Position numbers and translations under genes: made by a program
Assembly (NCBI GenBank): GCA_934230415.1
Contig: CAKQEW010000004.1
Coordinates: forward strand, 1,445-65,444
DNA from: an uncultured Alphaproteobacteria bacterium
GTDB lineage: Bacteria > Pseudomonadota > Alphaproteobacteria > Rs-D84
Direction: 5' to 3'
Length of the DNA stretch: 64,000 nucleotides
Notes under the pieces: model-generated
Seen by the model: only the letters and a program-made list of their open reading frames with translations
The model's database searches: none
What the model was told of the DNA's origin: nothing
In this document: positions 1 through 64,000 of the stretch, in pieces
How positions within the stretch are numbered: position 1 is the stretch's first letter
Layout: every line of letters starts with the position of its first letter

Positions 1-2
1 TG

Positions 3-821
3 TGGAAAAATATCGCGGCACAAAATGTGGAATTTGGTCGCCCGGAAAAATTCTGTGAAAACATACCGGCGGCGAATTGGGTAATGTCGGCAACAATTAC
101 GTTAACCGATGACCGTGTTGTTCCATACATTAAAAAAATCTGCAAGAAAGATCCGCACAGCGGTTCCATCGTGTCCAGTGGGCCGGTCACCATACGTGAT
201 TCAAATTGGTTGTATGGATTTTCAATTTCGCGCCAGCCACATTTCCGCGCGCAAAAGAAAAATGAAATTGTGGTGTGGACATATGGCCTGTTGTCGGATG
301 CGCCTGGCAATTATGTGAAAAAGAAAATCGCCGATTGCACTGGGGCCGAACTGTGTGCCGAATGGTTGTACCATATTGGGGTGCCAATTGCCGAAATAGA
401 AGACATCGCGCACAACTGTTCGCACACAATTCCGTGCCATATGCCGTTTATCACAACGTATTTTATGCCACGTGCATTGGGTGACCGCCCATTGGTCGTG
501 CCGAAAAATGCGGTAAACTTTGCGTTCATCGGTAATTATGCCGAAACGCCCCGCGACACCGTGTTTACGACCGAATATTCTGTGCGTACCGCGATGGAGG
601 CCGTGTATACCCTGTGTCATGTGGAACGTGGTGTTCCCGAAGTATTCCCGTCATGTTTTGACGTGCGTGTCCTGATGCGCAGCGTGTATTATCTGAACGA
701 TAAAAAGAAACTGGCCGATATAGAAATGCCATGGTTCATGAAATTGTTGGGCGCGGCGGGCCTGAAACATGTGCGCGGCACATACATCGCCGAATTAATG
801 CACCAAGAAGGATTGATATAA
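3..821 (+). CDS. Oleate hydratase (myosin-cross-reactive antigen family), C-terminal ~270 aa; 5' end outside window
   Basis: ORF is open to the left edge. Family-typical stretch VWTYGLLSDAPGNYVKKKIADCTGAELCAEWLYHIG and YSVRTAMEAVY. Hairpin plus T-run at ~845-869 follows. Confidence 0.8.
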   Translation, partial: WKNIAAQNVEFGRPEKFCENIPAANWVMSATITLTDDRVVPYIKKICKKDPHSGSIVSSGPVTIRDSNWLYGFSISRQPHFRAQKKNEIVVWTYGLLSDAPGNYVKKKIADCTGAELCAEWLYHIGVPIAEIEDIAHNCSHTIPCHMPFITTYFMPRALGDRPLVVPKNAVNFAFIGNYAETPRDTVFTTEYSVRTAMEAVYTLCHVERGVPEVFPSCFDVRVLMRSVYYLNDKKKLADIEMPWFMKLLGAAGLKHVRGTYIAELMHQEGLI

Positions 822-957
822 TTTTGATGAAACAGTCCAAAACAAAAATGCCCCCGCAGGGGCGTTTTTGTTTGGGCACTCTCTGTTTTGGTTATTTTGT
901 ATTGACAAAAAATATATTTGTGTTATTTTTTTGTGGGGTAAAAAAGGATAAATAGCA

Positions 958-2955
958 ATGATTGTTATGGCGACAATACCTGGTGTAGATACAGCATTTA
1001 CAGTTGATACGGCAATATTGGATTTGCCGTATGATAAAATCAGTGCGGAATCACCCGTGACTGTCTATGGTGATGTGCAGTTGGACAAGCAATTTATTAA
1101 CGGTCTGGATTTAAGCAATGTTATTATTGACGGGGATTTTGATTGTTCTAACCAGAAAACTGTCCTGACATTACCACGCCGTGTAAATGGCGGTTTGATA
1201 TGTGATGGGTGCGCCGAAATGCAGTATCCGGATGGTCGCTATGCCGGTAATAAAAAATTAAAGGTATCGTTGTTCCAGGAAAACAAATCGTTTCCAGATG
1301 GCGTGACGTATTTCAGTTGTGTTCACACGATAAAGGATTTATCTGATTTATTAAATATGCAATTGCCAACAACCCTGAAAACGATTGTTGTGTCCAGCAG
1401 CCTGCTGAACCGGGTAAAAAAAGATGCGACAATGCGCGCTACGGCATTGCAATTTATGGCGAAATATCCGTCAATAAAAATCATGGACGACAAGGATCGT
1501 GAAATGTCGGAAATGGTGCAACCGGAACCTGTGGGCCCAGAAAAAAAGAAGGCGCCCGCCCGCACTGTGCCAACTGGTCGTTCTGGGACGCCGGTAAAAA
1601 CACACACGGATTGTGATAAAAATGACATCATGGCCCTGTGTGAACAAGATGCAAAAATACAATCGCTGGGCGTCAGTGCCACTGATATATCCCGCGCCAT
1701 TCGCACCGTTACCAGCCCGAAAAATATTGGCATGAAAAAATACACACGTAAACACCAAAATGGCAATGATGTTGCATGTGTCCATCGTGATAAATTGCCA
1801 GATATCATTAATGGTGTGATTGACTATCTGTGCGCACAAATTGAAAAAAATACTCAAAAAGACCAACCGCAAAATAAACAATCAGTGCCCGCACAGCCGG
1901 CACCAGTTGTCGCATCTGTGGCACCAAAATCAGGAAATCCCGCGGTTGAAATAAAAAAATATATTCCAAAAAGTATTTGGGCAACCATTAGAAGACTGTG
2001 TGGCAACGATGTAGCCAAACAGAAAACGATATTGGAAAAAATATGTTCTGTGAACATGAATCCGGTGTCACCGGACCAGGCCTTGTCATCGTCATTAACG
2101 GTATGGAATGTTCAAAAAAACAAGCCAACGACGGTCCAGTGCCTGCGTCGCGAAAAGGGTAATGCGGTTGTGCAAAGTGTGGATACCACATTTTACAAGG
2201 ACAGAAAACGTATCATTTGGACATTTGTGTCTGATGCAAATGCGCTGGTCTGTATTGCTGGCGTTGCGGAACATTCCAGTGGATTAAACGGACTGTATTA
2301 CAACAATACGTTGTTACCGGCGGCGGCCAAGGGTCGTGATGCCAAGGGAACACCGATAACACCTGATATGCTGGCGGGTGGCGATTATTGGGATGCCAAT
2401 GTATTATTACAGGAATACGGGCAAACCAATCCTGAAATCATCGTGGCACCAGAACCGGATGCCGCAACAACGGAATATGTTGCACCTGATGATGCATGCG
2501 CGGCGCCGCGTTCTGTGACGCCACCGGTTGAAACCGTTGCCCCAAAAACGCAGCCAGATGAACAACCGAAAAATGCGGTTGCCGAACCGGCGGCACCCCA
2601 GCCGCAAATGCCGGTTGCCGAACCGGTGGTAAAGGATGCACAACCAACCCCGGTACAGAAAATTGCGCCGAAACCCCAAACGATAATCCCGGCGGGCGTA
2701 CCACAAAATTTCTTTGATGTGGTTGCGTTGTCTGTGGAAATAAAAGCGCTGATTGATATATTGGATGCTGAAAACAAACGGCATATCCAGGTAATCACCA
2801 ATGAATCAGACGCCGGTGTTCAGTTGGCATCAGCACGTGCCGTCCAAGAAAACCTGTTGAAAAAGCACGCATTACAGCAAAGCTTTCAACAGATTCAAGG
2901 CGCCATGAACAAGATTAATGAAATAAAAACATTAATGAATACCAAAGAGCACTAA
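958..2955 (+). CDS. Large hypothetical protein (665 aa) with Pro/Ala/Gln-rich linker and C-terminal coiled coil
   Basis: Long uninterrupted ORF with an AAGGA-type RBS upstream and a terminator downstream. No signal peptide and no recognisable family. Confidence 0.6.
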   Translation: MIVMATIPGVDTAFTVDTAILDLPYDKISAESPVTVYGDVQLDKQFINGLDLSNVIIDGDFDCSNQKTVLTLPRRVNGGLICDGCAEMQYPDGRYAGNKKLKVSLFQENKSFPDGVTYFSCVHTIKDLSDLLNMQLPTTLKTIVVSSSLLNRVKKDATMRATALQFMAKYPSIKIMDDKDREMSEMVQPEPVGPEKKKAPARTVPTGRSGTPVKTHTDCDKNDIMALCEQDAKIQSLGVSATDISRAIRTVTSPKNIGMKKYTRKHQNGNDVACVHRDKLPDIINGVIDYLCAQIEKNTQKDQPQNKQSVPAQPAPVVASVAPKSGNPAVEIKKYIPKSIWATIRRLCGNDVAKQKTILEKICSVNMNPVSPDQALSSSLTVWNVQKNKPTTVQCLRREKGNAVVQSVDTTFYKDRKRIIWTFVSDANALVCIAGVAEHSSGLNGLYYNNTLLPAAAKGRDAKGTPITPDMLAGGDYWDANVLLQEYGQTNPEIIVAPEPDAATTEYVAPDDACAAPRSVTPPVETVAPKTQPDEQPKNAVAEPAAPQPQMPVAEPVVKDAQPTPVQKIAPKPQTIIPAGVPQNFFDVVALSVEIKALIDILDAENKRHIQVITNESDAGVQLASARAVQENLLKKHALQQSFQQIQGAMNKINEIKTLMNTKEH

Positions 2956-2960
2956 AACCA

Positions 2961-2989
2961 AAAAATGACCCGTTTGGGTCATTTTTTTA
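2961..2989 (+). terminator. Intrinsic terminator
   Basis: Hairpin atgacccgtttgggtcat followed by T7. Confidence 0.8.
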
Positions 2990-3048
2990 TTTCCGCCCGG
3001 GCAGGGGGCGCGGCTGAATATACTGCGAAATCTGTGGCGTGATGAAAA

Positions 3049-3534
3049 TTAATATGTTATTTCATCTAATATCAAGTAAAAATCTGGAACGTGTTTTGGT
3101 GACATGCCATTCAACAAACTAACAGATGCGACCGACCCGAACGGCGTATAAAAACTATCATCAAATTCATAGTATTTACGAATGCATCCGTTGATTTGTT
3201 TTTCTAAATCAGACATTGACATATGAATCATCATATCCCAAACTTTTTCTTGAATTTCGTCATACTTGTAGTCGCCAAACCTGTAATTATCCCAAAAATA
3301 AGACAAGATTTGTTCTGCCTGTTTTTCGTTCAAATCTTTTATGTTTTTTGGAAAATTGTAACGCGGATGTGCCGCGCGATACATATCCAATTTTTCTTGG
3401 TTTACCCCATAAGCATTTTTACGCACATTGACTACGGCTGTTTTTTCTACTGCCTGATTGATAAAATCATCCTTGCTATTGGCAATGGCGCATGCCGGAA
3501 TCAATAAAAACAGAACGAACAAGAATTTCTTCAT
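3049..3534 (-). CDS. Secreted protein with GH108 lysozyme-like core (divergent)
   Basis: Signal peptide MKKFLFVLFLLIPACAIA. YGVNQEKLDMYR..LNEKQAEQILSYFWDNY..VWDMMIH resembles the GH108 domain core. The EGG catalytic motif was not seen. Confidence 0.5.
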   Translation of the reverse strand: MKKFLFVLFLLIPACAIANSKDDFINQAVEKTAVVNVRKNAYGVNQEKLDMYRAAHPRYNFPKNIKDLNEKQAEQILSYFWDNYRFGDYKYDEIQEKVWDMMIHMSMSDLEKQINGCIRKYYEFDDSFYTPFGSVASVSLLNGMSPKHVPDFYLILDEITY

Positions 3535-3566
3535 AATTTGATTATTGCAAAGCAATTGCATAAAAA

Positions 3567-3997
3567 TCAATATCTATTTGTTCGATTTGTCCATCCATTC
3601 CCATATTTGCCCCAATCAGATAAGCCGCGTAGATACTCAATTCTGTTTTCTTTTAAGTCATGCATAAAATCGTCAACCTTATTGTCTGGTATATGATTTA
3701 ACGCCGTTATGGTATTATTGCCAATTTTGCCATCTACTTTTAGATTCGCATTCAGTGAATGATTTAATGTTTCTTGAATAATTTTTCCAACGTTGTTGAA
3801 GTTACTCATGACGCCCATATCAAATATCGCATACTCATAGTGGCAGCCCCACTCGGATTGTTCGCTGGGTGGCGTACGCCACCGTTCACCATACGTAAGG
3901 CGCGAACGGCGCGCAAAGCGTTGCGCTTGTTCTTGCCAACTATCGTGTCGAACCTGCGGTTCTCATCCGGTGACTGACGCAAAATAAAAACCACCAA
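3567..3997 (-). pseudogene. Decayed GH108 / PG_binding_3 (ZliS-like) gene
   Basis: The 83-aa ORF 3567-3818 is a PG_binding_3-type domain (KVDGKIGNNTITALN...GNGWTNRTNRY). The out-of-frame ORF 3806-3997 carries a degenerate N-terminal GH108 motif (NGGVRHPANNPSGAAT). The frames differ, and roughly 30 codons remain where about 70 are expected, so about 40 codons of GH108 core are missing. Confidence 0.5.
3841..3859. repeat. 19-bp exact copy of the tRNA-Glu 3' end (att-like scar)
   Basis: tggcagccccactcggatt occurs at 3841-3859 and again at 4016-4034, which is the 3' end of tRNA-Glu, in the same orientation. Confidence 0.85.
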
Positions 3998-4015
3998 GAT
4001 GGTGGTTTATTATTT

Positions 4016-4090
4016 TGGCAGCCCCACTCGGATTCGAACCGGGATTCTCGCCTTGAAAGGGCGGTGTCCTAACCATTAGACGATGGGGCC
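4016..4090 (-). tRNA. tRNA-Glu (anticodon UUC), CCA encoded
   Basis: The reverse complement folds as a cloverleaf: acceptor GGCCCCA/TGGGGCT, D-arm GTCTAATGGTTAGGAC, anticodon loop CTTTCAA, T-loop TTCGAAT. Confidence 0.95.
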
Positions 4091-4114
4091 AAAACTCTCA
4101 AAAATTGCTGGCAA

Positions 4115-4143
4115 ATTATAACTGGCAAATTACGCGTTGTCAA
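4115..4143 (-). promoter_or_regulatory. Consensus sigma70-type promoter for tRNA-Glu
   Basis: The minus strand reads TTGACA-17 nt-TATAAT. The -10 element ends ~25 nt upstream of the tRNA 5' end. Confidence 0.7.
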
Positions 4144-4199
4144 GCGGAAATAAAAACCAGGACGCAATGATTGCGTCCTGGGGATTTTTGCGTTGTTTT

Positions 4200-4655
4200 T
4201 TATTTGGTTGCCACCGGCGCGTCAACAACAACTGTTTCGGTTTCTTCTGTGACAACGGTGTCGTCCGGCACAGCGTCGGCATCAACCTGTTTGAATGTCA
4301 TTGTTTTGCCGTCGTTTGCGGTCAATGTCAATGTGCCGTCGTTCAGGTTATACTTTTCAACCTGGGTCAAGAACTGGAAATAGTTGCGTTCAGCGTCCAT
4401 TGCGTCGGCTGGGCCCATCATCAGTGTCGTTGCGTCCTGGTCAAACTTTATACGGTCGCCCGATGCGCGGTATGAACCGTTATACAGATTTACAACCTGG
4501 CCATAGAAACGCATGTCGTCCGTATCAAATGCCAGTGTGATGTTTGCGCCATTGCCCGGGGCGATAAATTTTGCGCCACGCAGGCCGTTGTCTGTGTTGC
4601 CACATGCGGCCAGCGCCAACAGTGATACGCCCAGTGTTAATGTTTTGAATGTCAT
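4200..4655 (-). CDS. META-domain (HslJ-like) lipoprotein
   Basis: Lipobox LLALAAC. Body resembles a META domain (RFYGQVVNLYNGSYRASGDRIKF...ERNYFQFL). Hairpin terminator at ~4158-4190. Confidence 0.7.
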   Translation of the reverse strand: MTFKTLTLGVSLLALAACGNTDNGLRGAKFIAPGNGANITLAFDTDDMRFYGQVVNLYNGSYRASGDRIKFDQDATTLMMGPADAMDAERNYFQFLTQVEKYNLNDGTLTLTANDGKTMTFKQVDADAVPDDTVVTEETETVVVDAPVATK

Positions 4656-4846
4656 GATTGAATCTCCCTTTGTTTTTACGTTGTAACGATAACATTATTT
4701 TTCATAAATGCAAGGTTGGACAAGGCGTTTATATTCCCAGGTGTAACCCAGCGTGGGCCCATGCGCCGTGGTTCAAATAAATTTTTCATTTTATGAAAAA
4801 AGTACTTGCGTTTGTTTCCCATACAGTATAACATATGCCTTGCTCT

Positions 4847-4923
4847 GGGGTTGTAGCTCAGCTGGTTAGAGCGTCTGCCTGTCACGCAGAAGGTCGAGGG
4901 TTCGAGCCCCTTCAATCCCGCCA
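4847..4923 (+). tRNA. tRNA-Asp (anticodon GUC), CCA encoded
   Basis: GGGGTTGTAGCTCAGCTGGTTAGAGC..., anticodon loop CTGTCAC, T-loop TTCGAGC, acceptor CAATCCC-G-CCA. Confidence 0.95.
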
Positions 4924-4984
4924 GAATTTACCGCCGTTTCGGCGGTATTTTTTGTTCACAAGGAAATAAATTTGCCCTATAAAT

Positions 4985-5010
4985 AAAAAACGCCCAAACG
5001 GGCGTTTTTT
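4985..5010. terminator. Bidirectional intrinsic terminator (tRNA-Asp / gap)
   Basis: aaaaaacgcccaaacgggcgtttttt: a perfect hairpin flanked by A and T runs. Confidence 0.8.
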
Positions 5011-6010
5011 ATTTAATCAGTTTTCCCATCGCCACGGCGGTGTCGCCCATACGGTTAGAGAATCCCCATTCGTTATCGTACCATGCGGTCACATGAACCA
5101 GCTTGTCGCCCAGGACCTTGGTCTGGCCGGCGTCAAAGATGGAACTGTGTGCATCGTGTGTAAAGTCAATGGAAACCAATGGCAATTCGTTGTATCCGAA
5201 TGTCTTGGACTGGGCGGCGCGCATTGCGTTGTTAACCGCGTCAACGGTGGCATCGCGTTCCAGATTTACAACCAATTCAACGACCGATACATCCGGTGTT
5301 GGTACACGAATCGCCATACCGTCCAATTTCCCGGCCAGTTTTGGCAGAACCAGACCAATCGCCTTGGCCGCGCCGGTGCTGGTTGGAATCATAGACAGGT
5401 TCGCGGCGCGTGCGCGACGGAAATCCTTGTGATTCTTGTCCAACAATTGCTGGTCACCGGTGTATGCATGTACGGTTGTCATCCATCCCGATACGATGCC
5501 GAACGTATCGTCCAGAACCTGGGCCACTGGGGCCAGGCAGTTCGTTGTGCATGACGCGTTTGAAACAATCAGGTCGGTTGGTTTCAGGGTGTCTTGGTTT
5601 ACACCGTACACGATTGTGGCATCCGCGCCCGCCGATGGGGCCGATACCAAAACGCGTTTCGCACCCGCATCCAGGTGAACGCGCGCCTTGTCCGCCGCGG
5701 TAAAGATACCGGTGCATTCCATAACAATATCAATGTCCAATTCGCGCCATGGCAATTTTGTCGGGTCTTTTTCCGCGATGCATTTAATTTTCTGGTCACC
5801 AACGATGATATATTCGCCGTCCAATTTAACATCCATTGGTAATTTCCCATGCACGGAATCATACTGCAACAGGTATGCATTCTGTTCCGCCGGGGCCAAA
5901 TCATTTACGGCCACAAATTCAATATCATCACGTTTTGATTCCAACGCCGCGCGCAGTACCAGGCGACCGATGCGTCCGAATCCGTTAATTGCAACTCTAA
6001 TCTTTGACAT
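5009..6010 (-). CDS. gap: Glyceraldehyde-3-phosphate dehydrogenase, type I
   Basis: N-terminal INGFGRIGR, catalytic SNASCTTNCLAP, C-terminal WYDNEWGFSNR. Confidence 0.95.
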   Translation of the reverse strand: MSKIRVAINGFGRIGRLVLRAALESKRDDIEFVAVNDLAPAEQNAYLLQYDSVHGKLPMDVKLDGEYIIVGDQKIKCIAEKDPTKLPWRELDIDIVMECTGIFTAADKARVHLDAGAKRVLVSAPSAGADATIVYGVNQDTLKPTDLIVSNASCTTNCLAPVAQVLDDTFGIVSGWMTTVHAYTGDQQLLDKNHKDFRRARAANLSMIPTSTGAAKAIGLVLPKLAGKLDGMAIRVPTPDVSVVELVVNLERDATVDAVNNAMRAAQSKTFGYNELPLVSIDFTHDAHSSIFDAGQTKVLGDKLVHVTAWYDNEWGFSNRMGDTAVAMGKLIK

Positions 6011-6074
6011 ATTACTTCCTTTCGTTTTTGTCGGTTAGACACCTGTATCATAGCCTGGGATTGACAAGATTACA

Positions 6075-6971
6075 ATGGAATTTTATACTTATGACAAAAT
6101 GAAACATTCGTCATATATTATTACTGGACCAACAGCATCCGGCAAATCTGAATTTGCCCATCGTTTGGCGCATCAAATCGGTGGCACAATCATAAATTGC
6201 GACAGTGTCCAGATTTACCGCGGTATTGAAAATATTTCGGCCAGTCCGTTTGCCGGCCGCGAAATTACCGATGAAATTGATGGGGTGCCATACCGACTGT
6301 TTTCCATTTTGCCGTTGGATGAACAAATCAGTGTGGCGGATTACATTGTGATGGCACGGCGTGAATATGACGCGGCGCGCGATGCTGGTCGCACACCGAT
6401 ATTTGTTGGCGGCACCGGATATTATATAAACGCCATTATAAATGGTATATCCCCGATGCCCGAAATCTCAGACACGGTGCGCCGGCGTGCGCGTGAATTG
6501 GTGGCCAGTGACATTGTCGCGGCGCGTGCGATGTTGCCCGCCACGTTTACCGCCACGGACCCGCAACGTGTTGCCCGCGGGGTTGAGGTATTTTTGCAAA
6601 CCGGCCGCCACATCACAGAATTTCAAAATATTCCGCGCACGGGCGCGGTTGCACCGGATGCATTCAAGATACTGATTAATCCGCCATTAGACGTGTTGCG
6701 GGACCGCATTGCGGCGCGCATACCAAAAATGTTGTCTGGCGGTGCGGCGGTTGAGGGGCGCGCGGTAATTGATGCACAATGGGACGCACGACGTGCGATT
6801 GGCGCGGCGCAAATGGTTGCGTACCTGCGCGGGGAAATTGATATGGATACATGTATCCAGAATTGGATTACCAAGACAAATCAATATGCAAAACGGCAGC
6901 GAACATGGTTTCGTACCCAATTCGCCGCCGATATTGTTTTGGATTCTGCGTCCGCACCAATTACTTTTTAA
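6075..6971 (+). CDS. miaA: tRNA dimethylallyltransferase
   Basis: P-loop GPTASGKS, INCDSVQIYRGIENISASP, C-terminal QYAKRQRTWFR. The start may be the downstream Met at 6102. Confidence 0.9.
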   Translation: MEFYTYDKMKHSSYIITGPTASGKSEFAHRLAHQIGGTIINCDSVQIYRGIENISASPFAGREITDEIDGVPYRLFSILPLDEQISVADYIVMARREYDAARDAGRTPIFVGGTGYYINAIINGISPMPEISDTVRRRARELVASDIVAARAMLPATFTATDPQRVARGVEVFLQTGRHITEFQNIPRTGAVAPDAFKILINPPLDVLRDRIAARIPKMLSGGAAVEGRAVIDAQWDARRAIGAAQMVAYLRGEIDMDTCIQNWITKTNQYAKRQRTWFRTQFAADIVLDSASAPITF

Positions 6972-7440
6972 TTACGTTTTCTGAATTAATCATGGCCACC
7001 TGGGCGTGTTTCATTTCCGCATATTGACGTGCGGCGCGCTTTGCCTGGCGTTTCTGAATAATGGTTTGGATATATCCGAATTCGTTATACAGGGCGTCTT
7101 TTAATTTTTCTTTGGCCTGTTTGCGGTTCGCAATGTTTGGCTGTTTCATTGTGTATGCCGACAGATAGTCCGCCATCAATGATGTTAATGAATCCAAAAA
7201 CTGTGGGTTTGTAGAACTGGATTTGTCGTGTGGCAACAATCTGATAAACACGCGGGTTTGCAAAATCAAGAAATCGTATGCCGCAGCAGAATACGCGCAC
7301 GTTTCACGCCATGTGTTGCGGGTGTTTTCCTGGGTTGCATACGACGTGCCATATTTATCCAAGAATAACGCGGTTATTTCGCGTGTGTATGTGGCAAATG
7401 TGCGCTGTGTTGCAGTTTGTTTTTTGTGAAACGTTGCCAT
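6961..7440 (-). CDS. Hypothetical protein (159 aa)
   Basis: ORF fills the gap between miaA and the kinase-like gene. No family recognised. Confidence 0.45.
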   Translation of the reverse strand: MATFHKKQTATQRTFATYTREITALFLDKYGTSYATQENTRNTWRETCAYSAAAYDFLILQTRVFIRLLPHDKSSSTNPQFLDSLTSLMADYLSAYTMKQPNIANRKQAKEKLKDALYNEFGYIQTIIQKRQAKRAARQYAEMKHAQVAMINSENVIKK

Positions 7441-7509
7441 ATTTTGTCCCTTTTGGTTTGTTGCTGTGCAATAACATAGGACAAAATATATAATTTGTCA
7501 ACGATAAAA

Positions 7510-8268
7510 CTATTTCTTTTTCGCCTTTTTCGCATCGCGCATTTGGTAATAGTCCCACATGGCAATTGGTGCAATATCCGTCTGGCGCATCTTGCGACGT
7601 ACCCAGAATATTCCAAAGAATTCGCGGCGCAGTGAATCATATCCAGAATATTCCCAGTCAATTATCCCGGTGATGTCCATTGTGTCTGGGTTAACGATAA
7701 TATTGCTGCACATGTCGCCGTGCACCAATCCGCAATCATTTTTATTTGCGCTCTTGGGTTTCAGGTCCGCCAGTTCTGGCGCATCATAATTAAACAGTGC
7801 AAATATGATTTCGGCCAATTGGTGCCCCAGTTTTTCGCGATGTTCGCGTATTTGTTTCAGTGGCAAATCCACCAGCACACGTCCCGGGATAAATTCAGTT
7901 TTATAAAACAAATATTCGCCCATTTGAACCAAATCAATTTTCGGAATACGTACAGGCATCACCGGGCGAATGGCGTCGGTAAAGCGTTTTTCATATGCGA
8001 ATCTGGATGCGCTGTCATCACGGTGTGTGTATTTGCGAACCTTGAACACAGTGCGGCCATTGAATATAAACGCCAACGAACCGCCACCTTTTTTCATGGT
8101 CATATGCCACCAGTTGTATTCCGGCCAATTTGCCCGAATGGCATTCAATTTACGGCGATAATCAAACAGGTAATCCCGCTGAAACGCACGGCGCCAACGA
8201 CGTACCGGTATTAAATAACTGCATAACGTCCAGATTTCAAAGCATATTTTCCACATGTGTATCCCCAA
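7510..8268 (-). CDS. Phosphotransferase (APH / choline-kinase-like) family protein
   Basis: Brenner-type motif GLVHGDMCSNIIV followed by ITGIIDWEYSGY. Confidence 0.65.
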   Translation of the reverse strand: MGIHMWKICFEIWTLCSYLIPVRRWRRAFQRDYLFDYRRKLNAIRANWPEYNWWHMTMKKGGGSLAFIFNGRTVFKVRKYTHRDDSASRFAYEKRFTDAIRPVMPVRIPKIDLVQMGEYLFYKTEFIPGRVLVDLPLKQIREHREKLGHQLAEIIFALFNYDAPELADLKPKSANKNDCGLVHGDMCSNIIVNPDTMDITGIIDWEYSGYDSLRREFFGIFWVRRKMRQTDIAPIAMWDYYQMRDAKKAKKK

Positions 8269-8325
8269 TAAAAATTCGTAATAAATGGTATTGAAAAAAA
8301 CGAAAAAAACAAGTACTTTGTGGGT

Positions 8326-10530
8326 ATGTTTAACGCAGGCGATATTGTCAAAGTTTTAATACCGAATGTTGTCAATGCCGGGTATGATTACCGGCTGACG
8401 GCGCCTGTGGATTTGGGGCAATTTGTGGCATGCCGTGTTATGAACCGACCATATATTGGCGTTGTGTGGGGTGTTGGGGATTCTGGATTGCCGGCGGATA
8501 AAATCAAAGATATATCGGATGTGTATGATGCGCGTCTGCCTGTTTCGGATTTACAGTGGATTGCAAAAATGTCTGGGTGGACACTGATGACGCCGGGTGC
8601 GGTGTTGCGACTGATTGTAAATGTGCCAGATGCGTTTTTGCCACCAAAAATGGAACCGTTATATGGCCTGAATATCACAGATGGCGTCCGCATGACCGCC
8701 CCGCGCCAGGCGGTTTCGGATGCATTTGCGTCAAACGACGGTGACCCAATGTCAGTCGCCGACATTCAAAATATCGCACACGTCAGTTCGTCTGTGGTTC
8801 GTACAATGATAGGTCAGGGGATACTCGTGCCCAGAGAGCAGAGAGCAAAGAGCAGAGAGCAATGTGCCCCCGTATATCACGATTGTGGTAACATAAAATT
8901 AAATACCGAACAACAATCGGCGGCGGATACGATTGGTGCGGCGATTGATGCGGGTGGTTTTTCTGTGTTTTTGCTGGATGGCATCACGGGCAGTGGTAAA
9001 ACCCAGGTTTATTTTGATGCTGCATGGCGCGCATATTCGCGCGGGGCATCTGTATTACTGATGATGCCAGAAATCGCACTGACGGCGCAATTTATGCACC
9101 GGTTTACGGCACGATTTGGTGCTGCGCCCGTTGTGTGGCACAGCAATTTAACCGCGGCGCGTCGGCGTGAAATCTGGCGTGGGGTGTTGCGTGGCGAAAT
9201 TCGTATGGTCGTTGGCACGCGCAGTGCGCTGTTCCTGCCGTGGCAAAATCTGGGGCTGATTGTCGTGGACGAAGAACACGATACATCATATAAACAGGAA
9301 GATATGGGTAACTATCATGCGCGTGATATGGCGGTACTGCGTGCGAAAATCGCCGGATTCCCCGTCGTGTTGGCCAGTGCGACGCCCGCGGCGGAAACGT
9401 TACAGAATACCCAATCAGGTAAATATAAGTTGCTGCGCCTGACGTCACGATTTGGTGGTGCGCAAATGCCAACAATTGAAACGATTGATTTGCGTGAAAA
9501 TCGGCCGGACGCGTATTGTGTGTCAAATGATGCGGACGCCGCGCCCCAGAATGGGTGCCTGTCGGCGCCGATGTGCGCGGCGATTTCTGATACATTGTCC
9601 CAGCATCGCCAGGTAATGTTGTTTATAAATCGGCGCGGATTTGCACCAATTGTTCAGTGTAAAAAATGTGGTTGGGTTGCCCAGTGTCCTGATTGCAGCG
9701 TCAGCATGACATACCATCGTGCGGTGGGTAAATTACTGTGTCATATGTGTGGGCGTACCGCACCAATGCCGACCCGGTGTCCCGATTGTGGTGGTGATGT
9801 ATCCATGCGTGGCGCGGGCCTGGAAAAGATAGCAGAAGAGGTGTCCGTCCGTTTCCCAGCGGCGCGTGTGGCATTGGTATCCAGTGATACGATTTCATCG
9901 CGCCAGGCATTGGAACGCATGGTCACGAAAATGGAAAATGGCGAAATAGATATCGTTATCGGCACCCAGATTCTGGCCAAGGGGCACCATTTTCCGAATC
10001 TGACATTGGTTGGCGTGGTTGATGCCGATATGGGGCTGTTTGGGACAGATTTCCGTGCCGCCGAACACACGTTTCAGCAATTATTCCAGGTCGCCGGTCG
10101 TGCCGGTCGTGGCGAATTTCCGGGGCGGGTGTTACTGCAAACGTATCAACCGGACCATCCGGTCCTGCGTGCGATATGTGCGGGTGACCGTGATGCGTTT
10201 ATGGCATCTGATATGGCGTCGCGTCGTGCGGCGGGAATGCCCCCGTTTGGGCAATTGATTGCGGTGATTGTGGAATGCCAGCGCGAAGACGCGCTGAAAA
10301 AATATTGTGCCGCATTGGCGGCGGCCGTGCCGAACGCGGCGGGCGTAAAAATCATGGGGCCAATCGCGGCGGGCGTGTACCAAATCAGAAACTGGTATCG
10401 TATGCGGTTCCTGGTCGTGGGCGGGGCGACAACATTATTACAACCGGTCGTTGCACATTGGTTGCGCGCGGTGCGCGCCCCCGCCAACATTCGGGTCAAG
10501 GTTGACGTGAACCCGCAAAACTTTATGTAA
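8326..10530 (+). CDS. priA: Primosomal protein N' (replication restart helicase)
   Basis: Walker A GITGSGKTQVY, DEEHD box, Cys-rich zinc region CKKCGW..CPDC..CHMCG..CPDCG, helicase motif VI QVAGRAGRG. Confidence 0.92.
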   Translation: MFNAGDIVKVLIPNVVNAGYDYRLTAPVDLGQFVACRVMNRPYIGVVWGVGDSGLPADKIKDISDVYDARLPVSDLQWIAKMSGWTLMTPGAVLRLIVNVPDAFLPPKMEPLYGLNITDGVRMTAPRQAVSDAFASNDGDPMSVADIQNIAHVSSSVVRTMIGQGILVPREQRAKSREQCAPVYHDCGNIKLNTEQQSAADTIGAAIDAGGFSVFLLDGITGSGKTQVYFDAAWRAYSRGASVLLMMPEIALTAQFMHRFTARFGAAPVVWHSNLTAARRREIWRGVLRGEIRMVVGTRSALFLPWQNLGLIVVDEEHDTSYKQEDMGNYHARDMAVLRAKIAGFPVVLASATPAAETLQNTQSGKYKLLRLTSRFGGAQMPTIETIDLRENRPDAYCVSNDADAAPQNGCLSAPMCAAISDTLSQHRQVMLFINRRGFAPIVQCKKCGWVAQCPDCSVSMTYHRAVGKLLCHMCGRTAPMPTRCPDCGGDVSMRGAGLEKIAEEVSVRFPAARVALVSSDTISSRQALERMVTKMENGEIDIVIGTQILAKGHHFPNLTLVGVVDADMGLFGTDFRAAEHTFQQLFQVAGRAGRGEFPGRVLLQTYQPDHPVLRAICAGDRDAFMASDMASRRAAGMPPFGQLIAVIVECQREDALKKYCAALAAAVPNAAGVKIMGPIAAGVYQIRNWYRMRFLVVGGATTLLQPVVAHWLRAVRAPANIRVKVDVNPQNFM

Positions 10531-10579
10531 TTTTAATTTTCTGTTTGATTTAATTTGCGTATTTGGCTAGCATACCCAT

Positions 10580-10757
10580 TGACATGGGGTGTTCCCATGT
10601 CGGGGATTCAAGACCCCATTAAAACCAGCGTCCATGTGACGATAAAAAACTCCAACACCCACACGGGTTGGAGGGCTGCGAATATATTGAATAAGCACGC
10701 TATAACTGGTTTTATAGTCTTGAACCTCCAACCACCTGAATATTTCGGTGGTTTTTT
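10580..10757 (+). ncRNA. Candidate attenuator-like leader / sRNA, copy A
   Basis: Possible promoter TTGATT-17-TAGCAT (10545-10573). 5' hairpin CATGGG-gtgtt-CCCATG, hairpin CUCCAAC..GGUUGGAG, second CCUCCAACC overlapping terminator AACCACC-loop-GGUGGUU-U6. Homologous to 17485-17654 on the minus strand. Confidence 0.4.
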
Positions 10758-10778
10758 AATGTCACAGGGGGGCCAGTG

Positions 10779-11567
10779 ATGTTTGCAAAAAAATTACTTA
10801 TACCAATAATGATTTTGGCGTTGTCGCCGGCATTTGCCGCGAATTGCGAGGTTTCATTGATAGAGACAACCGATGCCAGCACGACCGGTATTACAAACTG
10901 CATCAATGGTGAATTATACCAATTTGGCAGCAATGTGTTTGAATCATGTCTGGATTGTAAACCTGGTGTCAAGAGCATAGAAACAACATACGTATCCAGC
11001 AGTTGCAACCAATCCACAACACGGGTAATTTGCGCCACCACATGCACATCGGAATTGGGCGCCGAAACCAGCACGGTTGGATGCGACCTGGCCGAGGTAT
11101 ATAATTTTGGTGGCGGGTCGTACACAACGTGCAAACAATGCTCAAATGGATATAAGGCCCAAACCGACACGTACACGGATTTACAGTGCACAAACACTGT
11201 GACGTATACCAAATGCGTGGTTGACCCGACTGCCGAATGTACCGATGATTCTGATTGTGATGATGTCCTAGAGACGCCTGATTCCACTGGGCGTGCCCTG
11301 GCACGGACGGGTGGATATTGCAGTGGCGGTGAATGTGCATATCAGGATGAATATTATGTCTGTGTGGCCGGTTATTATGGCAATGGTGAAACATGTACAA
11401 AATGCCCCGCCAGTGCCGATGGCGCGACCGTGACGACGTTCTTTGAAACGACACCGACCTTGTCGTGGACCACAGATGTTCGTGGGTGCTTTATTGCCAA
11501 GGATACCACGGGAACCGACACGGCGGGTTCATTTATATATGAAAACAAGTGCAGTTATTCAGAATAA
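10779..11567 (+). CDS. Secreted cysteine-rich repeat protein (CxxC / furin- or TNFR-like repeats)
   Basis: Signal peptide ...LALSPAFA. About 30 Cys occur in recurring C-x2-C..GY contexts (CLDCKPG, CKQCSNGY, CTKCPAS). Confidence 0.7.
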   Translation: MFAKKLLIPIMILALSPAFAANCEVSLIETTDASTTGITNCINGELYQFGSNVFESCLDCKPGVKSIETTYVSSSCNQSTTRVICATTCTSELGAETSTVGCDLAEVYNFGGGSYTTCKQCSNGYKAQTDTYTDLQCTNTVTYTKCVVDPTAECTDDSDCDDVLETPDSTGRALARTGGYCSGGECAYQDEYYVCVAGYYGNGETCTKCPASADGATVTTFFETTPTLSWTTDVRGCFIAKDTTGTDTAGSFIYENKCSYSE

Positions 11568-11590
11568 AAATGCCCCGTATGGGGCATTTT
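11566..11590. terminator. Bidirectional intrinsic terminator
   Basis: aaaaatgccccgtatggggcatttt. Confidence 0.8.
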
Positions 11591-11837
11591 AATGTTGGCG
11601 TTCGGATTCTTTTGCCTTGGCCTGGGCCATGACCTTTTTGCGTTTGATTAACGCCTTGACCCGGTCAACGCCGTTCATCAGTGCATCAACCAGACTTGGT
11701 TTATTCAGCAGGCGCTCTTCGCGTTCTTCGGCCATGCGCATAATCTCTTCATCATGTGCGCGCATTTCCGCTTTTAATCTTTCGTCAATTGGAAACCGCA
11801 AGTTATTATCGGTTACCGTGATTCCTTCTTCGTCCAT
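11589..11837 (-). CDS. Small charged hypothetical protein (82 aa) downstream of the virB11-like gene
   Basis: ORF lies 29 nt after the ATPase gene on the same strand. Charged and probably coiled-coil. Confidence 0.45.
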   Translation of the reverse strand: MDEEGITVTDNNLRFPIDERLKAEMRAHDEEIMRMAEEREERLLNKPSLVDALMNGVDRVKALIKRKKVMAQAKAKESERQH

Positions 11838-11866
11838 GTTTTTCTCCTTTTTTATCTGTGTGGGTG

Positions 11867-12826
11867 CTATACAACCTCGGTCACGGCGCGCAGTGCGCCA
11901 TCACGCGATAATTGTACAACGCGAATCTTTTTCTTCATTTCTGCAATCAGGTCGGTGCGATTATACGCCGGTTGGGTATGCAGAATACGGTCGGCAAACG
12001 CTGCGTATGCGGCATCGGCACTCTCGGCATGAATGGTGGTATAGAAATGGTCGTGTCCCGTCCCCAGCATTTCCCACAGAACCGCCGCATTGTCCGTGGA
12101 AATTTCCCCGCCGATAATAACATCTGGCGTCATACGTACCACCAAATCCAACAGGCGCGCATAATTAAACGAATTTGTCTGTTCGGTACGCGACAGGACA
12201 AAGTGAACACGGTTTGCCTGCGGAACACGAATTTCACGCGCATCTTCCACGGTAATCACACGACTGTTTTGGTCAATCAGGGTCAGCATGTGATTCAAAA
12301 ACGTTGTTTTACCGGTTGCGGTCGCACCGCTGATTAAAATCGGACTGCCGTCATTAATGGCAGACATCAGTCTGTCATATGGGTCATCGGGACGCACGTT
12401 CTGGCGTGGTTTAACCTTTAACAACGGTTTGCCACGTGTCAGGCCGTAATTTGCAAATGACGTATCGTGGGCCGTGGCACCACGTATGTTCAGGGCAACG
12501 CCACCTGTGACATCGCGTTCATCATACTGAACGTTTGGCCCCGCAATTGCCGAAAAACGATGGTTGCCCGCCAACGTGGCATACACGACCGGTATACCGT
12601 GAACCGGGTCAAATGGCAAATCATATATATTTGCAACCGTGTGAATTAAATCCACCAAATATTGTTTGGTCAGTATCGGCGCATCATACGCAACCCACGG
12701 CACGCGTGCACCGTGCAATCGCATCCACACCTGGCCGGCGTGGTTGATTGCGATTTCTTCAACAAACGACGGGCGGTAAAATTCCGCCAGTGGTTTCAGC
12801 AAAGAATCCAGAACTACATTTGACAT
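11867..12826 (-). CDS. VirB11-family type IV secretion ATPase (orphan)
   Basis: 319 aa. Walker A SGATATGKTT, ITVEDAREI (Asp box), GGEISTDNA and GHDHFYTTIHA (His box) are typical of the T2SS/T4SS traffic ATPase family at VirB11 size. Confidence 0.8.
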   Translation of the reverse strand: MSNVVLDSLLKPLAEFYRPSFVEEIAINHAGQVWMRLHGARVPWVAYDAPILTKQYLVDLIHTVANIYDLPFDPVHGIPVVYATLAGNHRFSAIAGPNVQYDERDVTGGVALNIRGATAHDTSFANYGLTRGKPLLKVKPRQNVRPDDPYDRLMSAINDGSPILISGATATGKTTFLNHMLTLIDQNSRVITVEDAREIRVPQANRVHFVLSRTEQTNSFNYARLLDLVVRMTPDVIIGGEISTDNAAVLWEMLGTGHDHFYTTIHAESADAAYAAFADRILHTQPAYNRTDLIAEMKKKIRVVQLSRDGALRAVTEVV

Positions 12827-12908
12827 TATGTTTTGATTTTATCATAAATCCGGTCTTGAATCAAAAAGGATTATTTGATAAAATCAAAAAAACAAGAGAG
12901 ATACGAAC

Positions 12909-13472
12909 ATGAAAAAATCCTTGCTGTTTTTGATGTGCGGTGCGTTGGCATTGGCCGGATGCGCCACAGACACAGATGCGCCGTATAACCAGGACGATTT
13001 TGCCAACGGTGGGGCGGACGCGCCACTGTATAACGAACGGACCAGCACGTTTATGCAATCTGACAATCAATACTCTAATATTGATTCGTATAAACCGAAA
13101 ACGGCTGCGGAAAAGGAACAGTCTAATAACAAATGGAAAACATCGCGTATGGAAACCCGCTGGCAAGAATACAAGGGTGCGATGGTTCGTGTTCAGATTT
13201 TGTTGGGCAACACCGATATGCGTGAAATGCGCCTGCGCCTGGTTCAAAATGCCGATGGTATGGATATTGATGGCGACAGTCGTACAATATTGGGTCATGT
13301 TGCTGATTACGAGATGAAGCGTGTATGTGGCCGCAACGCGGACAGCATTGTTATGGTATATGACCGTCCATCGTTTGATGTGATGCGCCCGACGCCGTTC
13401 TTTGATTATCGGATAGAGGCCGAAGGCGTCACCATGCGCGAATACGGGTTCCGTTGCGTTTACAATAAATAA
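12909..13472 (+). CDS. Lipoprotein, function unknown
   Basis: Lipobox ALALAGC; GAGAG RBS upstream. Confidence 0.6.
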   Translation: MKKSLLFLMCGALALAGCATDTDAPYNQDDFANGGADAPLYNERTSTFMQSDNQYSNIDSYKPKTAAEKEQSNNKWKTSRMETRWQEYKGAMVRVQILLGNTDMREMRLRLVQNADGMDIDGDSRTILGHVADYEMKRVCGRNADSIVMVYDRPSFDVMRPTPFFDYRIEAEGVTMREYGFRCVYNK

Positions 13473-13497
13473 CAATCATAAATAAAAGGGTGCAAAT

Positions 13498-13830
13498 ATG
13501 AAAAAGATTATGTCAGCGGCGGTTGTGGCCGGCGCAATGGTCCTGGGTGCATGCGACAGCAATGCAAACGATGTTGCCAAAAATGGTGACACTGTCGTGA
13601 TTGATTTTGCCGGGTTCAAGGACGGGGTGCAATTCCCGGGTGGCACGGCAACCGGATATAAATTGACACTGGGCAGTGGCCAATTTGTCCCCGGGTTTGA
13701 AGACCAGGTTGTTGGTATGGCACGTGGCGAAACCCGTGATATTAATATCACATTTCCGCAAAACTATTATCCAGAATTGGCGGGCCAGGCGGTTGTGTTC
13801 AAGGTCACCGTCCAAGACATCATTAAATAA
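13498..13830 (+). CDS. FKBP-type PPIase domain lipoprotein (trigger-factor PPIase-like)
   Basis: Lipobox MVLGAC followed by GDTVVIDFAGFKDGVQFPGGTATGYKLTLGSGQFVPGFEDQVVGM..FPQNY..LAGQAVVFKVTV, which is the trigger-factor PPIase signature. Confidence 0.75.
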   Translation: MKKIMSAAVVAGAMVLGACDSNANDVAKNGDTVVIDFAGFKDGVQFPGGTATGYKLTLGSGQFVPGFEDQVVGMARGETRDINITFPQNYYPELAGQAVVFKVTVQDIIK

Positions 13831-13832
13831 AG

Positions 13833-13857
13833 AAACGTCCCACTGGGACGTTTTTTT
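13833..13857. terminator. Bidirectional intrinsic terminator
   Basis: aaacgtcccactgggacgttttttt. Confidence 0.8.
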
Positions 13858-14677
13858 ATTCTACGGCCACGATAAATATTTTTGCGTCGTTGGCGGCGCG
13901 GATTGTGGCCTCTTTATCCACAACAAAGCATGTTTTTGCATTTACGATAATCCCGCGCAGGTGTGCCGCCGCAACTGCACGTACGGTATCAACCCCAATC
14001 GCCGGAATATCAATACGCAGGTCCTGGCCCGGTTTTGTCATTTTCGCAAATACCCCACTGGCGCGGCGTTTGTTTTTACGCATTGCGACCACGCGTTCCA
14101 GCATTTTGGCGGTGCCTTCGGCTGCCTCTACGGCGATGACCTGTTTATCAACAACGACCGATGCGCCAATGTCGGCGGCGCCGATTGTGTGCGATACATC
14201 CACCGCGCGTTCAATGTCGCGTGCGTCGGATTTGCTGGGGCGCACCCGTGTTTTTACCCCGGCGGTTTCAAATGCCAGTTCCGGTGCCGCGTCCTGGGCG
14301 GCAACGATTTCAAATCCGCGCTTTTCCAATGCCTTGTTCAATGCAGTCCCCATAGAATCATACCCCCGTTGATGTTTCATAATGCTGAATAACATGCCAA
14401 TTGACCACCAATCTGGCCGAATATCGGCAAAATTCGGATGCCCCAGTGCGCCAACAAATGTCAATTTGCGAATTCCACGCCGGCGAAACTCGCGAATTGC
14501 CGGCCATGCACCACCCAATCGTACCACCAGGTCCGGATGCAAATCCGGATTTACAAAGTTTTTCAATCCGACGATGTATACATCCCATCCCGCCCGGCGC
14601 AATGCGTCGCGTGTAAAAAATGGTAAATCCAATGCACCCGCAACCAGGGCAATTTTCTTGTCTGTGTTTTTCTTCAT
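13856..14677 (-). CDS. lpxI: UDP-2,3-diacylglucosamine pyrophosphatase LpxI (DUF1009)
   Basis: KIALVAGALDLP N-terminus and C-terminal DIPAIGVDTV...GIIVNA pattern of LpxI. Start chosen at MKKNTDKK. Confidence 0.75.
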   Translation of the reverse strand: MKKNTDKKIALVAGALDLPFFTRDALRRAGWDVYIVGLKNFVNPDLHPDLVVRLGGAWPAIREFRRRGIRKLTFVGALGHPNFADIRPDWWSIGMLFSIMKHQRGYDSMGTALNKALEKRGFEIVAAQDAAPELAFETAGVKTRVRPSKSDARDIERAVDVSHTIGAADIGASVVVDKQVIAVEAAEGTAKMLERVVAMRKNKRRASGVFAKMTKPGQDLRIDIPAIGVDTVRAVAAAHLRGIIVNAKTCFVVDKEATIRAANDAKIFIVAVE

Positions 14678-14764
14678 ATTGCGTATGATACGCGTAAAAG
14701 GGGCTGGAATCAAGTCGCAAATTATGATAGAATTTGCGTATAATTAATCAGTGGGTATAACGTA

Positions 14765-15535
14765 ATGCAAAAAATATCTGTAATTGGATTGCTGATGGCA
14801 TTGGTGCCGATGTGTGCCAGTGCGACATACAGCGATAAAAATTTTGTTAGCGAGGTTAAAACCGGTCTGGATTTAATCGGCGCGCGCGCGAATGTGGATG
14901 TTGTTCCGGACGATGCGCCGGGCGAACTGGGGGCAGATGTGTATATGACCGCCGATGCGATGGATAATGCGCACGATATCCAGATGTTTATTCCAACCAC
15001 CATGTATGTTCGTGCGGGTGCGGGATTAAACCTGGGGTTCGCAACAGACCAGGCGAAAATTGGCGACCATAAATATGATGCCAGTGGTGGTTACGCGACC
15101 CAGATTGGTTTGGGGTGGAACCTGTCGTCATATGTGCGCGGCGAATTTGATTTCCAGAATACCACACTGAAATTTTCTGATTTAAAGCATTTGGATGCCC
15201 AGTATAACACGGTTGGCGCAATGCTGTATTTTGATTTTGCGCGTCGCTATGTCCAGACAGGCGATATCACACGTCGTCGCACATTTGTTCCGTTTATGGG
15301 ATTGGGGGCGGGCGTTGGTCGTTATGAATTCCAGGGTGCGACCGGTGCCGATGGTTTTGTGTTCGCGGCCCCGCGTGCGGCACTTGGGTTTAACGTGATG
15401 TTAAATGATTTGGTTGGAATTGATGTTATGTACCAGTACCAATTGATGATTGGTCATGGATTTGGTTGGGGCGTACGTGATGGTGGCGCAAATAATGTCA
15501 GCAATATCATGGCATCGTTTCGTGTGAATTTCTGA
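14765..15535 (+). CDS. Outer-membrane beta-barrel protein (Omp25/Omp31-like)
   Basis: Signal peptide, alternating beta-strand pattern, C-terminal ...SFRVNF. Confidence 0.75.
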   Translation: MQKISVIGLLMALVPMCASATYSDKNFVSEVKTGLDLIGARANVDVVPDDAPGELGADVYMTADAMDNAHDIQMFIPTTMYVRAGAGLNLGFATDQAKIGDHKYDASGGYATQIGLGWNLSSYVRGEFDFQNTTLKFSDLKHLDAQYNTVGAMLYFDFARRYVQTGDITRRRTFVPFMGLGAGVGRYEFQGATGADGFVFAAPRAALGFNVMLNDLVGIDVMYQYQLMIGHGFGWGVRDGGANNVSNIMASFRVNF

Positions 15536-15549
15536 TGGGGGAAAATAAA

Positions 15550-16194
15550 ATGAAATATGGATTATTAATTGGATTGGTTTGCCTGGTGCCGGGAATTGCC
15601 GGGGCGGCGATTCCATATCGTGTGCAACAGAATGTCGTACCATCAGTTTCAGAATCTGGCAATGATGACCAGGCGTTTGCGCGTATGCGTCGGTTCTATG
15701 TCGGTGGGATGTATAATTTTTCCATGTGGCAGAATAAAACGGACGAATTGGTATATGCGGCGGGCAAAAATACATCGTCATTTGAAATTGTCGCCGGTGT
15801 TCGCCCATATGACACATTCCGGGTTGAGGCAAACTATGTCCGCACCGTTGCCGAATGGGATGGTTTTAAAATGACGGGTGATACCGCATTTGTGAACGCG
15901 TTATTTGATGCCAGAATTGACAGCATGTATCGTCCATTTTATAACCAGCACCTGGTTCCATATGTCGGCGCCGGGGCGGGTCTGTCGTGGAATTCGTCTG
16001 ATGATATGCATATTGGTAAAAAAATCAGCCCGGCGGTGGCGGCACTGGCGGGGTTGGCGGTGGAATTGGGTGAATATTTCACACTGGATTTTGGATACCG
16101 TTATATGTATATGTTCAAACCAGAATTTGAATCAATGCCAAATATGGCGCCGTCTGCGCACCAGTTTCGTGCCGGCGTGCGTGTGAATTTCTGA
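15550..16194 (+). CDS. Outer-membrane beta-barrel protein (Omp25/Omp31-like), paralogue
   Basis: Signal peptide ...GIAGA; C-terminal ...RAGVRVNF; lies directly after the first porin gene. Confidence 0.75.
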   Translation: MKYGLLIGLVCLVPGIAGAAIPYRVQQNVVPSVSESGNDDQAFARMRRFYVGGMYNFSMWQNKTDELVYAAGKNTSSFEIVAGVRPYDTFRVEANYVRTVAEWDGFKMTGDTAFVNALFDARIDSMYRPFYNQHLVPYVGAGAGLSWNSSDDMHIGKKISPAVAALAGLAVELGEYFTLDFGYRYMYMFKPEFESMPNMAPSAHQFRAGVRVNF

Positions 16195-16196
16195 TA

Positions 16197-17120
16197 ATGA
16201 AAACGTGTCCGTTCTTTGGTGTATGTGGTGGGTGCAAATTTGATTTTGCCGCCCCGGATTATCGTGATAAAAAATTGGCGCTGGTGCGCGAATTGCCATT
16301 GACGGGCGATGCCATCTGGTCAGATGCGGGGATGCGTCGGCGTGCTGATTTTGCATTTGCCGGTGGCGTATTTGGTTTTTATGCCGCGCATTCCAAGGAT
16401 ATTATCCCGGTACGCACATGTCCGAATTTGGTCCACGAAATAAATGAAATCTTGCCGCATTTGGCGACATTGCCGTGGGGCGGGGCGGGGGCGTGTTTGG
16501 TTACGGCGTGTGATAATGGTATTGATATTGCCATTACATCAAATGTTCCATATTTTACACCCGAATTTCGTGCCGCCGCGTCGCATATGCCGGCAATTCG
16601 TATCACATGGAATGGGCATACGGTAAAACAAACGGCCACGCCGGTTGTAAATTTTGCCGGTCGCGCGGTGGAATATCCGTCTGGAGCGTTCTTGCAACCC
16701 ACAGTGCCCAGTGCGGACGCGTTGCGCGATATGGTCACCGCGGCGGCGCATGGTGCGCACCGCGTGGCGGATTTGTTCTGTGGTTTGGGTAATTTCACGT
16801 TTGCATTAAATGCCGATGGTTTTGATATCGTTGGTACTGGCACACACCGCGATTTGTTCACGCATCCATTAACGGTTGGGATGTTAAATACATACGATTG
16901 TGTGGTAATGGATCCGCCACGCGCCGGCGCATATGCCCAGTGTCGCGAAATTGTAAAGTCAAATGTTGGACGCGTAATTTATGTTTCGTGTAATCCCGCA
17001 ACATTTGCACGCGATGCGCGTGTACTGACCGGTGGTGGGTATAAAATGCGGCAACTGGTACCTGTTGACCAGTTCGTGGGCAGCACGCACTGGGAACTGT
17101 TTTCTGTATTTGAAAAATAA
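16197..17120 (+). CDS. SAM-dependent RNA (uracil-5)-methyltransferase, TrmA/RlmD family
   Basis: N-terminal Cys cluster CPFFGVCGGC, DLFCGLGNF, VVMDPPRAG, YVSCNPATFARD. Confidence 0.8.
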   Translation: MKTCPFFGVCGGCKFDFAAPDYRDKKLALVRELPLTGDAIWSDAGMRRRADFAFAGGVFGFYAAHSKDIIPVRTCPNLVHEINEILPHLATLPWGGAGACLVTACDNGIDIAITSNVPYFTPEFRAAASHMPAIRITWNGHTVKQTATPVVNFAGRAVEYPSGAFLQPTVPSADALRDMVTAAAHGAHRVADLFCGLGNFTFALNADGFDIVGTGTHRDLFTHPLTVGMLNTYDCVVMDPPRAGAYAQCREIVKSNVGRVIYVSCNPATFARDARVLTGGGYKMRQLVPVDQFVGSTHWELFSVFEK

Positions 17121-17121
17121 T

Positions 17122-17466
17122 TTATCGTTTCAATAATTCACTGCGCAATTCGCGGGTGTTGCGCACAATTGTGCCAATCATTTGCTCTATCTTGTCATAA
17201 TCCAGAACGCGACATGGTGCATTTGGAAACCCATTTTCAAAGAATGGTGCGACGGATATTTCCATTGCGTCTGCGAATTGACACATACGCCACAGGGAAA
17301 TACGGCTGTCGCCAGATTCGTATTTTTGAACCTGTTGAAATGTTATTCCGGTACGCGTGGCCAGTTCTTTTTGTGTAATCCCCATCATCAGTCGCGCCCG
17401 GCGCAGGAACAATCCGGCCTGGCGGTTAAATTCATTTTCAGCCATGGTTTTTGTAATCGCGGTCAT
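17122..17466 (-). CDS. XRE-family HTH transcriptional regulator
   Basis: LRRARLMMGITQKELATRTGITFQQVQKYESG is a classic HTH_3 motif. Confidence 0.8.
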   Translation of the reverse strand: MTAITKTMAENEFNRQAGLFLRRARLMMGITQKELATRTGITFQQVQKYESGDSRISLWRMCQFADAMEISVAPFFENGFPNAPCRVLDYDKIEQMIGTIVRNTRELRSELLKR

Positions 17467-17484
17467 ATTTCCCCCATATATAAA

Positions 17485-17654
17485 ATAAAAACCACCAGAT
17501 ACATTCGGGTGGTTGGAGGTTAAGAACTAAGCAAGATGTTAGTGCTGTTTATTTGATATTCAACAGCCCTCCAACCGACGGTTGGAGGTTTTTTGTGTCC
17601 CCACGGACAATCTTGCCGGAGTTCTTACACCCCACAATGGTAACACACCATTGC
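17485..17654 (-). ncRNA. Candidate attenuator-like leader / sRNA, copy B
   Basis: Minus-strand promoter TTGTGT-17-TATAAT (-10 at 17661-17666). 5' hairpin CAATGGT-gtgt-TACCATTG, perfect 9-bp hairpin CCUCCAACC-guc-GGUUGGAGG, second CCUCCAACC, terminator plus U-run ending ~18 nt before the XRE start codon. Confidence 0.45.
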
Positions 17655-17698
17655 GCACATATTATACAATCTGGGGCGTAAAAACACAAGGAATCATT

Positions 17699-17881
17699 AA
17701 AAAAAACGCCGCCGGTCGCCCGGCGGTGTTTCCGAATGCCCTGAAAGGAAGGAAAGGAGAAAAAGAAATGGGCATTCTAAACTAAATTGGGTTGGGGCCC
17801 AGAGTCCAGAGGAGAGAGAATGTAGGAGGGAGTCTGAATCCCTGAACCCCGTGTCAATCGGGTTTGCACCCCCTTTTGACG
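17699..17881 (-). ncRNA. Candidate sRNA C with pyrimidine-rich (anti-SD-like) loop
   Basis: Minus-strand TTGACA (17911-17916)-17-TACATT (17888-17893). An 8-bp stem GAAUGCCC/GGGCAUUC encloses the loop AUUUCUUUUUCUCCUUUCCUUCCUUUCA. Strong terminator CACCGCCGG-loop-CCGGCGGCG-U8 at 17699-17728. Confidence 0.3.
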
Positions 17882-17909
17882 AATCGAAATGTAATACAAA
17901 TTTTTTCAT

Positions 17910-17945
17910 TTGTCAAGATTAATTGTCAAAAAATTTTTTTGACAA
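17910..17945. promoter_or_regulatory. TTGTCAA / TTGACAA half-site cluster including a 23-nt palindrome
   Basis: TTGTCAA at 17910 and 17923; TTGTCAAAAAATTTTTTTGACAA at 17923-17945. Lies between candidate sRNA C and the repressor-like gene. Confidence 0.3.
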
Positions 17946-18079
17946 TTTTTATAGGTCGTTTTTCCGGTCGGATTTATTGCCTAACCCGTTGAAAGTCCTA
18001 GGAAATGGTGCTTGTTGTGGGTCGGGGCGCCGCGTCATAGAATATATGTGCAGGCAATAAGAAACAGAGGAGAAATCAC

Positions 18080-18322
18080 ATGACACACGAAGATGTATGG
18101 CGCGCCATAGAACGTTTCGCCAATGAACACGGAATGTCGTGTTCGGGTCTGGCCAAGTGCAGTGGGTTGGATCCGACCACATTTAATCGCAGTAAACGCT
18201 ATTCGCGCGCGGGGCAACCGCGCTGGCCATCAACCAACAGCATTTCAAAGATACTGTCATCCACTGGGGCGAATATCGCGGATTTTACCAAGTTTATTGA
18301 AAAATGTCCGGGTCACGATTAA
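18080..18322 (+). CDS. Short HTH protein resembling the N-terminal domain of alphaproteobacterial S24/LexA-like prophage repressors
   Basis: VWRAIERFANEHGMSCSGLAKCSGLDPTTFNRSKR....RWPSTNSISKIL. No S24 peptidase domain follows. Confidence 0.6.
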   Translation: MTHEDVWRAIERFANEHGMSCSGLAKCSGLDPTTFNRSKRYSRAGQPRWPSTNSISKILSSTGANIADFTKFIEKCPGHD

Positions 18323-18831
18323 ATCTGGGTATGTTTTTACAAATGTCACCGCGGGCGCGTCCTGCGGTGATTTTTATGGACAATCGGGCACACGTCGTTT
18401 ATCCTGGACATATGTTAACAGGAATTCGGATTTATTCATCTGATAAAATATGGCGGCATGTGCTGGCCAATCTGAATGCAACGGTACTGGATGCGCCGGA
18501 CGTGACCGCGGTGAATATGGATGATTTGGATGTGCGTTCGCAATGCACCCCCACGGAATTAAAGGCGGCAATTCTGGGCGCGATGGATAACAGCGATATT
18601 ATTCGCGGTGTATTTGGGCGTGATGTCGCATTGGCCCGAATCCCGCGCCAGATTATAATATTGTTGGCGCAAACGGGTGGTATGCGCGCCGCAGATCTGA
18701 AGGTTGCCCTGGGGTATTCCCCAAATGCCACAACGCATACGGTGGATACGGCGATATATCAACTGCGCCGGACATTCGGACATAACATCGTTCAAAATGA
18801 AAATGGGGTGTATAAAATTGGCCGGATATAA
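18304..18831 (+). CDS. Putative winged-helix (OmpR/PhoB C-terminal-like) DNA-binding protein; start uncertain
   Basis: C-terminal TVDTAIYQLRRTFGHNIVQNENGVYKIG resembles the Trans_reg_C recognition helix and wing. Several in-frame Met candidates (18376, 18412). Confidence 0.45.
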   Translation: MSGSRLNLGMFLQMSPRARPAVIFMDNRAHVVYPGHMLTGIRIYSSDKIWRHVLANLNATVLDAPDVTAVNMDDLDVRSQCTPTELKAAILGAMDNSDIIRGVFGRDVALARIPRQIIILLAQTGGMRAADLKVALGYSPNATTHTVDTAIYQLRRTFGHNIVQNENGVYKIGRI

Positions 18832-19486
18832 ACTGATTTCATTTGATAAAATTCCCAGTACCCAGACATATGCCATGGATATGGTCGCACGTGGTATCGC
18901 GCGCGACCACACCGTCGTCATGGCCGAAGCGCAATCGGCGGGGCGTGGGCGGTATCGCCGGACATGGGTGTCGCATCATGGTAACCTGTACGCCAGTTTT
19001 ATTTATCACGCCGAAGAACGCAATCCGAAATTATCATATATGGTCGCGGTTGCAATTGCGGAAACGATTTTGTCGTTTGGTATAACGCCATCAATCAAAT
19101 GGCCGAACGATATTCTGATTGATGGGAAAAAGGTCTGTGGTGTTCTGATTGAATATGCCGGCGCATTTGTAATTGTGGGAATTGGCATAAACATCAAATC
19201 AAACCCAACGGTCGCAGAAAACAAGACAACAAAATTGGAAAATTACGCCGATGTCCAGAAATCAGAATTACTGACGCGCCTGATGCGTAACTTGGATAAA
19301 TGGATGCGTACCGATTTTGTTAATGTGCGTGCACGTTGGATGGAATTGGCCGCCGGTCTGCACAAGATTGTAAAGTACCGGGGCGAGGCCGTTGAACTGA
19401 TTGGTATTAACGATAATGGTGCGCTGGTTTTGCGACGTGATACAGAATATTTCTTGGCATATGGTGATGAAATCAGTATGAAATAA
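18803..19486 (+). CDS. birA: Biotin--[acetyl-CoA-carboxylase] ligase
   Basis: SFDKIPSTQTY, AEAQSAGRGRYRRTWVS (GRGRxGR motif), KWPNDILIDGKKVCGVLIE. Confidence 0.85.
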   Translation: MGCIKLAGYKLISFDKIPSTQTYAMDMVARGIARDHTVVMAEAQSAGRGRYRRTWVSHHGNLYASFIYHAEERNPKLSYMVAVAIAETILSFGITPSIKWPNDILIDGKKVCGVLIEYAGAFVIVGIGINIKSNPTVAENKTTKLENYADVQKSELLTRLMRNLDKWMRTDFVNVRARWMELAAGLHKIVKYRGEAVELIGINDNGALVLRRDTEYFLAYGDEISMK

Positions 19487-19530
19487 ATGCCAGATTTCTG
19501 CGGGTTGTGGGGCGTGTCAAAAATACACGC

Positions 19531-19559
19531 TTGACTTTTATTGCGATTTGTGATACTAT
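19531..19559 (+). promoter_or_regulatory. Consensus-like promoter TTGACT-17-TACTAT
   Basis: -35 at 19531-19536, -10 at 19554-19559, 17-nt spacer. Confidence 0.5.
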
Positions 19560-19585
19560 ATGACACATCAACAAGCAAGATTCTG

Positions 19586-19607
19586 TCCGCATATAGCGGA
19601 TTTTTTT
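19586..19607 (+). terminator. Intrinsic terminator 1 upstream of the lysis genes
   Basis: TCCGC-atata-GCGGA followed by T7. Confidence 0.55.
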
Positions 19608-19619
19608 ATGCTGTTTTTT

Positions 19620-19648
19620 GACCGCGAATTTCATCGCGGTCTTTTTTT
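19620..19648 (+). terminator. Intrinsic terminator 2 upstream of the lysis genes
   Basis: 8-bp stem GACCGCGA-atttca-TCGCGGTC followed by T7. Only 24 nt remain before the endolysin ATG. Confidence 0.8.
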
Positions 19649-19671
19649 ACGCAATACGGGGGAAAATAAAA

Positions 19672-20076
19672 ATGGAACTGATTTTGAATCCAGACCATAC
19701 GCGTGGCGATGCATACAAAATTGCGCGTGTTGTTTATGCCGAAACAGGTGCGACATCGTTGCCATTGGTTGAAGGATTCGCATCAATGATTGCAAATATC
19801 GCACGTGCACGTGGTATATCACCCGTAATGGTTGTGTCTGATGAAAATACGTTTGGTGCGCTGCGTCCGAATAATTCGCGTCATGGCGCATTAAATGTAC
19901 GGCCAGATTCACGTGCGTTTCAAATGTGCCTGCGTGTGGTGACGCGAATGCTGCATGGAAATTTACCAGATTGCTGTAATGGCGCAACACGTTTCCATCG
20001 TGATGATGAAATGCCAGATTGGGCAACATCGCGTGGATATATCGCCGATATTGATGGTGTGCTGTTTTATTTGTAG
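19672..20076 (+). CDS. Cell-wall hydrolase, SleB / Hydrolase_2 family (endolysin)
   Basis: IARVVYAETGATS...MIANIARARG...ATRFHRDDEMPDWA pattern of SleB-type amidase/lysin domains. Confidence 0.75.
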   Translation: MELILNPDHTRGDAYKIARVVYAETGATSLPLVEGFASMIANIARARGISPVMVVSDENTFGALRPNNSRHGALNVRPDSRAFQMCLRVVTRMLHGNLPDCCNGATRFHRDDEMPDWATSRGYIADIDGVLFYL

Positions 20077-20086
20077 TGGTGGTGAT

Positions 20087-20290
20087 ATGCAAAAAATAAT
20101 TAATGGTGGTTTTTTGTCGGACCGGCGCACGCAAATAATGTCATGTGTTGGCGTGTTATCAGCGGTGGCGGCATATGTGGTCGGTGACACGGATGTGTTT
20201 GTCATGTTACAGACGATATTCACATTGGGTGGAATTTATTTTATGAACAAACAAAAAAACAAAGGACATGATGATGGAACAAATTCCTGA
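20087..20290 (+). CDS. Holin-like small membrane protein (two predicted TM helices)
   Basis: 67 aa; GGTGGTGA RBS; hydrophobic stretches IMSCVGVLSAVAAYVV and VFVMLQTIFTLGGIYFM; charged C-terminus; lies directly after the endolysin. Confidence 0.5.
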   Translation: MQKIINGGFLSDRRTQIMSCVGVLSAVAAYVVGDTDVFVMLQTIFTLGGIYFMNKQKNKGHDDGTNS

Positions 20291-20930
20291 AAAATTTAAA
20301 AATTCTGATGGAACATTAAACACAGATGCATTATTGAAATCTTATTCTGAATTGGAAAAGAAAATCGGAACGATGATATCAATACCATCATCCGACAGTG
20401 ATGATGCCGCGCGTGCACGATTTAATCATGCAATTGGTGTGCCCGAATCGGCCGATGAATATCCACAAAATGATTTGTTTGATGATGCTGATGTGCGTAA
20501 AAAATTCTGGGACATAGGTTTAACTTCATCCCAGGTTGAAAAAATTTATCAGGTTGCCCAGGATTTTTTATCACCTGTGTTGTCTGATTTATTTACAGCA
20601 CAACAAACAGAATCAGCAATATCAGAATTGCGAAATTATTTTGGTGGTGATGAAAAAATGCAAACGGCAATGCGTGAAATAAATGCGTTTGGTACGCGTT
20701 TCTTGCCCGCGGATGCGTTTGATGAATTATGTTCCAGTCCCCAGGGAATCCAAGGTGTTTATCAAATGATGCAATCAATGGAACCACATGTACAAACGTC
20801 CGATGCGAATGATACAAATTTATCAGATAATGATTTGCGACGCATGATGCGTAATCCAAAATATTGGCGCGATCATGATTCTGAATACGTGCGAAAAATT
20901 GAAAACGGTTTTAAAAAATTATATTCGTGA
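20268..20930 (+). CDS. Putative phage scaffolding protein
   Basis: N-terminus IPEKFKNSDGTLNTDALLKSYSELEKKIG recalls podovirus scaffold/assembly proteins. Acidic and helical; positioned before the capsid gene. Confidence 0.5.
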   Translation: MMMEQIPEKFKNSDGTLNTDALLKSYSELEKKIGTMISIPSSDSDDAARARFNHAIGVPESADEYPQNDLFDDADVRKKFWDIGLTSSQVEKIYQVAQDFLSPVLSDLFTAQQTESAISELRNYFGGDEKMQTAMREINAFGTRFLPADAFDELCSSPQGIQGVYQMMQSMEPHVQTSDANDTNLSDNDLRRMMRNPKYWRDHDSEYVRKIENGFKKLYS

Positions 20931-21036
20931 TGAAAAATTTTCACTTTCTTCTTTACTAACTTTTATGTTTCATATAAAATATAAAGTAAGAACAAAAAAA
21001 TTTGTTCTATCCAAAAAAATATAAAAGGAGAGAAGA

Positions 21037-21387
21037 ATGGCATTCACATTCTTGAAACCAGCAGCGAAAAAAATTGCTGCGAAAAAACCGGCTGCAAAAC
21101 CAGCAGCAAAAAAAACTGTTGCAAAACCAGCTGCTAAAAAAGTAGCGGCGAAACCAGCAGCAAAGAAAGTTGCGGTTAAAAAGCCAGCGGCGAAAAAACC
21201 AGTCGCAAAGAAAGTCGTTGCGAAAAAACCGGTTGCTAAAAAACCAGTCGCAAAGAAAGTTGTTGCGAAAAAGCCAGCGGCAAAAAAGCCAGTTGCAGTG
21301 AAAAAACCAGTTGCTAAAAAAGCACCTGCGAAAAAAGTCGCTGTGAAAAAGCCTGTTGCGAAAAAAGCACCGGCCAAGAAAAAATAA
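21037..21387 (+). CDS. Lys/Ala/Pro-rich histone H1-like protein (AKKPAAKK repeats)
   Basis: 116 aa made almost entirely of degenerate (P/V)AAKK(P/V)(A/V) repeats. Strong RBS AAGGAGAG; own terminators downstream. Confidence 0.75.
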
Positions 21388-21396
21388 TAAATATTT

Positions 21397-21419
21397 CCCC
21401 ATCGTTTGATGGGGTTTTT
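21397..21419 (+). terminator. Intrinsic terminator
   Basis: ccccatcgtttgatgggg plus T5. Confidence 0.75.
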
Positions 21420-21432
21420 AATTGAAAAAATT

Positions 21433-21468
21433 TTCAGTCGTATCATGTATGCGACTGAATCTTTTTTT
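21433..21468 (+). terminator. Second tandem intrinsic terminator
   Basis: TTCAGTCG-11 nt-CGACTGAA followed by cT7. Confidence 0.65.
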
Positions 21469-21597
21469 ACGGACAATTTCGGGTAACCGAAACCCGCATG
21501 TGTTTGTCATGTGGCGCGATTTCGCATAACCGTGTGATGAATTTTTGTCGGCGCATTTTTGCGTCTGTTTTTATTTATAACCAATGGGGGATTTTTT

Positions 21598-22428
21598 ATG
21601 TCTGTTTCCATAGATAATGTTTTTATTAAACAGTTTGAGGCAGATGTTCATCTGGCATATCAACAGATGGGCACAAAACTGCGCGGGACCGTACGCAGCA
21701 AATCGGGTGTCGTCGGTGCATCCACAACATTTCAAAAGGTTGGACGCGGAACCGCGGCAACAAAATCACGTCATGGCATTGTGCCGGTTATGAACCTGAA
21801 CCATGAACCGGTGGAATGCACATTACAGGATTATTATGCCGGCGATTGGGTTGATGCATTGGATGAATTGAAAACCAATGTTGATGAACGCCGTGTCGTG
21901 GCATGTGCCGGTGCGTACGCGTTGGGTCGCAAAACCGATGAATTGATTGTGAACGCAATGTCGGGCGCAACAACATCGGTTGGTGATTATTCCCAGGGAT
22001 TAAGTAAATCGCTGATTTTATCCGCGGTTGAACAATTAAATGCCAAAGATATCCCAGATGATGGCCGCCGTTTCGCGGTTGTTGGCGTGCACCAGTGGAA
22101 TGAATTACTGGGGATTAACGAATTTGTTTCTGCGGATTACGTTGGTGATGATTTGCCATTGATTTCTGGGGGCGCATCCAAAAAATGGTTGGGTATCACA
22201 TGGGTTCTGTACAACGCATTGCCGTTGACCAGCACGACCCAGCGTGATTGCTTTATTTACCACGCAACCAGTATCGGTCATGCCTGTGGCCAGGAAGTCA
22301 AAACAGATATTTCATGGCATGGTGAACGTGCGGCGCACTTTATCAGCAACAGTATGTCCCAGGGCGCCGTTCTGATTGATGGTGATGGTATCGTTCGTAT
22401 TAAATGCAAAGATACCGATGCCGATTAA
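21598..22428 (+). CDS. Putative major capsid protein
   Basis: 277 aa after the scaffold gene. N-terminus FIKQFEADVHLAYQQMGTKLRGTVR..., as recalled from podovirus capsid proteins. The assignment rests mainly on gene position. Confidence 0.55.
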   Translation: MSVSIDNVFIKQFEADVHLAYQQMGTKLRGTVRSKSGVVGASTTFQKVGRGTAATKSRHGIVPVMNLNHEPVECTLQDYYAGDWVDALDELKTNVDERRVVACAGAYALGRKTDELIVNAMSGATTSVGDYSQGLSKSLILSAVEQLNAKDIPDDGRRFAVVGVHQWNELLGINEFVSADYVGDDLPLISGGASKKWLGITWVLYNALPLTSTTQRDCFIYHATSIGHACGQEVKTDISWHGERAAHFISNSMSQGAVLIDGDGIVRIKCKDTDAD

Positions 22429-22463
22429 TGTTCCACATAAATAAACAACCAAAGGAAAAATAA

Positions 22464-22694
22464 ATGGCGTTTCAGAATAAAAATCTGTCTGTAATTGCAT
22501 ATGCAAATGGTTTTACATTGTGGCACTATGCGGAAAACACGACATTGGCAACAATCACGGCCAGTGGGTATTTTAACAATGTCAAAACACTGATGAACGA
22601 TGGCGATATTGTGATTATTAATGCGTCGGATAAAACGGCGATTAAATCCATCGCGATTGCATCTGGGGCGGTTACAACGGCGGCATTGTCGTAA
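22464..22694 (+). CDS. Small virion-module protein (76 aa)
   Basis: Compact ORF between the capsid and tubular A-like genes (SVIAYANGFTLWHY...GDIVIINA). Confidence 0.5.
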   Translation: MAFQNKNLSVIAYANGFTLWHYAENTTLATITASGYFNNVKTLMNDGDIVIINASDKTAIKSIAIASGAVTTAALS

Positions 22695-22754
22695 ATTTTA
22701 TCGGTATTTTATATATGGGTCGGTGTTCGCGCCGGCCCTGTTTTAATCAAAGGA

Positions 22755-23282
22755 ATGATAGGTATGCTGACCAAAATAGATTTATGTTCCATGGCGTTAC
22801 TGAAACTGGGTGAACGTCCGATACAATCGTTGGTTGATGACAGTGCGGCCGCACAACTGGCGCGGACGTTGTTTGATCCGGTGATTGATGCATTGATTGC
22901 GGCGCATCCGTGGCGATTTGCCACGCGCCAAATTCATATGGTAAAAAATTCAGATGGGGATTTTTTAATCCCGGCGGATGTATTACGCGTGATAAAAACG
23001 TGTGGCGATATTGTTGGCAATAAAATTCATGCCCCCACAGATACGATGGATATTGTTGCGTTGGTACGCGTTGCCCCGGATGCATTCCCGGCGTATTTTG
23101 TGTCAGTGGCGGCAACGCGATTGGCCATGGAATTCTGTGTGCCATTGACCGGTGACCAGAATGTATTTCGCATGTTGGCGGCACTGTATGAATCAGAATT
23201 ACAATCGGCGAAATTCACAGACAGTACCACAGCACCGGCGCATGCCATTGATAATTTTTCATTGCTGAATGCACGGTTTTAA
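22755..23282 (+). CDS. Tail tubular protein A / adaptor-like
   Basis: IDLCSMALLKLGERPIQSLVDDSAAAQLARTLFDPVIDALIAAHPWRFA pattern seen in gp11-like proteins of BPP-1/T7-type podoviruses, in the expected position. Confidence 0.55.
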   Translation: MIGMLTKIDLCSMALLKLGERPIQSLVDDSAAAQLARTLFDPVIDALIAAHPWRFATRQIHMVKNSDGDFLIPADVLRVIKTCGDIVGNKIHAPTDTMDIVALVRVAPDAFPAYFVSVAATRLAMEFCVPLTGDQNVFRMLAALYESELQSAKFTDSTTAPAHAIDNFSLLNARF

Positions 23283-23297
23283 TTTCGGGGGACAATT

Positions 23298-24995
23298 ATG
23301 GGAAATTTCGTAAAAACACAAAATTCGTTTGCCAACGGCGACATTGCCCCAGAATTTTATGGCAACGATAATTTGCACGCGTTGTCACGTCTGGAAAATA
23401 TGGACGTGATGGCGGGCGGTGGGCTGTGCCGACGTGCCGGTTTGACCACGGTTACAGAAATTGCATCAGGGGCGCGACTGGTGCCGTTTTCGGCGGGTAT
23501 GTCCCAGAATTACCTGGTGGCGTTGTTGCCGGGACATATGTACCTGTATTATGGTGGCGTGCGTATCCAAGATATTGTTGCGCCATGGACCGCCGATGAC
23601 ATAGCGTCTGTTCAATATGCCCAGCGTTTTGATACCATGATTTTCGTGCATCCAGAATACAGTCCGCGAATACTGCGCCGTCGGGCATCGCAATTCACGT
23701 TGGATGAATTTGCATTTGCGCGAAATGATGCCGATATGTCACGTGCCCAGCCATTCATGCGATTTGATGATACGTCTGATATCACGATTACTGTTACGGC
23801 ACATGCCAGTGGTAATAACTATGCCACATTTACAACCAACCGTGCGTTTTGGAATTCAAATTATGTGAATACGCGCATATTTGCCATGGACCGGCAATGG
23901 ATAATCCAAGAGGTCACAGATTCCACCACCGCCAAGGCATATACCAATGGGCCGTTCACATTGCCATCTGCGCCAATATCAGAATGGCGTGAATCGGCAT
24001 TCAGTGCCGCACGCGGTTGGCCCGTCAGTATCACGTTTCACCAGGACCGTCTGGTATTCGGTGGGTCGCGTGATTATCCGGCGGGCGTATGGATGTCGCG
24101 TACCGGTGCACACACGAACTTTGATGTCGGCACCGGATTGGATGACCAGGCGATTTTTATCACGTTGCTGTCCAGTCAACGTCAACAGATTTGCACCGTG
24201 GTCAGCAGTGATAATCTGCAAATCCTGACCACAGTTGGCGAATGGGCGATTTCCAGCAAACCATTGACACCATCGTCGGTTGACATAAAGCAACACACGT
24301 CTGTGGGCAGTATTGCCACGCGTTTCCTGGCCCCGCAAAAGATAGAGGGCGCAACCGTATTCGTATCCAGAACCGGTCGCGATATTCGCGAATTGGATTT
24401 GGATGAATTAGGCGAAAATTACAACGCCACAGATTTATGCGCGTTTTCAAAACACCTGGTGCAATCGCCGGTTGATATCGCGTACAACAGTGCTGTGCGC
24501 CAAATGTTCGTTGTTCGCACAGATGGCAAAATGGCGGTGTTGAATCAAAACAGCGCGTTGGGGATATCGGCATGGGGACTGTACACGACCGCCGGTGAAT
24601 TCAAATCGGTTGCGGTCTGTGGCGATGAAACATTTGTGCTGGTGGCGCGCGCGGGAAAATTCTGGATTGAAAAATTTGACGCGACGCAAATGTTGGACGC
24701 GGGCGTTTATACGTTTGACGTTGTGGCGGCCGGATTGCCGCTGCGGGCGTCTGGGCATAACGCGATGCGTGTGCGTATCCGCCAGGTATCCGTACGCATA
24801 CGTGATACACGCACGTTGTTTATAAACGGTGTGCGTGCGGCATTGCCGGATGCGACCGGATTCACCGGTGATGTGGCGGTAACAACACTGGGGTGGACGC
24901 GTAATGCCACCGGTGCGCCATGGACAATTCACACAAACGAACCGTTGCCAATGACAATCATGTCGGTCGTCGTGCGCGGATATTACACAATATAA
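23298..24995 (+). CDS. Tail tubular protein B / nozzle-like
   Basis: N-terminus QNSFANGDIAPEFYGNDNLHALSRLENMDVMAGGGLCRRAGL matches the gp12-like N-terminal pattern (NxxxGxxSP...GGxxRRPG). 565 aa. Confidence 0.55.
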   Translation: MGNFVKTQNSFANGDIAPEFYGNDNLHALSRLENMDVMAGGGLCRRAGLTTVTEIASGARLVPFSAGMSQNYLVALLPGHMYLYYGGVRIQDIVAPWTADDIASVQYAQRFDTMIFVHPEYSPRILRRRASQFTLDEFAFARNDADMSRAQPFMRFDDTSDITITVTAHASGNNYATFTTNRAFWNSNYVNTRIFAMDRQWIIQEVTDSTTAKAYTNGPFTLPSAPISEWRESAFSAARGWPVSITFHQDRLVFGGSRDYPAGVWMSRTGAHTNFDVGTGLDDQAIFITLLSSQRQQICTVVSSDNLQILTTVGEWAISSKPLTPSSVDIKQHTSVGSIATRFLAPQKIEGATVFVSRTGRDIRELDLDELGENYNATDLCAFSKHLVQSPVDIAYNSAVRQMFVVRTDGKMAVLNQNSALGISAWGLYTTAGEFKSVAVCGDETFVLVARAGKFWIEKFDATQMLDAGVYTFDVVAAGLPLRASGHNAMRVRIRQVSVRIRDTRTLFINGVRAALPDATGFTGDVAVTTLGWTRNATGAPWTIHTNEPLPMTIMSVVVRGYYTI

Positions 24996-25017
24996 AAATC
25001 AACAACAGGGGGAAATA

Positions 25018-25368
25018 ATGGGACAATTGGTTTCTGATGTACAACAAGTACTGGATTACAAAAAGAATAAACAACAGGCCGCGACACAACGCCAGAAAAT
25101 ATTGGCTGATATGGCCGCCGATGAACAGACAAAAACAAACCTGGTGAAAAAGGCACTGGCGACCCAGCGTGCGAAATATGGCGCATCTGGGATGTCGGCA
25201 AACACCGGTGTTACCGAGGGGGCGGTTTTGCGCCGTCTGCAATCCGAAACGGCCCAGCCATATGATGAAAAACGCCGGAATTCATTGGAAAAATTGCGCA
25301 AGGTTGGGGCGGCAAAGCCGAACCTGTTAAAGACATTATTGGCGCGATTTGATGATTTGGTTGGATAA
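25018..25368 (+). CDS. Small helical virion/internal protein (116 aa)
   Basis: Position between nozzle and fibre genes; Gln/Lys-rich and helical. Confidence 0.45.
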   Translation: MGQLVSDVQQVLDYKKNKQQAATQRQKILADMAADEQTKTNLVKKALATQRAKYGASGMSANTGVTEGAVLRRLQSETAQPYDEKRRNSLEKLRKVGAAKPNLLKTLLARFDDLVG

Positions 25369-25380
25369 CAGCGGGGGCAT

Positions 25381-25929
25381 ATGATGTATAAAATTTCGTA
25401 TGTTGCCGATGGTACAACCACAGAATTTGCATTCGCGTTTCCATTCTTTCAGGTGGCCGATGTTCATGTTGCAATTGATGATGCGGCAACTGATTTATCA
25501 TACGCGGTTATTCCAAACGACGATTTTACTGGTGGTAATGTTGTGTTTGACGTTGCGCCGGCAACAGATGCCCGCGTGGATATATTTCGCCAGATTTCAT
25601 TATCGCGTGTGATTGATTACCAGCCCACAATGCCAATTGACCCAGAATCATTGAACGCGGATTTTAATTTTCTGTTGGCGGCATTTTGTGATTTAAAGAA
25701 AGTGGATGTTGACCTGGGGCAATGGTCAAACACATTTGATAATGTTATGACATTTTTGAAATACAACATGGCGGTAATTCAAGACAAATTGTCGGGTGGG
25801 GGCGTTATGGGACTGTACCAGAATTTGGTATCGGTATTGGATGGTGCGTTGCCGAAATTGATAAATGATTACGGCCATATCACAGATGTCGCCCCAAACG
25901 AAAATCGCGATGATTACGGCGTTTTATAG
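25381..25929 (+). CDS. Tail fibre protein, T7 gp17 N-terminal-domain type (short, 182 aa)
   Basis: YVADGTTTEFAFAFPFFQVADVHVAID...VDIFRQISLSRVIDYQP...LNADFNFLL parallels the T7 gp17 N-terminus (YQLDGSNRDFNIPFEY..V.V....VDFTDGS..LN). Confidence 0.6.
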   Translation: MMYKISYVADGTTTEFAFAFPFFQVADVHVAIDDAATDLSYAVIPNDDFTGGNVVFDVAPATDARVDIFRQISLSRVIDYQPTMPIDPESLNADFNFLLAAFCDLKKVDVDLGQWSNTFDNVMTFLKYNMAVIQDKLSGGGVMGLYQNLVSVLDGALPKLINDYGHITDVAPNENRDDYGVL

Positions 25930-25933
25930 TTTT

Positions 25934-26521
25934 ATGGACGAATGGAACCATATGCTGGGGATGACAACGCCGGCACATCATCGGCGAATAATGAAATTCT
26001 TGGTTGATGTGTGGACGTCGCCGCCACGACGTGGGTTGTTGATGGCGTTTCGGCATTCTGGAAAATCCAGTGTGGTTGGTATATTTGCGGCATGTGTGCT
26101 GTGCATGCGACCTGAAACACGGATATTGATTTTGTCGGCGGAAAGTACACTGGCAGCGCGTATGGTTGGGCATATTCGCAATATATTGGAAAACCATCCG
26201 CGGTGCAGTGATATGGTGCCACCCGGCCGCCGCACATGGGCATGCAACCAGATAACGGTAAATCGTCCAATTGGTATACGTGAACCATCGGTCGTATGTG
26301 CGGGCATCGCTGGAAATATCACAGGCGCACGTGCGGATTTAATTATCTGTGATGACATAGAGGTTCCAAACACCAGCAATACCGCGCAAAAGCGCGAGAA
26401 GTTGCGCGACCGGTTATGTGAATTGGAATTTATACTGTCGCCCGGCGGAACGATGATTTACATCGGTACGCCGCATACCATGGATACGATTTACCGCACG
26501 GGTGATGAACAATCAGATTGA
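25934..26521 (+). pseudogene. terL: Terminase large subunit, N-terminal ATPase half (gene interrupted)
   Basis: Walker A FRHSGKSS, Walker B ADLIICDD, IGTPHTMDTIY, then a stop after 10 unrelated-looking codons. Confidence 0.75.
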
Positions 26522-27193
26522 TGTTGGTGCATCCGGTGCATTGTCCGATTCCACCGGTTCGCGCGTGCTGATAAACGTACGCAGTTTATGCAACAATTCG
26601 TCGCCGGATTCCCCGAACATCGGCAGATATGTTTCATATTCTGGCATATCAGCCTGTAATTGTGCGCGTGCACGTTCGGACAATGGTTCATTCAACATAT
26701 CCGATGCCACATGCCACAGGTAATATGCGCGATATGTTTTCGTGATGACATTCCATTTGTCCATTAATTCTGGGCGTACCGCCAATGCGGCGCGGATTGC
26801 AACCGGCCACTCGTCACCGAATTTTTTAATAACCGGTAAATTCTGAATCCGTGTCAATCCATCATTATCAGGTGTAAAGTTATCAATCCCATTTTGCAGT
26901 TCCGACCATTCATCATTGGTCAATTGAATCTGGGGAACAATCTGGGCCATCTGGCCGCCATATGGTAACAGTTCGCGTTCAATGGAATCCATTGGGGTTT
27001 TCCCACTGCGCAGGTTTTCAATATGCTGAATCAACATTTTGCCGGTTGGCAATGCGCGCAATTCGCGAATGACATCCAGGTCTGCTTCGTCAACAAAGAC
27101 GCGATTGACCGCTGCCCATCCGCCAAAAATAACGTGTTCCTGGCGGTACAGATTTAACAGTTTTTGTGCAACAACGCTGGCTGTGGTTTTCAT
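26513..27193 (-). CDS. Hypothetical protein (226 aa) in the terL-splitting cassette
   Basis: GGAGAGAGAG RBS region at 27197-27210. Its stop overlaps the stop of the TerL-N ORF. Confidence 0.6.
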   Translation of the reverse strand: MKTTASVVAQKLLNLYRQEHVIFGGWAAVNRVFVDEADLDVIRELRALPTGKMLIQHIENLRSGKTPMDSIERELLPYGGQMAQIVPQIQLTNDEWSELQNGIDNFTPDNDGLTRIQNLPVIKKFGDEWPVAIRAALAVRPELMDKWNVITKTYRAYYLWHVASDMLNEPLSERARAQLQADMPEYETYLPMFGESGDELLHKLRTFISTREPVESDNAPDAPTSI

Positions 27194-27218
27194 GTGGGGC
27201 TCTCTCTCCTGTATGGGG

Positions 27219-28232
27219 TTATTCCATGATAATCATTATGACCTTGTGCATGGTTGGTGCGACAATTTTTTCATCAGGCGATGCGATTTGACCATAAATC
27301 TTGCCACGGGAATCCTGGCGTACACTGGCGATTTGGGCCGTTGCCGCCGTTTCATAATCCAATGTGTCAAAATCAGTATCAACGCACACGGCCAGATCGC
27401 CAACCGCCGGGGTTGCGGTGCTGTCTGCAAATACATATGCGTGTTCCGACATAAATCCGCCCAGGCGTTTTGGATTTGGTACAACGGCATAGATACCCGC
27501 GTGGCCTTCCAGTGACATGGGGGCAACAATCATTGTTTCATCAGATTTTTTGAACGCGATTGCCTTGCCCGATGGCGTGCCGAACACCGGCACCAGTTTC
27601 CGGCGCGCACTGTCATACAATTTGGCGCCATACAAACCGCCATGTTCATGATTGTCCAGACTGGATGCCGGATTATCAGGCACCAATACAGAATTAACAC
27701 GTTCGTTAACCTTGTTAATTTGTTTGTTCAATTCGCCGGATTTATACAATGCCGCGATTCTGTCAAACAGTTTTTCGGCACTGGTCGCGAATGCCTTGGC
27801 CAATGGTTCAATTTCGTTCTGGTATATTTCGCGCTGGCCAACTTCTATCTTGTGATATACAGATAATGTCATCCCGGCGTCATGTGCGATTTGGGCGATG
27901 GTTTTACCCAGTTGCTGGCGCATCTTGCGCAGGCCGCTGCCAAAGACCTTCAGTCCATTGTCTTCGTTATCGTTCAGGCGGCGTTTAATTTCGTCTTGCC
28001 ATTGACCGGCGACGGCGTCATCTTCCTTGATAAAGATATCAGACAGTTTGCATCCCAAAATATTACAGATATTCAGCAACTGTTTCTGGTTCAGGCGACG
28101 GACACCCTTTTCAATCTTGGATATCGCGGACAGGGACAGGTGTGATCGCCGTGCCAATTCGGTCATTTTCATGCCCGCCGCAATACGAATGTTGCGAATG
28201 TTATTTGGAAATATGATTTCTTCTAGGGCCAT
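27219..28232 (-). CDS. Tandem XRE-HTH repressor-like protein with S24 (LexA/CI)-like C-terminal domain
   Basis: Two HTH_3 units (IRIAAGMKMTELARRSHLSLSAISKIEKG and LRKMRQQLGKTIAQIAHDAGMTLSVYHKIEVG). C-terminal LVPVFG...FADSTATPAVGDLAVCV...IASVRQD resembles the GDSM..GD..V..KR fold. Confidence 0.7.
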   Translation of the reverse strand: MALEEIIFPNNIRNIRIAAGMKMTELARRSHLSLSAISKIEKGVRRLNQKQLLNICNILGCKLSDIFIKEDDAVAGQWQDEIKRRLNDNEDNGLKVFGSGLRKMRQQLGKTIAQIAHDAGMTLSVYHKIEVGQREIYQNEIEPLAKAFATSAEKLFDRIAALYKSGELNKQINKVNERVNSVLVPDNPASSLDNHEHGGLYGAKLYDSARRKLVPVFGTPSGKAIAFKKSDETMIVAPMSLEGHAGIYAVVPNPKRLGGFMSEHAYVFADSTATPAVGDLAVCVDTDFDTLDYETAATAQIASVRQDSRGKIYGQIASPDEKIVAPTMHKVIMIIME

Positions 28233-28259
28233 GGCAAAAACTCCTGCGGTTAATATTTC

Positions 28260-28278
28260 TTGACAAAATATTAGTCAA
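28260..28278. promoter_or_regulatory. Inverted repeat TTGAC-9-GTCAA overlapping a minus-strand promoter of the repressor-like gene
   Basis: The minus strand reads TTGACT-17-TATTAA. The palindrome covers the -35 element. Confidence 0.3.
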
Positions 28279-28305
28279 TTTTTGCGCGCGCCGCAAGTAA
28301 AATAA

Positions 28306-29865
28306 TTACAATTCCATATCATCTGGAATGGCCGATGCGTCAATTTGTTCAATTGGTGCATCGTCGCCTGGCATTGGGGTTGACGATTGTGACGTGCCAA
28401 CGGCGAAATCATTTTCACCACGGGCATCCATTTCGTCCAAATTGTCAAACAAACTGTAATCACCAAAGAACGCGGTACGAACGGTTTCTGGACGGCCATG
28501 ACGGTTCTTGCCGATAATAATGTCGGCCTTGCCCCGGGCGCGTTCCAAACGGCGTTGATATGATTCCTGAATTTTATCATTGGTATTGCCAGAAATACGC
28601 TGTGACGGATCGCGGTTTTCCAGATAGTATTCTTCGCGGTACGTGAACATAACAATATCGGCGTCCTGTTCAATAGATCCGGATTCACGCAGGTCGGCCA
28701 ACTGGGGGCGTTTGTCATCGCGGTTTTCAACGCTGCGTGACAACTGGGACAGGGCAATAACCGGTACATCTAATTCCTTGGCCAACATTTTCAGCCCACG
28801 CGTGATTTCAGAAATTTCCTGGACGCGATTATCGCTGCGTCGGCCACCGGGGGACGTCATCAATTGCAGATAGTCAATCACAATCAGTGCAATCCCGCCA
28901 CATTTACGTGCCAGACGGCGCGCACGCGTGCGCATCATTGGCACCGACATGCCGGGCGTGTCGTCAATGTACAATGGCACGCGACTGATTGCGGCGGCGT
29001 ATTGCGACATTTTCAGGAAATCTTCGTCTGAAAACGATCCTTCGCGCATGGCAGATGCCGGAATTTTTGATTGCGATGCCAGCACACGGGTTGCCAACTG
29101 TTCCTGGGACATTTCCAGACTGAAAAACACAACCGCGCCCTTGTACTGTTCATTGGCGCGACCCGATAAAATTGCATTTGCGGCGTTAAACGCGATGTTC
29201 ATGGCCAGGGTCGTTTTACCCATTGCCGGACGACCTGCGATAATAATCAAATCACTGTGGTGCAGGCCGCTGATGGATTTATCCAACGCGTTCAGACCCG
29301 TGGTCAGACCCGACAGTTTTCCGTCGGCCTTGTATGCAACCTCGGCCTCTTTTAATGCGGCGGTCAGTGCGGTTGCGATGGGCGCAACCTCACGCTTGGT
29401 TTCCCCCGCGGCGGCCAGGTTAAATAATTTCTGTTCGGCGGTTTCAATTTGTGTCGTGACCGGGTTATCCAAATCTTCAACAAATGCCTGGTCGGTGATG
29501 GATTGACCCAGTTCAATCAATTCGCGACGCAGTGCGTTTTCATACACGATGCGCGCGTACTGTTCAACGTTCACAACCGTTGCGCCGGCGCCCGCCAATT
29601 GGGTCAGGTAATCAACACCGCCAACCGATTCCAACACACCCTGTTGATCCAGGTAATTTTTCGCCGTGATGATATCAAATGGAATTCCGGCGGCAAATTG
29701 ACGTTCCGCCAGTTTATAGATTTCCTGGTGCGCGGGGTGCGAAAAATGTTCCGGTCGCAGGAATTCGTTTACGCGTTCCAATGCGCGGTTGTTCATCAGC
29801 ACCGCGGCCAGGACGGCCTGTTCGGCCTCTAAATTCGTTGGCAAAGTTTTGGGAGTAAAGTCCAT
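28306..29865 (-). CDS. dnaB: Replicative DNA helicase DnaB
   Basis: NLEAEQAVLAAVL N-terminus, Walker A GRPAMGKTT, VVFFSLEMS, IVIDYLQLM, ALSQLSR, SGSIEQDADIVMF. Start set at MDFTPK (29865), not the 655-aa ORF start. Confidence 0.92.
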   Translation of the reverse strand: MDFTPKTLPTNLEAEQAVLAAVLMNNRALERVNEFLRPEHFSHPAHQEIYKLAERQFAAGIPFDIITAKNYLDQQGVLESVGGVDYLTQLAGAGATVVNVEQYARIVYENALRRELIELGQSITDQAFVEDLDNPVTTQIETAEQKLFNLAAAGETKREVAPIATALTAALKEAEVAYKADGKLSGLTTGLNALDKSISGLHHSDLIIIAGRPAMGKTTLAMNIAFNAANAILSGRANEQYKGAVVFFSLEMSQEQLATRVLASQSKIPASAMREGSFSDEDFLKMSQYAAAISRVPLYIDDTPGMSVPMMRTRARRLARKCGGIALIVIDYLQLMTSPGGRRSDNRVQEISEITRGLKMLAKELDVPVIALSQLSRSVENRDDKRPQLADLRESGSIEQDADIVMFTYREEYYLENRDPSQRISGNTNDKIQESYQRRLERARGKADIIIGKNRHGRPETVRTAFFGDYSLFDNLDEMDARGENDFAVGTSQSSTPMPGDDAPIEQIDASAIPDDMEL

Positions 29866-29890
29866 GTCCAATATAGTATCTAAAAATTTT

Positions 29891-30709
29891 ATGTTTTCAA
29901 CGCCTTTTTTGCGCGGATATAAAACATTGAAAATTCCGATTGTTGATGATGCCGGCGCGTCCACGTGGCCCGAATTATTCCCCGCATCGCGCATTGCCGA
30001 ATTGCGGGACGCGGTGGGGGCGCGGCATTTTGCCGCGCAAATGATGTTACAATGCGTCGCGCCCGAACGTGTGCGTCTGGACCCGGGGGCATTGCATTTA
30101 TATGATGACGCATTTGACGCGCGCAATGCGCAAATCGGCGAACATAAAATTACCGGCGCGGCGATGTATTGGGATCCATCAACCGGGCGCCGTGGTCGCG
30201 ATGGCAGTGTTTGCGTCATGCTGTATCGTGATGATAAATCGCGCGCCATATTTATCCATGATGTGATGTACATGATTGTCCCTGAAAACGATACGCACCC
30301 ATTGGCATCCCAGTGTGATTCTGTGTTGGATTTTATGGCGCGGTATCATATGCGCCGCATAACGATTGAAACCAACGGTATTGGAAATGCATTGCCGGAA
30401 ATTATGCGAAACGCCGCATTGATTGCCGGCGCAGACGTTTCTATAACCCAGATTACAAATAATCGGCCAAAGGTTGACCGAATTCTGGACGCGATTGAAC
30501 CGGCATTGACCGCCGGGCGTATGTATGCGCATCGCCGAATTACCCAGACGCCGTTTGTGGCCGAAATGATGGGATGGTCGCCGGGTGGGGTGGGGCATGA
30601 TGACGGACTGGACGCGGTGGCGGGCGCGATATGTGCCACGCCGACCCCGGTTCGCCCGGTCGGGGCGCCCCCCCACACATTTTCAGCAAATACGAATTTT
30701 ACCGTTTAA
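29891..30709 (+). pseudogene. terL: Terminase large subunit, C-terminal nuclease half (possible restart at ATG 29891)
   Basis: KIPIVDDAGASTWPELF, AAMYWDPSTG, ITIETNGIG, GHDDGLDAVAG. Same strand as the N-terminal half, 3.4 kb downstream. Confidence 0.7.
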
Positions 30710-30736
30710 CGCATATAAAAAAACAAAGGAGAAAAT

Positions 30737-31960
30737 ATGCAAAATAACCTGGAACAAATGTACCGACGTGCGCTGGACATGCGTGCGCCATGGGTTGCGC
30801 GTTGGGATGCCGCAATGCGGTACACAATGCCGACAACAGATGCAGATGCGGCAACGCTGTTTGACGCAACCGCGGCCGATGCGGTGGATAACCTGGCCGC
30901 GTCAATATATTCACTGATGACGCCACCGGAATCACTGTGGTTGACATTGGTGCCGGAAAGCGATGCATCACCCGATGCAGACGCCGCAACGGCGGCATTG
31001 CGCGCACACCTGAACGATTCTAATTTTTATACAACGATTCATCAGTGCTATTTGGATTTGGTGATTCTGGGGACGGCATGCCTGTTTATGGCAGAAACCC
31101 CGATGGGGGCATCGTCGGCATTTTCATTCACCGCGGTACCAATGCGCGATATTGCAATTTTGCCGGGCGCGGTATTTCATACGGCGACAATGCCTGCGCG
31201 TGAAGTCATGGAAAAATACCCGACATGGACGCCACCCACAGAAATTCGTGACCAGATAAAACGCGACCCGGCAATGCCGTTGCGCCTGGTGCAGAGTTTG
31301 GTCGGCACAGAATTCACCGCGTGGTTGGACGTGGGTGGTGACATCCAAAATAACATTGTTGCGCGTGGCACATTTGAAACCAACCCATATATCATTTTCC
31401 GGTGGAGTGTTTTGAGCGGTGAACAATACGGTCGTGGTCCCGTCTTGCGCGCATTGCCAGATATCAAGACAGCAAACAAGGTTGTTGAACTGGTTTTGAA
31501 AAATGCGACCATTGCGGTGTCTGGAATATGGCAGGCCGATGATGACGGTGTCATAAACCTGAATAACATAAACCTGACGCCGGGGGCAATTATTCCAAAG
31601 GCCGTTGGGTCGTCCGGTTTGACGCCGCTGTCATCGGGTGCAGATTTTGATGTGTCACAAATAATACTAAAAGACCTGCGTGAACGGATACGTCATGCAT
31701 TGCTGGCCGACCGGCTGGGATTGTTGTCTGAAAAAGAAATGACGGCGACCGAAATTATGGCACGTAATTCAGATATGATGCGAATCCTGGGGGCGACATA
31801 TGGGCGACTGTTGCATGAATTTATACGGCCACTGACCGACCGCGGATTACAGATTTTATCGCGCCGCGGTGTGATTGCACCAATTGTGCTGAACAGTGAT
31901 GCGGAATTGAAATACATTGCACCGATTGCCCAAATGGTGGCGGACGAAAACCTGATTTAA
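30737..31960 (+). CDS. Portal (head-to-tail connector, T7 gp8-type) protein, short form
   Basis: N-terminus YRRALDMRAPWVARWDAAMRYTMP and the position next to terL. 407 aa is shorter than the ~530 aa of T7 gp8. Confidence 0.6.
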   Translation: MQNNLEQMYRRALDMRAPWVARWDAAMRYTMPTTDADAATLFDATAADAVDNLAASIYSLMTPPESLWLTLVPESDASPDADAATAALRAHLNDSNFYTTIHQCYLDLVILGTACLFMAETPMGASSAFSFTAVPMRDIAILPGAVFHTATMPAREVMEKYPTWTPPTEIRDQIKRDPAMPLRLVQSLVGTEFTAWLDVGGDIQNNIVARGTFETNPYIIFRWSVLSGEQYGRGPVLRALPDIKTANKVVELVLKNATIAVSGIWQADDDGVINLNNINLTPGAIIPKAVGSSGLTPLSSGADFDVSQIILKDLRERIRHALLADRLGLLSEKEMTATEIMARNSDMMRILGATYGRLLHEFIRPLTDRGLQILSRRGVIAPIVLNSDAELKYIAPIAQMVADENLI

Positions 31961-31975
31961 CATGGGGAAAAAACT

Positions 31976-32170
31976 ATGAACGAAATTGAACAGAACTATG
32001 CACGCACGTTTGCGACCACATCTGGCACGGCGGTATTACAGCATTTGCGTCGGATGACAATTGAACGTGTGTTGGGGCCAAATGCAACGGACGCCGAATT
32101 GCGCGGCCTGGAATCCCAGCGCGCGTTGGTGCACATGATTGAAAATATGATATCACGGGGGCGAAAATGA
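31976..32170 (+). CDS. Small phage protein (64 aa, Bbp19-like by recollection)
   Basis: Compact ORF after the portal gene; its stop overlaps the next start (ATGA). Confidence 0.45.
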   Translation: MNEIEQNYARTFATTSGTAVLQHLRRMTIERVLGPNATDAELRGLESQRALVHMIENMISRGRK

Positions 32171-32427
32171 CACAGAAAACAAACGCGCTGGGCGGAATCA
32201 TAGATACATTGCGCGACAGTTGGTTTCTGATTGCATTTGTCGCGGGTATGGTTTATTGGGTTGCGCGCCAGGATTCATCGCTGGCGGATATTCAGCGCGC
32301 AGACACGCGCATTACAACATTGGAAAATCGTACAACGATATTGGAAACGGGTATCGGGCAATTACAGATAAAACTGGACACAATTCGTGATGATGTATCC
32401 TTGATAAAAACCGCCGTTATAAAGTAA
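32167..32427 (+). CDS. Small membrane-anchored coiled-coil protein (86 aa)
   Basis: One TM helix (WFLIAFVAGMVYWVA) followed by a coiled coil. Translationally coupled to the previous ORF. Confidence 0.5.
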   Translation: MTQKTNALGGIIDTLRDSWFLIAFVAGMVYWVARQDSSLADIQRADTRITTLENRTTILETGIGQLQIKLDTIRDDVSLIKTAVIK

Positions 32428-32428
32428 C

Positions 32429-32455
32429 AAAAACGGGGCGGACGCCCCGTTTTTT
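32429..32455. terminator. Bidirectional intrinsic terminator ending the phage-like cluster
   Basis: aaaaacggggcggacgccccgttttt. Confidence 0.8.
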
Positions 32456-32466
32456 ATTTTATTTGA

Positions 32467-32610
32467 TTATTTGCCGCAGCTGCCAATCATTTTAGAGATA
32501 GAGATATCTTTGTGGAACAAGAAATCGTATTCGCAGTTACCAGATTTGTAAGAACCTGTGCATGCAGCCAATGTCAAAACAGCAACCAGTGCCAACATAA
32601 CTTTTTTCAT
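32467..32610 (-). CDS. Small lipoprotein (47 aa)
   Basis: MKKVMLALVAVLTLAAC lipobox; GGAGAA RBS. Confidence 0.5.
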   Translation of the reverse strand: MKKVMLALVAVLTLAACTGSYKSGNCEYDFLFHKDISISKMIGSCGK

Positions 32611-32734
32611 GTTTTCTCCTTTTGTCCAAAAGTTCGCATGGATTATATCCGACCGTATTCCTAAAAGCAATACAAAAATCACCCTAATTTTTTTACCCAC
32701 ACATAAAAAACGCCCCGGGGTGGGGCGCCTTGTA

Positions 32735-34528
32735 TTATCCGACTAATTTTTGCCAGAATGTTTTCTTTTGCGGCTGCTTTTTCCGTTTGCGACGTGGTGC
32801 ATTCATGGTTGTCTTTTTTGCATCCATGTGCTGTGCATCCTTCTTTTTTGCATCTGTGGATGGCGCATATGCGTCCAACAGTTCATCCGTCTTTACCGCG
32901 TCCGGGGCAACACGCTGAATTGAATACTGGTCAATGTTCATCATGCTGTCGTCGCCGACAATCACGATCTCTGTTTCAAATTCAGATTCCATTGCCGCCA
33001 ATTCTGCACGTTTGTGGTTCAGCAAATACACCGCCACATCGGTCGGAACCGTCATGATGATTTTCTGGGCACTTTTCGCCAACAGTTTTTCCTGCAGATG
33101 GCGGAACATAATCAACGCCGCCGTCTGGATAGATGGCACAACGCCGGCCCCCAGACAGTGTGGGCACTGAACATATGATGTTTCAATGAAACTGCTGCGC
33201 AGGCGCTGGCGCGACAACATCAACACGCCAAACGTATTGATTTTCGCAACCTGGGTACGGGCGCGGTCACGTTTCATAACCTCGCGCATTTTCATTTCCA
33301 GTTTGCGGTTGTTGCGTTCTTCTTCCATATCAATAAAGTCAATTGCAACAATCCCCGCCAAATCGCGCAGGCGCAACTGCAGGGCGATTTCTTCGGCCGC
33401 CTCTAAATTAGTATTCAGTGCGGTTTGTTCAATATCTTTTTCCTTTATCGCGCGGGACGAATTCACGTCAATTGTAACCATTGCTTCGGTCTGGTTAATA
33501 ACCAATGACCCACCAGATGGCAACTGAACATACGGACCATGCAATCCTTCTAATTGTTTTTCAACGCCGGCCTTGACCATCAATGGAACCGCGGCGTCCT
33601 TGTAATTTACCAACTGTTTGCGCGGGGCGCGACCATACATCTGTTGAAAATATGTTTTTGCGGCATCATATGCTTCTTCGCCCTGGATAACCAGAACATC
33701 ATCCTTGTCCGCCAAGAAATCACGAACGACACGGCGCAACAGGGAATCTTCGGTATGAATTGTGACCGGGGCGACCGATTCCAGGGTCGTCTTGCGGATT
33801 TCGTTCCACAAATTCACCAGGTAATCATAGTCCGCCGCAATCGCCGCTGCATCGGCACCAAACGCCGCCGTACGCAAAACGACCGTCATCCCCTTTGGTA
33901 TTTTCAGGCCGTGCAAAATTTCGCGCAGACGGGCACGTTCGGCCTTGTCTGAAATCTTTTTAGAAATGCCATAGCTGTTGCGTTTGCGGGAATTTGGCAT
34001 CAGAACGGCAAAACGCCCCGCCAATGACAGGTATGTTGTCATTGACGCGCCCTTTTGGCCACGTTCTTCCTTGACACCCTGAATCAGCAAAATCTGTTTT
34101 GGCTTTATAACATCTTGAATTTTAAATTCACGTGCGCGTTTGACGAACTCTTTGTTGTCTTCGCCGGCACTGTGGTCATCGTATTCGGCAACCTCGTCAT
34201 TTTCGTCATCGGGGTCATCATCGTCATCAACGATGTTCGCATGCGCCAATTCCAACAGTTTCTTTTTCTGTTCTGGCGATACCTGGTAATAATCCGGATG
34301 AATTTCAGAAAACGGCAAGAATCCGTTTTTGCCTGTGCCATAATCCACGAATGCCGCCTGCAACGACGGTTCAACGCGGATAACCTTGGCCAGATAAATG
34401 TTCCCTTTTATCTGGGGCTTTGTTGTTGTTTCAACATCAAAATCAGAAACACGATTGGTCGCAGTATCCACCACCACCACGCGGGTTTCTTCCGGGTGGA
34501 CAGCGTCCACATAGATTTTCTTTGACAT
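32735..34528 (-). CDS. Ribonuclease E/G family endoribonuclease
   Basis: S1 domain GNIYLAKVIRVEPSLQAAFVDYG, acidic insert, VTIDVNS, CPHCLGAG zinc-link motif, basic C-terminal tail. Confidence 0.85.
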   Translation of the reverse strand: MSKKIYVDAVHPEETRVVVVDTATNRVSDFDVETTTKPQIKGNIYLAKVIRVEPSLQAAFVDYGTGKNGFLPFSEIHPDYYQVSPEQKKKLLELAHANIVDDDDDPDDENDEVAEYDDHSAGEDNKEFVKRAREFKIQDVIKPKQILLIQGVKEERGQKGASMTTYLSLAGRFAVLMPNSRKRNSYGISKKISDKAERARLREILHGLKIPKGMTVVLRTAAFGADAAAIAADYDYLVNLWNEIRKTTLESVAPVTIHTEDSLLRRVVRDFLADKDDVLVIQGEEAYDAAKTYFQQMYGRAPRKQLVNYKDAAVPLMVKAGVEKQLEGLHGPYVQLPSGGSLVINQTEAMVTIDVNSSRAIKEKDIEQTALNTNLEAAEEIALQLRLRDLAGIVAIDFIDMEEERNNRKLEMKMREVMKRDRARTQVAKINTFGVLMLSRQRLRSSFIETSYVQCPHCLGAGVVPSIQTAALIMFRHLQEKLLAKSAQKIIMTVPTDVAVYLLNHKRAELAAMESEFETEIVIVGDDSMMNIDQYSIQRVAPDAVKTDELLDAYAPSTDAKKKDAQHMDAKKTTMNAPRRKRKKQPQKKTFWQKLVG

Positions 34529-34735
34529 TTAATAATCCTTTTGTTGCGGGTTCGTATGCAACGGATACATCCCGTCCCCATGGGGCGTCCCAGCCCATGC
34601 CAAGGGAAATCGCCGCATAAACCAGCAGCGCAATCCAGAATGTATAAAATAGCGATAATATAAACACTTGCCTATACCCCATCGTCATACGACAGGTACC
34701 AGCATAACATGCCCAACCCCATCATGGCAAGGTAT

Positions 34736-35764
34736 TTATTTTTTTGTATGCTTAATATTTTTAATCCGCTGGGGAATCTGGGAAATTTTATCTTTTGCCT
34801 CGGCCGCCCAGCGTTTCATGCGCGCCCGCAACCAGCGTTCGTACACGAAAAACAGTCCGCCGACCCCAATCAGTGGCAAAACATAGTAAATAATGCGATA
34901 TGCCAACAGGGCGCCGAAAATGCTGGCCTTGTCCACGTCACCCGGCAACGCCAACAGGAAAACACTTTCAAACACGCCAATGCCGCCTGGAACCTGGCTG
35001 AATACGCCGGTTGTTTGGGCGATAACGAACAGACCGATATATGTGCCAAATGGAATTTCCACAAATGGAATCAGACAGAAATACAAAACCAAACCGGCCA
35101 GAACACTGTCGGTGATGCCCAATAACATCTGTAATGTTGCCATTTTTGTTGACGGCACCTGGAATTTTAATTGGCCGATTTTAATGCTCTTGCCATGGAA
35201 CAAAAATGTCATTGCAAAGTATGCCAGCAACATTGATGTGCAGAAAATAAACAGCGCGTTTAATCCCACAGATACACCCGTTGATGATGTTAAAATATCA
35301 TGTGGTACCAGAAAATATCCAATCAGAACAATTGCCGCACATCCCAAAAAATATGTGAATCCAGATATAGTCAGCATTTTCACAATGTCGCCGCCACGAA
35401 TTCGCCACCGTGTGTACAAACGGTATCTGATGGCGCCACCACTGACCACGGCATGACCGGCGTTATTGCTGATTGCGAACCCCAACATTCCCGCCAACAT
35501 CCATTTCCACCATGTGACCTTCTTGCTTTCGCCGACGTAATTCAGTGCCAGAAAATCATACAGCGACAGCGCAAAATATCCCGCCAGACACGCGCAACAC
35601 GCCGCGAACAGATTTACCAATGGAATCGCCGCAATTGCATGCATAATGTCGTAAAATGTATAATTGCGCAATTGCCACCACAACATGATGGCCGCCAATG
35701 CGAAAAAGAAAATACCTGCATAACTGATGATTTTTTTCATCAGTCGTTTTGCCTGTGCTGACAT
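34736..35764 (-). CDS. Lysylphosphatidylglycerol-synthase TM-region / flippase-like membrane protein (UPF0104)
   Basis: Polytopic membrane protein. ISNNAGHAVVSGGAIRYRLYTRW matches the MprF flippase-domain motif. Start set at MSAQAKRL. Confidence 0.65.
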   Translation of the reverse strand: MSAQAKRLMKKIISYAGIFFFALAAIMLWWQLRNYTFYDIMHAIAAIPLVNLFAACCACLAGYFALSLYDFLALNYVGESKKVTWWKWMLAGMLGFAISNNAGHAVVSGGAIRYRLYTRWRIRGGDIVKMLTISGFTYFLGCAAIVLIGYFLVPHDILTSSTGVSVGLNALFIFCTSMLLAYFAMTFLFHGKSIKIGQLKFQVPSTKMATLQMLLGITDSVLAGLVLYFCLIPFVEIPFGTYIGLFVIAQTTGVFSQVPGGIGVFESVFLLALPGDVDKASIFGALLAYRIIYYVLPLIGVGGLFFVYERWLRARMKRWAAEAKDKISQIPQRIKNIKHTKK

Positions 35765-35891
35765 AAAAATCCTTTCTAACGGTTGCACAGGATACCAGGA
35801 TAGATATGAAAATGCAAACCTAAAAAACATTGCAATTGGGGCGGGGTAATATATACTGGCACATATAATAATACAGCAAAAAGGGTTGAAT

Positions 35892-36608
35892 ATGATGCGT
35901 CCATCAATGCGCAAACCAAATCAAATGCGCCCAGTATCCATGGAAACCGGCGTTAACAAATGGGCCGAAGGTTCGTGCCTGATAAAAATGGGTGGAACCC
36001 AGGTTCTGTGTACGGCCAGCGTTGATTTGAACCAGCCATTGTGGAAACGTGTCCAGAATAAAACAGGCGGATGGGTAACCGCGGAATATTCCATGTTGCC
36101 ACGTGCATGCGGCACGCGCAAGGGACGCGATGCCATTGCCAAGGATCATCGCAGTGCGGAAATATCGCGCCTGATTGGGCGTGCGTTTCGCAGTGTGGTT
36201 GATATGGATGCGTTGGGGCGACACACGATAACAATTGATTGCGACGTGATTCAGGCCGATGGTGGCACGCGGTGCGCATCCATTACGGGTGGTTTTGTTG
36301 CATTATCATTGGCGGTACGTCACCTGATACAGGCGGGGCGTATATCCCAGAATCCAATACGTGAACACGTTGCCGCGATTTCTGCGGGGCTGTGGAATGG
36401 TGAACTGGTTTTGGATTTGGATTATGACGAAGATTGCACCGCCGAATTGGATTCTAATTTCGTTGTTGCCGAATCCGGTCGGTTTGTAGAGGTCCAGGCC
36501 ACCGGCGAACAACATCCGTTTACCCAGGAACAAATTACAGAACTGATGAATCTGGGGGCCGATGGGTGCCGAAAATTGATTGAATTACAGAAACAGGTAT
36601 TGGAATAA
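35892..36608 (+). CDS. rph: Ribonuclease PH
   Basis: MRPVSMETGVNKWAEGSCLIKMGGTQVLCTASV, TIDCDVIQADGGTR. Confidence 0.9.
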   Translation: MMRPSMRKPNQMRPVSMETGVNKWAEGSCLIKMGGTQVLCTASVDLNQPLWKRVQNKTGGWVTAEYSMLPRACGTRKGRDAIAKDHRSAEISRLIGRAFRSVVDMDALGRHTITIDCDVIQADGGTRCASITGGFVALSLAVRHLIQAGRISQNPIREHVAAISAGLWNGELVLDLDYDEDCTAELDSNFVVAESGRFVEVQATGEQHPFTQEQITELMNLGADGCRKLIELQKQVLE

Positions 36609-36683
36609 AGAAAACTGTGCCACGTGGCACAGTTTTTTATTACGAGAGTATTTTTACAAAAAACGGGGCGATGCCCCGTTTTG

Positions 36684-37940
36684 TTATCTGGTCTTTTGCG
36701 GTTTGGCAAATGAATAATCCATTTTCAGATGATTTGGATTATATGTGCCGTTCATGATTGCCAGTGTATCTTCAACGATAACCAATTCTTCGTTGGTTGC
36801 AATCATGAATACCTTTACCGGGCTGTCAGGTGTGCTGATAACGGCCTGGTCAACGCCCTTGCGCGCCAATGCGGCGGCATTCTTTTCGCGGTCCAGTTTA
36901 ACGCCCAGACCTTCTAATCCGGTGCAGAAACGTTCGCGCAGGTAATCGTCGTTTTCACCAACGCCCGCGGTGAACACCAATGCATCGGTGTGACCCAGTT
37001 CGGCCATATATGCGCCAATGTATTTTTTTACATTGTGCACTTCTGTATCAATGGCCAGGCGGCATTTATCGTTGCCATCCTTGTTCTGTTCCACATCGCG
37101 ACGGTCGGCAAAGCATTCTGTCAATCCCATCAGACCGGAATCCTTGTTCAGGTGTTTCTGCATCTGGTCCGGGCTCAGGTGCAATGTATTCATAACATAC
37201 AATACGGCACCCGGGTCCAGGTCGCCTGGGCGTGTACCCATGGTCAGACCGGCGGTCGGTGTCATACCCATTGATGTATCAACGGAAATACCGTTTTTGA
37301 TTGCGGTCGCCGATGCCCCAGAACCAATGTGCAATGTTACCAGGTTGCACTGGTCGGCGGGTTTGCCCAACATTGTTGCGGCGCGCTTGGATACATACAG
37401 GTGTGACGTCCCGTGGAACCCATAACGGCGGACGCCCAATTCAGTGTACCATGCCGATGGCACCGCATAGCGGTACGCGTAATCCGGCATTGTCTGGTGG
37501 AACGCGGTATCAAATACGGCAACCTGTTTTGCGTTTGGCAGCAATTGCTTTGCGGTTACGATACCCATCAGTGCTGGTGGGTTGTGCAACGGCGCCAATG
37601 GCGACAGTTCGCTGATAGTTTTCATAACATCATCCGTAATCGCCACAGACGATGCGAATTTATCACCACCCATAACAACACGGTGACCAACACCCTTAAT
37701 CTCGTTCAGGTCAATGGATGCATCGCGCAACATGAACAGGACGACATTCAATGCCTCGTCATGATTTTTCATAACGGTTTCTTTGCGTTGCTTGGTGCCG
37801 TCAGGATACTTTTGCGTAACAAAAGAATCCGGCAGACCGATTTTTTCCACATTTCCACCAACGATGGCCTGTTTGGAATTTGCGTCAAAAACCTGGTACT
37901 TTAATGATGAAGAACCACAGTTTAATGCAAGTATGTACAT
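36684..37940 (-). CDS. ackA: Acetate kinase
   Basis: ILALNCGSSSLKY, GHRVVMGG, FHGTSH, HIGSGAS, FTAGVGEN. Confidence 0.92.
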   Translation of the reverse strand: MYILALNCGSSSLKYQVFDANSKQAIVGGNVEKIGLPDSFVTQKYPDGTKQRKETVMKNHDEALNVVLFMLRDASIDLNEIKGVGHRVVMGGDKFASSVAITDDVMKTISELSPLAPLHNPPALMGIVTAKQLLPNAKQVAVFDTAFHQTMPDYAYRYAVPSAWYTELGVRRYGFHGTSHLYVSKRAATMLGKPADQCNLVTLHIGSGASATAIKNGISVDTSMGMTPTAGLTMGTRPGDLDPGAVLYVMNTLHLSPDQMQKHLNKDSGLMGLTECFADRRDVEQNKDGNDKCRLAIDTEVHNVKKYIGAYMAELGHTDALVFTAGVGENDDYLRERFCTGLEGLGVKLDREKNAAALARKGVDQAVISTPDSPVKVFMIATNEELVIVEDTLAIMNGTYNPNHLKMDYSFAKPQKTR

Positions 37941-37998
37941 TTGTTTCCTCTTTTCTGTTTTTAATACGCGCCCAGCATAGCAGAGTATTTTACGCGTT

Positions 37999-38562
37999 TC
38001 AACAGTAAACTCGGAATATTACGCGCCAATTTTGGATGGTAATATTTGTTGTTACCCCGGTGTCGCGGTGTGAAACCCATATCGGGTCGCCCCCAACCAT
38101 TTGCCGCACGTGCAGGCCACCGTCATCTGAAAACGCCAGTGGGGTGGGGTTGGCGCGGGTGCCAATGCCGTATGATGCAACAATGTCGTCCGCGCTGTAC
38201 CCGCATTCGGCGGTTTTGCATACCAGTGCCGCCGATACAAAAATTGGGGTGCGGGCGCGGCTGAATATGTATTCTTGGCCTGTGGTGTTGGTCAGTTCCA
38301 TTTCAGACGATGTCAGCATTGTTGGCGCGGTGGTCGCGTGTTTCGCAAACAGTTCATCCCAGAAATCATCAGACACAGACGTGATATCAAATTCTGATTT
38401 TACCACATCGTCGGCACGCGCCAGTGCGAATCCGCCCAGCGTTTCACCATCGTGCACGCGCAGTGTCTTTGTGTCTGTATCCATTGTAATTTCCCCAGAC
38501 ATACCGGTAAAATTGTTGTTCTGTGCGGCGGTGCCGCGGCGAATTTGTAAAATTCGTGCCAT
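37999..38562 (-). CDS. Phage tail-fibre-like protein with Mtd_N / HylP-type N-terminal motif (orphan)
   Basis: MARILQIRRGTAAQNNNFTGMSGEITMDTDTKTLRVHDGETLGG is the RRGT..W....L..GE...DTD....K.GDG motif of phage fibre and Mtd N-termini. Confidence 0.55.
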   Translation of the reverse strand: MARILQIRRGTAAQNNNFTGMSGEITMDTDTKTLRVHDGETLGGFALARADDVVKSEFDITSVSDDFWDELFAKHATTAPTMLTSSEMELTNTTGQEYIFSRARTPIFVSAALVCKTAECGYSADDIVASYGIGTRANPTPLAFSDDGGLHVRQMVGGDPIWVSHRDTGVTTNITIQNWRVIFRVYC

Positions 38563-38672
38563 GTTAGTTCCTTATATTTAATATTGGTTGATTTGTGTAA
38601 TAAAAAACACCGCCATTGGCGGTGTCGTTATGTGACGTATTATACCACAAATTGCCCAAAAAGGCAACGGAT

Positions 38673-41048
38673 TTATGCCGTGTGCCCATACGCGTTCAGG
38701 TATTCCTGGAACAGGGCGTTGCCATTGAAATTCTTTTGTTTCTTTTTGGCGCTGCCCAGACTCCACGAATACAACTTGCCCGTGTGGGTGTTGCGCCCGG
38801 TTTCCAAGAAATCCCAATACGCCATCAGTTCGCGATATTTATCCTTGTTGTTCTCGTCCCAGTTGGCAATTTTTTCATCATGTTCGGCCTGGCGTTTTTT
38901 TTCTTCGGCGATTTTTGCCGTGGCATTTTTGAAATCAGTGATTTTCGCGCCGATTTCATTATATTTATCTGACGCATCGGTATATGCCTTGTTATCTGCC
39001 TGTTTCGCAGGATCGTTAATATAAGCCGTGGCATAGGCATTATTAGCAATCAAGTACTGTTGTCTGGCGACATCTGGCATATCGGCTGCCAGTAATTGCC
39101 GTTCACCGGTCCATTGTGTATAATCGTCCAGTTCGGCGTCGGTCAGTTTTATGCCCGCGTTATATTTGGCCTCTAACGGTTTTATGCGTACGTCCAGGTC
39201 ATTTATCCTTTTTGCCAAATCCGTCATAGTCTTGTAATCATCAACGATTTGCTGGTTTTCCTGGAACATGTTATGCGCCACCGCATACCTATCCATCGTT
39301 CCTTTCAGGGTGGCGCGGTCTGCCTCGCGATCGGCGATTTTATCACTGGTATAATCCGCCCCTAACCCGGTCAGTGTTGCCTGGTGACGCGCGATTTCGG
39401 CATCGGATGTTGCGCGCACACGGTCGCGGTCGGCAACAATGGTGGCACGTTCTGCACTGGTCTTGTCAGCCCATTTGGTGCGTTCATTGGCCAGGCGTTT
39501 TGATTTACCCTTAAACTTGTTGCGGGACAGATTGTATATGTTGCCCGCCATGGTGAATCCGTATCCAATCCCCATGAGTGCGGCCTTGATACTCTTGGTC
39601 ATGGCGGTTGTGACCAATCGAGTCCCGGAATTATTGTTCCACGACAGTCCTGAAAACAGGTCCAGGTTCTCTTTGCCCAATGCATCCATAATTTTACTGG
39701 TGGTATACCCATAGTGCATTACCGACAAAACCTCCATCGCGGTTTTGGCCTCTGCAATTTTCTGTGGGTTGTTATTTATTGCCTTGGTAATAATCTCTTC
39801 CACCAGTGCCCGCATCTGGTTGCCGTGCGACAGGGCACCCGCAAATGCCTTTGGCATATCTTTCTTTAAGTCGCCCAGGACCCCCGTCATCCACTTGAAA
39901 TGGTCGGCGGCCTTGTTATTCTTGGCGCGCACGCGGTCGGTGATTGCCGATGCACTGGCCAATATTTTATCCAGGCCATCGGTCGGTTTGATTTTTTCTT
40001 TATCAATTGCCTTGAAAATATATTCCGCATTGGGTGATGCAAACATACGGTCGCCCGTTAATTTCAGATATTTTTTCAGGTAATTTGAATATGTCTCGGC
40101 CCAGGCGTCTTTTAATTTTTCAATATCGCTCAGTTCATCTTGGCGTTTTGGCGGAACAAAATCCTTGCTGTCTTTGTTGTCGTAATCTAAAAAATTCTTG
40201 GCCTCATCCAGTTTCTTGGATATCTTGCTGGTGTCATAGGCCTTGAATACCTCAAACGCCTTGGAATTAGTATATAAATCTCTCAGCAGTTTGTCGTAGC
40301 CGAACGAAGATGTTTTAAAGTCTACCAGTGTACCGTCATCAATGGCCTTGTTATCAAAGTTTTCCCTGATATTTTTAAACAGGTTATAATCTATCGTGAC
40401 ATGGCTGTTATTCAGTGCAGCGCGAACCGCATTTGGGTCCGAACCGTACAGGGCGGTATTTAACCAAGAGCTGGCAATGCTTATCACCTTGTCGCGAAAT
40501 TCTGGGTCTTTGTTGTATTTCCCGTTTCCTAAGCCTTTGGTTAAATCGTCGTACGAGATTATACCCCCATTGTCCACAACATACCGAAGCGTGGATTCAT
40601 TGTCGGACAATACCCTTTGCAATAAAGTGATTTCTTTTTCTGTTTCGTCGGTCGCCTTGGTTGGCTGAAACAATTTGCCATCGCCATAATATTTATCCAG
40701 AAAGTTTCTGGCCGGGTCGTTGTATACAAGGCTGCCCCTGTTACTGGCCATTTTCATGAACGCGTCACGAAATGCGTTAAACAAATCAGCCCACTGGTTG
40801 TCATCCAGTTCATATTCGCCAGATGTCGGATCGGGCAATTCCTTGCGCACCAGGATGCCGTGGGCGTCCTTTTTATATTCACCGGCCGCGTCTTTTTCCA
40901 GCAGGTCCCGCGCCCAATATTTCTGGTTGCCGGTAAAGTCTTTGCTCTTTACAATGTCGCAAAAGCGTGAAAACTGGGCCGCTGGCATTTCCAGAAATAT
41001 CAGCCGTTTGTAATATTCATCAACAAATTCGTCCCACTTCTTGGCCAT
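38673..41048 (-). CDS. Large hypothetical protein (~791 aa), helical, Lys/Asp/Asn-rich
   Basis: Long ORF; start set at MAKKWDEF. No signal peptide, no family recognised; central hydrophobic pair near MGIGYGFTMAG. Confidence 0.6.
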   Translation of the reverse strand: MAKKWDEFVDEYYKRLIFLEMPAAQFSRFCDIVKSKDFTGNQKYWARDLLEKDAAGEYKKDAHGILVRKELPDPTSGEYELDDNQWADLFNAFRDAFMKMASNRGSLVYNDPARNFLDKYYGDGKLFQPTKATDETEKEITLLQRVLSDNESTLRYVVDNGGIISYDDLTKGLGNGKYNKDPEFRDKVISIASSWLNTALYGSDPNAVRAALNNSHVTIDYNLFKNIRENFDNKAIDDGTLVDFKTSSFGYDKLLRDLYTNSKAFEVFKAYDTSKISKKLDEAKNFLDYDNKDSKDFVPPKRQDELSDIEKLKDAWAETYSNYLKKYLKLTGDRMFASPNAEYIFKAIDKEKIKPTDGLDKILASASAITDRVRAKNNKAADHFKWMTGVLGDLKKDMPKAFAGALSHGNQMRALVEEIITKAINNNPQKIAEAKTAMEVLSVMHYGYTTSKIMDALGKENLDLFSGLSWNNNSGTRLVTTAMTKSIKAALMGIGYGFTMAGNIYNLSRNKFKGKSKRLANERTKWADKTSAERATIVADRDRVRATSDAEIARHQATLTGLGADYTSDKIADREADRATLKGTMDRYAVAHNMFQENQQIVDDYKTMTDLAKRINDLDVRIKPLEAKYNAGIKLTDAELDDYTQWTGERQLLAADMPDVARQQYLIANNAYATAYINDPAKQADNKAYTDASDKYNEIGAKITDFKNATAKIAEEKKRQAEHDEKIANWDENNKDKYRELMAYWDFLETGRNTHTGKLYSWSLGSAKKKQKNFNGNALFQEYLNAYGHTA

Positions 41049-41170
41049 TGGTGAACCCCTTGTTTGGTACAGATAACCCCGACACACATAATTATAGTGC
41101 ATTTCCACGAAAAAATCAATACACAGACCGGAATTTTAGTGTATAATACCGCCCAGAGAGAGTAACCCCC

Positions 41171-42403
41171 ATGGCCACAAAAAATTCTGTGCATGATTTT
41201 TTGATTAACATGTACGGATACACGTTTTTTAATTACCTGATGTGGGTGGAACCGGTGTATCCCATTTATATGCAGATGCACGGGGCCAGTGATTTTGGCA
41301 TATCGGCGTTGTTGATGTTATGGTCGGTGGGCGTTATTGTAACGCAATTGCCGATTGCATTGCTGGCGCGCCGTTTTGGTGCCCGGAATGTTCTGTTTGC
41401 CGGCCTGGCGATAAAGGCGGCGGCGATTATCATGTGGCTGGTGTGGCCACAAATGCTGGGGTTCGCAATTGGTATGTTCCTGTGGGGAATGCAGGGCGCA
41501 ATTTACAATGTTGTATCCGAAGATGTTATGTACGATGAACTGCGCGCGCGGCAAAACGTACTGGTATATGAACGTGTGTTGGGCCGGCGACGTAATATCG
41601 CGACAATTGGTATTGCGTGTTCGGCGGCCGGTTCATTACTGATGGTATGGGGATATGCATGGGTAACGGCACTGTCGGTGGTGTCGTTGGTGTTTTCAAT
41701 GCTGTTTTTAACACGTATGCAATTGGTCCAGAAATATTCCGGGGTCCAGACCGATGGGGCGTCCACATTATCTGCAATTAAATCGGCGGTTCGCGTTATG
41801 CGTGCGTCGCCGGCACTGGTTGGTGTGTTGATAATCAGTGTTTTGGTGACAAATTTTTCGTACCTGAACGATTATTTGTCGCTGATTGGATATGGAATTG
41901 GTATACCGGTTGAATTTGTTGGCATTGTGCCGTTCTTTATCCTGGGGGCCCAGGTCCTGGGCCAGGGTATCGCCCATCGTTTTGTTGGAATGCGTCCATC
42001 GGTTATGTTCGCACTGATAATGGTTGTTGGTGTATTGTACGGCGTGTTTGCGGTGCACTATAATATGTGGGGACTGATTGCGCTGGGGGTGGCGTATGTT
42101 GTGTGTTCCATTATAAAAATATTGCTGTATGGTCGGTTCCAGAATATGACACCATCGCAAAATCGGATGGAGGTTTTATCGTTTTACAGCATCGCCGACC
42201 AGGCGTCATATCTGGTTATGTGCCTGGTTATTGGATTGGGGTCAACGCTGGGCGGGTGGCGATACAGTATCGCGATTATGGCGGTGCTGATGTGTATGTT
42301 GGCGATTGGGGCATTGGAATTCATGCGTCGTCATATGCATCGCGGTATGATGCCACGGCCCGCCCCCGGTGCCAGTGTGCGCCCCGGCGTGGTAATGCAA
42401 TAA
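41171..42403 (+). CDS. MFS transporter
   Basis: About 12 hydrophobic segments; LLARRFGARN loop 2-3 motif. Confidence 0.8.
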   Translation: MATKNSVHDFLINMYGYTFFNYLMWVEPVYPIYMQMHGASDFGISALLMLWSVGVIVTQLPIALLARRFGARNVLFAGLAIKAAAIIMWLVWPQMLGFAIGMFLWGMQGAIYNVVSEDVMYDELRARQNVLVYERVLGRRRNIATIGIACSAAGSLLMVWGYAWVTALSVVSLVFSMLFLTRMQLVQKYSGVQTDGASTLSAIKSAVRVMRASPALVGVLIISVLVTNFSYLNDYLSLIGYGIGIPVEFVGIVPFFILGAQVLGQGIAHRFVGMRPSVMFALIMVVGVLYGVFAVHYNMWGLIALGVAYVVCSIIKILLYGRFQNMTPSQNRMEVLSFYSIADQASYLVMCLVIGLGSTLGGWRYSIAIMAVLMCMLAIGALEFMRRHMHRGMMPRPAPGASVRPGVVMQ

Positions 42404-42469
42404 TTCAGATTGGGACCCTAGACATTTGTTCCTGTGATTTTGTTGCGCGGTTTCTGGTATGCTGACCAC

Positions 42470-43144
42470 ATGGCGATACATTTGCGTGATGTTTTCCTGA
42501 AAAGTATTCCATACCTGCTGTCAATTGCGGGTGGGGTGGCGGTGTTCACATTGACCAAGGATAATATTGCGGACAAAGAGTTGGCCGATTTAATGACGAA
42601 TATTGCGGCATCGTTGCTGTCAATACCGTTGGTGTTTTTGTTGTACGACTATTCTAATTCGCGAATTTCCAGCAAACTCAGCACGACACTGGCGGCAAAC
42701 ATGCGGGACAAGATAAATGTGTTGGTACTGAATGCAATCATGTTGTTGCGGCGGGCGATTGGGATTCGTGGGCGCGCAACACTGGAATCATTGAACCGGA
42801 TGGACGGACTGACGGTGACGGACATCGCGCGGAAAATTAACCTGACGCGGCCCCAGATTGAAACCCTGCGTGGATACCATTTGGATTTGGAGGGTTTGCT
42901 GTACCGCGCAGCCCAGGCCGACCTGTTGACGGCGCCCCAGGTTCAGACCCTGGCGGGGTTGGGGCGGGAAATATTGCACCTGGTCAATGAAACGCGATAC
43001 CGCAACAGTCGCACGGTCATTGCCCATCATGTTGCGGCAATCGTTACGCACGTGACCGATTGGCTGGACGCGGATGCGGGTGGGGCGATTGATTTCCAGC
43101 AATTATTGGCGGCGGCCCAGTCGCGCCCAACAAAAAATAAATAA
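42470..43144 (+). CDS. Hypothetical membrane-anchored protein
   Basis: Two N-terminal TM helices followed by a helical soluble domain. Confidence 0.5.
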   Translation: MAIHLRDVFLKSIPYLLSIAGGVAVFTLTKDNIADKELADLMTNIAASLLSIPLVFLLYDYSNSRISSKLSTTLAANMRDKINVLVLNAIMLLRRAIGIRGRATLESLNRMDGLTVTDIARKINLTRPQIETLRGYHLDLEGLLYRAAQADLLTAPQVQTLAGLGREILHLVNETRYRNSRTVIAHHVAAIVTHVTDWLDADAGGAIDFQQLLAAAQSRPTKNK

Positions 43145-43240
43145 CAGTGCGATTTTTTCTTGATTTTTGTTTTTGATTGTGTCAGAATTTGCCCCGAACC
43201 TTGAACAGAGGGCGCAAGCCCCAGATTCAGGTTCCGTTTT

Positions 43241-43316
43241 GGGGACATAGCTCAGTTGGTAGAGCAAATGACTTTTAATCATTGGGTCCAGGGTTCGAGT
43301 CCCTGTGTCCCCACCA
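43241..43316 (+). tRNA. tRNA-Lys (anticodon UUU), CCA encoded
   Basis: GGGGACATAGCTCAGTTGGTAGAGC, anticodon loop CTTTTAA, T-loop TTCGAGT, acceptor TGTCCCC-A-CCA. Confidence 0.95.
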
Positions 43317-43398
43317 GGAAAATTCAACGGTCGCGTCAGCGGCCGTTTAATTTTTGTCGGACACGGGACGATTTTATGCTATAATCTGGTGAAAGGAA

Positions 43399-44151
43399 AT
43401 GCATATGCCAGAGTTTATAAATTTGACGCCTGAAAATATCGCAGATGAACATTTATGCTGTATCATACGCAGTCGTACCAAACACCCGGGGGTTGAGGCA
43501 AAGCGTGCCTGGCTGCGCGATCGGTTGGCGGCGGGGCACGTGTTTTGCAAACTGAACGCGCGCGGAACATGTTTTATTGAATATGCGCCACTGGACACCG
43601 CGTGGACACCGATTATTGGGGACAACTGGTACTATATTTATTGCCTGTGGGTGTTGCCGCCGTTTCGTGGGCATGGGTATGCGCGCGAACTGTTGGAATA
43701 TTGCATTGCCGATGCGCGGGCGCACGGTGCGGCGGGCGTTTGTATGCTGGGTGCAGATCGCCAGCGCGCGTGGCTGTCTGACCAGAATTTCGCCCGTGCA
43801 AATGGGTTTAAAACCGTAGATACCACAAATAATGGGTATGAATTATTGGCACTGTCCTTTGATGGCAGTGCGCCACATTTCCCAGACGCGGTTAAAAATC
43901 CGGCGGTGGATTCAGATGAACTGACCATATTTTATGATGACCAGTGTCCGTATATGGCGCAAACAATTGATATGGTGCGCGAATATTGTGCCGCGCATAA
44001 TGTGCCGGTGAATTTGCATCATGTGGACACACTGGACGCGGCAAAATCGTTGCCATGTGTGTTTAATAATTTCGCGGTGTTTTATCATGGCCGGTTCCAG
44101 ACGGTGAATCTGTTGACGGCGGATGCATTGTCACGAATTTTATCAGAATAA
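43399..44151 (+). CDS. GNAT N-acetyltransferase with YoaP-like C-terminal domain
   Basis: LWVLPPFRGHGYARELLEYCIADAR (GNAT motif A); C-terminal FYDDQCPY...VFYHGRF (YoaP-like). Confidence 0.7.
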   Translation: MHMPEFINLTPENIADEHLCCIIRSRTKHPGVEAKRAWLRDRLAAGHVFCKLNARGTCFIEYAPLDTAWTPIIGDNWYYIYCLWVLPPFRGHGYARELLEYCIADARAHGAAGVCMLGADRQRAWLSDQNFARANGFKTVDTTNNGYELLALSFDGSAPHFPDAVKNPAVDSDELTIFYDDQCPYMAQTIDMVREYCAAHNVPVNLHHVDTLDAAKSLPCVFNNFAVFYHGRFQTVNLLTADALSRILSE

Positions 44152-44231
44152 AATACCAAATGTGTGAAAAAACGTGTTGACTTTATATTGCGATACTGCT
44201 ACTGTTCGCAGGATGCAATTAAGGTTGTAAT

Positions 44232-46004
44232 ATGCAGGATTTGCCACAAACCGTTTCTGTGTTTTATATTCGCAGGTTTTGGAGGTATGCAGGTTGTGTG
44301 GCGATTTTATTTTTACTGTTAACATTCATTGATTTGTTTGGTGTTGCACTGTTACCGTCGTTTTTCTTGCGGTATGTTGTTGGTGCGTTGGAAAATGCGC
44401 CCGCAGCATCGGCACTGCGGATTATTGTTCCGGTTGTTGTTGTGTGGTTGATTGTGCGCGGGGTAATGATTGGCGCGTCTGTATTGCGGTGGACTGTGTT
44501 TGATGGTTTTATCAAATATCGGACGAATAACAAGATATCCGCCGAATTATATGATTACGTGTTTCACCATAATATGGATTTCTATGCGAATTCAATGCCC
44601 GGAAAAATAGGCAGCCAGATAAACCAGGTTGCCGAAACATTCCCGGCGACAATATCGTTGTTGAGTGATGGGTTGGTATTGCTGACACTGTTTGTGGTGT
44701 CGTTTGTGGCGCTGTTCAGTATTGGGTGGCAATTTGCCGCATTGATTGTTGGCGTGATGGCGTTTCGTGTAATCTGGGGCGCGGTAACATATAAATATGC
44801 GATGCGTGCCGCGGCGGCGCGTGCCGGAGTTATGAATGCATTGCAGGGGCGCCTGTTGGATGCATTGTCAAATTTCCCGGTGGTAAAATTATTTGCACGT
44901 ACCCAGTATGAACAGCGCGCGGTTATGCCAGAACGCGCGGCGTTTGAGCGGGCGGGGCGATATGCAAATTACAAATCACGACTGTTCTGGGCACCGGGTA
45001 ATGTTGTTGTTGATTGGTTTGGGTTTGGAATGCTGATGTTGCTGTGTGGGTATATGTATGCGGCCGGCGCGGTTTCATTGGCAAATGTATCATTTGTATT
45101 GGCATTGTTTGACAGTCTGAGTGGTATGTCATTTAACCTGATTATGTTAATCAAAGAATTCGTGAATACGTGGGGCAATGCGGTTGGTTCATATAACGCG
45201 TTGGTTCAACCAATTGTGCTGCGTGACGCCCCAGATGCCACGGTATTGCACGTGCCACATGGTGATATTGAAATTCGCAATTTATCATTTAAGTATACCG
45301 ATAAAATGGTTCTGGAAAAACTGTCGCTGCATATTCGTGCGGGTGAACGTGTTGGCCTGGTCGGGTTCAGTGGCGCGGGCAAGACGACATTGGTTAATCT
45401 GATTATGCGCCTGTATGATCCAACAGACGGCGCAATCTTGATTGATGGCCGTGATATTCGCACGGTTACCCAGGATTCGTTGCATGAAAACATATCATTT
45501 ATTCCCCAAGAACCAACGATGTTTAACCGTACCATTGCCGATAACATTGCGTACGGTGCCCCTGGGGCGGATATGCGCCGGATTCGTGGCGCGGCACGTT
45601 TCGCGTCGGCCGATGAATTTATTATGCGTACCCCAGATAAATACCAGACGGTTGTCGGTGATCGTGGAATAAAACTGTCCGGGGGGCAGCGTCAGCGTAT
45701 CGCAATCGCACGTGCGTTATTGAAAAATGCGCCGATTTTGATTCTGGACGAGGCGACCGCCGCACTGGACAGTGAAACCGAGGCCACAATTCAGTCAAGT
45801 TTTGAAAAGTTAAGCCATAATCGCACAACGATTGTTATTGCGCACCGACTGTCAACACTGCGCAATATGGACAGAATTATCGTTTTGGATCATGGTCGTA
45901 TTTCAGAAATTGGAACACATCAACAACTGCTGCGCCGCAAGGACGGTATTTATAAACGCCTGTGGCAGATGCAGTCTGGTGGATTTGTCCCAGAAGACCA
46001 GTAG
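44232..46004 (+). CDS. ABC exporter, fused permease/ATPase (MsbA-like type)
   Basis: Six-TM N-domain. GFSGAGKTT, LSGGQRQRIAIARAL, ILILDEATAALD, IAHRLST. Confidence 0.9.
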   Translation: MQDLPQTVSVFYIRRFWRYAGCVAILFLLLTFIDLFGVALLPSFFLRYVVGALENAPAASALRIIVPVVVVWLIVRGVMIGASVLRWTVFDGFIKYRTNNKISAELYDYVFHHNMDFYANSMPGKIGSQINQVAETFPATISLLSDGLVLLTLFVVSFVALFSIGWQFAALIVGVMAFRVIWGAVTYKYAMRAAAARAGVMNALQGRLLDALSNFPVVKLFARTQYEQRAVMPERAAFERAGRYANYKSRLFWAPGNVVVDWFGFGMLMLLCGYMYAAGAVSLANVSFVLALFDSLSGMSFNLIMLIKEFVNTWGNAVGSYNALVQPIVLRDAPDATVLHVPHGDIEIRNLSFKYTDKMVLEKLSLHIRAGERVGLVGFSGAGKTTLVNLIMRLYDPTDGAILIDGRDIRTVTQDSLHENISFIPQEPTMFNRTIADNIAYGAPGADMRRIRGAARFASADEFIMRTPDKYQTVVGDRGIKLSGGQRQRIAIARALLKNAPILILDEATAALDSETEATIQSSFEKLSHNRTTIVIAHRLSTLRNMDRIIVLDHGRISEIGTHQQLLRRKDGIYKRLWQMQSGGFVPEDQ

Positions 46005-46074
46005 ACACTACTTATCATGGTACGCCCAGAATGTAGTGTTCTGGGTGTTATTTTTTAACCCAAGGAGGTAAGCT

Positions 46075-47343
46075 ATGTCGCACTTTGTCGCGGGGATTGA
46101 TTTCGGAACAACAAATACATCGGCGGCGATATCAAATGGGGGCGTCCCCCGTATGGTTGACGCGGAATCAGGACACGATACAATTCCAACCGCACTGTTT
46201 TTCCCGAATGCAACAATGGATGTTTTTTGCGGGCGCGCGGCCATTGCCCAGTATCGCGATGGCGATATTGCTGGCCGATTTATGCGCAGTATAAAACGCA
46301 TCCTGGGGACAGATTTAATGCGCGGTACCACGGTTGTTGGTGGGCGCGTGGTGAAATATACAGATATCGTCACGCACTTTATGCGATATATGAAATCGCG
46401 CATTGATGCGGCGGCTGGCACATCGGTGGACAGTGTGATTATCGGTCGGCCGGTGCATTTTCGTGATGATGACGCGGCGGGTGATGCACGTGCGCAATCA
46501 GAACTGGAACAGATTGCCATGGCGGCCGGATTCAAAAACATTGGTTTTCAGTTTGAACCAATCGCCGCGGCGTTCGCGCACGAACAGAATTTAAGCACGG
46601 ATAAATTGGCATTTGTTGTGGACGTTGGTGGTGGGACATCTGACTTTACGGTGATGCGCCTGTCGCCATCACGGCGGGATTTGCCCGATCGTTCAAATGA
46701 CATATTGGCAAACACCGGGGTGCGAATTGGTGGCAACGATTTTGACAAGGATTTATCCCTGGCGTCATTTATGCCATTGTACGGCATGGGCGGCCAGTAT
46801 CGTTCGGGTGATAAAGTACTGGATATCCCGTCCAGTATGTATATCAGCCTGTCCACATGGTCGGCGGTGAACACGGTGTATAATTACAATGCGTTAAACA
46901 TGGCGCGCGGATATGTTGTATGGGGATGCGACCCTGTGCGAACGGCACGCCTGTACCAGATTATTGAAAATCGCCTGGGGCACATTAACCTGGACGCGGT
47001 TGAAGATACCAAGATGCGTCTGTCGGGGGCAAATTCGGTTCAGACGAAATTGAACTTTTTATCAGATGCACCAATACTGGATACCGCACGCGATACATTT
47101 GAACGTGCAATCGTGACCGATGTCCAGAAAATGTGGTCGGCGGTGGACGCATGTCTGACCGCGGCAGGGGTCCAGAACACAGATATTGGGTTGATTGTCC
47201 TGACCGGGGGATCAACTGAAATTCCGTATATCGCGAATATGGTGCGGGCGGCGTTCCCAAATGCTGAAATTTCATCTGGTAATAAATTGGCCAGTGTTGG
47301 TCTGGGGTTGGCATATGATGCGCGGCGACGTTTCCTGGGCTGA
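46075..47343 (+). CDS. Hsp70-family protein, YegD-like
   Basis: GIDFGTTNT, VVDVGGGTSDF, LTGGSTEIP. About 420 aa without a substrate-binding domain. Confidence 0.8.
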   Translation: MSHFVAGIDFGTTNTSAAISNGGVPRMVDAESGHDTIPTALFFPNATMDVFCGRAAIAQYRDGDIAGRFMRSIKRILGTDLMRGTTVVGGRVVKYTDIVTHFMRYMKSRIDAAAGTSVDSVIIGRPVHFRDDDAAGDARAQSELEQIAMAAGFKNIGFQFEPIAAAFAHEQNLSTDKLAFVVDVGGGTSDFTVMRLSPSRRDLPDRSNDILANTGVRIGGNDFDKDLSLASFMPLYGMGGQYRSGDKVLDIPSSMYISLSTWSAVNTVYNYNALNMARGYVVWGCDPVRTARLYQIIENRLGHINLDAVEDTKMRLSGANSVQTKLNFLSDAPILDTARDTFERAIVTDVQKMWSAVDACLTAAGVQNTDIGLIVLTGGSTEIPYIANMVRAAFPNAEISSGNKLASVGLGLAYDARRRFLG

Positions 47344-47357
47344 CCACGACGGGGCAT

Positions 47358-48869
47358 TTGCCGGTTGATTTTATTCCTGTTTTATATAACACTGAAAATA
47401 TCGTTATACACCAACAAAGGAATATATCCGTGCCAGAATGCACACATAAACATCGGCCGACGATAAAAAAGACACTGGTGGTGTGGTTGTCGTTCATGCT
47501 GATATTGTTATTGATTTGCAGCATTAAATGGATTACGAAAAATTTTAATCGTATTAATTATGATGAAATCATGCTGGTTCTGGACATCGGAATGCACGGT
47601 GTTGACAGTGGTTTAATGTGGTCGTTTATTAAAAAGGTTATCCTGCGTGCGCTGCTGTTTTCTGGGCTGATGGGGGGGGGCTACTATATCTTGCGCCCGC
47701 GCGTACCGTGCGTTGTACTGGTGTTTTATGGGGTGCTGGGGGTGTTGTTGGGTTACCGTGTGTGTACGGCCAACCTGCAGGCGGGCAGTCTGTTTGCATA
47801 TCACAATTCTGATTTTTATGAACAAGAATATGTTGTACCTGATTCTGTGGATATAAAATTCCCGCACCGGAATAATGTGTTGGTGATTGCGCTGGAAAGT
47901 ATGGAAAAATCATATATGAACCAGGAACTGTTTGGCGCGCCCGGTCTGATACCAAACCTGGATCGGTTGGAACGTGAAAATATGTCGTTTGAAAACTATA
48001 CGGCGATATCGGGACTGTCGCATACGATTGCGGCAATCACAGGTATGGTTGCCGGACTGCCATTGTTTTATACGGGATATTCTGGGATTGAAAAAATGCG
48101 TGGCGCCACAGGAATTGGAACGGTCTTTGCGCGTGCCGGGTACCAGACGTGGGCGATGTTCCCGGCCAGTGGTAACTTCTCGCTGAAAACAAAATTCATG
48201 CACAACATGGGAATGCAAAACGTGTGGGACGGTGAATACATTGCGGAAATGTTGCCGGAAAAACCCGCGGTACAACCATTTGATGGGGTTGACGATTATA
48301 CCCTGTTTATGGCAACGCGTCCGAAAATCCAGGAAATTATTAAATCAGGCCGACCATATTTCCTGTTTATGGAAACGGTCAACACGCATTGCGAAGGATA
48401 CTTTACCCCCGCGTGTCGTGATATGGGATTCGCCCAAGAAACGATGGAGGATATCGCCCGGTGCGACGATAAAATTATTTCTGATTTTGTTCATTGGTTC
48501 CGTGCCCAGGATCCGAATGCGGTTGTCATATTGCTGGACGACCATGGCCAGCATGCCGGGGAAATTATGGATAAATTACGTCGTGTGTCCCATCGCCCGT
48601 TGACGAATGTATTTATAAATGCGCGTGCCATGCGTGGCGTTGATGTTAATCGTCCGGTGTCCGCGATGGATTGGTTCCCAACGATTATAGAGGCCGCCGG
48701 TGGTATCATACCAAATTGCCGACTGGGGATGGGTACGGCAATGACCGCGCGATGCCGTGATGTTCAAACGTTGCGTGAAAAATATGGCGATGACGCATTG
48801 GAAAGTGAAATGGAACAACCGAACAAATTATACAAACAACTGGTTGTGGGGAAAACAGATGAAAAGTAA
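47358..48869 (+). CDS. Sulfatase-family membrane transferase (LTA synthase / OpgB-like); start uncertain
   Basis: N-terminal TM segments followed by a sulfatase-like domain (VLVIALESMEKSYM...). The listed start is a TTG. Contains a G9 tract at 47672-47680. Confidence 0.7.
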   Translation: MPVDFIPVLYNTENIVIHQQRNISVPECTHKHRPTIKKTLVVWLSFMLILLLICSIKWITKNFNRINYDEIMLVLDIGMHGVDSGLMWSFIKKVILRALLFSGLMGGGYYILRPRVPCVVLVFYGVLGVLLGYRVCTANLQAGSLFAYHNSDFYEQEYVVPDSVDIKFPHRNNVLVIALESMEKSYMNQELFGAPGLIPNLDRLERENMSFENYTAISGLSHTIAAITGMVAGLPLFYTGYSGIEKMRGATGIGTVFARAGYQTWAMFPASGNFSLKTKFMHNMGMQNVWDGEYIAEMLPEKPAVQPFDGVDDYTLFMATRPKIQEIIKSGRPYFLFMETVNTHCEGYFTPACRDMGFAQETMEDIARCDDKIISDFVHWFRAQDPNAVVILLDDHGQHAGEIMDKLRRVSHRPLTNVFINARAMRGVDVNRPVSAMDWFPTIIEAAGGIIPNCRLGMGTAMTARCRDVQTLREKYGDDALESEMEQPNKLYKQLVVGKTDEK

Positions 48870-49215
48870 TTATACTGGCATTGCCAGAATATTTCGGGCA
48901 TTTGGCAATTCATGGGCGGGGGCGCGGTCTGCGTTCCAGAACGAGGCCGCATTTCGCCAGGATATACTGGTATTTATCATTGGTACAATTGTATTGTTAA
49001 TGTTGCCAGTCATGTGGTGGCGGCGTGCGCTGATGTTTGCCAGTTTGATATTTATACTGATTGCGGAATTAATAAACACCGCCATTGAAAACACCATTGA
49101 CCGAATTGGCCCAGAATATCACGAATTATCCAAGCGTGCCAAGGATATTGGCAGTGCGGTCGTATTGTTGGCATTTGTGTGCGCAATTGTTGTGTGGGTG
49201 GGAATGTTGGTCTAA
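48859..49215 (+). CDS. dgkA: Diacylglycerol kinase
   Basis: FRAFGNSWAGARSAFQNEAAFRQ, ELINTAIENTIDRIG, KDIGSAAV-type motif. The start overlaps the upstream stop. Confidence 0.85.
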   Translation: MKSNYTGIARIFRAFGNSWAGARSAFQNEAAFRQDILVFIIGTIVLLMLPVMWWRRALMFASLIFILIAELINTAIENTIDRIGPEYHELSKRAKDIGSAVVLLAFVCAIVVWVGMLV

Positions 49216-49276
49216 AATACCCATTGCAAATATACCGAATGTTTTATAATAATTACCCTCACAGGAGATAAATATT

Positions 49277-51919
49277 ATGGAACTTTCGGGACTGTCGGAT
49301 TCTGATGTAATAGCCAGCCGACAACGATATGGCAAAAATGTTCTGCCGGAACCCAGGTTGAAAACATGGTTTCAATTTCTGGGTGATACATTCAAAGACA
49401 AACTGAATTTGATACTATTGGTGTTGTGGGGTCTGTTTGTTGTGTTGTCATTTTTGGGATTTGACAATGTAACAGAGGTTATCGGTATCGGTCTGATTTT
49501 GGTCATAATCAGTGTGATAAACACAATTACCGGGCTAAAGAGTCAGCGGTTCGCCAACGATTTGCGACGCCAGAATTCGGTGCACTATGTTAACGTGATT
49601 CGCAATGGACAAAAATCCAGAATCCTGTCGTCTGATATTGTTGTTGGGGATTTTGTTTCATTGGCCGCCGGTGATGGAATATATGCCGATGGATACCTGG
49701 TTGATGGGCAAATTTCTGTGGATAATTCGGCGTTAAACGGTGAATCAGCCAGTGCACCAAAGGTCGCATGGCGCGCGTCGCGCCCGCCGTTTGAAATTGG
49801 TGTGCATCGCACGGTGTCTGGGGATGATTTCACAGATGAATCCAGTCTGTTTGCCGCCACAATGGTGACGTCTGGCGTTGGAATAATGCGGGTCAGCAAT
49901 GTTGGCACCGCCACAGAAAACGCCGCTGGAATTATCCTGATGCAGGATATTGTCCCCGAAAAAACATCATTACAGATGCAACTGGATGACCTGGCCCAGA
50001 AAATCAGTATATTTGGTTTTGTTGGCGCGGCGATTATTGCGGTAATCCTGCTGGGGGCGGATGTTTGGACGGCCGGCGGAATGACGGCATATTTGGCGGG
50101 TGGGGGACTGGCGATATTTCGCGATGTGTGCACCGTTTTGACCACGGCGTTTGTTATTATAATTGCCGCCGTACCCGAAGGTTTGCCATTGATTATTTCA
50201 TTGGTTACGTCACAAAACGCGGGACGCATGGCGCGGGCAAATATATTGGCAAAAAATCCTGCCAAGATACCCGAGGCCGGCAATATCCAATTGCTGTGTA
50301 CTGATAAGACAGGGACACTGACATATGGAAATATGGTTGTGGCGGATGTGTTTCGTGGTGATGGTGGCGTGTTGGATATGGCGCGTGGGACTACAAAATT
50401 GTGTCATTTATTACAGAACGCAATCGTGGCGACAAATGGCGCAGAATACATGGGTCGTGAAATCCGGGGTGGAAACAGCACCGATCGCGCATTGCTGGCA
50501 TTGATACCGGGTGCGCAGTATTCCCAAATCCTGGCAAAATTGCGCATCAAACATAAATTGCCATTTGACAGTGCGTATAAATTCACCGCGGCCAATGTGG
50601 CGGGAAATATGGCGTTTTTCACCGGCGCCCCCGAACGCATTTTGGAACGTGTCACGTCATATGCCGATGATATGGGAAATCCTCAGCCCATTTCACGGCG
50701 CGTAATAAATAAAATCCTGGCCACGTCGGCGCGCGCCGCCAAACGTGTGTTGGCAATTGCGTATTGCGATGGCGCGGGGCGGGCACCGGCGGGTGAATTA
50801 CCGCCTGATTTGGTCCTGGGGGCGTTGGTAACAATTCATGATGGTGTCCGACCAGAGGTCCCGCACGCCGTCGCGCAAATACAACATGCCGGGGTCCAGG
50901 TAATGATGATAACGGGCGATAACCTGGAAACCGCGATTGCGGTTGCGCGCGATGCAGGAATTGTATCTGGGGACGCGGATGTGTGTATTAATGCGGTGGA
51001 ACTGGAACAAAAATCAGACAGTGCACTGATGCGGTTGTTACCAAAATTGCGCGTTGTGGCGCGTGCGACCCCGACAACAAAATTGCGGATTGTTAAAATA
51101 TCCCAGAAATTGCACCTGTGTTGTGGAATGTGTGGTGATGGTACAAATGATGCGCCGGCACTGAAAAAGGCGGACGTTGGGTATGCCATGGGCAATGGCA
51201 CCGATGTGACCAAGGACGCCGCCGATATCATCATCACAGACAGTAATTTTGTGTCAATTGTAAAATCTGTATTACTGGGGCGCACGTTTATGCATAACAT
51301 AACAATGTTCTTGCGTTTTCAGTTGCCGATAAATTTCACATTGGTGTTATTAAGTGTGATATTCCCATTGGTCTGGGCGGTGCCAGCATTGGTCGCCAGC
51401 CAGATTTTGATTGTGAATATCCTGATGGACAGCTTGAACAGCCTGGCGTTTGGTGGCGAACCGGAAAAACCAGAATACTTTGATGTGCCACCGGTGCCAA
51501 AGGGAACGCCGATGTTAACCCATGCAATTAAATGGGAAATTGTTGGATACACGACGGTGTTTATGTCGCTGTTTGCGGGATTGTGGCTGATGCATCGCGG
51601 GGGCGTCTTTGCCGATGGTCAGTATATGACGGCGCGTTTCATATTGTTGGTCTGGGTCGCAATGCTGAATGGATTTAATATCAGAACGACGCGGCTAAAT
51701 CTGTTCGCGGGACTGGGGCAAAATATGCGATTTGTTTATATTGCGGCAATGGTGCTTGTTGGCGTGTTTATTCTGGTTCAATACGATGGCATTGTGTTCA
51801 ATACCGTGCCATTGAATGTTGCCCAGTGGTGTGCGGTTTTATTACTGGCCACCATGGTGATTCCAATCGGAATACTGGGAAAAATATTGTTTGCAAACCG
51901 TCAAAAACAGATATACTGA
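49277..51919 (+). CDS. Cation-transporting P-type ATPase (Ca2+/Mg2+ type, P2)
   Basis: CTDKTGTLT, MITGDN, GDGTNDAPALKKADVG, PEGLP. Confidence 0.9.
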   Translation: MELSGLSDSDVIASRQRYGKNVLPEPRLKTWFQFLGDTFKDKLNLILLVLWGLFVVLSFLGFDNVTEVIGIGLILVIISVINTITGLKSQRFANDLRRQNSVHYVNVIRNGQKSRILSSDIVVGDFVSLAAGDGIYADGYLVDGQISVDNSALNGESASAPKVAWRASRPPFEIGVHRTVSGDDFTDESSLFAATMVTSGVGIMRVSNVGTATENAAGIILMQDIVPEKTSLQMQLDDLAQKISIFGFVGAAIIAVILLGADVWTAGGMTAYLAGGGLAIFRDVCTVLTTAFVIIIAAVPEGLPLIISLVTSQNAGRMARANILAKNPAKIPEAGNIQLLCTDKTGTLTYGNMVVADVFRGDGGVLDMARGTTKLCHLLQNAIVATNGAEYMGREIRGGNSTDRALLALIPGAQYSQILAKLRIKHKLPFDSAYKFTAANVAGNMAFFTGAPERILERVTSYADDMGNPQPISRRVINKILATSARAAKRVLAIAYCDGAGRAPAGELPPDLVLGALVTIHDGVRPEVPHAVAQIQHAGVQVMMITGDNLETAIAVARDAGIVSGDADVCINAVELEQKSDSALMRLLPKLRVVARATPTTKLRIVKISQKLHLCCGMCGDGTNDAPALKKADVGYAMGNGTDVTKDAADIIITDSNFVSIVKSVLLGRTFMHNITMFLRFQLPINFTLVLLSVIFPLVWAVPALVASQILIVNILMDSLNSLAFGGEPEKPEYFDVPPVPKGTPMLTHAIKWEIVGYTTVFMSLFAGLWLMHRGGVFADGQYMTARFILLVWVAMLNGFNIRTTRLNLFAGLGQNMRFVYIAAMVLVGVFILVQYDGIVFNTVPLNVAQWCAVLLLATMVIPIGILGKILFANRQKQIY

Positions 51920-51923
51920 ATAT

Positions 51924-52622
51924 ATGCAAAAATATATTGATGCACATTGTCATTATACAACGCCGATGCTGCCGGTTATGGGGGCGGTGTTTAATTCTGC
52001 AACAATGCGGGATTGGGTGCGCGCGGATGATGCGCCATATGCGGGCGCAATTGGGATTCATCCGTGGTACCTGGATGAATTGGCGCCCGATTGGGATGCC
52101 CAGATGGCCCAGTTGCTGCGTGCAAATCCTGATTTAATGGTTGGTGAAATCGGACTGGATGTGGCGCGTGGTGACATTACCCGCCAGATTCCGGTGTTCG
52201 TTCGCCAGATGGCGCTGGCGCATGAATTCGGGCGTGTGGCACATATTCACTGTGTGCGCGCGTGGAATCGGATGTTGCATGTCCTGGCGGCGGGTAAATT
52301 GCCCCCGGCGATTGTTTTTCATAGTTTTCGGGGCAATGCTGAAATTGCGGGTGCCATATTGCAACATACAAATGCGTATTTTTCGTTCGGCCCCATGTGT
52401 GATGCGCGGTCGGTATGCGGGGTGGATATGGAACGGATACTGGTTGAATCAGATGCTGCCGCGCCTGGGGCGGCGGCGGACGCGTTGTCACGTGCGGTTT
52501 CGCGAATTGCCGAATTTCGCCATATGACACCGGAATCCGTATCCGAAATAATTTATAACAATACAATGGGAATAATACAAAATGCCAGACAGATTACACA
52601 GAACACGCCTGTTGTTGGGTGA
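51924..52622 (+). CDS. TatD-family metal-dependent hydrolase
   Basis: IDAHCHY, GEIGLD, HIHCVRA, FHSFRG, ESDAA. Confidence 0.8.
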   Translation: MQKYIDAHCHYTTPMLPVMGAVFNSATMRDWVRADDAPYAGAIGIHPWYLDELAPDWDAQMAQLLRANPDLMVGEIGLDVARGDITRQIPVFVRQMALAHEFGRVAHIHCVRAWNRMLHVLAAGKLPPAIVFHSFRGNAEIAGAILQHTNAYFSFGPMCDARSVCGVDMERILVESDAAAPGAAADALSRAVSRIAEFRHMTPESVSEIIYNNTMGIIQNARQITQNTPVVG

Positions 52623-53259
52623 TGAAAATATTGCGCGGTTGCGTGCATCAACCGTCATGGTTGTTGGATGTGGCGCGGTCGGGTCGTTCGCAATAGAGGC
52701 CCTGGCGCGCAGTGGTGTCGGCCACATAATTGTTGTTGATTTTGACCGGGTTGAAGAATCAAATATTAATCGCCAATTGTTCGCACTGGAATCAACCATC
52801 GGCATGCCCAAGGTGGCGGTTGCCGCCGCGCGGATTCACGATATTAACCCGGACACGGTTGTGGATACATATGACATGTTTTTTGATGATGCACATGCGC
52901 CCGATGTTATGCCTGATTTTGTAATTGATGCAATTGATTCTGTGTCATCAAAAATCGCACTGGCCACATGGTGCCAGGCGCGCAATATCCCATTTATCGC
53001 CAGTATGGGCGCCGCGCGCAAAACAGACGCTACACAAATCAGGGTGGGGCGCCTGTCAAAAACCAGCGTGTGTCCATTGGCGGCCAAGATTCGCCGTCTG
53101 GCACGTGATACCGGCCTGCGTGATTTTCCGGTTGTGTATTCAACCGAACCCGCCAATCCGAACGTTGCGCCAAATCATACATTTGGTTCAATCATAACAA
53201 TTACCGGCACATTTGGCCTGTGGTGTGCGAATGCCGCCATACAACACATTATTAAATAA
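52582..53259 (+). CDS. tcdA: tRNA threonylcarbamoyladenosine dehydratase (ThiF/E1-like)
   Basis: VMVVGCGAVGSFAIEALARSGVGHIIVVDFDRVEESNINRQ and SVCPLAAKIRR. Confidence 0.8.
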   Translation: MPDRLHRTRLLLGDENIARLRASTVMVVGCGAVGSFAIEALARSGVGHIIVVDFDRVEESNINRQLFALESTIGMPKVAVAAARIHDINPDTVVDTYDMFFDDAHAPDVMPDFVIDAIDSVSSKIALATWCQARNIPFIASMGAARKTDATQIRVGRLSKTSVCPLAAKIRRLARDTGLRDFPVVYSTEPANPNVAPNHTFGSIITITGTFGLWCANAAIQHIIK

Positions 53260-53412
53260 TTGCGAAAAGCGCGGCAATATGTACATGTGTATGTGTCGCA
53301 AAGGTATAAAATCCGTGGTAAAGAACGTTTTCCTAAAACACATAAACGCGTTGCGTGTGTGTTATGCCATGCGTTATAATATGCGTGTCTGATACAGACA
53401 CAGTCAAACCTG

Positions 53413-53643
53413 ATGCAAAAGGAGAAAAAGATGAGAGGACTGACAAACTATGTGTTTAAACCACTGACGTTCATCGGCGCCCTGAACTGGGGACTGATTG
53501 GGCTGTTTGGATTTGATTTGGTCGCGTGGATATTCGGCACCGCCACAATCGCCAGCAGCATTGTGTACAGCATAATCGGTATTTCAGCCTTGATTTGGTT
53601 GATTTGGATTTTTGTTGACCAGCCTGTGCACAACGAACGTTAA
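53413..53643 (+). CDS. DUF378 small membrane protein
   Basis: IGALNWGLIGLFGFDLVA...IVYSIIGISAL signature; AAGGAGAAAAAG RBS. Confidence 0.7.
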   Translation: MQKEKKMRGLTNYVFKPLTFIGALNWGLIGLFGFDLVAWIFGTATIASSIVYSIIGISALIWLIWIFVDQPVHNER

Positions 53644-53693
53644 CGCACATTGTACAGTTTTCATGTCATTTTCGCCCCACGCTGGGGCGTTTT

Positions 53694-54035
53694 TTATTTT
53701 TCGTTCATTGTTTCCAATGCACGAATAACAATGTCGCGTTCAGATTTCTTTAATTTCCATGTGTCCAACGCATGCTGGAATAGTTCGGTTTTGTGGGTCG
53801 CAAATTCATCAGGCATCATGTCGCCCTTGATGGAATTACATATCTGGTGTGCCGGGAACAAGTTTTCGCGAAAATCCGTGCCACCGTGCATTTTCGGTAT
53901 GTGGTGGTCAATGGACATTTTCTGCTTGCGCAATATTGGGTTGCCACAAATGTTACAGTATACGTCGTCGCACAGTAATAATTCAAATTTCAGCGTAATG
54001 GTGATTTTATGTGTTTCTGTGCGTTCGCGTTCCAT
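53694..54035 (-). CDS. HNH endonuclease (113 aa)
   Basis: CNICGNP...SIDHHIPKMHGGTDFRENLFPAHQICNSIKGD is an HNH (His-Asn-His) motif with a Cys pair. Confidence 0.8.
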   Translation of the reverse strand: MERERTETHKITITLKFELLLCDDVYCNICGNPILRKQKMSIDHHIPKMHGGTDFRENLFPAHQICNSIKGDMMPDEFATHKTELFQHALDTWKLKKSERDIVIRALETMNEK

Positions 54036-54183
54036 TTTGCCCCCAAATGTTATTATACATTGATAATACTAGTCGTTTTGGGACGCAATTGTCAACTGGT
54101 TTTGTATCATATTTGTGTTTAATATATTGACAAATAAAATATTTGTATTATTTTTATTGTCGTAAATAACAGGAACGTATCAA

Positions 54184-55743
54184 ATGAAGATTAGCAAAGT
54201 TCATATTCATAATATCTATTCAATCCAAGACGCAGAATTCACGCTGGCTGATTTTAACATGATGGTCGGTAAAAATGGTGTCGGCAAAAGCAATATATTG
54301 AATATCCTGAACGGATTTTTCCAGGGTGGGGCGCATTGCGGTCTGATGTGCCCGGGCATGGCGTATGCAAACAGCGCCCCCCAGGAACCATTGTGGATAG
54401 AGGTTGAATTGGACCTGACAGAATCTGAATTTGCCGCGTTGCCAGATGAATACCAGGCAATCCCGAACAAATTGCGCATTCGTAAAACAATCGCGAATGT
54501 AGAGGCCGTCCTGGCAGAATTGGCTAACGAACCGGGCGTTACCAATGTCCCAAATGAAACCAGCACACGCATTTATACGAAAAACGGCATGGTAAAATCA
54601 GACTATAAAATACCGTGCGATGTTGTCTTTGTTGCGCCGACAAATTATGGCCAATCGCAATTTATGGGTGAAAAAGCCCCCGACCAGGCGCAATTGGATT
54701 CGGCCGCCACAATACTGCACAGTTCGGATACCATGGTTCACCTGGATATAGAGGATATAAAAGATGTTGGTGCGGCGCACGCGCTGATTGGCATGCATGA
54801 ATTTGGAATGTCGCCAAACCAATCGTGGGTGAAAATGAGTTCTGGTGCCCAGCACGCCGGCCAAATATCCAGCGCGGCCACCAAGGCAAAAGACCCAAAT
54901 CGTCTGACATTATTGTTGTGTGATGAACCGGAAAATTCGCTGCACCCCAGTTACCTGTCGGCGGCGGCGGGGACATTGCGTAATTTTGCCAATCAGCCGA
55001 ATTGTCAGGTTGTTGTCACGACGCACAGTCCACAGTTGGTTGCAGAAAACGCGACCGATTTGACGAATATTATGCGCCTGGACAGGTATGATGGCGCAAC
55101 GCGCGTACACCAATATCCCGCAATTACCCAGGACAAGATTTATAATTTGACATTCCTGAATAACCTGGATCGTGCAAAAATGTTCTTCTCTGATCGTGTG
55201 ATTTTGGTAGAGGGTGAAACAGAAACCGCATTTTTCAACTATATGACAGAAAACAATCTGTTCCGAAATGAACCAACCCCAGAAAATGTCACGCTGGTTA
55301 ATTGCCAGGGCAAATTCTATATCAAATATTTCGCTGATATTTTGACACAATATGGTATTCCGCATACGACGCTGTGGGATTTGGATCGTGGCAAATACTC
55401 AACAGATAACGAAAACATATTGGGGTGTTTTAACGATTTGATGTCGGTTGGGTATTGTTTCTATGAAAGTATAGAACCGTTTTGCGGCATAACCAAGGTT
55501 CAAAACTTGCCGGCGCACGTGAACTTTATCCAGAAATATACCGATGGTACAATTGCCCAGAATAAACGTGACCAACTGGTCACGCTGTTCAGCAACCTGG
55601 TTCATGCGCCCGAAACACCCGAACCGGCGGTCGCGGACCCGGATTTTAAAACGGTGCAATCGTTTAAGCGGGTGCCAACAATTACCGCACAACCCGTTGC
55701 GCTGGGCCTGTATCGGGTAACATTGCGCGGCAAAACAAAATAG
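54184..55743 (+). CDS. OLD-family nuclease (ABC-type ATPase + Toprim)
   Basis: Walker A GKNGVGKSN, signature-like MSSGAQH, Walker B LLLCDEPENSLHP, TTHSP, Toprim ILVEGETETAFF and LWDLD. The last 9 codons lie in a 175-bp repeat. Confidence 0.8.
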   Translation: MKISKVHIHNIYSIQDAEFTLADFNMMVGKNGVGKSNILNILNGFFQGGAHCGLMCPGMAYANSAPQEPLWIEVELDLTESEFAALPDEYQAIPNKLRIRKTIANVEAVLAELANEPGVTNVPNETSTRIYTKNGMVKSDYKIPCDVVFVAPTNYGQSQFMGEKAPDQAQLDSAATILHSSDTMVHLDIEDIKDVGAAHALIGMHEFGMSPNQSWVKMSSGAQHAGQISSAATKAKDPNRLTLLLCDEPENSLHPSYLSAAAGTLRNFANQPNCQVVVTTHSPQLVAENATDLTNIMRLDRYDGATRVHQYPAITQDKIYNLTFLNNLDRAKMFFSDRVILVEGETETAFFNYMTENNLFRNEPTPENVTLVNCQGKFYIKYFADILTQYGIPHTTLWDLDRGKYSTDNENILGCFNDLMSVGYCFYESIEPFCGITKVQNLPAHVNFIQKYTDGTIAQNKRDQLVTLFSNLVHAPETPEPAVADPDFKTVQSFKRVPTITAQPVALGLYRVTLRGKTK

Positions 55744-55889
55744 CCCCCCGGCAGGTGTTCAAAATTCTTTGCCGCCCCGCATTTTGTACATGCAGATTTT
55801 GGTAAAAAAACTGACTCTCTACGACGTTTGCAGGATGTGTGTTTGACACAAAACAAAACCCCACCAATGGTGGGGTTAATCTTTGGCTC
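55715..55889. repeat. 175-bp direct repeat, copy 1 (OLD 3' end, intergenic region, 6 nt of the tRNA-Asn 3' end)
   Basis: Near-identical to 60618-60793; I counted 3 differences (C6 vs C7, C/T, T/G). Confidence 0.9.
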
Positions 55890-56033
55890 AGATGTATAAG
55901 CATATGTCGAACGCGCGATATCTTAGATTTACTTAGCTTGGGTAAAAGTATTGAAAAGATTTTGCAGCGTTATCCGGTATAAATCACGTAAACCCAGCAG
56001 CATTCAGGCAAAAAGGGCACCGAAGCAACCTAT

Positions 56034-56786
56034 TTGGCATTGTTCACACGTGATAAAGTGGGCGAACAGTGGATGCACGATAACGGCATTACAACCAAAA
56101 AATCTTGTGAAAGTCCTGATTTTATATTCGAAGTTCCGGGGCGGCCGACAATAGGTCTGGAAATCGTCAATTTTATTCAACCAAGTGACAAAAATTCCGC
56201 GACAATGCGATTGGAAAGAATTGCCAAGAAAATTGTTGCACATTTCAAACAAAAGGGTGTTCCATTGTCGTTATTGATAAATGTGTTTGACCCAAGGGAA
56301 TGGAGTGCGAAATGGTCGGACCATTTGGATGCTTGTGCAAATCCAGGTTTTGACCATTTGAATGCGTCCGATGATGAAATTAAATGTGCGTTTTTATCTG
56401 CGTTGGACCCCGAAACAATACCAGAGTTTGGAATAGTTAAAAAGTCAATCACGGTGAATGGCCAGACCTTTATTTTGAACGCCAGTCAAATGCACGCACC
56501 GCATACACATTATCACGTCAATAATATGGGGCGTTGCATTGAAGACCCGTTTGATGAAATCCAAACAATAATAGACGGTAAAAACAAGAAATTCCAATCA
56601 TACAAGGCCAATTGTGACGAATGCGATTTGTTAATTGTGGTCGATGGTGGATTTGTGCATTTGGACGACGAATTGAAAACATATCGGTTTGAGTCGGTGT
56701 TTAGAAATGTATTCTTTATGGATTTGTCGTTCGGGTGCAAGGTTATAAAACTGAACATACTGCCACCACGCAATGCACCGTGTTAA
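56034..56786 (+). CDS. Hypothetical protein (250 aa), possibly nuclease-fold; start uncertain
   Basis: ORF with non-ATG start; first ATG at 56073. SPDFIFEV...IGLEIV is weakly PD-(D/E)xK-like. Confidence 0.45.
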   Translation: MALFTRDKVGEQWMHDNGITTKKSCESPDFIFEVPGRPTIGLEIVNFIQPSDKNSATMRLERIAKKIVAHFKQKGVPLSLLINVFDPREWSAKWSDHLDACANPGFDHLNASDDEIKCAFLSALDPETIPEFGIVKKSITVNGQTFILNASQMHAPHTHYHVNNMGRCIEDPFDEIQTIIDGKNKKFQSYKANCDECDLLIVVDGGFVHLDDELKTYRFESVFRNVFFMDLSFGCKVIKLNILPPRNAPC

Positions 56787-56987
56787 TTCCCCCATTATAC
56801 CACCCATATACAGCCCCCAATACAGGTCACATCATTATATCACCCATATACCCCAACAATCCCCCCACCCCCCGGGTGAAGTAAGAAAAAGCCAAAAACA
56901 ATGGTTTTTTACTTCCCAAAACTTACAAATATGAATATAATCTGTTATAATATGAACATTAACTGTTAAATATAAAGAGTGTGTGCG

Positions 56988-57458
56988 ATGGCAAAAGTAG
57001 CAAAAACCAAAGAAGAAACCCTGGAAACGATATTGTTCAATTGTCGCAATCATTTGCGTGGTCGTGCACCTATGACGGACAAACGTGATTTGTTGCTGAC
57101 ATTGGTGTTCTTGAAATTTATCGGTGACCGGTTTAAAGACCAACAGGACAAAATCCGTGAAACCGAAGAAGCGGGGTTTGTTGAAATGGCGTTAAAGACC
57201 CCAAGTTTTTATACCAAGGACGGTGTGTTCTTTTTGTCGGATGATTGTTTTTGGGATAAACTGATATTGAAACTGGCCAAGGGTCGCACAACCATCGCCA
57301 TTGCACACCGCTTATCAACCTTGCGTAACATGGACAGAATTATTGTGATGGATCATGGGCATATCATTGAATCTGGCACACATCAATCGTTATTACGCAA
57401 GAAAGGCCACTATGCGAAATTGTGGAAGATGCAATCCGGTGGATTCTTACAGGAATAA
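56988..57458 (+). pseudogene. Chimeric remnant: type I R-M HsdM N-terminal domain fused to an ABC-exporter C-terminus
   Basis: aa 1-95 match HsdM_N (LRGRAPMTDKRDLLLTLVFLKFIGDRF...FYTKDGVFFLSDDCFW). aa ~100-159 match the ABC ATPase tail ([47 protein letters not shown]). Confidence 0.75.
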
Positions 57459-57467
57459 GGAGCAGAC

Positions 57468-58478
57468 ATGAAACATACAGATGAACAAATAATTGCTACA
57501 GTGCGCAAAATCTTGGACATTTTACACGATCCGGACAATGGTTTTAATGCTTTTCGTAAGGAACTTCGGGAACAACACCTGAAAAAAGATGAATACGAAC
57601 AACGTATCGTTGATAAAGAATATGAATTGGCGGAAAAGTATGGTTTAACAAAAAACGACAATAGAGATGAAATAAAATTCCGCCTTACTGGTAAAGATGT
57701 TATGGATAGCCATCTGTATGTATCTTGTGGTCAGGCGGCTAAGGCGTTTTGTTATGTAAATTCACAATTACCAAAGGAAGAACAGTTAGATTTAAGGGTT
57801 TTGTTCAGTACGGATGTTGAACACCTTATTGATGCAAAAGAAGGTCATACTTTACCATGTGTAAAATTATCAGATGGCAAATGGCATGCAATAGAACCAC
57901 AAATTCAGCCAGAAAAAGATAAACAGCCAGGATTCAATTTTGTATGTGATGATGTAAAAGTTGATGGTGAAATATGGCACCAATTGGAATCTATTAAAAA
58001 GAAGGGTCGGCCATATCAGATAACAAAAATTGTGACACCAGAAGAACACGCAACAACATATTCCGATTTTGGAAAGTTTTTAGATGCATCCATGGTACAC
58101 AAAGGCAAGCTAAGCTTTGTATGTTCAACACTTAAACTGATATTACAAGACAAAAATCCAGGACAATATAAAAACAGCAAACGTCAAATTTATGAAATTT
58201 GCAAAGCCTTGGACGGAAAGAATGCAGCGGTAAAAGTGTGGATCTTCACTAGGGGGGAAGATATAGCGTGCAGAATTGGTATTGAAGACGATGGTGTATG
58301 TTACGACATGAACCCAACTGTACAATACCTGTCTTTGAGAAAGGTTGTTGGCAATGATTTCGCGTTCAATGAACCTGGCTTTAAATTAACACAAACACTG
58401 ACCCCAGAAGAATATGTCCAAGAATTTGAAAAGCGCGTTCAAACAATGGTGAATATAAACAACGAAGTAAGAGAATAA
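57468..58478 (+). CDS. Hypothetical protein (336 aa), first gene of an island operon
   Basis: AGGAGCAGAC RBS; AT-rich codon usage; no P-loop or other motif recognised. Confidence 0.6.
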   Translation: MKHTDEQIIATVRKILDILHDPDNGFNAFRKELREQHLKKDEYEQRIVDKEYELAEKYGLTKNDNRDEIKFRLTGKDVMDSHLYVSCGQAAKAFCYVNSQLPKEEQLDLRVLFSTDVEHLIDAKEGHTLPCVKLSDGKWHAIEPQIQPEKDKQPGFNFVCDDVKVDGEIWHQLESIKKKGRPYQITKIVTPEEHATTYSDFGKFLDASMVHKGKLSFVCSTLKLILQDKNPGQYKNSKRQIYEICKALDGKNAAVKVWIFTRGEDIACRIGIEDDGVCYDMNPTVQYLSLRKVVGNDFAFNEPGFKLTQTLTPEEYVQEFEKRVQTMVNINNEVRE

Positions 58479-58569
58479 TTGTACGAAAATGGTCATAATT
58501 CATAAAAATAAGAAAAAGGATTACAATAATGCATGAGCTTAACAAGGATATTAGCAATCAAAAATAACC

Positions 58570-59913
58570 ATGGCAACAGGTAATTTCATATTTAAATTTA
58601 AAAAAGAGCCATCAGCAAGAGCGGTTGCTGATAATGTAATTCGGGTTCCGAATCTTGATGATAAAACTGTACAGTTTGGTGCGCATGATTTTGTTTTAAA
58701 TGGGGATGCGTCTGGCGTAGATATTTCAAATGCGGGGGATTTAATAAAATATATGCGTTTTAGTAATGAAACAACGTTCCCAACAACCGATAAAATGCCC
58801 GAAGGGTTTAATCCAGAACAAGTGCTACAAGACGGTATAAATCCAGGATTGCATATAGATGATTTACATGCCGCCGGCATTACTGGTAAAGGTATAACGG
58901 TAGCAATCATAGACCAAGCATTAAATACGGAACATGTCGAGATAAAAGACAATATTGTTCATTATGAGTCTATTGGTTATCCTGAAAATAAAACGGCAGA
59001 TTATCATGGTACGGTTGTATCCAGTTTGTTGGCTGGCAAAACACTGGGGGTTGCACCAGAGGCAAAGGTTGTATATTTCGCTGCAACCAATGTGAAAGAT
59101 GTTTCGGAAAAGTTATTTGCAGATCCAGAAATCAAAGAGGCAGTATCAAAACATCTGCCAGATAATGTAAAATATGACGATTTTGTCGCAGATATCAAAA
59201 ACAAGAAACACGTCACCGATAAAGCGTTTCAACAATTGATTCGCGATTTGATGCAACAATTACCACCAGCAATCGTAAAACGTATAGAAAACGGAACGCG
59301 TGAAGTTTGTTTCGAGAATTATGCATCGGCATTACGTAAGATATTGTTTATGAATGCCAGACTGCCAAAAGATAAAAAGATATCTGCGGTGTCAATAAGT
59401 TGGGGAATGTTGCACGAAGATCCAGAAAGCACAAAATTGATAAAAATGTTGATAGAAAGTGGTGTAATGGTATTAACCACAGACTCTTACAGGTTTTACG
59501 ATAAAAATGCGGCATTTACTACGATAGACAGAAAAATGAATTCTGATGCCAATGATGTAGAATCTTATGATGCTGGTTTCTGGAAGAATTATAAAGGACA
59601 AGACGAAAACAAGTTGTTAGTCCCAGCTGGTGGCAGAACAATTGCTGGATTCTATGACAACACTCAGTATATTTATAGTGGTGTGAATGCGGGTATGTCT
59701 TGGGCGACACCGTATTTAGTTGGTGTATATGCGCTGGCAAAGCAAGTAATGCCAACCTTGACACCAGAACATTTTTTTGCGGTTGCACATCAGGTTGGTG
59801 CTTCAAACGAAAAACTGGGCAATAATGTTGTTATTCAACCACAAAAAATCATCGAATATTTACAAAACGAAAACTTATTACAAAAACAAAATCTAGAAGC
59901 AAAAGGTAGATAA
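58570..59913 (+). CDS. Subtilisin-like serine protease (peptidase S8), no signal peptide
   Basis: Catalytic triad contexts VAIIDQAL (Asp), DYHGTVVSS (His), GMSWATPYLVG (Ser). Confidence 0.8.
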   Translation: MATGNFIFKFKKEPSARAVADNVIRVPNLDDKTVQFGAHDFVLNGDASGVDISNAGDLIKYMRFSNETTFPTTDKMPEGFNPEQVLQDGINPGLHIDDLHAAGITGKGITVAIIDQALNTEHVEIKDNIVHYESIGYPENKTADYHGTVVSSLLAGKTLGVAPEAKVVYFAATNVKDVSEKLFADPEIKEAVSKHLPDNVKYDDFVADIKNKKHVTDKAFQQLIRDLMQQLPPAIVKRIENGTREVCFENYASALRKILFMNARLPKDKKISAVSISWGMLHEDPESTKLIKMLIESGVMVLTTDSYRFYDKNAAFTTIDRKMNSDANDVESYDAGFWKNYKGQDENKLLVPAGGRTIAGFYDNTQYIYSGVNAGMSWATPYLVGVYALAKQVMPTLTPEHFFAVAHQVGASNEKLGNNVVIQPQKIIEYLQNENLLQKQNLEAKGR

Positions 59914-59914
59914 T

Positions 59915-60502
59915 ATGGACAAGTTTTATGAACTATTCAGACGAGATTTGAAAACACAACGTCTGGAATTGCGAGTCTTGAAAGCAACACCAGAGAACGC
60001 GAAATTGGTATGGGATGCAATCAAAGATGAAAACCCCGCGGATTTTAAGTATATAAATTGGACACCGAATTATAAAAAACCCTTGCCGGAAAGTTTAGAG
60101 GAGACCTTGGCACAAATGCAACAAGAGGAAAAATACGATGTTAATCCGAATGGTGCGGTTTGGTACGTGTTTCATAATGGAAAAATGATCGGACATCATG
60201 GTGTGTTTTATTTTGATAATAATAAATCTATGCAATCTGGGAATGAGTGGTTTGTAAAATCCGCACAGAAGAAAGGATTCAATCAAGAAATATGGTCTTT
60301 GTTAATAAAAATGGCGTTTGAGCAATTGGGGGCGAACAGAATAATGCGTCAATGTATGGCTAACAATGAGCAGTCTCAGAAATCAATTATGGGCAGCGGT
60401 TTTCATCTTGACGGGCGTATACGTGCATCAACACGCATGCCAGACGGCAGTTATATGGATCAGCTGGTATTTACAAAACTAGCCCAAGAATACGGTAAAT
60501 AA
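59915..60502 (+). CDS. GNAT N-acetyltransferase (RimJ/RimL-like)
   Basis: RLELRVLKATPENA...HHGVFYFD...KGFNQEIWSLLIKMAFEQLGANRIM. The start is 1 nt after the S8 stop. Confidence 0.75.
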   Translation: MDKFYELFRRDLKTQRLELRVLKATPENAKLVWDAIKDENPADFKYINWTPNYKKPLPESLEETLAQMQQEEKYDVNPNGAVWYVFHNGKMIGHHGVFYFDNNKSMQSGNEWFVKSAQKKGFNQEIWSLLIKMAFEQLGANRIMRQCMANNEQSQKSIMGSGFHLDGRIRASTRMPDGSYMDQLVFTKLAQEYGK

Positions 60503-60617
60503 AAGGATAGAAGAACATAGAATGCACGACTATTTAGAGAAACGTCTTATATACGGTGTTTTTATTGACAAATTATTTATTTTGTGTTAGTTTTGCGTTA
60601 TAACCTATATCAAAAAT

Positions 60618-60793
60618 GGGTAACATTGCGCGGCAAAACAAAATAGCCCCCCCGGCAGGTGTTCAAAATTCTTTGCCGCCCTGCATTTTGTACATGCAGA
60701 TTTTGGTAAAAAAACTGACTCTCTACGACGTTTGCAGGATGTGTGTTTGACACAAAACAAAACCCCACCAATGGTGGGGGTAATCTTTGGCTC
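60618..60793. repeat. 175-bp direct repeat, copy 2 (abuts and overlaps the tRNA-Asn 3' end)
   Basis: See copy 1. Contains the terminator hairpin ccccaccaatggtgggg serving tRNA-Asn. Confidence 0.9.
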
Positions 60794-60863
60794 GGGCAAC
60801 TGGACTCGAACCAGTGACATACGGATTAACAGTCCGTTGTTCTACCGACTGAACTATGCCCGA
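60788..60863 (-). tRNA. tRNA-Asn (anticodon GUU), CCA encoded
   Basis: Reverse complement TCGGGCATAGTTCAGTCGGTAGAACAACGGACTGTTAATCCGTATGTCACTGGTTCGAGTCCAGTTGCCCGAGCCA is a canonical cloverleaf. Confidence 0.95.
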
Positions 60864-61048
60864 ATAGCCCGCATATCTTATAATTTTTTTTTATGCATTT
60901 CAAGTGTTTTTTTCATTTGTTCCCAATTTGGTGGAATTATTATGGTGGGCAGTGCAATATCGGGCGTTTGTCCTGACAAAGTTGTTGATATTTGGCGGGC
61001 AGGTGTATAGCATTAATGTCACAAGGATTCAGAAACGCCGGGGGCAGC

Positions 61049-61846
61049 ATGATAAAAGATATCAGTTATTCTGCATATATTATTCCGGTGCGCGCCGGGC
61101 GCGTTGCGGTGTTGAAATATGGTGAAAATGGATACGGGCCAATCGGCGGGCGCCTGGACGCGGGTGAAGATTTTGATGCGGCACTGCGCCGTGAATTAAC
61201 AGAAGAACTGGGGCCATCAGCGGCAGATTTGGCGGACGCGGCGGTGGCTGTGCCGGTGCCATATGCATTTCGGCATGCAACGTATGCGCGTGCGTTGGCG
61301 CGCGGTGCGTTTGCCGAAGAACACCATTTCTATATCGTGCATATCGCGGATGATTGCACGCTGAATTTCTGTGAAAATCGTCCTGATTCGGTGTCGGTTG
61401 TTTGGGTTCGCCCGGATGATTTGCTGGCGCCGGAATATGTACCGATGTCCGATATGCGCGATTTTTATGCAACGCATGTGTTGCCAAACTTGGCGTGTCG
61501 GTTTTCAATCAGGTTGCGTCATACGTACTATGAAATGGTAACGTCTGGCCAGAAAGATATAGAACTGCGTCTGTATGATGAAAAGCGCCGCCAGATGCGC
61601 GCCGGTGATATTGTTTTAATCTGTGATGCGGAAAATCCATCTGATTATATCCGGTGCGAAATAGTGCATATGCACATTGCCCAGAGTTTTGCGAGCCTGG
61701 CCACACAAATAAATGTTCGGCGCATAGGATTTGATAACCTGGACCAGTTGACCGCGGCGGTATCAAAGTTCTATACCCCGGCCCAAGAGTCCAGGTACGG
61801 TGTCGTTGGCATTGAACTGAGGGTGCCGCAACCAAATAAAAATTGA
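61049..61846 (+). CDS. NUDIX hydrolase fused to an ASCH domain
   Basis: Nudix box GGRLDAGEDFDAALRRELTEELG. C-terminal YYEMVTSGQKDIELRLYDEKRRQMRAGDIVLI is ASCH-like. Confidence 0.65.
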   Translation: MIKDISYSAYIIPVRAGRVAVLKYGENGYGPIGGRLDAGEDFDAALRRELTEELGPSAADLADAAVAVPVPYAFRHATYARALARGAFAEEHHFYIVHIADDCTLNFCENRPDSVSVVWVRPDDLLAPEYVPMSDMRDFYATHVLPNLACRFSIRLRHTYYEMVTSGQKDIELRLYDEKRRQMRAGDIVLICDAENPSDYIRCEIVHMHIAQSFASLATQINVRRIGFDNLDQLTAAVSKFYTPAQESRYGVVGIELRVPQPNKN

Positions 61847-61996
61847 CATTTGGGGGGTGGGGGCCTAGAATTAATGTGAACAAACCCCAAAGGATAAAAA
61901 CCAATGCGTATGTAATATTGTAATTCTTTATAAAACAAACCGTGTATCGTTATGTTCGCGCGGGCGGTGGCTTTACAATATTCAAGGGTTTTTATC

Positions 61997-63382
61997 ATGT
62001 CCACAATTTCTTTATCAAATGTGTCTTTTTCATATGATGCGTCCAATATGATTTTGGACGGTGTTTCAATTGCATTCAGTGATTCTGAACGTGTTGCCAT
62101 TGTTGGTGATAATGGTGCTGGCAAAACAACCGTGCTGAAATTATTGGTCGGGGATATCGTGCCAGACAGTGGCCAGGTTTCCCGCGGGGCCAGCATGTAT
62201 ATGACGCGTCAAATAAATGCCGCAAATACGCAAAGTGGTGGCGAACGGCAAAGTGCCGAATTGGCGCGCGCGTTTGCCAGTGGTGCGGCAATATTGCTGT
62301 TGGATGAACCGACCAATAATCTGGACGCGGATGCACGGCACAGATTTTTTAATAATCTGGCATCGTACCCGTTCGGGGCGGTAATTGTTTCGCACGACCG
62401 GGAATTGTTGCGCCGGGTGGATAAAATCATTGAAATCAGACAGGGCAAAATACGCGTCTGGGGTGGAAATTATGATTTCTGGGTTGCCGGTCGGCGCGCC
62501 GAACAAGAAAACATTTATGCCAAATACACCGCCACCCAAAAGGAAATCAGTCGCCTGGGGGCGACGATGAATATTGCGCAAAATACCCGCCAACATCACG
62601 AGGTTAAACAACGCAAAGAAATTGCCAACACGCGACGCAGTCGCATTGCGGCAAACGCATTAAAAGGCAAGAGTCAGGAAACCGAGGCCAAGCGGCGCGC
62701 AATTATCCAACAGAAATTAGACACCCAAATGGAATTACGCCAGGCGCTGTCAGCCCAAATGCAAGATGACAAAATCAAAATTCCATTGCCCAGTAAACCG
62801 TTTTACCGCAAGGAGTTAATTCATGTGTCTGGCCTGGTGTTCTGGTATGGTGCGGCGGCGGTGCTGAATAATATAAACCTGGTTATGTATGGTGGGCAAC
62901 GTATTCGCATTGCGGGACGAAATGGCGCCGGAAAATCCACGTTGCTGAAAATAATTTGTGGGAGTTTGACGCCGGGCGCTGGGACAGTTCAGACGTTCGG
63001 TAAAATTGCATATCTGGACCAGGATTTATCGTTGTTGGACAAAAACAAAAGTATTGTTGATAACATCGTGGATATTGCCGGCGCCCGCCCGCACGATGCG
63101 CATGTAATCGCGGCGAACTTTGGTTTTCGGGGCGCCAGTTCAAATAAACTTGTCGGAATATTATCCGGTGGCGAATTGCTAAAGGCGACATTGGCGGCCA
63201 TATTGGGTGGTGAAAATCAGCCCGATTTACTGATTCTGGACGAACCGACAAACAACCTGGAAATCAAGAGTATCGCGGTTCTGGAAGATGCCCTGAACCA
63301 ATATCGTGGCGCGATATTGTTGGTGTCGCATGATGAAATGTTCGCCCAGAATATCCAAATTGACCATACTGTCCAGATTTAA
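61997..63382 (+). CDS. ABC-F family ATPase (two ABC domains, no TM domain)
   Basis: GDNGAGKTT/LLLDEPTNNLD and GRNGAGKST/LSGGELLKATLA/LILDEPTNNLE, separated by a charged linker. Confidence 0.85.
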   Translation: MSTISLSNVSFSYDASNMILDGVSIAFSDSERVAIVGDNGAGKTTVLKLLVGDIVPDSGQVSRGASMYMTRQINAANTQSGGERQSAELARAFASGAAILLLDEPTNNLDADARHRFFNNLASYPFGAVIVSHDRELLRRVDKIIEIRQGKIRVWGGNYDFWVAGRRAEQENIYAKYTATQKEISRLGATMNIAQNTRQHHEVKQRKEIANTRRSRIAANALKGKSQETEAKRRAIIQQKLDTQMELRQALSAQMQDDKIKIPLPSKPFYRKELIHVSGLVFWYGAAAVLNNINLVMYGGQRIRIAGRNGAGKSTLLKIICGSLTPGAGTVQTFGKIAYLDQDLSLLDKNKSIVDNIVDIAGARPHDAHVIAANFGFRGASSNKLVGILSGGELLKATLAAILGGENQPDLLILDEPTNNLEIKSIAVLEDALNQYRGAILLVSHDEMFAQNIQIDHTVQI

Positions 63383-63454
63383 ATTCATACTAGAATTATT
63401 AAAACATGAGTGCTATATTGGTCGTGTCCAATATCAATAACAAAAGGAAAGATT

Positions 63455-64000
63455 ATGTTATTAAAGGGAAAAAAGATTTTGATTACCGGTGTTGCCAACG
63501 ATTGGTCAATGGCGTGGGCGATTGCGCGGCGCGCGCATGAAATGGGGGCGGAAATCGCGATGCCATACGCGATGCCGGCATTGGAACGCCGTGTGCGGCC
63601 GTTGGCGGAATCAATCGGTGCCAAATTTGTCCAGGAATGCAATGTGCAAAATGATGACCAGATGGATTCACTGTTCGCGAACATTGAACGCGAATGGGGG
63701 CATTTGGATGGCATGCTGCACGCGATTGCGTTTTCAGATAAAAATGAATTGACCGGTCGCTATGTGGATACAACGCGTGCGAATTTCAAAAACACCATGG
63801 ATATTTCCGTATATTCATTGGTTGATTTGACCCGCCGTGCGTCGCGATTGATGACCGATGGGGGCAGTATTGTTGCCCTGACATATTTTGGTGGGGAAAA
63901 ATCCGTGCCGAATTACAATGTGATGGGGGTTGCCAAATCCGCCCTGGACAGCAGTGTGCGATACCTGGCGTCCGACCTGGGACGCGACAAGATTCGCGTT
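63455..64000 (+). CDS. fabI: Enoyl-ACP reductase FabI, N-terminal 182 aa (3' end outside window)
   Basis: KKILITGVANDWSMAWAIA, HAIAFSD, YNVMGVAKSALD. In frame to the window end. Confidence 0.9.
   Translation, partial: MLLKGKKILITGVANDWSMAWAIARRAHEMGAEIAMPYAMPALERRVRPLAESIGAKFVQECNVQNDDQMDSLFANIEREWGHLDGMLHAIAFSDKNELTGRYVDTTRANFKNTMDISVYSLVDLTRRASRLMTDGGSIVALTYFGGEKSVPNYNVMGVAKSALDSSVRYLASDLGRDKIRV

Follow-up and report, generated by a model that had tools for sequence, protein, structure and literature searches.

The window, i.e. the whole 64-kb stretch of DNA analysed here, carries two copies of one unit, in which a -10 box, a 5' hairpin, a multi-helix core of approximately 125 nt, an intrinsic terminator, a strong Shine-Dalgarno sequence (SD) and a start codon follow each other in this order. 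An earlier note on this DNA had placed copy A (10581-10757, plus strand) ahead of a gene for a Cys-rich secreted protein, and the SD and start of this 263-aa gene indeed lie directly downstream. Copy B (17654-17487, minus strand) precedes a gene for an XRE-family HTH protein. The two copies are inverted with respect to each other and lie 6.7 kb apart. Their features are listed below.

Copy A, plus strand:
10545-10550 and 10568-10573, plus strand: predicted promoter as read from the sequence, with -35 TTGATT, a 17-nt spacer and -10 TAGCAT
10581-10601, plus strand: P1, 5'-terminal hairpin GACAUGGG / GUGUU / CCCAUGUC, from the fold
10602-10617, plus strand: local hairpin G1:G1' (GGGG...CCCC), covarying
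10608-10613, plus strand: strand a (UCAAGA), in the loop of G1:G1', pairs with a'
10621-10628, plus strand: strand b (AAAACCAG), pairs with b' at 10706-10713
10629-10641, plus strand: P4, small hairpin CGUC-CAUGU-GACG, five of five pairs with compensatory changes
10642-10649, plus strand: A-rich linker AUAAAAAA, conserved columns in three alignments
10650-10656, plus strand: segment 1 (CUCCAAC), 5' arm of P5, the putative anti-antiterminator, from fold and covariation
10666-10675, plus strand: segment 2 (GGUUGGAGGG), partner of segment 1 (P5) or of segment 3 (putative antiterminator)
10676-10699, plus strand: P6, short covarying stem with the conserved loop GAAUAUAUUGAAUAA, from alignments and RNAalifold
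10700-10717, plus strand: local hairpin Y:Y' (CUAU...AUAG), covarying
10706-10713, plus strand: strand b' (CUGGUUUU), in the loop of Y:Y', pairs with b
10718-10723, plus strand: strand a' (UCUUGA), pairs with a, from covariation and RNAalifold
10725-10733, plus strand: segment 3 (CCUCCAACC), complement of segment 2, whose last four bases begin the terminator stem
10730-10757, plus strand: intrinsic terminator AACCACC / loop / GGUGGUU with U-run at 10752-10757, from the fold, its 3' arm covarying with segment 3
10767-10781, plus strand: SD GGGGGG and start codon (GTG 10776 or ATG 10779) of the 263-aa Cys-rich secreted protein gene, which ends at 11567

Copy B, minus strand:
17487-17689, minus strand: whole unit (118 bits), with -35 at 17689-17684, -10 at 17666-17661 and P1 at 17653-17635
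17633-17511, minus strand: core, followed by the terminator at 17514-17487
17580-17588, minus strand: segment 1 (CCUCCAACC)
17567-17576, minus strand: segment 2 (GGUUGGAGGG)
17511-17519, minus strand: segment 3 (CCUCCAACC)
17475-17471, minus strand: SD GGGGG, followed by the 114-aa XRE-family HTH gene at 17466-17122 (HTH_3, E = 8.6e-12)

The two copies are homologous, with 76% identity over approximately 245 nt in a pairwise alignment, and every block by which they had been aligned in the earlier note was found in both, including GGTTGGAGGGCTG (10666-10678, plus strand, in copy A and 17564-17576, minus strand, in copy B) and AACCTCCAACCACC (10723-10736, plus strand, and 17508-17521, minus strand, respectively). 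As described there, the 5' hairpins have the identical loop GUGUU on different stems, the one of copy A spanning 10581-10601 and the one of copy B, CAAUGGU-GUGUU-ACCAUUG, spanning 17653-17635, and the U-runs end shortly before the start codons, at a distance of 18-21 nt in copy A and 20 nt in copy B. Both copies have a common architecture, and their folding stability relative to shuffled sequences corresponds to z = -5.6 for copy A and -7.4 for copy B. A covariance-model search, for which the note had called, recovered the two copies as well as relatives elsewhere. With filters off, exactly two copies were detected in the 64-kb window (98 bits for copy A and 118 bits for copy B), the best other independent site scoring 13 bits. 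Weak partial matches at 55836 and 60740 were rejected as additional copies, as they belong to an unrelated 180-nt direct repeat.

No known RNA family accounts for the unit. When the whole window was scanned against Rfam 15 at gathering thresholds, only four tRNAs were returned, and the region 10400-10900 gave only chance-level matches at E <= 10, namely SpF01 (21 bits versus a threshold of 55) and p27_CRE. A full-text literature search with the motif sequences and with Enterousia retrieved no description of the RNA; the catalogue PMC8040213, which comprises thousands of unnamed microbiome RNA candidates with HTH-XRE as a frequent neighbour, lay outside this comparison. The leader RNA family is apparently undescribed.

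Using pattern and covariance-model searches, we found 187 distinct units, only two of which lie in this window. The model matched 112 times in genome loci, 20 times in additional loci of genomes and viruses and 89 times in metagenome loci. The relatives, from gut MAGs and metagenomes, belong to Alphaproteobacteria of Ca. Enterousia / order Rs-D84; a genome has several of them, and the MAG RUG12675 has five loci. These bacteria are uncultured, occur widely in the guts of humans and animals and carry genomes of approximately 0.75-1.0 Mb (PMC12306168). A two-block pattern hit at least 120 genome loci compared to roughly 33 estimated by chance, and 115 of the 120 turned out to be true members. A second pattern, blind to segments 1-3, yielded 85 metagenome stretches (80 loci listed), and the model confirmed almost every one. 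Single metagenome contigs of 225-700 kb contained 3-5 matches to an anchor pattern that is estimated to catch approximately one third of the copies.

The anatomy of copies A and B recurs in the family. A TAnnnT -10 box lies 30-50 nt upstream of the core in 158 of 171 members, with a mode of 33-34 nt and a distance of 34 nt in copy A, and a terminator-like hairpin with U-run is present in 150 of the 171. The 5' hairpin is a genuine family-wide feature, P1 being found in 88% of the members compared to 18% of shuffled sequences. Its loop is usually GNGUU, most commonly GUGUU; as for a tertiary partner of this loop, complementarity in all four regions tested was the same for cognate and non-cognate combinations. 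A short subtype of the family lacks P4, and some relatives carry an extra hairpin inside the P6 loop. The A-rich linker, the GAAUAUAUUGAAUAA loop and a GG after P5 are conserved and unpaired. A coding frame in the conserved P6 loop was rejected: two of the three frames contain stops and the GUG/GCG position shows base-pair covariation, which indicates a structural and not a coding role for the loop.

Every helix of the family covaries. The three-segment design that the earlier note had read from the window, with its 1:2, 2:3 and 3:4 pairings, holds in the relatives, since segment 2 (GGUUGGAGG) covaries with both of its partners in the sample collected blind to segments 1-3 and the end of segment 3 covaries with the 3' arm of the terminator. 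In the sample collected without using segments 1-3, segment 2 and segment 3 are 98.7% paired, with compensatory changes at four of nine pairs; examples are GGCAGGAGG/CCUCCUGCC, GUCAGGAGG/CCUCCUGAC, GGCUGGAGG/CCUCCAGCC and GGUUGGGGG/CCCCCAACC. For segment 1 and segment 2, the metagenome set gave 96.3% pairing and compensatory changes at six of eight pairs, segment 1 showing more wobbles and mismatches towards segment 2 than segment 3 does. The last four bases of segment 3 lie in the terminator stem, in accordance with the proposed overlap with its 5' arm, and the 3' arm tracks changes at the 3' end of segment 3, e.g. UGCC...GGC. Compensatory changes in homologues, on which the note had made its reading depend, are abundant.

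Two long-range helices were not part of the earlier description. In the minimum-energy fold, the CCUCC of segment 3 adjoins helix a:a', which in an alignment-free comparison is fully paired in 93% of cognate versus 8% of non-cognate strand pairs. Helix b:b', assessed in the same way over 89 distinct loops, has a median longest run of 7 in cognate versus 4.5 in non-cognate pairs, runs of at least 6 occur in 88% versus 16%, and double changes are found at all of its pairs. The local hairpins vary in a compensatory manner as well, G1:G1' as GAGG/CCUC, UGGG/CCCA and CAGG/CCUG, and Y:Y' as CUAU/AUAG, CAAU/AUUG, CUAA/UUAG and CUAC/GUAG. The helices a:a' and b:b' would compete with, or knot onto, the two local hairpins. 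For the helices of the putative terminating conformation (T fold), 92.9% of the cells of a MAFFT seed alignment are paired, compared to 77% in shuffled alignments and 39-51% with partners slid, with double changes at 24 of 36 pairs; in the independent metagenome set, the values are 96.6% versus 71%, with double changes at 26 of 28 pairs. RNAalifold, run unguided, recovered a:a', b:b', P5 and P6. G-U pairs are many and fit one strand only (e.g. 12, 15 and 21 U-G cells at three pairs), which points to selection at the RNA level. Compared to the earlier note, our analysis thus adds the long-range helices a:a' and b:b', the lack of a leader peptide and a terminator fold that is the thermodynamic default.

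Taken together, the unit is probably a new family of cis-acting attenuator or riboswitch-like leader that acts as a conditional transcription terminator. Use of the predicted promoter, the stop at the terminator, the switch between folds and the kind of effector are inferred. The leader would form the 5' part of the mRNA, measuring approximately 175-180 nt between the predicted start site and the last base of the U-run, under its own sigma-70-type promoter. In the T fold, a:a' and b:b' would close a junction carrying P4, P5 (segment 1 paired with segment 2) and P6, leaving segment 3 free, so that its AACC and the downstream arm could form the intrinsic terminator and transcription would end approximately 20 nt short of the SD of the gene. 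In the alternative A fold, segment 2 would swap segment 1 for segment 3 in a 9-bp helix that removes the 5' arm of the terminator and for topological reasons excludes a:a' and b:b'. The freed strands would be kept in the local hairpins G1:G1' and Y:Y', RNA polymerase would enter the downstream gene, and pairing of the SD with CCUCC in segment 3 may be avoided as well. When we forced the pairing of segments 2 and 3 in ViennaRNA, the resulting structure contained P1, G1:G1', P4 and a three-way junction of segment 2:segment 3, P6 and Y:Y', and the terminator was absent. By nearest-neighbour energies, the A fold is less stable than the minimum by a median of 11.9 kcal/mol in the full leader and of 7.5 kcal/mol as long as the 3' arm of the terminator is not yet made, and switching is therefore not expected to be spontaneous at equilibrium. 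With the T fold as the thermodynamic default, read-through would depend on an effector, or on a kinetic window, that makes the T fold less favourable or the A fold more stable. As effector, we consider most likely a small ligand or a protein recognising the conserved junction, the A-rich linker and the GAAUA...GAAUA loop. As an alternative to the two-state reading, G1:G1' and Y:Y' could equally well form at the same time as a:a' and b:b', which would give a nested double pseudoknot.

The position of the units argues for control of the adjacent genes. Approximately 80% of them precede a gene, always in the orientation of that gene, and the start codon follows segment 3 at a median distance of 50 nt (interquartile range 45-53), leaving no room for a promoter of the gene's own. 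Together with the -10 box 33-34 nt before the core, this orientation and spacing imply that the gene can be reached only by read-through of the terminator. The downstream proteins are usually Cys-rich with a signal peptide or small XRE-type regulators; in the family as a whole, 83 have a signal-peptide-like N-terminus and 56 are small. A Pfam analysis of 89 downstream proteins assigned at least 16 to XRE-type HTH, four to Flg_new, two to ABC exporters and one to an EcoRI-type methylase, and most were devoid of a Pfam domain; no metabolic theme or pointer to a metabolite emerged from these 89.

The order of pairings resembles the leader-peptide attenuators of trp, his, leu, thr and pheA, which likewise have four successive segments pairing 1:2, 2:3 and 3:4, with 3:4 as terminator upstream of the gene. 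They differ in that the conserved leader ORF, its SD and regulatory codons over segment 1 are missing here, the downstream genes are not those of amino-acid biosynthesis, and the unit has a large extra domain (P1, a:a', b:b', P4, P6) and many copies per genome. An SD-preceded ORF across segment 1 exists in only 24 of 164 units, no start codon is conserved in the alignment, and copy A offers only AUG-UGA as leader ORF, so that we rejected a leader-peptide mechanism. What the earlier note had called classical attenuator logic thus stands as regards the covarying alternative pairings and falls as regards the classical leader-peptide type. A T-box leader was rejected as well: the Rfam T-box model is unmatched and the downstream genes are unrelated to aminoacyl-tRNA synthetases or amino acids.

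The unit also resembles riboswitches with terminator expression platforms. The c-di-GMP-I/GEMM and c-di-GMP-II riboswitches also combine a multi-helix domain, possible pseudoknots and invariant unpaired nucleotides with an aptamer helix (here P5) that competes with an antiterminator, and they too occur in tandem arrangements. They are present in many copies per genome before genes for secreted or surface proteins and regulators, as are the units described here. In contrast to them, the leader is matched by no Rfam model, even at E <= 10. Riboswitch hallmarks are present, namely a covarying sensor-like domain with conserved unpaired nucleotides and a segment 2 common to P5 and the antiterminator. 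As in the Bgl/Sac RAT, ANTAR, PyrR and TRAP leaders, an alternative structure before the terminator would decide on read-through, but the sequence motifs of these protein-controlled leaders are absent and their Rfam models unmatched; the GAAUA...GAAUA loop motif and the A-rich linker could serve as protein sites here. With the 'cuckoo', CcsR and alpha-r sRNAs and rnTrpL, the units share the alphaproteobacterial host, several or tandem copies, CCUCC motifs, own terminators and a terminated leader that is possibly trans-acting. In contrast to 'cuckoo' and alpha-r RNAs, CCUCC lies in stems with a covarying internal GGAGG instead of hairpin loops, and the units are tied to a downstream start codon. 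Membership in 'cuckoo' / alpha-r as stand-alone sRNAs with loops exposing CCUCCUCCC-type motifs was rejected on the grounds of the unmatched Rfam models and of the CCUCC in covarying stems.

That the units are mainly genes of trans-acting sRNAs, with the CCUCC of segment 3, single-stranded and just upstream of the terminator hairpin, as an anti-Shine-Dalgarno seed for other mRNAs or with the RNAs sponging a common factor and read-through being incidental, is unlikely in our judgement, in spite of several observations in its favour. A -10 box and a terminator belong to each unit, the T fold leaves segment 3 unpaired or only weakly paired, and attenuator-derived sRNAs such as rnTrpL are known in Alphaproteobacteria. 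Moreover, 30 of 177 evaluable units (approximately 17%) have no ORF within 110 nt. Only the last unit stands ahead of a gene in the tandem arrays of five loci (L139, L100, L144, L153 and L212), the first of which carries four units at 178-980, all four equipped with a promoter and a terminator. The model scores of the orphan units are undiminished, at 82-93 bits, and orphan and tandem units together suggest that the terminated RNA may itself have a function. However, the roughly 80% of units with one orientation and a start codon 45-53 nt past segment 3, with no room for a promoter, are hardly compatible with a purely trans function. Furthermore, segment 3 is not an invariant seed but changes together with segment 2 in the same molecule, e.g. 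CCUCCUGAC with GUCAGGAGG, which is predicted by an intramolecular switch and not by a conserved trans target; nor does a sponge or seed require that the 3' arm of the terminator track segment 3. The trans-acting role suggested in the earlier note is therefore improbable as the sole function, given the fixed spacing and orientation to the start codon, and conceivable as a second one for the orphan and tandem copies. Separately, in several genomes a leader copy has an invariant CU-rich sRNA immediately upstream of it, which in the window occupies 17709-17872 on the minus strand; in a crude test of its base pairing with the leader, RNAduplex energies were no better than with shuffled targets.

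Equally on the unlikely side, and a shade further, we place a constitutive cassette in which promoter, protective 5' hairpin, compactly folded UTR and a leaky terminator fix a low expression of accessory genes, the match between segments 2 and 3 being a folding intermediate or a by-product of a duplication of segments 1 and 3. The strong energetic preference for the T fold, the lack of any emerging ligand-related gene set and the 5'-terminal hairpin in 88% of the members, a classic mRNA stabiliser, would fit such a cassette. On the other hand, a by-product would not keep independent compensatory changes at four positions between segments 2 and 3, segment 3 is a cleaner complement of segment 2 than segment 1 is, and a stabiliser would need far less than a conserved multi-helix structure of approximately 125 nt in which unpaired stretches are invariant.

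If the unit is a conditional terminator, it represents a clean natural case of a terminator / antiterminator / anti-antiterminator switch that works without a leader peptide, with covariation evidence for both partners of the shared strand; its leader domain possibly folds as a nested double pseudoknot. From the two copies in 64 kb, and from 3-5 matches per contig of 225-700 kb at a capture of approximately one third, we estimate that such a leader RNA stands before perhaps 1-4% of all genes, mostly those of secreted Cys-rich proteins and small XRE regulators. Should this estimate hold, the leaders would form a regulatory layer of major importance that has so far escaped notice in the Enterousia / Rs-D84 lineage, and the search for the signal, be it a ligand, a protein or an RNA, is now directly testable. 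We tentatively offer a joint reading, as a possibility more than an expectation: an orphan riboswitch-like class might be the main regulatory device of these gut symbionts with reduced genomes (approximately 0.75-1.0 Mb), in which one signal would act on roughly 10-40 bistable leaders and co-regulate much of the secreted Cys-rich surface proteome and the small XRE regulators. Four strands would each have two maintained partners, one in a local hairpin and one in a long-range helix, and the terminated, orphan and tandem RNAs might also act in trans or as decoys, possibly with the CU-rich sRNA.

Highly improbable, finally, is that the units are repeated DNA, i.e. a MITE/REP-like mobile repeat or a spread recombination site, and not functional RNA. 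Several copies per genome (five loci in RUG12675), the inverted window copies 6.7 kb apart and four copies on predicted viral contigs, one of them at a prophage edge, would suit a mobile element, whereas copies from one genome have diverged from each other (the two window copies share 76% identity) and carry compensatory differences and one-strand G-U pairs, and orientation and distance to the start codon are fixed; blastn against phage and plasmid collections returned no match to the leader. A high-copy MITE/REP, which by the earlier note would have refuted its reading, does not fit these data. Of the viral contigs, the one inspected proved to be a prophage that carries the leader at its edge, before a gene for a secreted protein.

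The copy A region (10545-10778) can be aligned with its minus-strand partner (~17700-17470) at 76% identity over ~245 nt, and by this comparison the two regions are clearly homologous. The earlier note had described shared blocks, a constant loop on differing 5' hairpin stems and U-runs close to start codons, and all of these were borne out: GGTTGGAGGGCTG and AACCTCCAACCACC are the same in copies A and B, GUGUU forms the loop of both 5' hairpins on different stems, and both copies end with a GC-rich hairpin and a U-run ~20 nt 5' of a start codon. The gene after copy A encodes a Cys-rich protein of 263 aa that bears a signal peptide and the gene after copy B a 114-aa XRE-type HTH protein, identical versions of which are contained in human gut assemblies. 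Folding of the two copies against shuffled sequence gave z = -5.6 and -7.4, with a common architecture, listed here for copy A.

Features of copy A and the start of the following gene
10545-10550 (+), -35 box TTGATT
10568-10573 (+), -10 box TAGCAT
10581-10601 (+), P1 hairpin, loop GUGUU
10602-10617 (+), G1:G1' hairpin GGGG...CCCC, loop carrying strand a (10608-10613)
10621-10628 (+), strand b, partner of b'
10629-10641 (+), P4, small hairpin
10642-10649 (+), A-rich linker AUAAAAAA
10650-10656 (+), segment 1, CUCCAAC
10666-10675 (+), segment 2, GGUUGGAGGG
10676-10699 (+), P6, loop GAAUAUAUUGAAUAA
10700-10717 (+), Y:Y' hairpin, loop carrying strand b' (10706-10713)
10718-10723 (+), strand a', partner of a
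10725-10733 (+), segment 3, CCUCCAACC
10730-10757 (+), terminator AACCACC / loop / GGUGGUU with U-run
10767-10772 (+), Shine-Dalgarno (SD) sequence GGGGGG
10776 (GTG) or 10779 (ATG) (+), start codon

Relatives were collected from a species-representative genome collection with the exact pattern GGTTGGAGGG-N30-60-ACCTCCAACC, which gave at least 120 loci compared to ~33 expected by chance on a rough estimate. Among the matches listed, all but five loci lie in gut MAGs or evidently mis-binned contigs; the MAGs are labelled Ca. Enterousia, Alphaproteobacteria, Rickettsiales or proteobacterium, and a single one can hold several loci. Rs-D84, the order that includes Ca. Enterousia, is uncultured, and Ca. 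Enterousia genomes measure ~0.75-1.0 Mb (PMC12306168). The covariance-model search proposed in the earlier note was run with a seed of 28 hand-checked members (alignment A3, structure R1); it returned 112 units in 100 sources among the genome loci, confirmed four of five pattern matches on predicted viral contigs and, with filters off, found copies A and B as the sole units in the window. Weak partial matches at 55836 and 60740 are due to a direct repeat of ~180 nt (55715-55889 and 60618-60793, 4.9 kb apart, 99-100% identical), which resembles the att-site duplication expected around a small integrated element and whose second copy abuts tRNA-Asn (60788-60863, minus strand). A metagenome collection was scanned with a pattern whose only anchors are P6 loop and Y hairpin; as this pattern ignores segments 1-3, ascertainment bias on them is removed. 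It matched 85 stretches (80 loci listed); the model finds 89 units in these, 76 of them distinct, bringing the distinct units from window, genome, viral and metagenome loci to 187. One unit, at L129:12040-12172 (retrieved loci carry an L and a number) on a 33-kb IMG/VR contig, sits on the border of a clear prophage with genes for tail sheath, tape measure, baseplate, endolysin and methyltransferase, ahead of a 316-aa protein for which PHROG gave no match; three further predicted viral contigs carry units.

The earlier note had proposed a 1:2 / 2:3 / 3:4 attenuator logic, and the unbiased metagenome set agrees with it. The canonical segment pair occurs in just 36 of the 76 distinct units; variants combine segments 2 and 3 as GGUUGGGGG/CCCCCAACC, GGCAGGAGG/CCUCCUGCC, GUCAGGAGG/CCUCCUGAC and GGCUGGAGG/CCUCCAGCC, and nine non-pattern units in genome loci add GGUUGGAGU/ACUCCAACC and GAUUGGAG/CUCCAAUC. 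Pairing reaches 98.7% in segment 2:segment 3, where 4/9 pairs show compensatory changes and exceptions are few (e.g. GGCUGGAGG with CCUCCAACC in L139), and 96.3% in segment 1:segment 2 (P5), where 6/8 pairs do so and wobbles and mismatches are commoner. AACC within segment 3 begins the terminator stem, whose 3' arm follows segment 3 (UGCC...GGC in L165, L155 and L138; AGCC...GGC in L198). Evolution has therefore maintained the alternative-pairing logic.

The remaining helices were assessed with and without alignment. Without alignment, full a:a' pairing was seen in 93% of cognate versus 8% of non-cognate pairs (35 distinct sequences), and the longest b:b' run had a median of 7 in cognate versus 4.5 in non-cognate pairs (89 distinct loops). 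The MAFFT seed alignment, scored with the full structure and both local hairpins written as pseudoknots, was 92.9% paired compared to 77% for shuffles and 39-51% for slid partners, both sides having changed at 24/36 pairs; RNAalifold recovered a:a', b:b', P5 and P6 from it unaided. Under the model structure, the independent metagenome set was 96.6% paired versus 71%, with 26/28 compensatory pairs and numerous G-U cells, and this pattern of substitution shows that selection acts at the RNA level on the leader strand. Among 171 family members, 158 have a -10 box TAnnnT, most commonly 33-34 nt 5' of the core, and 150 a terminator-like hairpin with a U-run. P1 is found in 88% of members versus 18% of shuffles; a covarying partner of its conserved loop was sought and none was found. 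The conserved 15-nt P6 loop (10680-10694) holds a direct GAAUA repeat and an 8-nt palindrome, AAUAUAUU, and some relatives insert a variable hairpin between the two GAAUA halves; these features point to an internal-loop motif or a site for a protein or for dimerisation.

The a...a' and b...b' spans enclose segment 2 but leave segment 3 outside, so the antiterminator and the long-range helices do not fit into one nested fold. When segment 2:segment 3 pairing was forced in 160 members, the predicted structures kept P1 and P4, formed G1:G1' and Y:Y', lacked the terminator and joined segment 2:segment 3, P6 and Y:Y' in a three-way junction. The median cost was 11.9 kcal/mol for the complete leader, falling to 7.5 kcal/mol if the terminator 3' arm is still untranscribed; on these energies termination is predicted to be the default state, and read-through would require an effector or a kinetic route. 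Local hairpins and long-range helices could all coexist in the terminator state as a nested double pseudoknot, which the loop lengths permit. They may instead belong to alternative states, and such alternation would be a simple reason for the covariation of both.

Among 177 evaluable units, the next protein has a signal-peptide-like N-terminus in 83 (median 5.1% Cys), is small (≤125 aa) in 56 and of another kind in 8, and 30 units lack any SD-preceded ORF over the next 110 nt. Pfam searches of 89 downstream proteins found XRE-type HTH families in at least 16, Flg_new in four, ABC exporters in two, an EcoRI-type methylase in one and no domain for most of the remainder. Segment 3 precedes the start codon by a median of 50 nt (IQR 45-53), and the gap from U-run to SD is too short to hold a promoter. 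Gene types, spacing and promoterless gap together fit a leader that acts in cis to control a regulon in which small regulators accompany surface or secreted proteins. A short subtype without P4 (e.g. L034, L040, L047, L042, L113, L117) precedes ~70-90-aa, probably HTH, proteins starting M..VLVD.KYFG.., pointing to subfamilies that go with particular gene classes. Four full units stand in a row at L139:178-980 (+, ~800 nt), each with a -10 box and a terminator, with an ORF only after the last; complete units form tandem arrays of this kind also at L100:755-1147, L144:113-835, L153:574-1341 and L212:4714-5021. Given such arrays and the orphan units, the terminated RNA may also be active in its own right.

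The MITE/REP explanation is disfavoured by the divergence of the copies, their compensatory changes, their fixed orientation and the absence of leader matches in phage and plasmid collections. A leader-peptide attenuator lacks its defining features here, as an SD-preceded ORF crosses segment 1 in only 24/164 units and no start codon is conserved. The defining features of a T-box are likewise absent, and a known Rfam family is excluded, Rfam 15 giving no leader match at gathering thresholds in the whole window or at E ≤ 10 in the copy A region. Full-text literature searches found no description of the motif, which large automatic catalogues may include without a name (PMC8040213). The leader is a new family of a mechanistic kind already known, the terminator/antiterminator leaders, set apart by unusually rich, well-documented alternative pairings and by the many copies that a very small genome carries. 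The original observation is real and its interpretation essentially right, and we infer expression and switching of the leader from its sequence.

Directly upstream of copy B lies a second conserved small RNA gene of ~165 nt (17709-17872, minus strand), with a promoter-like TTGACA...TACATT and a strong terminator (17726-17709). Its two large CU-rich loops, UUCAGACUCCCUCCUACAUUCUCUCUCCUCUGGACU and AUUUCUUUUUCUCCUUUCCUUCCUUUC, are invariant across seven loci, the stems around them covary (fold z = -4.5), and it looks like an anti-Shine-Dalgarno-type sRNA. Relatives are located at L064 ~3330-3540, L073 ~4280-4490, L097 ~4840-5050, L197 ~5815-6025, L060 and L114, and in at least five loci a leader unit follows directly downstream. 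A crude duplex test found no specific duplex with the leader, and Rfam gave no family, the sole match being a sub-threshold ylbH on the opposite strand. Between the leader copies lies a VirB11/T2SSE-type ATPase gene (11867-12826, minus strand), and to the right of copy B small unannotated ORFs (18300-20930, plus strand), including a 220-aa ORF (20268-20930) that appears to correspond to a product of identical contigs for which Pfam gave a weak Phage_T7_Capsid hit; these genes may derive from a phage or GTA.

Follow-up and report, generated by a model that had tools for sequence, protein, structure and literature searches.

The window analysed here is a 64,000-nt stretch of DNA from an uncultured Rs-D84 alphaproteobacterium, and all coordinates are based on it. 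On its minus strand, a gene for a small XRE-family HTH protein is preceded by a compact unit (copy B) with promoter-like hexamers, a series of RNA helices and an intrinsic terminator. The parts of this locus are listed from upstream to downstream, together with the pairs in each helix that show compensatory changes and the percentage of cells paired.

17684-17689, minus strand: -35-like hexamer TTGTGT, identified from sequence
17661-17666, minus strand: -10 hexamer TATAAT, identified from sequence, with a 17-nt spacer to the -35
17485-17654, minus strand: whole unit of copy B, ~170 nt, from the predicted start to the U tract; 148.2 bits with covariance model R1 (E ~1e-35)
17634-17654, minus strand: P1, the 5'-terminal hairpin GCAAUGGUG-UGU-UACCAUUGU; 8 of 8 pairs compensatory, 95.7% of cells paired
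17621-17633, minus strand: 5' strand of P2 (GGGG and a variable core), with its partner at 17516-17527; 9 of 12 pairs compensatory, 94.8% of cells paired
17610-17617, minus strand: 5' strand of P3, GGCAAGAU, with its partner at 17530-17537; 6 of 6 pairs compensatory
17596-17609, minus strand: P3a, an optional hairpin of 'long-type' copies; 4 of 4 pairs compensatory, 98.7% of cells paired where present
17580-17588, minus strand: arm1, CCUCCAACC, the 5' arm of P4; 6 of 9 P4 pairs compensatory, 92.2% of cells paired
17568-17576, minus strand: arm2, GGUUGGAGG, the strand common to both switch helices, complementary to arm1 and to motif2
17544-17567, minus strand: P4b, a hairpin with conserved unpaired GA...AAUAA; 5 of 5 pairs compensatory
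17526-17543, minus strand: P5 (ACUAA / UUAGU), around the 3' strand of P3, AUCUUGCU; 95.2% of cells paired
17511-17519, minus strand: motif2, the second CCUCCAACC; it closes P2 with its CCUC and opens the terminator with its AACC, and pairing with arm2 can involve the entire motif
17487-17514, minus strand: intrinsic terminator AACCACC-CGAAUGUAUCU-GGUGGUU followed by U5; 5 of 7 pairs compensatory
17122-17466, minus strand: gene for a 114-aa XRE-family HTH protein, with its ATG at 17466 (Pfam HTH_3, E = 8.6e-12)

Every element that the first-pass annotation had described in this unit was located, including the 5' hairpin, the second CCUCCAACC, the terminator with U5 and the perfect 9-bp hairpin CCUCCAACC-GUC-GGUUGGAGG (17588-17568, minus strand), which is P4. 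The Pfam match bears out its assignment of the downstream gene to the XRE family. The two promoter hexamers are present as described, with the -10 at 17661-17666. The -10 is perfect. TTGTGT agrees with TTGACA at only 3 of 6 positions, and this is why the promoter is absent from a simple promoter scan. From the sequence, the RNA is predicted to start at ~17654. The distance from the U run to the ATG, given earlier as ~18 nt, was measured as ~21 nt, and an SD sequence, GGGGG, is located at ~17474-17478. The calculated folding energy of the 169-nt RNA is -74 kcal/mol, compared to -43.5 kcal/mol for shuffled sequences (z = -7.8). The 9-mer CCTCCAACC occurs five times in the window against 0.30 expected, and five occurrences were reached in 0 of 100 shuffles.

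The opposite strand of P4 also has a terminator-like appearance. Read on the plus strand (17568-17588), P4 in reverse complement with T6 behind it scores as a terminator-like site. No plus-strand gene ends there, and the site is therefore probably the mirror image of P4 and the A-rich linker.

Several features are found in the surroundings of copy B. Directly upstream of its promoter (17700-17916, minus strand), a promoter-like TTGACA-17-TACATT is followed by a CU-rich stretch of ~200 nt (with CUCCCUCCU and UCUCCUUUCCUUCCUUUC) and by a strong terminator, CCGCCGG-GCGA-CCGGCGG with U8 (17726-17700). These signals may mark a second small RNA; three related MAG loci share the region at 88% identity. 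A small HTH_26 gene (18080-18322, plus strand) is divergent from the leader-XRE unit. Phage-like genes are located a few kb away (~18080-25000 in the window; Phage_capsid_2 and Head-tail_con), and a weak Phage_T7_Capsid match is found in orthologous loci. The XRE gene may border a prophage-like or GTA-like region.

The window contains a second unit of the same kind (copy A), on the plus strand.

10581-10758, plus strand: copy A, same RNA family; 138.6 bits with R1
10650-10656, plus strand: arm1 of copy A
10666-10674, plus strand: arm2 of copy A
10725-10733, plus strand: motif2 of copy A
10776-11567, plus strand: gene for a 263-aa Cys-rich protein with a signal peptide

Copies A and B can be aligned end to end. 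The fold of copy A (z = -5.2) has the architecture of copy B, and the gene behind it is unrelated to the XRE gene, in agreement with the first-pass annotation on both points. In a scan of the window with R1, copies A and B are the only members, and everything else scores 17 bits or less.

Copy B is a member of a previously undescribed, widespread family of structured RNAs of ~150-200 nt in gut Alphaproteobacteria with small genomes. A scan of one genome per GTDB species with the pattern GTTGGAGGGCTG-N30-60-CCTCCAACC finds at least 118 stretches, and among the matches listed 114 of 120 are true members and six are chance matches. The same pattern finds 92 further stretches in metagenomes. Covariance model R1, built on 57 diverse copies, identifies at least 208 distinct copies in the fetched loci. 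About 29 of these 208 do not match the search pattern and are therefore unbiased with respect to it.

Among the matches listed, the hosts are nearly all MAGs from rumen, hindgut, termite-gut and human samples that carry the label Candidatus Enterousia, Rickettsiales bacterium or Alphaproteobacteria bacterium. Several of these MAGs contain at least 3-4 pattern matches each. Candidatus Enterousia belongs to the uncultured order Rs-D84, with genomes of ~0.75-1 Mb that are mostly below 1 Mb (PMC12306168). One MAG labelled 'uncultured Muribaculaceae bacterium' (CAZJGX01) has typical copies on three contigs (L007, L060 and L065); its label or binning is probably wrong. Copy B itself is present in all six strains compared, with 98.7-100% identity. 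An identical XRE protein is found on human-gut metagenome contigs, with leaders that are 98.7-100% identical, and XRE orthologues with the same leader are present in three other loci (L020, L034 and L057).

Viral sequences contain almost no copies. Only one match to the pattern was found among the 2.9 million viral contigs of IMG/VR, and none in the phage genomes searched; with these counts, a phage origin was rejected. On the single viral contig (IMGVR_UViG_3300009694_001054; L127, 9520-9701), the copy precedes the gene for a 171-aa protein, which lacks a signal peptide and does not resemble HTH proteins.

A search of the entire window against Rfam 15 finds four tRNAs and nothing else. For copy B at E <= 10, the matches on the RNA strand are at chance level, all far below the gathering scores, and in 15 loci that together contain more than 20 copies only tRNAs are found. 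Literature searches on the motif strings and on noncoding RNA in Rs-D84 returned nothing relevant. The RNA family is real, conserved and undescribed. Its mechanism class, terminator/antiterminator switching, is known; the novelty lies in its architecture and regulon, in the host lineage and in the organisation in arrays.

The consensus of the family has the order -35/-10, P1, P2, P3 stacked inside P2, the optional P3a, an A-rich linker, P4, P4b, P5, AACCUCCAACC, terminator and U tract. P2 is a long-range helix, in which GRGG and a variable core pair with a second variable core and CCUC. The consensus of P4 is CUCCAAC / GUUGGAG. P4b carries an optional inserted stem in some copies, and its unpaired GA and AAUA are at least 90-97% conserved, which is not set by the search pattern. 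P5 has the consensus CACUAU / GCAAUU ... AUAG / AAUUG, and its loop is the 3' strand of P3.

This fold is supported by covariation along its whole length. In the alignment based on R1, 91.9% of the cells are paired, compared to 74.2% in shuffles, and compensatory changes are found in 43 of the 51 pairs. The covariation score is 0.48, compared to 0.16 for shuffles and 0.06-0.09 for slid registers. An alignment-free duplex test, in which the strands of each copy are paired with each other or with those of other copies, gives the same picture. The matched strands are more stable for P1 (-9.6 kcal/mol matched, -4.5 kcal/mol mismatched; p < 1e-37), for the variable core of P2 (-6.9 and -2.0 kcal/mol; p < 1e-37) and for P3 (-8.3 and -4.2 kcal/mol; p = 4e-38). 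A conserved structured domain with covariation, as expected for a riboswitch, is therefore present in this family.

P5 shows 44 double-change cells, compared to 15.4 in shuffles, with a covariation score of 0.32 against 0.17. It shares 1-3 nt with P2 and P3, and both P3 and P5 covary. The pattern of substitutions would be consistent with a kissing-type pseudoknot of P3 and P5, or with the two being alternative helices.

An RNAalifold consensus of the first alignment, which contained only P1, the arm2:motif2 helix and a 3-bp terminator, is not counted as evidence here, because the search pattern had made arm2 and motif2 invariant. It was replaced by the duplex test, a hand-checked consensus and re-alignment with the covariance model.

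The central feature of the RNA is that arm2, GGUUGGAGG, is complementary both to the upstream arm1 (CUCCAAC) and to the downstream motif2, CCUCCAACC, which overlaps the terminator. Since the search pattern fixed arm2 and motif2, only the ~29 unbiased copies are informative on this arrangement. Coordinated variant segments are found among them: GGCGGGAGG / CCUCCUGCC / CCUCCCGCC, GGUCAGGAGG / CUCCUGG / CCUCCUGACC, GGCAGGAGU / CUCCUGUC / ACUCCUGCC, GGACUGGA / CCAGUUC / UCCAGUCC, and GGUUGGGAG with CUCCCAACC. All three segments change jointly in these variants, which indicates that the two helices are mutually exclusive, in the manner of an attenuator. The description of copy B as attenuator-like is well founded in this respect, as arm2 covaries with arm1 and also with the second CCUCCAACC.

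The arm2:motif2 helix has double changes in 5 of its 9 pairs in one alignment (A4), compared to 0.4 in shuffles (0/500), and the mean duplex energy is -19.1 kcal/mol within copies and -13.4 kcal/mol across copies. In a second, metagenome-derived alignment (A7), the covariation of this helix is not above that of shuffles, with one double change; there are fewer variant types in this alignment, and base-pair insertions shift its columns. Mutually exclusive terminator and antiterminator helices, another hallmark of riboswitches, are found in the family, with a signal that is weak in the second alignment.

Of the two partners of arm2, arm1 is usually the weaker one and motif2 the stronger. There are more pairs in arm2:motif2 than in P4 for 78 of 115 copies, and fewer for 4 of 115. 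If the arm2:motif2 helix is forced, 1.2 of the 7 terminator pairs remain, since motif2 contributes its CCUC to the base of P2 (the last pairs of this helix) and its AACC to the first pairs of the terminator stem. Energies from a model limited to nested pairs favour the terminator state, by ~8 kcal/mol on average and by ~18 kcal/mol for the two copies in the window, and an additional input is therefore required for switching. Moreover, just before the 3' strand of the terminator is made, the nested minimum free energy fold retains P4 in 96 of 115 copies, which points to 'off' as the default.

The signals at both ends of the RNA are well conserved. A TATAAT box with at least five of six matches is present in 104 of 114 copies, and in 87 of these it ends 6-7 nt before P1. 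A TTGACA-like -35 (four or more of six matches), often TTTGCA, is found in 59 of the 104. At the other end, 204 of 208 copies have a U tract (five or more T among the 10 nt where the stem ends). In many short-type copies in front of XRE genes (for example L015, L027, L040 and L048; columns ~10-30 of alignment A2), the -35 is overlapped by a perfect 10-bp palindrome, ATTTGCAAAT. This palindrome could plausibly serve a dimeric HTH protein as its operator, and autoregulation would be the result.

Of 116 copies, 107 are followed by an SD sequence and a start codon, with a median distance from motif2 of 49 nt (interquartile range 44-53 nt) and typically ~20-30 nt past the terminator. This tight spacing leaves no room for another promoter. 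Among 93 downstream products, 39 form one cluster of XRE-type HTH proteins of 70-131 aa, and ~41-45 have signal peptides and belong to many families (Flg_new repeat, Cys-rich, OMP barrel, lipoproteins). Short-type RNAs (~150 nt, without P3a) are mostly located before HTH genes and long-type RNAs (~179 nt) mostly before genes for exported proteins; copy B is a long-type RNA before an XRE gene. The first-pass annotation had proposed a portable promoter-leader-terminator module or an sRNA family. This proposal is strengthened by at least 208 copies before unrelated genes in related genomes, and also by the fixed promoter position, the nearly universal U-tailed terminator and the tight distance to the start codon.

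In the reading that we prefer (probability about 0.6), these RNAs are self-contained units, each with a sigma-70-type promoter, a structured RNA of 150-200 nt and an intrinsic terminator, that would act as default-off conditional terminators in front of genes and release a stable small RNA. Termination, read-through and a trigger for the shift between them are predicted as follows. By default, P1, P2[P3[(P3a) P4 P4b]] and the terminator would form and transcription would stop; a stable small RNA capped by the 5' hairpin would be released, and the gene behind it would be silent. In the alternative state, arm2 would capture motif2 instead of arm1. The terminator would be dissolved, and RNA polymerase would enter the XRE gene, or the gene for a secreted protein in other copies. 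The weaker, early-forming P4 would guard the stronger antiterminator. The balance could be shifted by a ligand or factor at the conserved P2/P3/P5/P4b core, which is the obvious site for such an input, by temperature, or by another RNA or protein. With P2 and P3 stabilised, the CCUC would be held and termination favoured; with P2 and P3 left open, motif2 would be freed.

Some copies are organised in tandem arrays of 2-5, with a separate -35/-10 in every 33-50-nt spacer. The coordinates of the arrays are given below.

L076, 2158-3334: tandem array
L135, 157-1001: tandem array
L146, 8623-9382: tandem array
L180, 127-896: tandem array
L098, 7429-7967: tandem array
L140, 2305-2672: tandem array
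L102, 459-862: tandem array

In addition, ~10-15% of the copies have no nearby ORF. A pure cis-acting leader is not expected to have such arrangements, and the released RNA therefore probably has an additional function in itself. The self-promoted arrays also keep the sRNA-family part of the earlier proposal a full alternative.

The unit could also be primarily a stand-alone small RNA gene, with a product acting in trans, by protein binding or as a sponge. The terminator would then be constitutive, expression of the downstream gene would come only from leakage or from signals of that gene, and the complementarity between arm2 and motif2 would serve folding or processing rather than the control of read-through. 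We regard this as unlikely, although a good part of the evidence is compatible with it: every unit is equipped with a promoter and with a strong U-tailed terminator, the 5' hairpin would be protective, the terminator state is thermodynamically favoured, and the arrays and the ORF-less copies are readily explained. Furthermore, the Brt RNAs of Bartonella, with the same layout, are abundant while there is hardly any transcription of the XRE genes behind them, and antisense knock-down leads to a phenotype (PMC5387305). On the other hand, arm1, arm2 and motif2 vary together within a copy, and copies inside one array can differ in this triplet. Variant and canonical triplets are found side by side in one locus or array (L102, L076), which favours pairing within the molecule over a common target in trans, and argues against CCUCCAACC as a trans seed. 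The motifs are also located in helices rather than in loops, and ~90% of the copies are at a tight distance from an SD sequence and start codon on the same strand, with no space for another promoter. A search for an Hfq motif within the 64-kb window found none, a window of this size being uninformative on Hfq.

An intergenic repeat or mobile element comparable to a MITE or REP, with a chance promoter and hairpin and no selection on RNA structure, would account for the multiple copies, their location before unrelated genes and the arrays. It is very improbable, however, as copies within a genome are only ~65-77% identical and yet all helices are kept by compensatory changes. Moreover, the orientation and the distance to the start codon are fixed, the alignments contain no terminal inverted repeats or target duplications, the matches to viruses are limited to the one contig and include no phage genome, and copy B is carried by all six strains compared. 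A trp/his-type attenuator with a leader peptide, where the pairing is chosen by a ribosome on a short ORF, scarcely deserves consideration: the layout of three or four alternatively pairing segments would suit it, and in 93 copies arm2 has GGAGG with a GUG or UUG a few nt later, but the ORFs are 2 to 41 codons long with stops scattered from -49 to +43 relative to motif2, no conserved frame survives the indels in P4b and P5, and no conserved short ORF overlaps the first switch segment across the copies.

A more specific form of the conditional-terminator reading is offered tentatively, at odds well short of even. The family may be a new class of riboswitch or a factor-sensing attenuator, in which a pseudoknotted P2/P3/P5/P4b core would sense the signal and the terminated product would double as an abundant small RNA. 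The downstream genes, XRE regulators and exported proteins, give no metabolic clue to a ligand.

The family can be compared with several known systems. Transcription-terminating riboswitches, for example the c-di-GMP classes, have a covarying core, mutually exclusive terminator and antiterminator helices, and multiple copies before unrelated genes. The present family is similar in having a covarying multi-helix core, a possible pseudoknot, an exclusive expression platform and many copies before unrelated, non-metabolic genes. There are differences, however. The antiterminator partner, arm2, is located inside the core, each copy has its own promoter even in arrays, there is no match to an Rfam riboswitch, and the core is only a candidate for ligand binding. 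The trp-type 1:2 / 2:3 / 3:4 attenuators resemble the family in that alternative pairing of consecutive segments decides on a U-tailed terminator; in comparison, the family lacks a conserved leader peptide, and its structured core is much larger.

Among alphaproteobacterial sRNAs, CcsR ('cuckoo') and alpha-r14/NfeR1 occur in multiple or tandem copies and have CCUCC-type motifs and Rho-independent terminators. Their C-rich motifs are located in loops or single strands and act as seeds. In the present family, the C-rich motifs are instead in helices and covary with an internal partner, no loop-exposed C-rich trans seed is found, and there is no Rfam match.

The closest likeness is to the Brt/Trp system of Bartonella. 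The multi-copy RNAs Brt1-9 (Tu et al. 2016, PMC5387305) are ~200 nt long, and each is located upstream of an XRE (Trp) gene. Their fold consists of a 5' hairpin, a long helix that closes the structure, and a hairpin on the 3' side. It was proposed that they work both as sRNAs and as riboswitch-like terminators, and they were reported to be specific to Bartonella and located before XRE genes only (PMC5387305). Both systems consist of multi-copy alphaproteobacterial RNAs of similar layout with a small XRE HTH gene directly downstream. An intergenic RNA of ~200 nt before such a gene is found for copy B and for at least 39 of the 93 downstream products, the other half being exported proteins. Brt copies were located on Bartonella plasmids by means of the published primer sequences, and their RNA strand leads into the HTH gene. 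The XRE protein of the window is 35% identical (E = 1e-17) to the HTH protein behind a Brt copy on plasmid pTLV-1 of Bartonella kosoyi.

The RNAs themselves are different. R1, run with the filters off on both strands, has no match at E <= 10 to the Brt copies of two Bartonella plasmids. The sequence and the fold of Brt differ from those of the window family, and the plasmid Brt copy has no clear U tract past its 3' hairpin. Moreover, about half of the copies of the window family are located before genes for exported proteins and its hosts are Enterousia-group gut MAGs, in contrast to the XRE-only context of Brt. With R1 silent on Brt and a different fold, Brt/Trp is best described as an analogue with a related downstream protein rather than a member of the family. 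By eye, the Brt copy on pTLV-1 (L125, 886-1100, minus strand) also has three complementary segments, CCCGG-AGUU-CCGGGAG followed by AACUCCCGGAA, and CCCGGAGGGGG then forms the SD sequence of the HTH gene. Judged from these segments, the layout appears to resemble the arm1/arm2/motif2 logic.

Many of the host MAGs come from Candidatus Enterousia and its order Rs-D84, and these genomes of ~0.75-1 Mb devote several pattern-matching copies per MAG, and arrays as well, to a single RNA design. The genes behind it encode either XRE regulators or exported and surface proteins, two classes that shape interaction with the environment. This marks the RNA family as a central regulatory device of the lineage. 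It is a clean orphan RNA, as its copies number over 200 and are diverse, covariation among them is dense, the expression platform is clear and a pseudoknot is possible, and it provides a comparative handle on Bartonella Brt/Trp, the mechanism of which has been hypothetical since 2016. On the tentative reading as a riboswitch or factor-sensing attenuator, Brt/Trp would be a functional analogue based on the same three-segment logic, and the RNA would coordinate XRE regulators with surface or secreted proteins as one regulon, in gut Alphaproteobacteria that are uncultured and have genomes below 1 Mb.

Follow-up and report, generated by a model that had tools for sequence, protein, structure and literature searches.

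Gene transfer agents (GTAs) now include one with a short-tailed ancestry, the FpGTA of Faecalibacterium, presented in a 2026 report as the first podovirus-like GTA (PMC12946183); the premise of an earlier note on this DNA, that a podovirus-derived GTA would be new, is thus dated. There is a precedent for alphaproteobacteria with very reduced genomes keeping GTA genes under purifying selection (PMC9254644), and CcGTA (PMC11150451) and BaGTA (bioRxiv 10.1101/2024.11.20.624540) are both controlled by processive antitermination.

The locus described here lies in a 64-kb stretch of DNA (the window) from a Candidatus Enterousia-like gut alphaproteobacterium, the relatives of which have genomes of ~0.95 Mb (958,618 bp for the complete chromosome of relative L081). 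A full set of head, short-tail, packaging and lysis genes occupies a conserved chromosomal place, with birA as its left neighbour and the RNase E/G region as its right neighbour, just as the earlier note had bounded it. The nearest phages are YeP4 and the HTVC010P-type pelagiphages, with temperate ones among them. All data are metagenome assemblies, and the element is known here from its genes.

Lysis, head and tail genes

The endolysin, holin, scaffold, H1-like, capsid, tubular A and B, fibre adaptor, split terminase (TerL) and portal genes listed in the earlier note proved real. They lie on the plus strand, and the co-directional run claimed for them holds except for three minus-strand genes between the TerL halves. 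The endolysin (19672-20076) is a SleB/Hydrolase_2-like cell-wall hydrolase (phrog_938, 1.6e-7; Pfam Hydrolase_2 weak at 7e-4, below the Pfam cut-off) that adjoins birA in ~30 metagenome loci, where the left side is kept as 175-aa ORF, birA, endolysin, holin and scaffold. The 67-aa protein that follows (20087-20290) matched no family and is called holin-like from sequence and hydropathy, having two hydrophobic segments, a charged C-terminus and a conserved position. At the other end of the cluster, a conserved 86-aa protein (32167-32427), likewise without a family match, combines a membrane segment at its N-terminus with a coiled coil, features suggesting that it may be spanin-like.

The head genes start with a T7 gp9-like scaffolding protein (20268-20930; Pfam Phage_T7_Capsid 2e-7, phrog_3742 4.7e-14), followed by a histone H1-like basic protein of Lys/Ala/Pro repeats (21037-21387; Pfam HC2 7.5e-16). 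A KAP-rich ORF stood between scaffold and capsid in 46/46 other loci covering this interval, and also in the divergent lineage L203. The major capsid protein (21598-22428; Pfam Phage_capsid_2 6.5e-70, phrog_3437 7e-71) is 80-95% identical across species, and the 76-aa protein encoded 3′ of it (22464-22694; phrog_18004 5e-13) is intact in 92 loci. The portal, a T7 gp8-type head-tail connector (30737-31960; Pfam Head-tail_con 2e-84), is followed in all lineages by a small Bbp19-like protein (31976-32170; Pfam Phage_Bbp19 4.9e-11).

Tail tubular protein A, a gp11-like adaptor (22755-23282; phrog_394 6.6e-32, Pfam Tube weak), precedes tubular protein B, a gp12-like nozzle (23298-24995; phrog_376 1.4e-84) that is 28% identical to its YeP4 homologue. 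The next ORF encodes a 116-aa helical protein (25018-25368) that could be an internal or ejection protein resembling gp14 (Pfam T7_gp14 gave E=0.03, which misses the cut-off), and the ORF in the same position in L212, a relative with an unsplit terminase, also has a faint T7_gp14 match. A tail-fibre N-terminal particle-attachment domain (25381-25929; 12 tail/fibre PHROGs), likely an adaptor, matches the N-terminus of the 465-aa YeP4 fibre and is cleanly missing from about one third of species. The earlier note had taken this 182-aa domain to be the only fibre part; the adaptor is there, but a second fibre-type gene of 187 aa with an Mtd_N domain lies on the minus strand at 37999-38562 (Pfam Mtd_N 2.7e-14; phrog_9648 tail protein). 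In many species the plus strand carries an Mtd_N gene (154-188 aa) immediately after the 86-aa ORF, and the encoded proteins share a conserved N-terminus of ~50 aa with a variable remainder. Upstream of the displaced gene, a 791-aa helical protein without a family match (38673-41048, minus strand) is of uncertain membership and was found beside the Mtd_N gene in just three cases, the window, L041 and L047.

The order of the cluster is permuted relative to both T7 and the temperate YeP4, as had been noted. Scanning the larger ORFs of the 64-kb window against Pfam revealed no integrase and no phage replication genes, and neither att-like repeats nor a tRNA were found flanking the cluster, in agreement with the earlier note. 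Its claim that the small terminase (TerS) and gp14-16 are missing stands in that the cluster showed neither a TerS nor a protein as large as gp15/16, but not entirely for gp14, given the faint likeness of the 116-aa ORF. On this evidence the element is not self-propagating: no integrase, phage replication module or ejection-core proteins as large as gp15/16 were detected.

Divided terminase, insert and regulatory layout

The N piece of TerL (25934-26521) is the ATPase core, carrying the Walker A and Walker B motifs as well as the C-motif, and aligns to residues 52-216 of T7-type terminase (PDB 4bij/8dgc, E 3.5e-24). The C piece (29864-30709) contains the linker/lid region and an RNase H-like nuclease (Pfam Terminase-T7_RNaseH-like, Terminase_6C), and its AF2 model matches T7-type terminase 8dgc_E (E 1.4e-12) as well as other terminase nuclease domains. 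On phrog_38 the two pieces cover positions 290-459 and 466-701, respectively, and the break falls in a variable linker that measures 2-16 aa in unsplit relatives of 472-510 aa. The ATPase motifs are largely invariant in 72 species and the nuclease motifs are kept in 77. Since selection acts on both halves, the terminase, although cut inside its ATPase domain, is probably still functional.

The halves are separated by a 3.35-kb block of three minus-strand genes. The first encodes a 226-aa all-helical protein (26513-27193; AF2 pLDDT 77.8) with 1241 homologues, which matched no family; its model resembled no PDB structure (best E 0.3) and lacks a Q-like (antiterminator) fold. The second is a 337-aa regulator (27219-28232) with two XRE-type HTH domains (Pfam HTH_3 3e-21 in two stretches; repressor PHROGs) and a C-terminal region without a family match. 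The third (28306-29865) is dnaB, the cell's own replicative helicase gene: it scores 612 bits with NCBIfam equivalog NF006606 (cut-off 540), and bacterial DnaB proteins are its best PDB matches; a phage-type helicase was discarded, as the phage_DnaB model scored below its own cut-off. Because dnaB sits between the TerL halves, the earlier statement that the cluster holds no replication gene is literally wrong, though the gene is of cellular type. The start codon of the TerL C piece overlaps that of dnaB as CATG (with an alternative start at 29891), an overlap kept in 103 sequences, and in divergent lineages dnaB is found at the TerL break in 2/3 contigs, on either strand.

Just downstream of birA, a scan detected a sigma-70-type promoter on the plus strand (19531-19559; TTGACT, 17 nt, TG-extended TACTAT), the –35 and extended –10 elements of which are kept in 39 distinct leaders and recur in lineages L210 and L203. 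The ensuing 5′ leader (19560-19671, plus strand) comprises a conserved CATCAA.. stretch, a tandem pair of intrinsic terminators (19585-19607 and 19620-19648) and a Shine-Dalgarno site. Two hairpin-plus-T-run sites were detectable in 36/39 distinct leaders, with two visible by eye in the remaining 3, and their stems vary in sequence with pairing preserved; by comparison, 178/195 random 162-nt control segments had no terminator-like site at all. Further plus-strand terminators lie at the H1-like/capsid junction (two in tandem, 21397-21466) and after the capsid/76-aa unit (22717-22745), the latter in the position of T7 Tphi, and a bidirectional one closes the cluster (32429-32454). Upstream of the capsid gene at least two terminator-like sites were present in 124/133 distinct sequences, and after the capsid/76-aa unit one site in 122/141; other junctions had almost none. 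This promoter and terminator-rich arrangement is the antitermination layout of lambda late genes and of the Caulobacter and Bartonella GTAs. The leader, the opposite-strand insert with dnaB and the displaced Mtd_N gene had all been missed in the earlier anatomy, which was otherwise right in its listed genes.

Conservation, inheritance and selection

Among species-representative genomes, ~205 relatives carry the cluster, and portal identity is 81-97% in the 80 loci kept from these; more than 466 metagenome contigs carry it with identical gene order. From the capsid gene to the 86-aa ORF, insert included, the order is invariant in ~55 full-length loci, and intact ORFs in invariant order were found in ~95-120 loci of different species, with ORFs of full length and partial matches almost exclusively at contig ends. 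The G+C of the cluster resembles that of the host, and pairwise protein distances of cluster versus flanking host proteins correlate (Pearson 0.76-0.93) much as host versus host distances do (0.85-0.93). The cluster thus diverges in step with its host, and it stayed whole while its right flank was rearranged many times.

The dN/dS values (NG86; species pairs are often near dS saturation, making values in the upper dS band approximate) were 0.03-0.33 for the whole cluster and similar to those of host genes (rne 0.01-0.025, lpg 0.03-0.08, rph 0.03-0.14, ackA 0.03-0.09). Every structural gene and each TerL half fell within 0.03-0.25: scaffold ~0.2, capsid 0.03-0.07, 76-aa ORF 0.03-0.10, tubular A 0.12-0.18, tubular B 0.08-0.18, 116-aa ORF 0.04-0.19, fibre adaptor 0.09-0.13, TerL N piece 0.035-0.125 and portal 0.05-0.08. 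The endolysin (0.18-0.33), holin-like protein (0.08-0.25), 86-aa ORF (0.04-0.16) and the insert (226-aa protein 0.06-0.20, 337-aa regulator 0.025-0.08, dnaB 0.04-0.07) are under purifying selection as well. The comparison of conservation and dN/dS across related genomes that the earlier note had proposed therefore shows a widespread rather than strain-specific cluster, without elevated dN/dS, further frameshifts or an adjacent integrase or replication module.

These data bear on whether the locus is a defective prophage in plain decay, its genes functionless leftovers and its split terminase a disruption. The interrupted TerL, the missing integrase, TerS and large internal proteins, the patchy fibre adaptor and a lineage (L210) in which capsid through most of TerL-N is deleted would all fit such decay. 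ORFs that stay intact in the same order over ~100 loci with synonymous sites close to saturation, the low dN/dS of every gene, invariant catalytic motifs in the terminase, regulatory hairpins kept through compensatory changes and persistence in strongly reduced genomes of 0.75-1.0 Mb argue against it. Recent horizontal copying of one element would revive decay, but the co-divergence with the host argues against it. Between the earlier note's alternatives of a GTA-like element and decay, gene order, intact ORFs, dN/dS and co-divergence favour domestication; we consider decay extremely unlikely, and with high confidence take the cluster for a domesticated element kept by selection. The L210 deletion indicates that the element can be lost, which we count against our preferred reading.

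Virus-prediction software classes the stretch from the capsid gene to the 86-aa ORF as viral (44 entries in IMG/VR, and 'Caudoviricetes sp.' names), which, together with the temperate members among its nearest phages, might suggest a still-active temperate phage or satellite that integrates by birA and has its other genes elsewhere or supplied by a helper. Those entries, however, are 10-12-kb pieces cut from the capsid gene onwards, and dnaB, an essential cellular gene, is part of them. No free phage genome was found with more than 42% portal identity, and megablast with the initial 50 kb of the window, a part containing the entire cluster, gave no match in 50,697 phage records. With a fixed chromosomal position, a divergence that tracks the host, no integrase among the larger ORFs scanned and no att site found, an active phage has next to no plausibility.

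A third possibility is that no particle is made and that phage-derived genes were separately co-opted for cellular jobs, such as wall turnover for the endolysin or a nucleoid role for the H1-like protein, their clustering being historical. A cellular nature is plausible for the H1-like gene and for dnaB, host genes are interleaved with the cluster in L203, L209 and L212, and the cluster is dispersed in L208. Still, cellular jobs are hard to imagine for co-conserved capsid, scaffold, portal, tube, fibre adaptor and terminase domains, on which purifying selection acts together, and the shared terminator-gated operon layout argues for their co-expression, so that we regard co-option as very unlikely.

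Proposed particle and its role

We favour, at a probability of roughly 60%, reading the cluster as an old remnant of a temperate podovirus of T7 structural type, inherited vertically, domesticated and selected as a particle-making, GTA-like 'viriform', particle production included. A constitutive-looking promoter downstream of birA would fire into two tandem terminators, and we propose that these normally keep the cluster silent. In a subset of cells, a putative antiterminator or activator would let RNA polymerase read through the leader and the three internal terminators. A procapsid would then be built from scaffold, capsid and portal, and filled by a terminase of two non-covalently associated polypeptides (ATPase core; lid plus nuclease). 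As no TerS was recognisable, initiation would likely have little sequence specificity, and the cargo would be cellular DNA, which the H1-like basic protein may condense or accompany. The gp11/gp12-like tube proteins, the fibre adaptor and the small variable Mtd_N protein would complete the tail, and holin, endolysin and the spanin-like protein would lyse the producer cell.

The same genes and particle might instead have been selected for an effect other than DNA delivery, acting as a killer, in programmed lysis (releasing DNA or nutrients for kin or biofilm), as a decoy or anti-phage device, or in interaction with the animal host or with partner cells. The missing TerS and gp15/16-size ejection-core proteins would fit such a role, as would the fast-diverging C-terminal parts of the Mtd_N proteins, which are expected for target recognition. 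Repurposing of GTA remnants in symbionts has been raised (PMC9254644), PBSX is cited as a GTA-like element acting as a tailocin (PMC12946183), and Enterousia, being without respiration and many transporters (PMC12306168), probably depends on partners. On the other side, few genes are better conserved than the two terminase halves and the portal, and the ATPase and nuclease motifs are intact, which argues that DNA packaging itself is selected, and a short podovirus tail without contractile killing machinery speaks against a killer. We therefore judge another role unlikely.

Further points weigh against the preferred GTA-like reading. With no TerS or gp15/gp16-type ejection proteins found and only a weak gp14-like match, DNA delivery into a recipient is hard to explain. 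In addition, if T=7, a capsid of the T7 type could accommodate DNA longer than the cluster, and the classic GTA criterion of a cargo smaller than the coding locus may fail here. That the element transfers host DNA between cells is accordingly put forward tentatively, at slightly under even odds, and the label 'GTA' itself is provisional. The element forms a fixed part of the chromosome in Candidatus Enterousia and in related gut alphaproteobacteria with reduced genomes, where it probably represents a new type of gene transfer agent with a short tail.

Gene content and conservation of the cluster

Family searches bore out every gene identity that the earlier note had proposed for the phage-derived cluster at window 19531–32455. 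The endolysin gave a PHROG endolysin match (1.6e-7), the scaffold matched Phage_T7_Capsid, the H1-like protein matched HC2 (7.5e-16), the capsid matched Phage_capsid_2 (PF19821, 6.5e-70), tubular proteins A and B corresponded to phrog_394 and phrog_376, the fibre N-domain protein hit twelve tail and fibre PHROGs, and the portal matched Head-tail_con (PF12236, 2e-84); the Bbp19 identity was likewise supported. Homologues of the T7-type podovirus gp8, gp9, gp10 and gp11/gp12 (portal, scaffold, capsid and tubular proteins) are all present, next to a lysis set of endolysin, holin and a spanin-like gene. The H1-like gene has the same place, flanked by the scaffold and capsid genes, in every one of the 46 other loci spanning this interval. 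An A-rich translation-initiation motif (..AAAcAAAGGA) precedes the scaffold (20248–20266), 76-aa (22438–22456) and portal (30712–30730) genes. A 21-nt repeat, ACcCGcATGTGTTTGTCATGT, occurs in two 90% identical copies, within the holin gene ahead of the scaffold gene (20187–20207) and ahead of the capsid gene (21492–21512); its conservation across species is only moderate.

The fibre N-domain protein (182 aa) is similar to the N-terminal part of the YeP4 phage fibre, which is 465 aa long, and its gene is cleanly missing from about one third of the species. A second fibre-type gene, encoding a 187-aa Mtd_N-domain protein, lies on the minus strand 5.5 kb to the right of the cluster. This gene is displaced in the window; in many species the gene immediately after the 86-aa ORF encodes an Mtd_N protein of 154–188 aa, with its first ~50 residues conserved and the remainder variable. 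Behind tube B, the 116-aa ORF gave a weak, sub-threshold match to T7_gp14, as faintly did its equivalent in a relative with an unsplit terminase. T7 and YeP4 do have gp14–gp16-type internal core or ejection proteins, but family searches of the cluster found no full T7-type gp14–gp16 set and no protein of gp15/16 size. A 791-aa protein was considered as a universal ejection protein and rejected, as it has no family match and cluster-adjacent homologues in only two other loci. The cluster searches returned no family match to a small terminase (TerS) either. No integrase was found among the larger ORFs of the 64-kb window when these were scanned against Pfam, and neither these ORFs nor the flanks of relatives contained an excisionase or a replication module of the element's own; T7-type replication and transcription genes and an integrase with att sites were likewise not found in the window.

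The window is a stretch of a 177-kb metagenome scaffold (ENA ERZ28614844). The surroundings of the cluster are those of an ordinary chromosome, with gap, miaA, priA, lpxI, an OMP gene, a tRNA methyltransferase gene, birA, rne, rph, ackA, transporters and four tRNAs; an Rfam scan of the window returned tRNAs only. The G+C content of the cluster is like that of the host. The portal gene of the window was also found on six other contigs, and its relatives in a one-genome-per-species collection are labelled uncultured Alphaproteobacteria, 'Rickettsiales' or Candidatus Enterousia and come from the gut of human (Hadza), yak, deer, sheep, goat, mouse and chicken; one of them is represented by a closed 958,618-bp chromosome. 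Enterousia, a member of the order Rs-D84, has genomes of 0.75–1.0 Mb that lack the TCA cycle and respiration (PMC12306168). Elsewhere in the window, a type IV secretion-like VirB11-type ATPase is encoded at 11867–12826, and VirB8-family genes adjoin a BamA-like gene in several relatives with tiny genomes (among them L210, a relative's locus described below). A low-GC island (37–40%; 54184–60502) near tRNA-Asn (60788–60863) has the look of a defence island, with an OLD-family AAA_15/AAA_21 and TOPRIM ATPase (54184–55743), an HsdM_N fragment (56979–57458), a subtilase-domain protein (58570–59913) and a GNAT protein (59915–60502).

Conservation was examined over three sets: 80 loci of species-representative genomes, 44 fragments from IMG/VR, and 80 contigs from metagenomes. 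All of the approximately 55 full-length species loci share the order capsid, 76-aa ORF, tube A, tube B, 116-aa ORF, (fibre adaptor), N-terminal terminase ORF (TerL-N), a minus-strand insert of three genes (226-aa, HTH, dnaB), C-terminal terminase ORF (TerL-C), portal, Bbp19 and 86-aa ORF, and about 30 metagenome loci display the left side as 175-aa ORF, birA, endolysin, holin and scaffold. The same locus and gene order recurred in about 100 loci, and incomplete gene matches fell nearly always at contig ends. The right flank has been rearranged many times, while the cluster was never broken. Beyond the 86-aa ORF (flanks of relatives' loci L003–L082) this flank is a rearrangement hot spot that carries several alternative host gene blocks in either orientation; many species also have, close to the cluster, members of a multi-copy family of 280–470-aa proteins, frequently arrayed in tandem.

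Nei-Gojobori dN/dS values (first for pairs with dS 0.05–0.6, then for pairs with dS 0.6–1.5) were 0.03/0.07 for the capsid, 0.05/0.08 for the portal, 0.035/0.125 for TerL-N, 0.11/0.20 for TerL-C, 0.12/0.18 for tube A and 0.08/0.18 for tube B, with about 0.2 for the scaffold; the lysis genes gave 0.18/0.33 (endolysin) and 0.08/0.25 (holin). Host controls yielded 0.01/0.025 (rne), 0.03/0.08 (lpg), 0.03/0.14 (rph) and 0.03/0.09 (ackA). Among 20 species with a common flanking block (the BamA-like gene and two neighbours), pairwise protein distances of cluster and host correlated with r = 0.76–0.93, compared with 0.85–0.93 between host proteins.

The earlier note had left two alternatives, GTA-like domestication or plain decay. 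Loss of the element is exemplified by L210 (GCA_016927735.1, JAFGMC010000006.1), which has kept birA-endolysin-holin-scaffold-H1 and insert-TerL-C-portal; a deletion has removed everything from the capsid gene to two thirds of the way into TerL-N, leaving a 72-aa remnant (6464–6682), so the element can be lost. The conservation, selection, co-divergence and G+C content contradict decay, and equally a recently acquired or mobile phage. The invariant order, the dN/dS of 0.03–0.33 over every cluster gene and the co-divergence with the host favour GTA-like domestication over decay. The genes for head, short tail, packaging and lysis form a complete set, fixed in the chromosome since before the Enterousia radiation.

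A large terminase in two ORFs around dnaB

In place of the single-chain large terminase and TerS of a T7-type podovirus, the cluster has two terminase ORFs, TerL-N (25934–26521) and TerL-C (29864–30709), 3.35 kb apart. The cluster anatomy given in the earlier note, right in its gene identities, had missed the three opposite-strand genes between them, which encode a 226-aa protein without a family, a 337-aa one bearing two HTH domains of the XRE type, and DnaB. Against the NCBIfam replicative-helicase equivalog NF006606 this DnaB scores 612 bits, above the cut-off of 540; with the phage_DnaB model it stays below the cut-off (416 against 498 bits). Its best solved relatives are bacterial DnaB proteins; it is therefore a cellular helicase and not a phage replication gene.

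TerL-N aligns with residues 52–216 of T7-type terminases (PDB 4bij/8dgc, E 3.5e-24) and carries a Walker A (AFRHSGKS), a Walker B (ADLIICDDIE) and a C-motif (IGTPHT). TerL-C contains the nuclease motifs YWDPS, IETNG and HDDGLDA, and its AlphaFold model (pLDDT 80) matches the T7-type terminase 8dgc_E (E 1.4e-12) as well as the nuclease domains of the P22, Sf6, SPP1 and herpesvirus terminases. The ATPase and nuclease motifs are largely invariant over 72–77 species. On the PHROG terminase profile TerL-N ends at position 459 and TerL-C begins at 466, and between them the halves leave no sequence missing. An exhaustive search for unsplit relatives returned proteins of 472–510 aa with about 50% identity, against which the break falls in the linker between '...GTPH..(T/S)IY' and 'FL.G(Y/F)', a stretch of 2–16 residues in the unsplit proteins. 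In 103 distinct sequences the start codons of dnaB and TerL-C overlap in CATG.

Two ways of restoring a single chain were considered and rejected. A split intein or intron at the break is opposed by the presence of only ~7–13 extra residues and by the location of the insert on the other strand. Rebuilding of the gene by excision or inversion is opposed by the absence of direct repeats at the two junctions and of any recombinase found; the sole imperfect inverted repeat (19 nt; 26494–26512 and 29789–29807) lies within dnaB, is one of 40 similar pairs and is probably due to chance.

The arrangement extends to more distant contigs. In L203, a divergent contig whose capsid is 72% and tube B 35% identical to those of the window, the order is TerL-N, dnaB (minus strand), an 834-aa ORF (minus strand) and TerL-C; in a second contig, L209, dnaB lies between the two halves on the plus strand. 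The spacers that flank this plus-strand dnaB (L209 8150–8330 and 9850–10010) contain hairpin-forming direct repeats of ~40 nt (e.g. AAACAATAAGTCATCCCGGTGCTTGACACCGGGATCTTGC, twice). A third contig, L208, carries TerL-C and portal away from the remaining set, so that the element is dispersed there. The TerL-C of a divergent contig has 505 homologues, and all 120 listed are stand-alone ORFs of 261–374 aa. The split predates the genus.

The unsplit relatives (proteins P0364, P0363 and P0367, on loci L212, L214/L215 and L216) occur in high-GC genomes and are ~50% identical to TerL-N. Their settings comprise a chromosomal-looking lone TerL with two small ORFs among GST, LysR and MurJ genes, a fibre-122aa-TerL-106aa-Hydrolase_2-GTA_holin_3TM array, and a cluster in which a host-like ODP gene separates the scaffold from the capsid gene. 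These contexts may represent a wider family of chromosomal T7-module elements.

Split enzyme genes have a precedent in the NrdA of Aeromonas phage Aeh1, whose gene is split by a homing-endonuclease gene ('genes in pieces'). As in that case, the terminase gene is cut at a tolerant site and both ORFs are kept, presumably to reassemble. Unlike in Aeh1, no mobile endonuclease lies between the parts, the essential dnaB being found there instead, with or without neighbours and in either orientation, and the split was kept while a whole bacterial lineage radiated. The terminase would work as two polypeptides, with the cell's essential dnaB interrupting the linker of its gene both within the Enterousia clade and in two of the more distant contigs.

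Promoter and terminators of the cluster

Just after birA lies a conserved promoter (19531–19559; TTGACT, 17 nt, TGnTACTAT), followed by a leader in which a conserved stretch precedes two terminators, each a hairpin with a T-run (19585–19607 and 19620–19648), and then by a Shine-Dalgarno sequence and the endolysin start. As RNAalifold gave no consensus on the leader because of indels, hairpins were counted per sequence. Two terminators were detectable in 36 of the 39 distinct leaders, and the remaining three have two by eye; no terminator was found in 178 of 195 random segments of the same length. The stems differ in sequence between species and keep their pairing. The same promoter-terminator layout is present in L210, and in the divergent L203 with one terminator. 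Within the cluster, the H1-like gene is followed by two terminators (at least two in 124 of 133 sequences), and the 76-aa ORF by a single one (122 of 141) that occupies the place of Tphi in T7; elsewhere, gene junctions are almost devoid of them. The cluster has been vertically inherited and kept intact by selection, and is preceded and punctuated by conserved terminators.

A promoter and terminators ahead of lysis and morphogenesis genes are what a Q-type operon has, and the conserved promoter with tandem terminators would imply gated expression; the layout is that of an antitermination-gated late operon. The lambdoid late operon (pR'-tR'-Q) shares the strong promoter, the short terminated leader, the lysis genes ahead of the morphogenesis genes and the further terminators to be read through, although for the cluster this function is deduced from sequence only; it differs in that the cluster has two tandem terminators and that no Q-family protein or qut-like element was identified.

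Within the cluster, no protein gave a family match to Q or another antiterminator. The 226-aa insert protein was rejected as a Q-like antiterminator: its AF2 model (pLDDT 77.8) is all-helical and has no significant PDB match. The leader stretch CATCAA.. is only a candidate antiterminator-binding site. A candidate regulator is the 175-aa ORF (18304–18831), which always lies just upstream of birA, stays with birA and the cluster promoter also in loci whose further flank is different, and has a sub-threshold match to the OmpR-type winged-helix domain Trans_reg_C (E 0.07).

Relation to phages and gene transfer agents

The closest phage portals, those of HTVC010P-type pelagiphages, Methylophilales phage MEP301 and Yersinia phage YeP4, are 26–36% identical, and an unannotated 5-kb faecal contig has a portal with 42% identity. 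The same phages are the closest phage relatives of TerL (about 28%), the tube proteins and the fibre N-domain, and share the portal-small ORF-scaffold-capsid-tubeA-tubeB-...-TerL logic. Unlike the cluster, these phages have an integrase, a repressor, a DNA polymerase, a primase and a helicase, as well as three large virion proteins of the internal type and a one-gene TerL. In the temperate YeP4 the portal lies upstream of the scaffold, whereas the cluster starts with the lysis genes and has its portal block after TerL, a permuted order that the earlier note had already recognised. A search for Enterousia DNA in deposited phage and virome records, in which the first 50 kb of the window (the whole cluster among them) were compared with 50,697 phage records, gave no nucleotide match. 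The IMG/VR 'viruses' that carry the cluster portal are 10–12-kb cuts of the host locus, including dnaB. Virus-prediction pipelines file the cluster as 'Caudoviricetes', and recognising its cellular nature would remove a recurrent false virus from gut virome catalogues.

RcGTA is an HK97-type siphovirus-like particle. Like RcGTA-type GTAs (Rhodobacter, the Caulobacter CcGTA, and reduced sets in Rickettsiales and Holosporaceae), the cluster has chromosomal phage-derived structural, packaging and lysis genes, vertical inheritance, purifying selection, no integrase or phage replication module, and accessory fibre genes that can lie at other loci. It is not homologous to RcGTA: its capsid is of the Phage_capsid_2 family, its portal, scaffold and tube proteins are T7-type, no siphovirus tail genes or other RcGTA-like (Rhodogtaviriformidae) homology were found in it, and no homologues of GafA, GafYZ or TerS were seen. 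Unlike RcGTA, it has a two-piece terminase and an H1-like gene, and its particles are putative. GTA sets are kept in highly reduced genomes, and remnants are under purifying selection in endosymbionts (PMC9254644). Intra-cluster terminators are also found in CcGTA, where antitermination via GafZ has been demonstrated to bypass them (PMC11150451).

The Bartonella BaGTA is of different phage ancestry and is likewise conserved throughout a host-associated alphaproteobacterial group, in its case a whole genus. In its capsid operon a promoter is followed by an attenuating leader, a layout like that of the cluster, which the processive antiterminator BrrG has been demonstrated to read through (bioRxiv 10.1101/2024.11.20.624540). 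BaGTA is coupled to a run-off replication origin; none was seen in the cluster, whose sole replication gene is the cellular dnaB, and no Q21-like protein was identified. FpGTA of Faecalibacterium (2026) was reported as the first podovirus-like GTA-like element, is near-ubiquitous in its genus and may have lysis and fibre genes at a second locus (PMC12946183). It resembles the cluster in description, as a GTA-like element of gut commensals with a proposed podovirus-like particle; it differs in its Gram-positive Firmicute host, a candidate TerS and measured packaging of 8–9 kb of host DNA (PMC12946183), the cluster being alphaproteobacterial and having T7-type tube proteins. A literature search on Enterousia or Rs-D84 with GTA or phage, and on split terminases, found nothing relevant and no description of the cluster.

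The finding itself is real, and of the two alternatives in the earlier note the more interesting, domestication, is supported; the cluster is a phage-particle element that has been domesticated and has several peculiarities. Antitermination in a minority of cells would lead to DNA-filled particles released by lysis, and such production and release would make the element a GTA-like viriform. That the cargo is host DNA and that it reaches other cells is less certain, the missing ejection proteins and TerS being the chief grounds for doubt; the absence of a recognisable TerS is no more than suggestive of random host-DNA packaging. A T7-type T=7 head might have room for more than the roughly 13 kb of the cluster, so that the packaged DNA would not necessarily fall short of the coding locus, as GTA cargo does. 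The H1-like protein is possibly a packaged DNA-condensing partner, and in Enterousia a commitment switch possibly exists, in which antiterminated late transcription would have to cross the repressor-like gene and dnaB in antisense before it reached TerL-C and portal. We give roughly one chance in three to the full combination, an independently domesticated T7-type podovirus GTA with a two-polypeptide TerL, an H1-like protein as possible cargo partner and perhaps a commitment switch. Such a GTA would occur almost throughout an order-level clade of gut alphaproteobacteria with reduced genomes, and would have three features (split TerL, H1-like protein and commitment switch) unreported for any GTA.

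With its two conserved pieces, the terminase offers a natural experiment on the places at which a viral packaging motor tolerates cutting, and dnaB within a terminase is an unusual, datable synteny marker for the lineage. If particles are made and carry host DNA, the device would be of a phage type without known domestication in Alphaproteobacteria and would offer a second independent case in which to ask why host-associated bacteria with reduced genomes retain costly, lysis-dependent particles, possibly for recombination against mutational decay or for interaction with the host or a partner. Under the same condition, these abundant uncultured gut bacteria of less than 1 Mb, which live in humans, ruminants, rodents, birds and probably termites, would own a built-in gene-exchange device.
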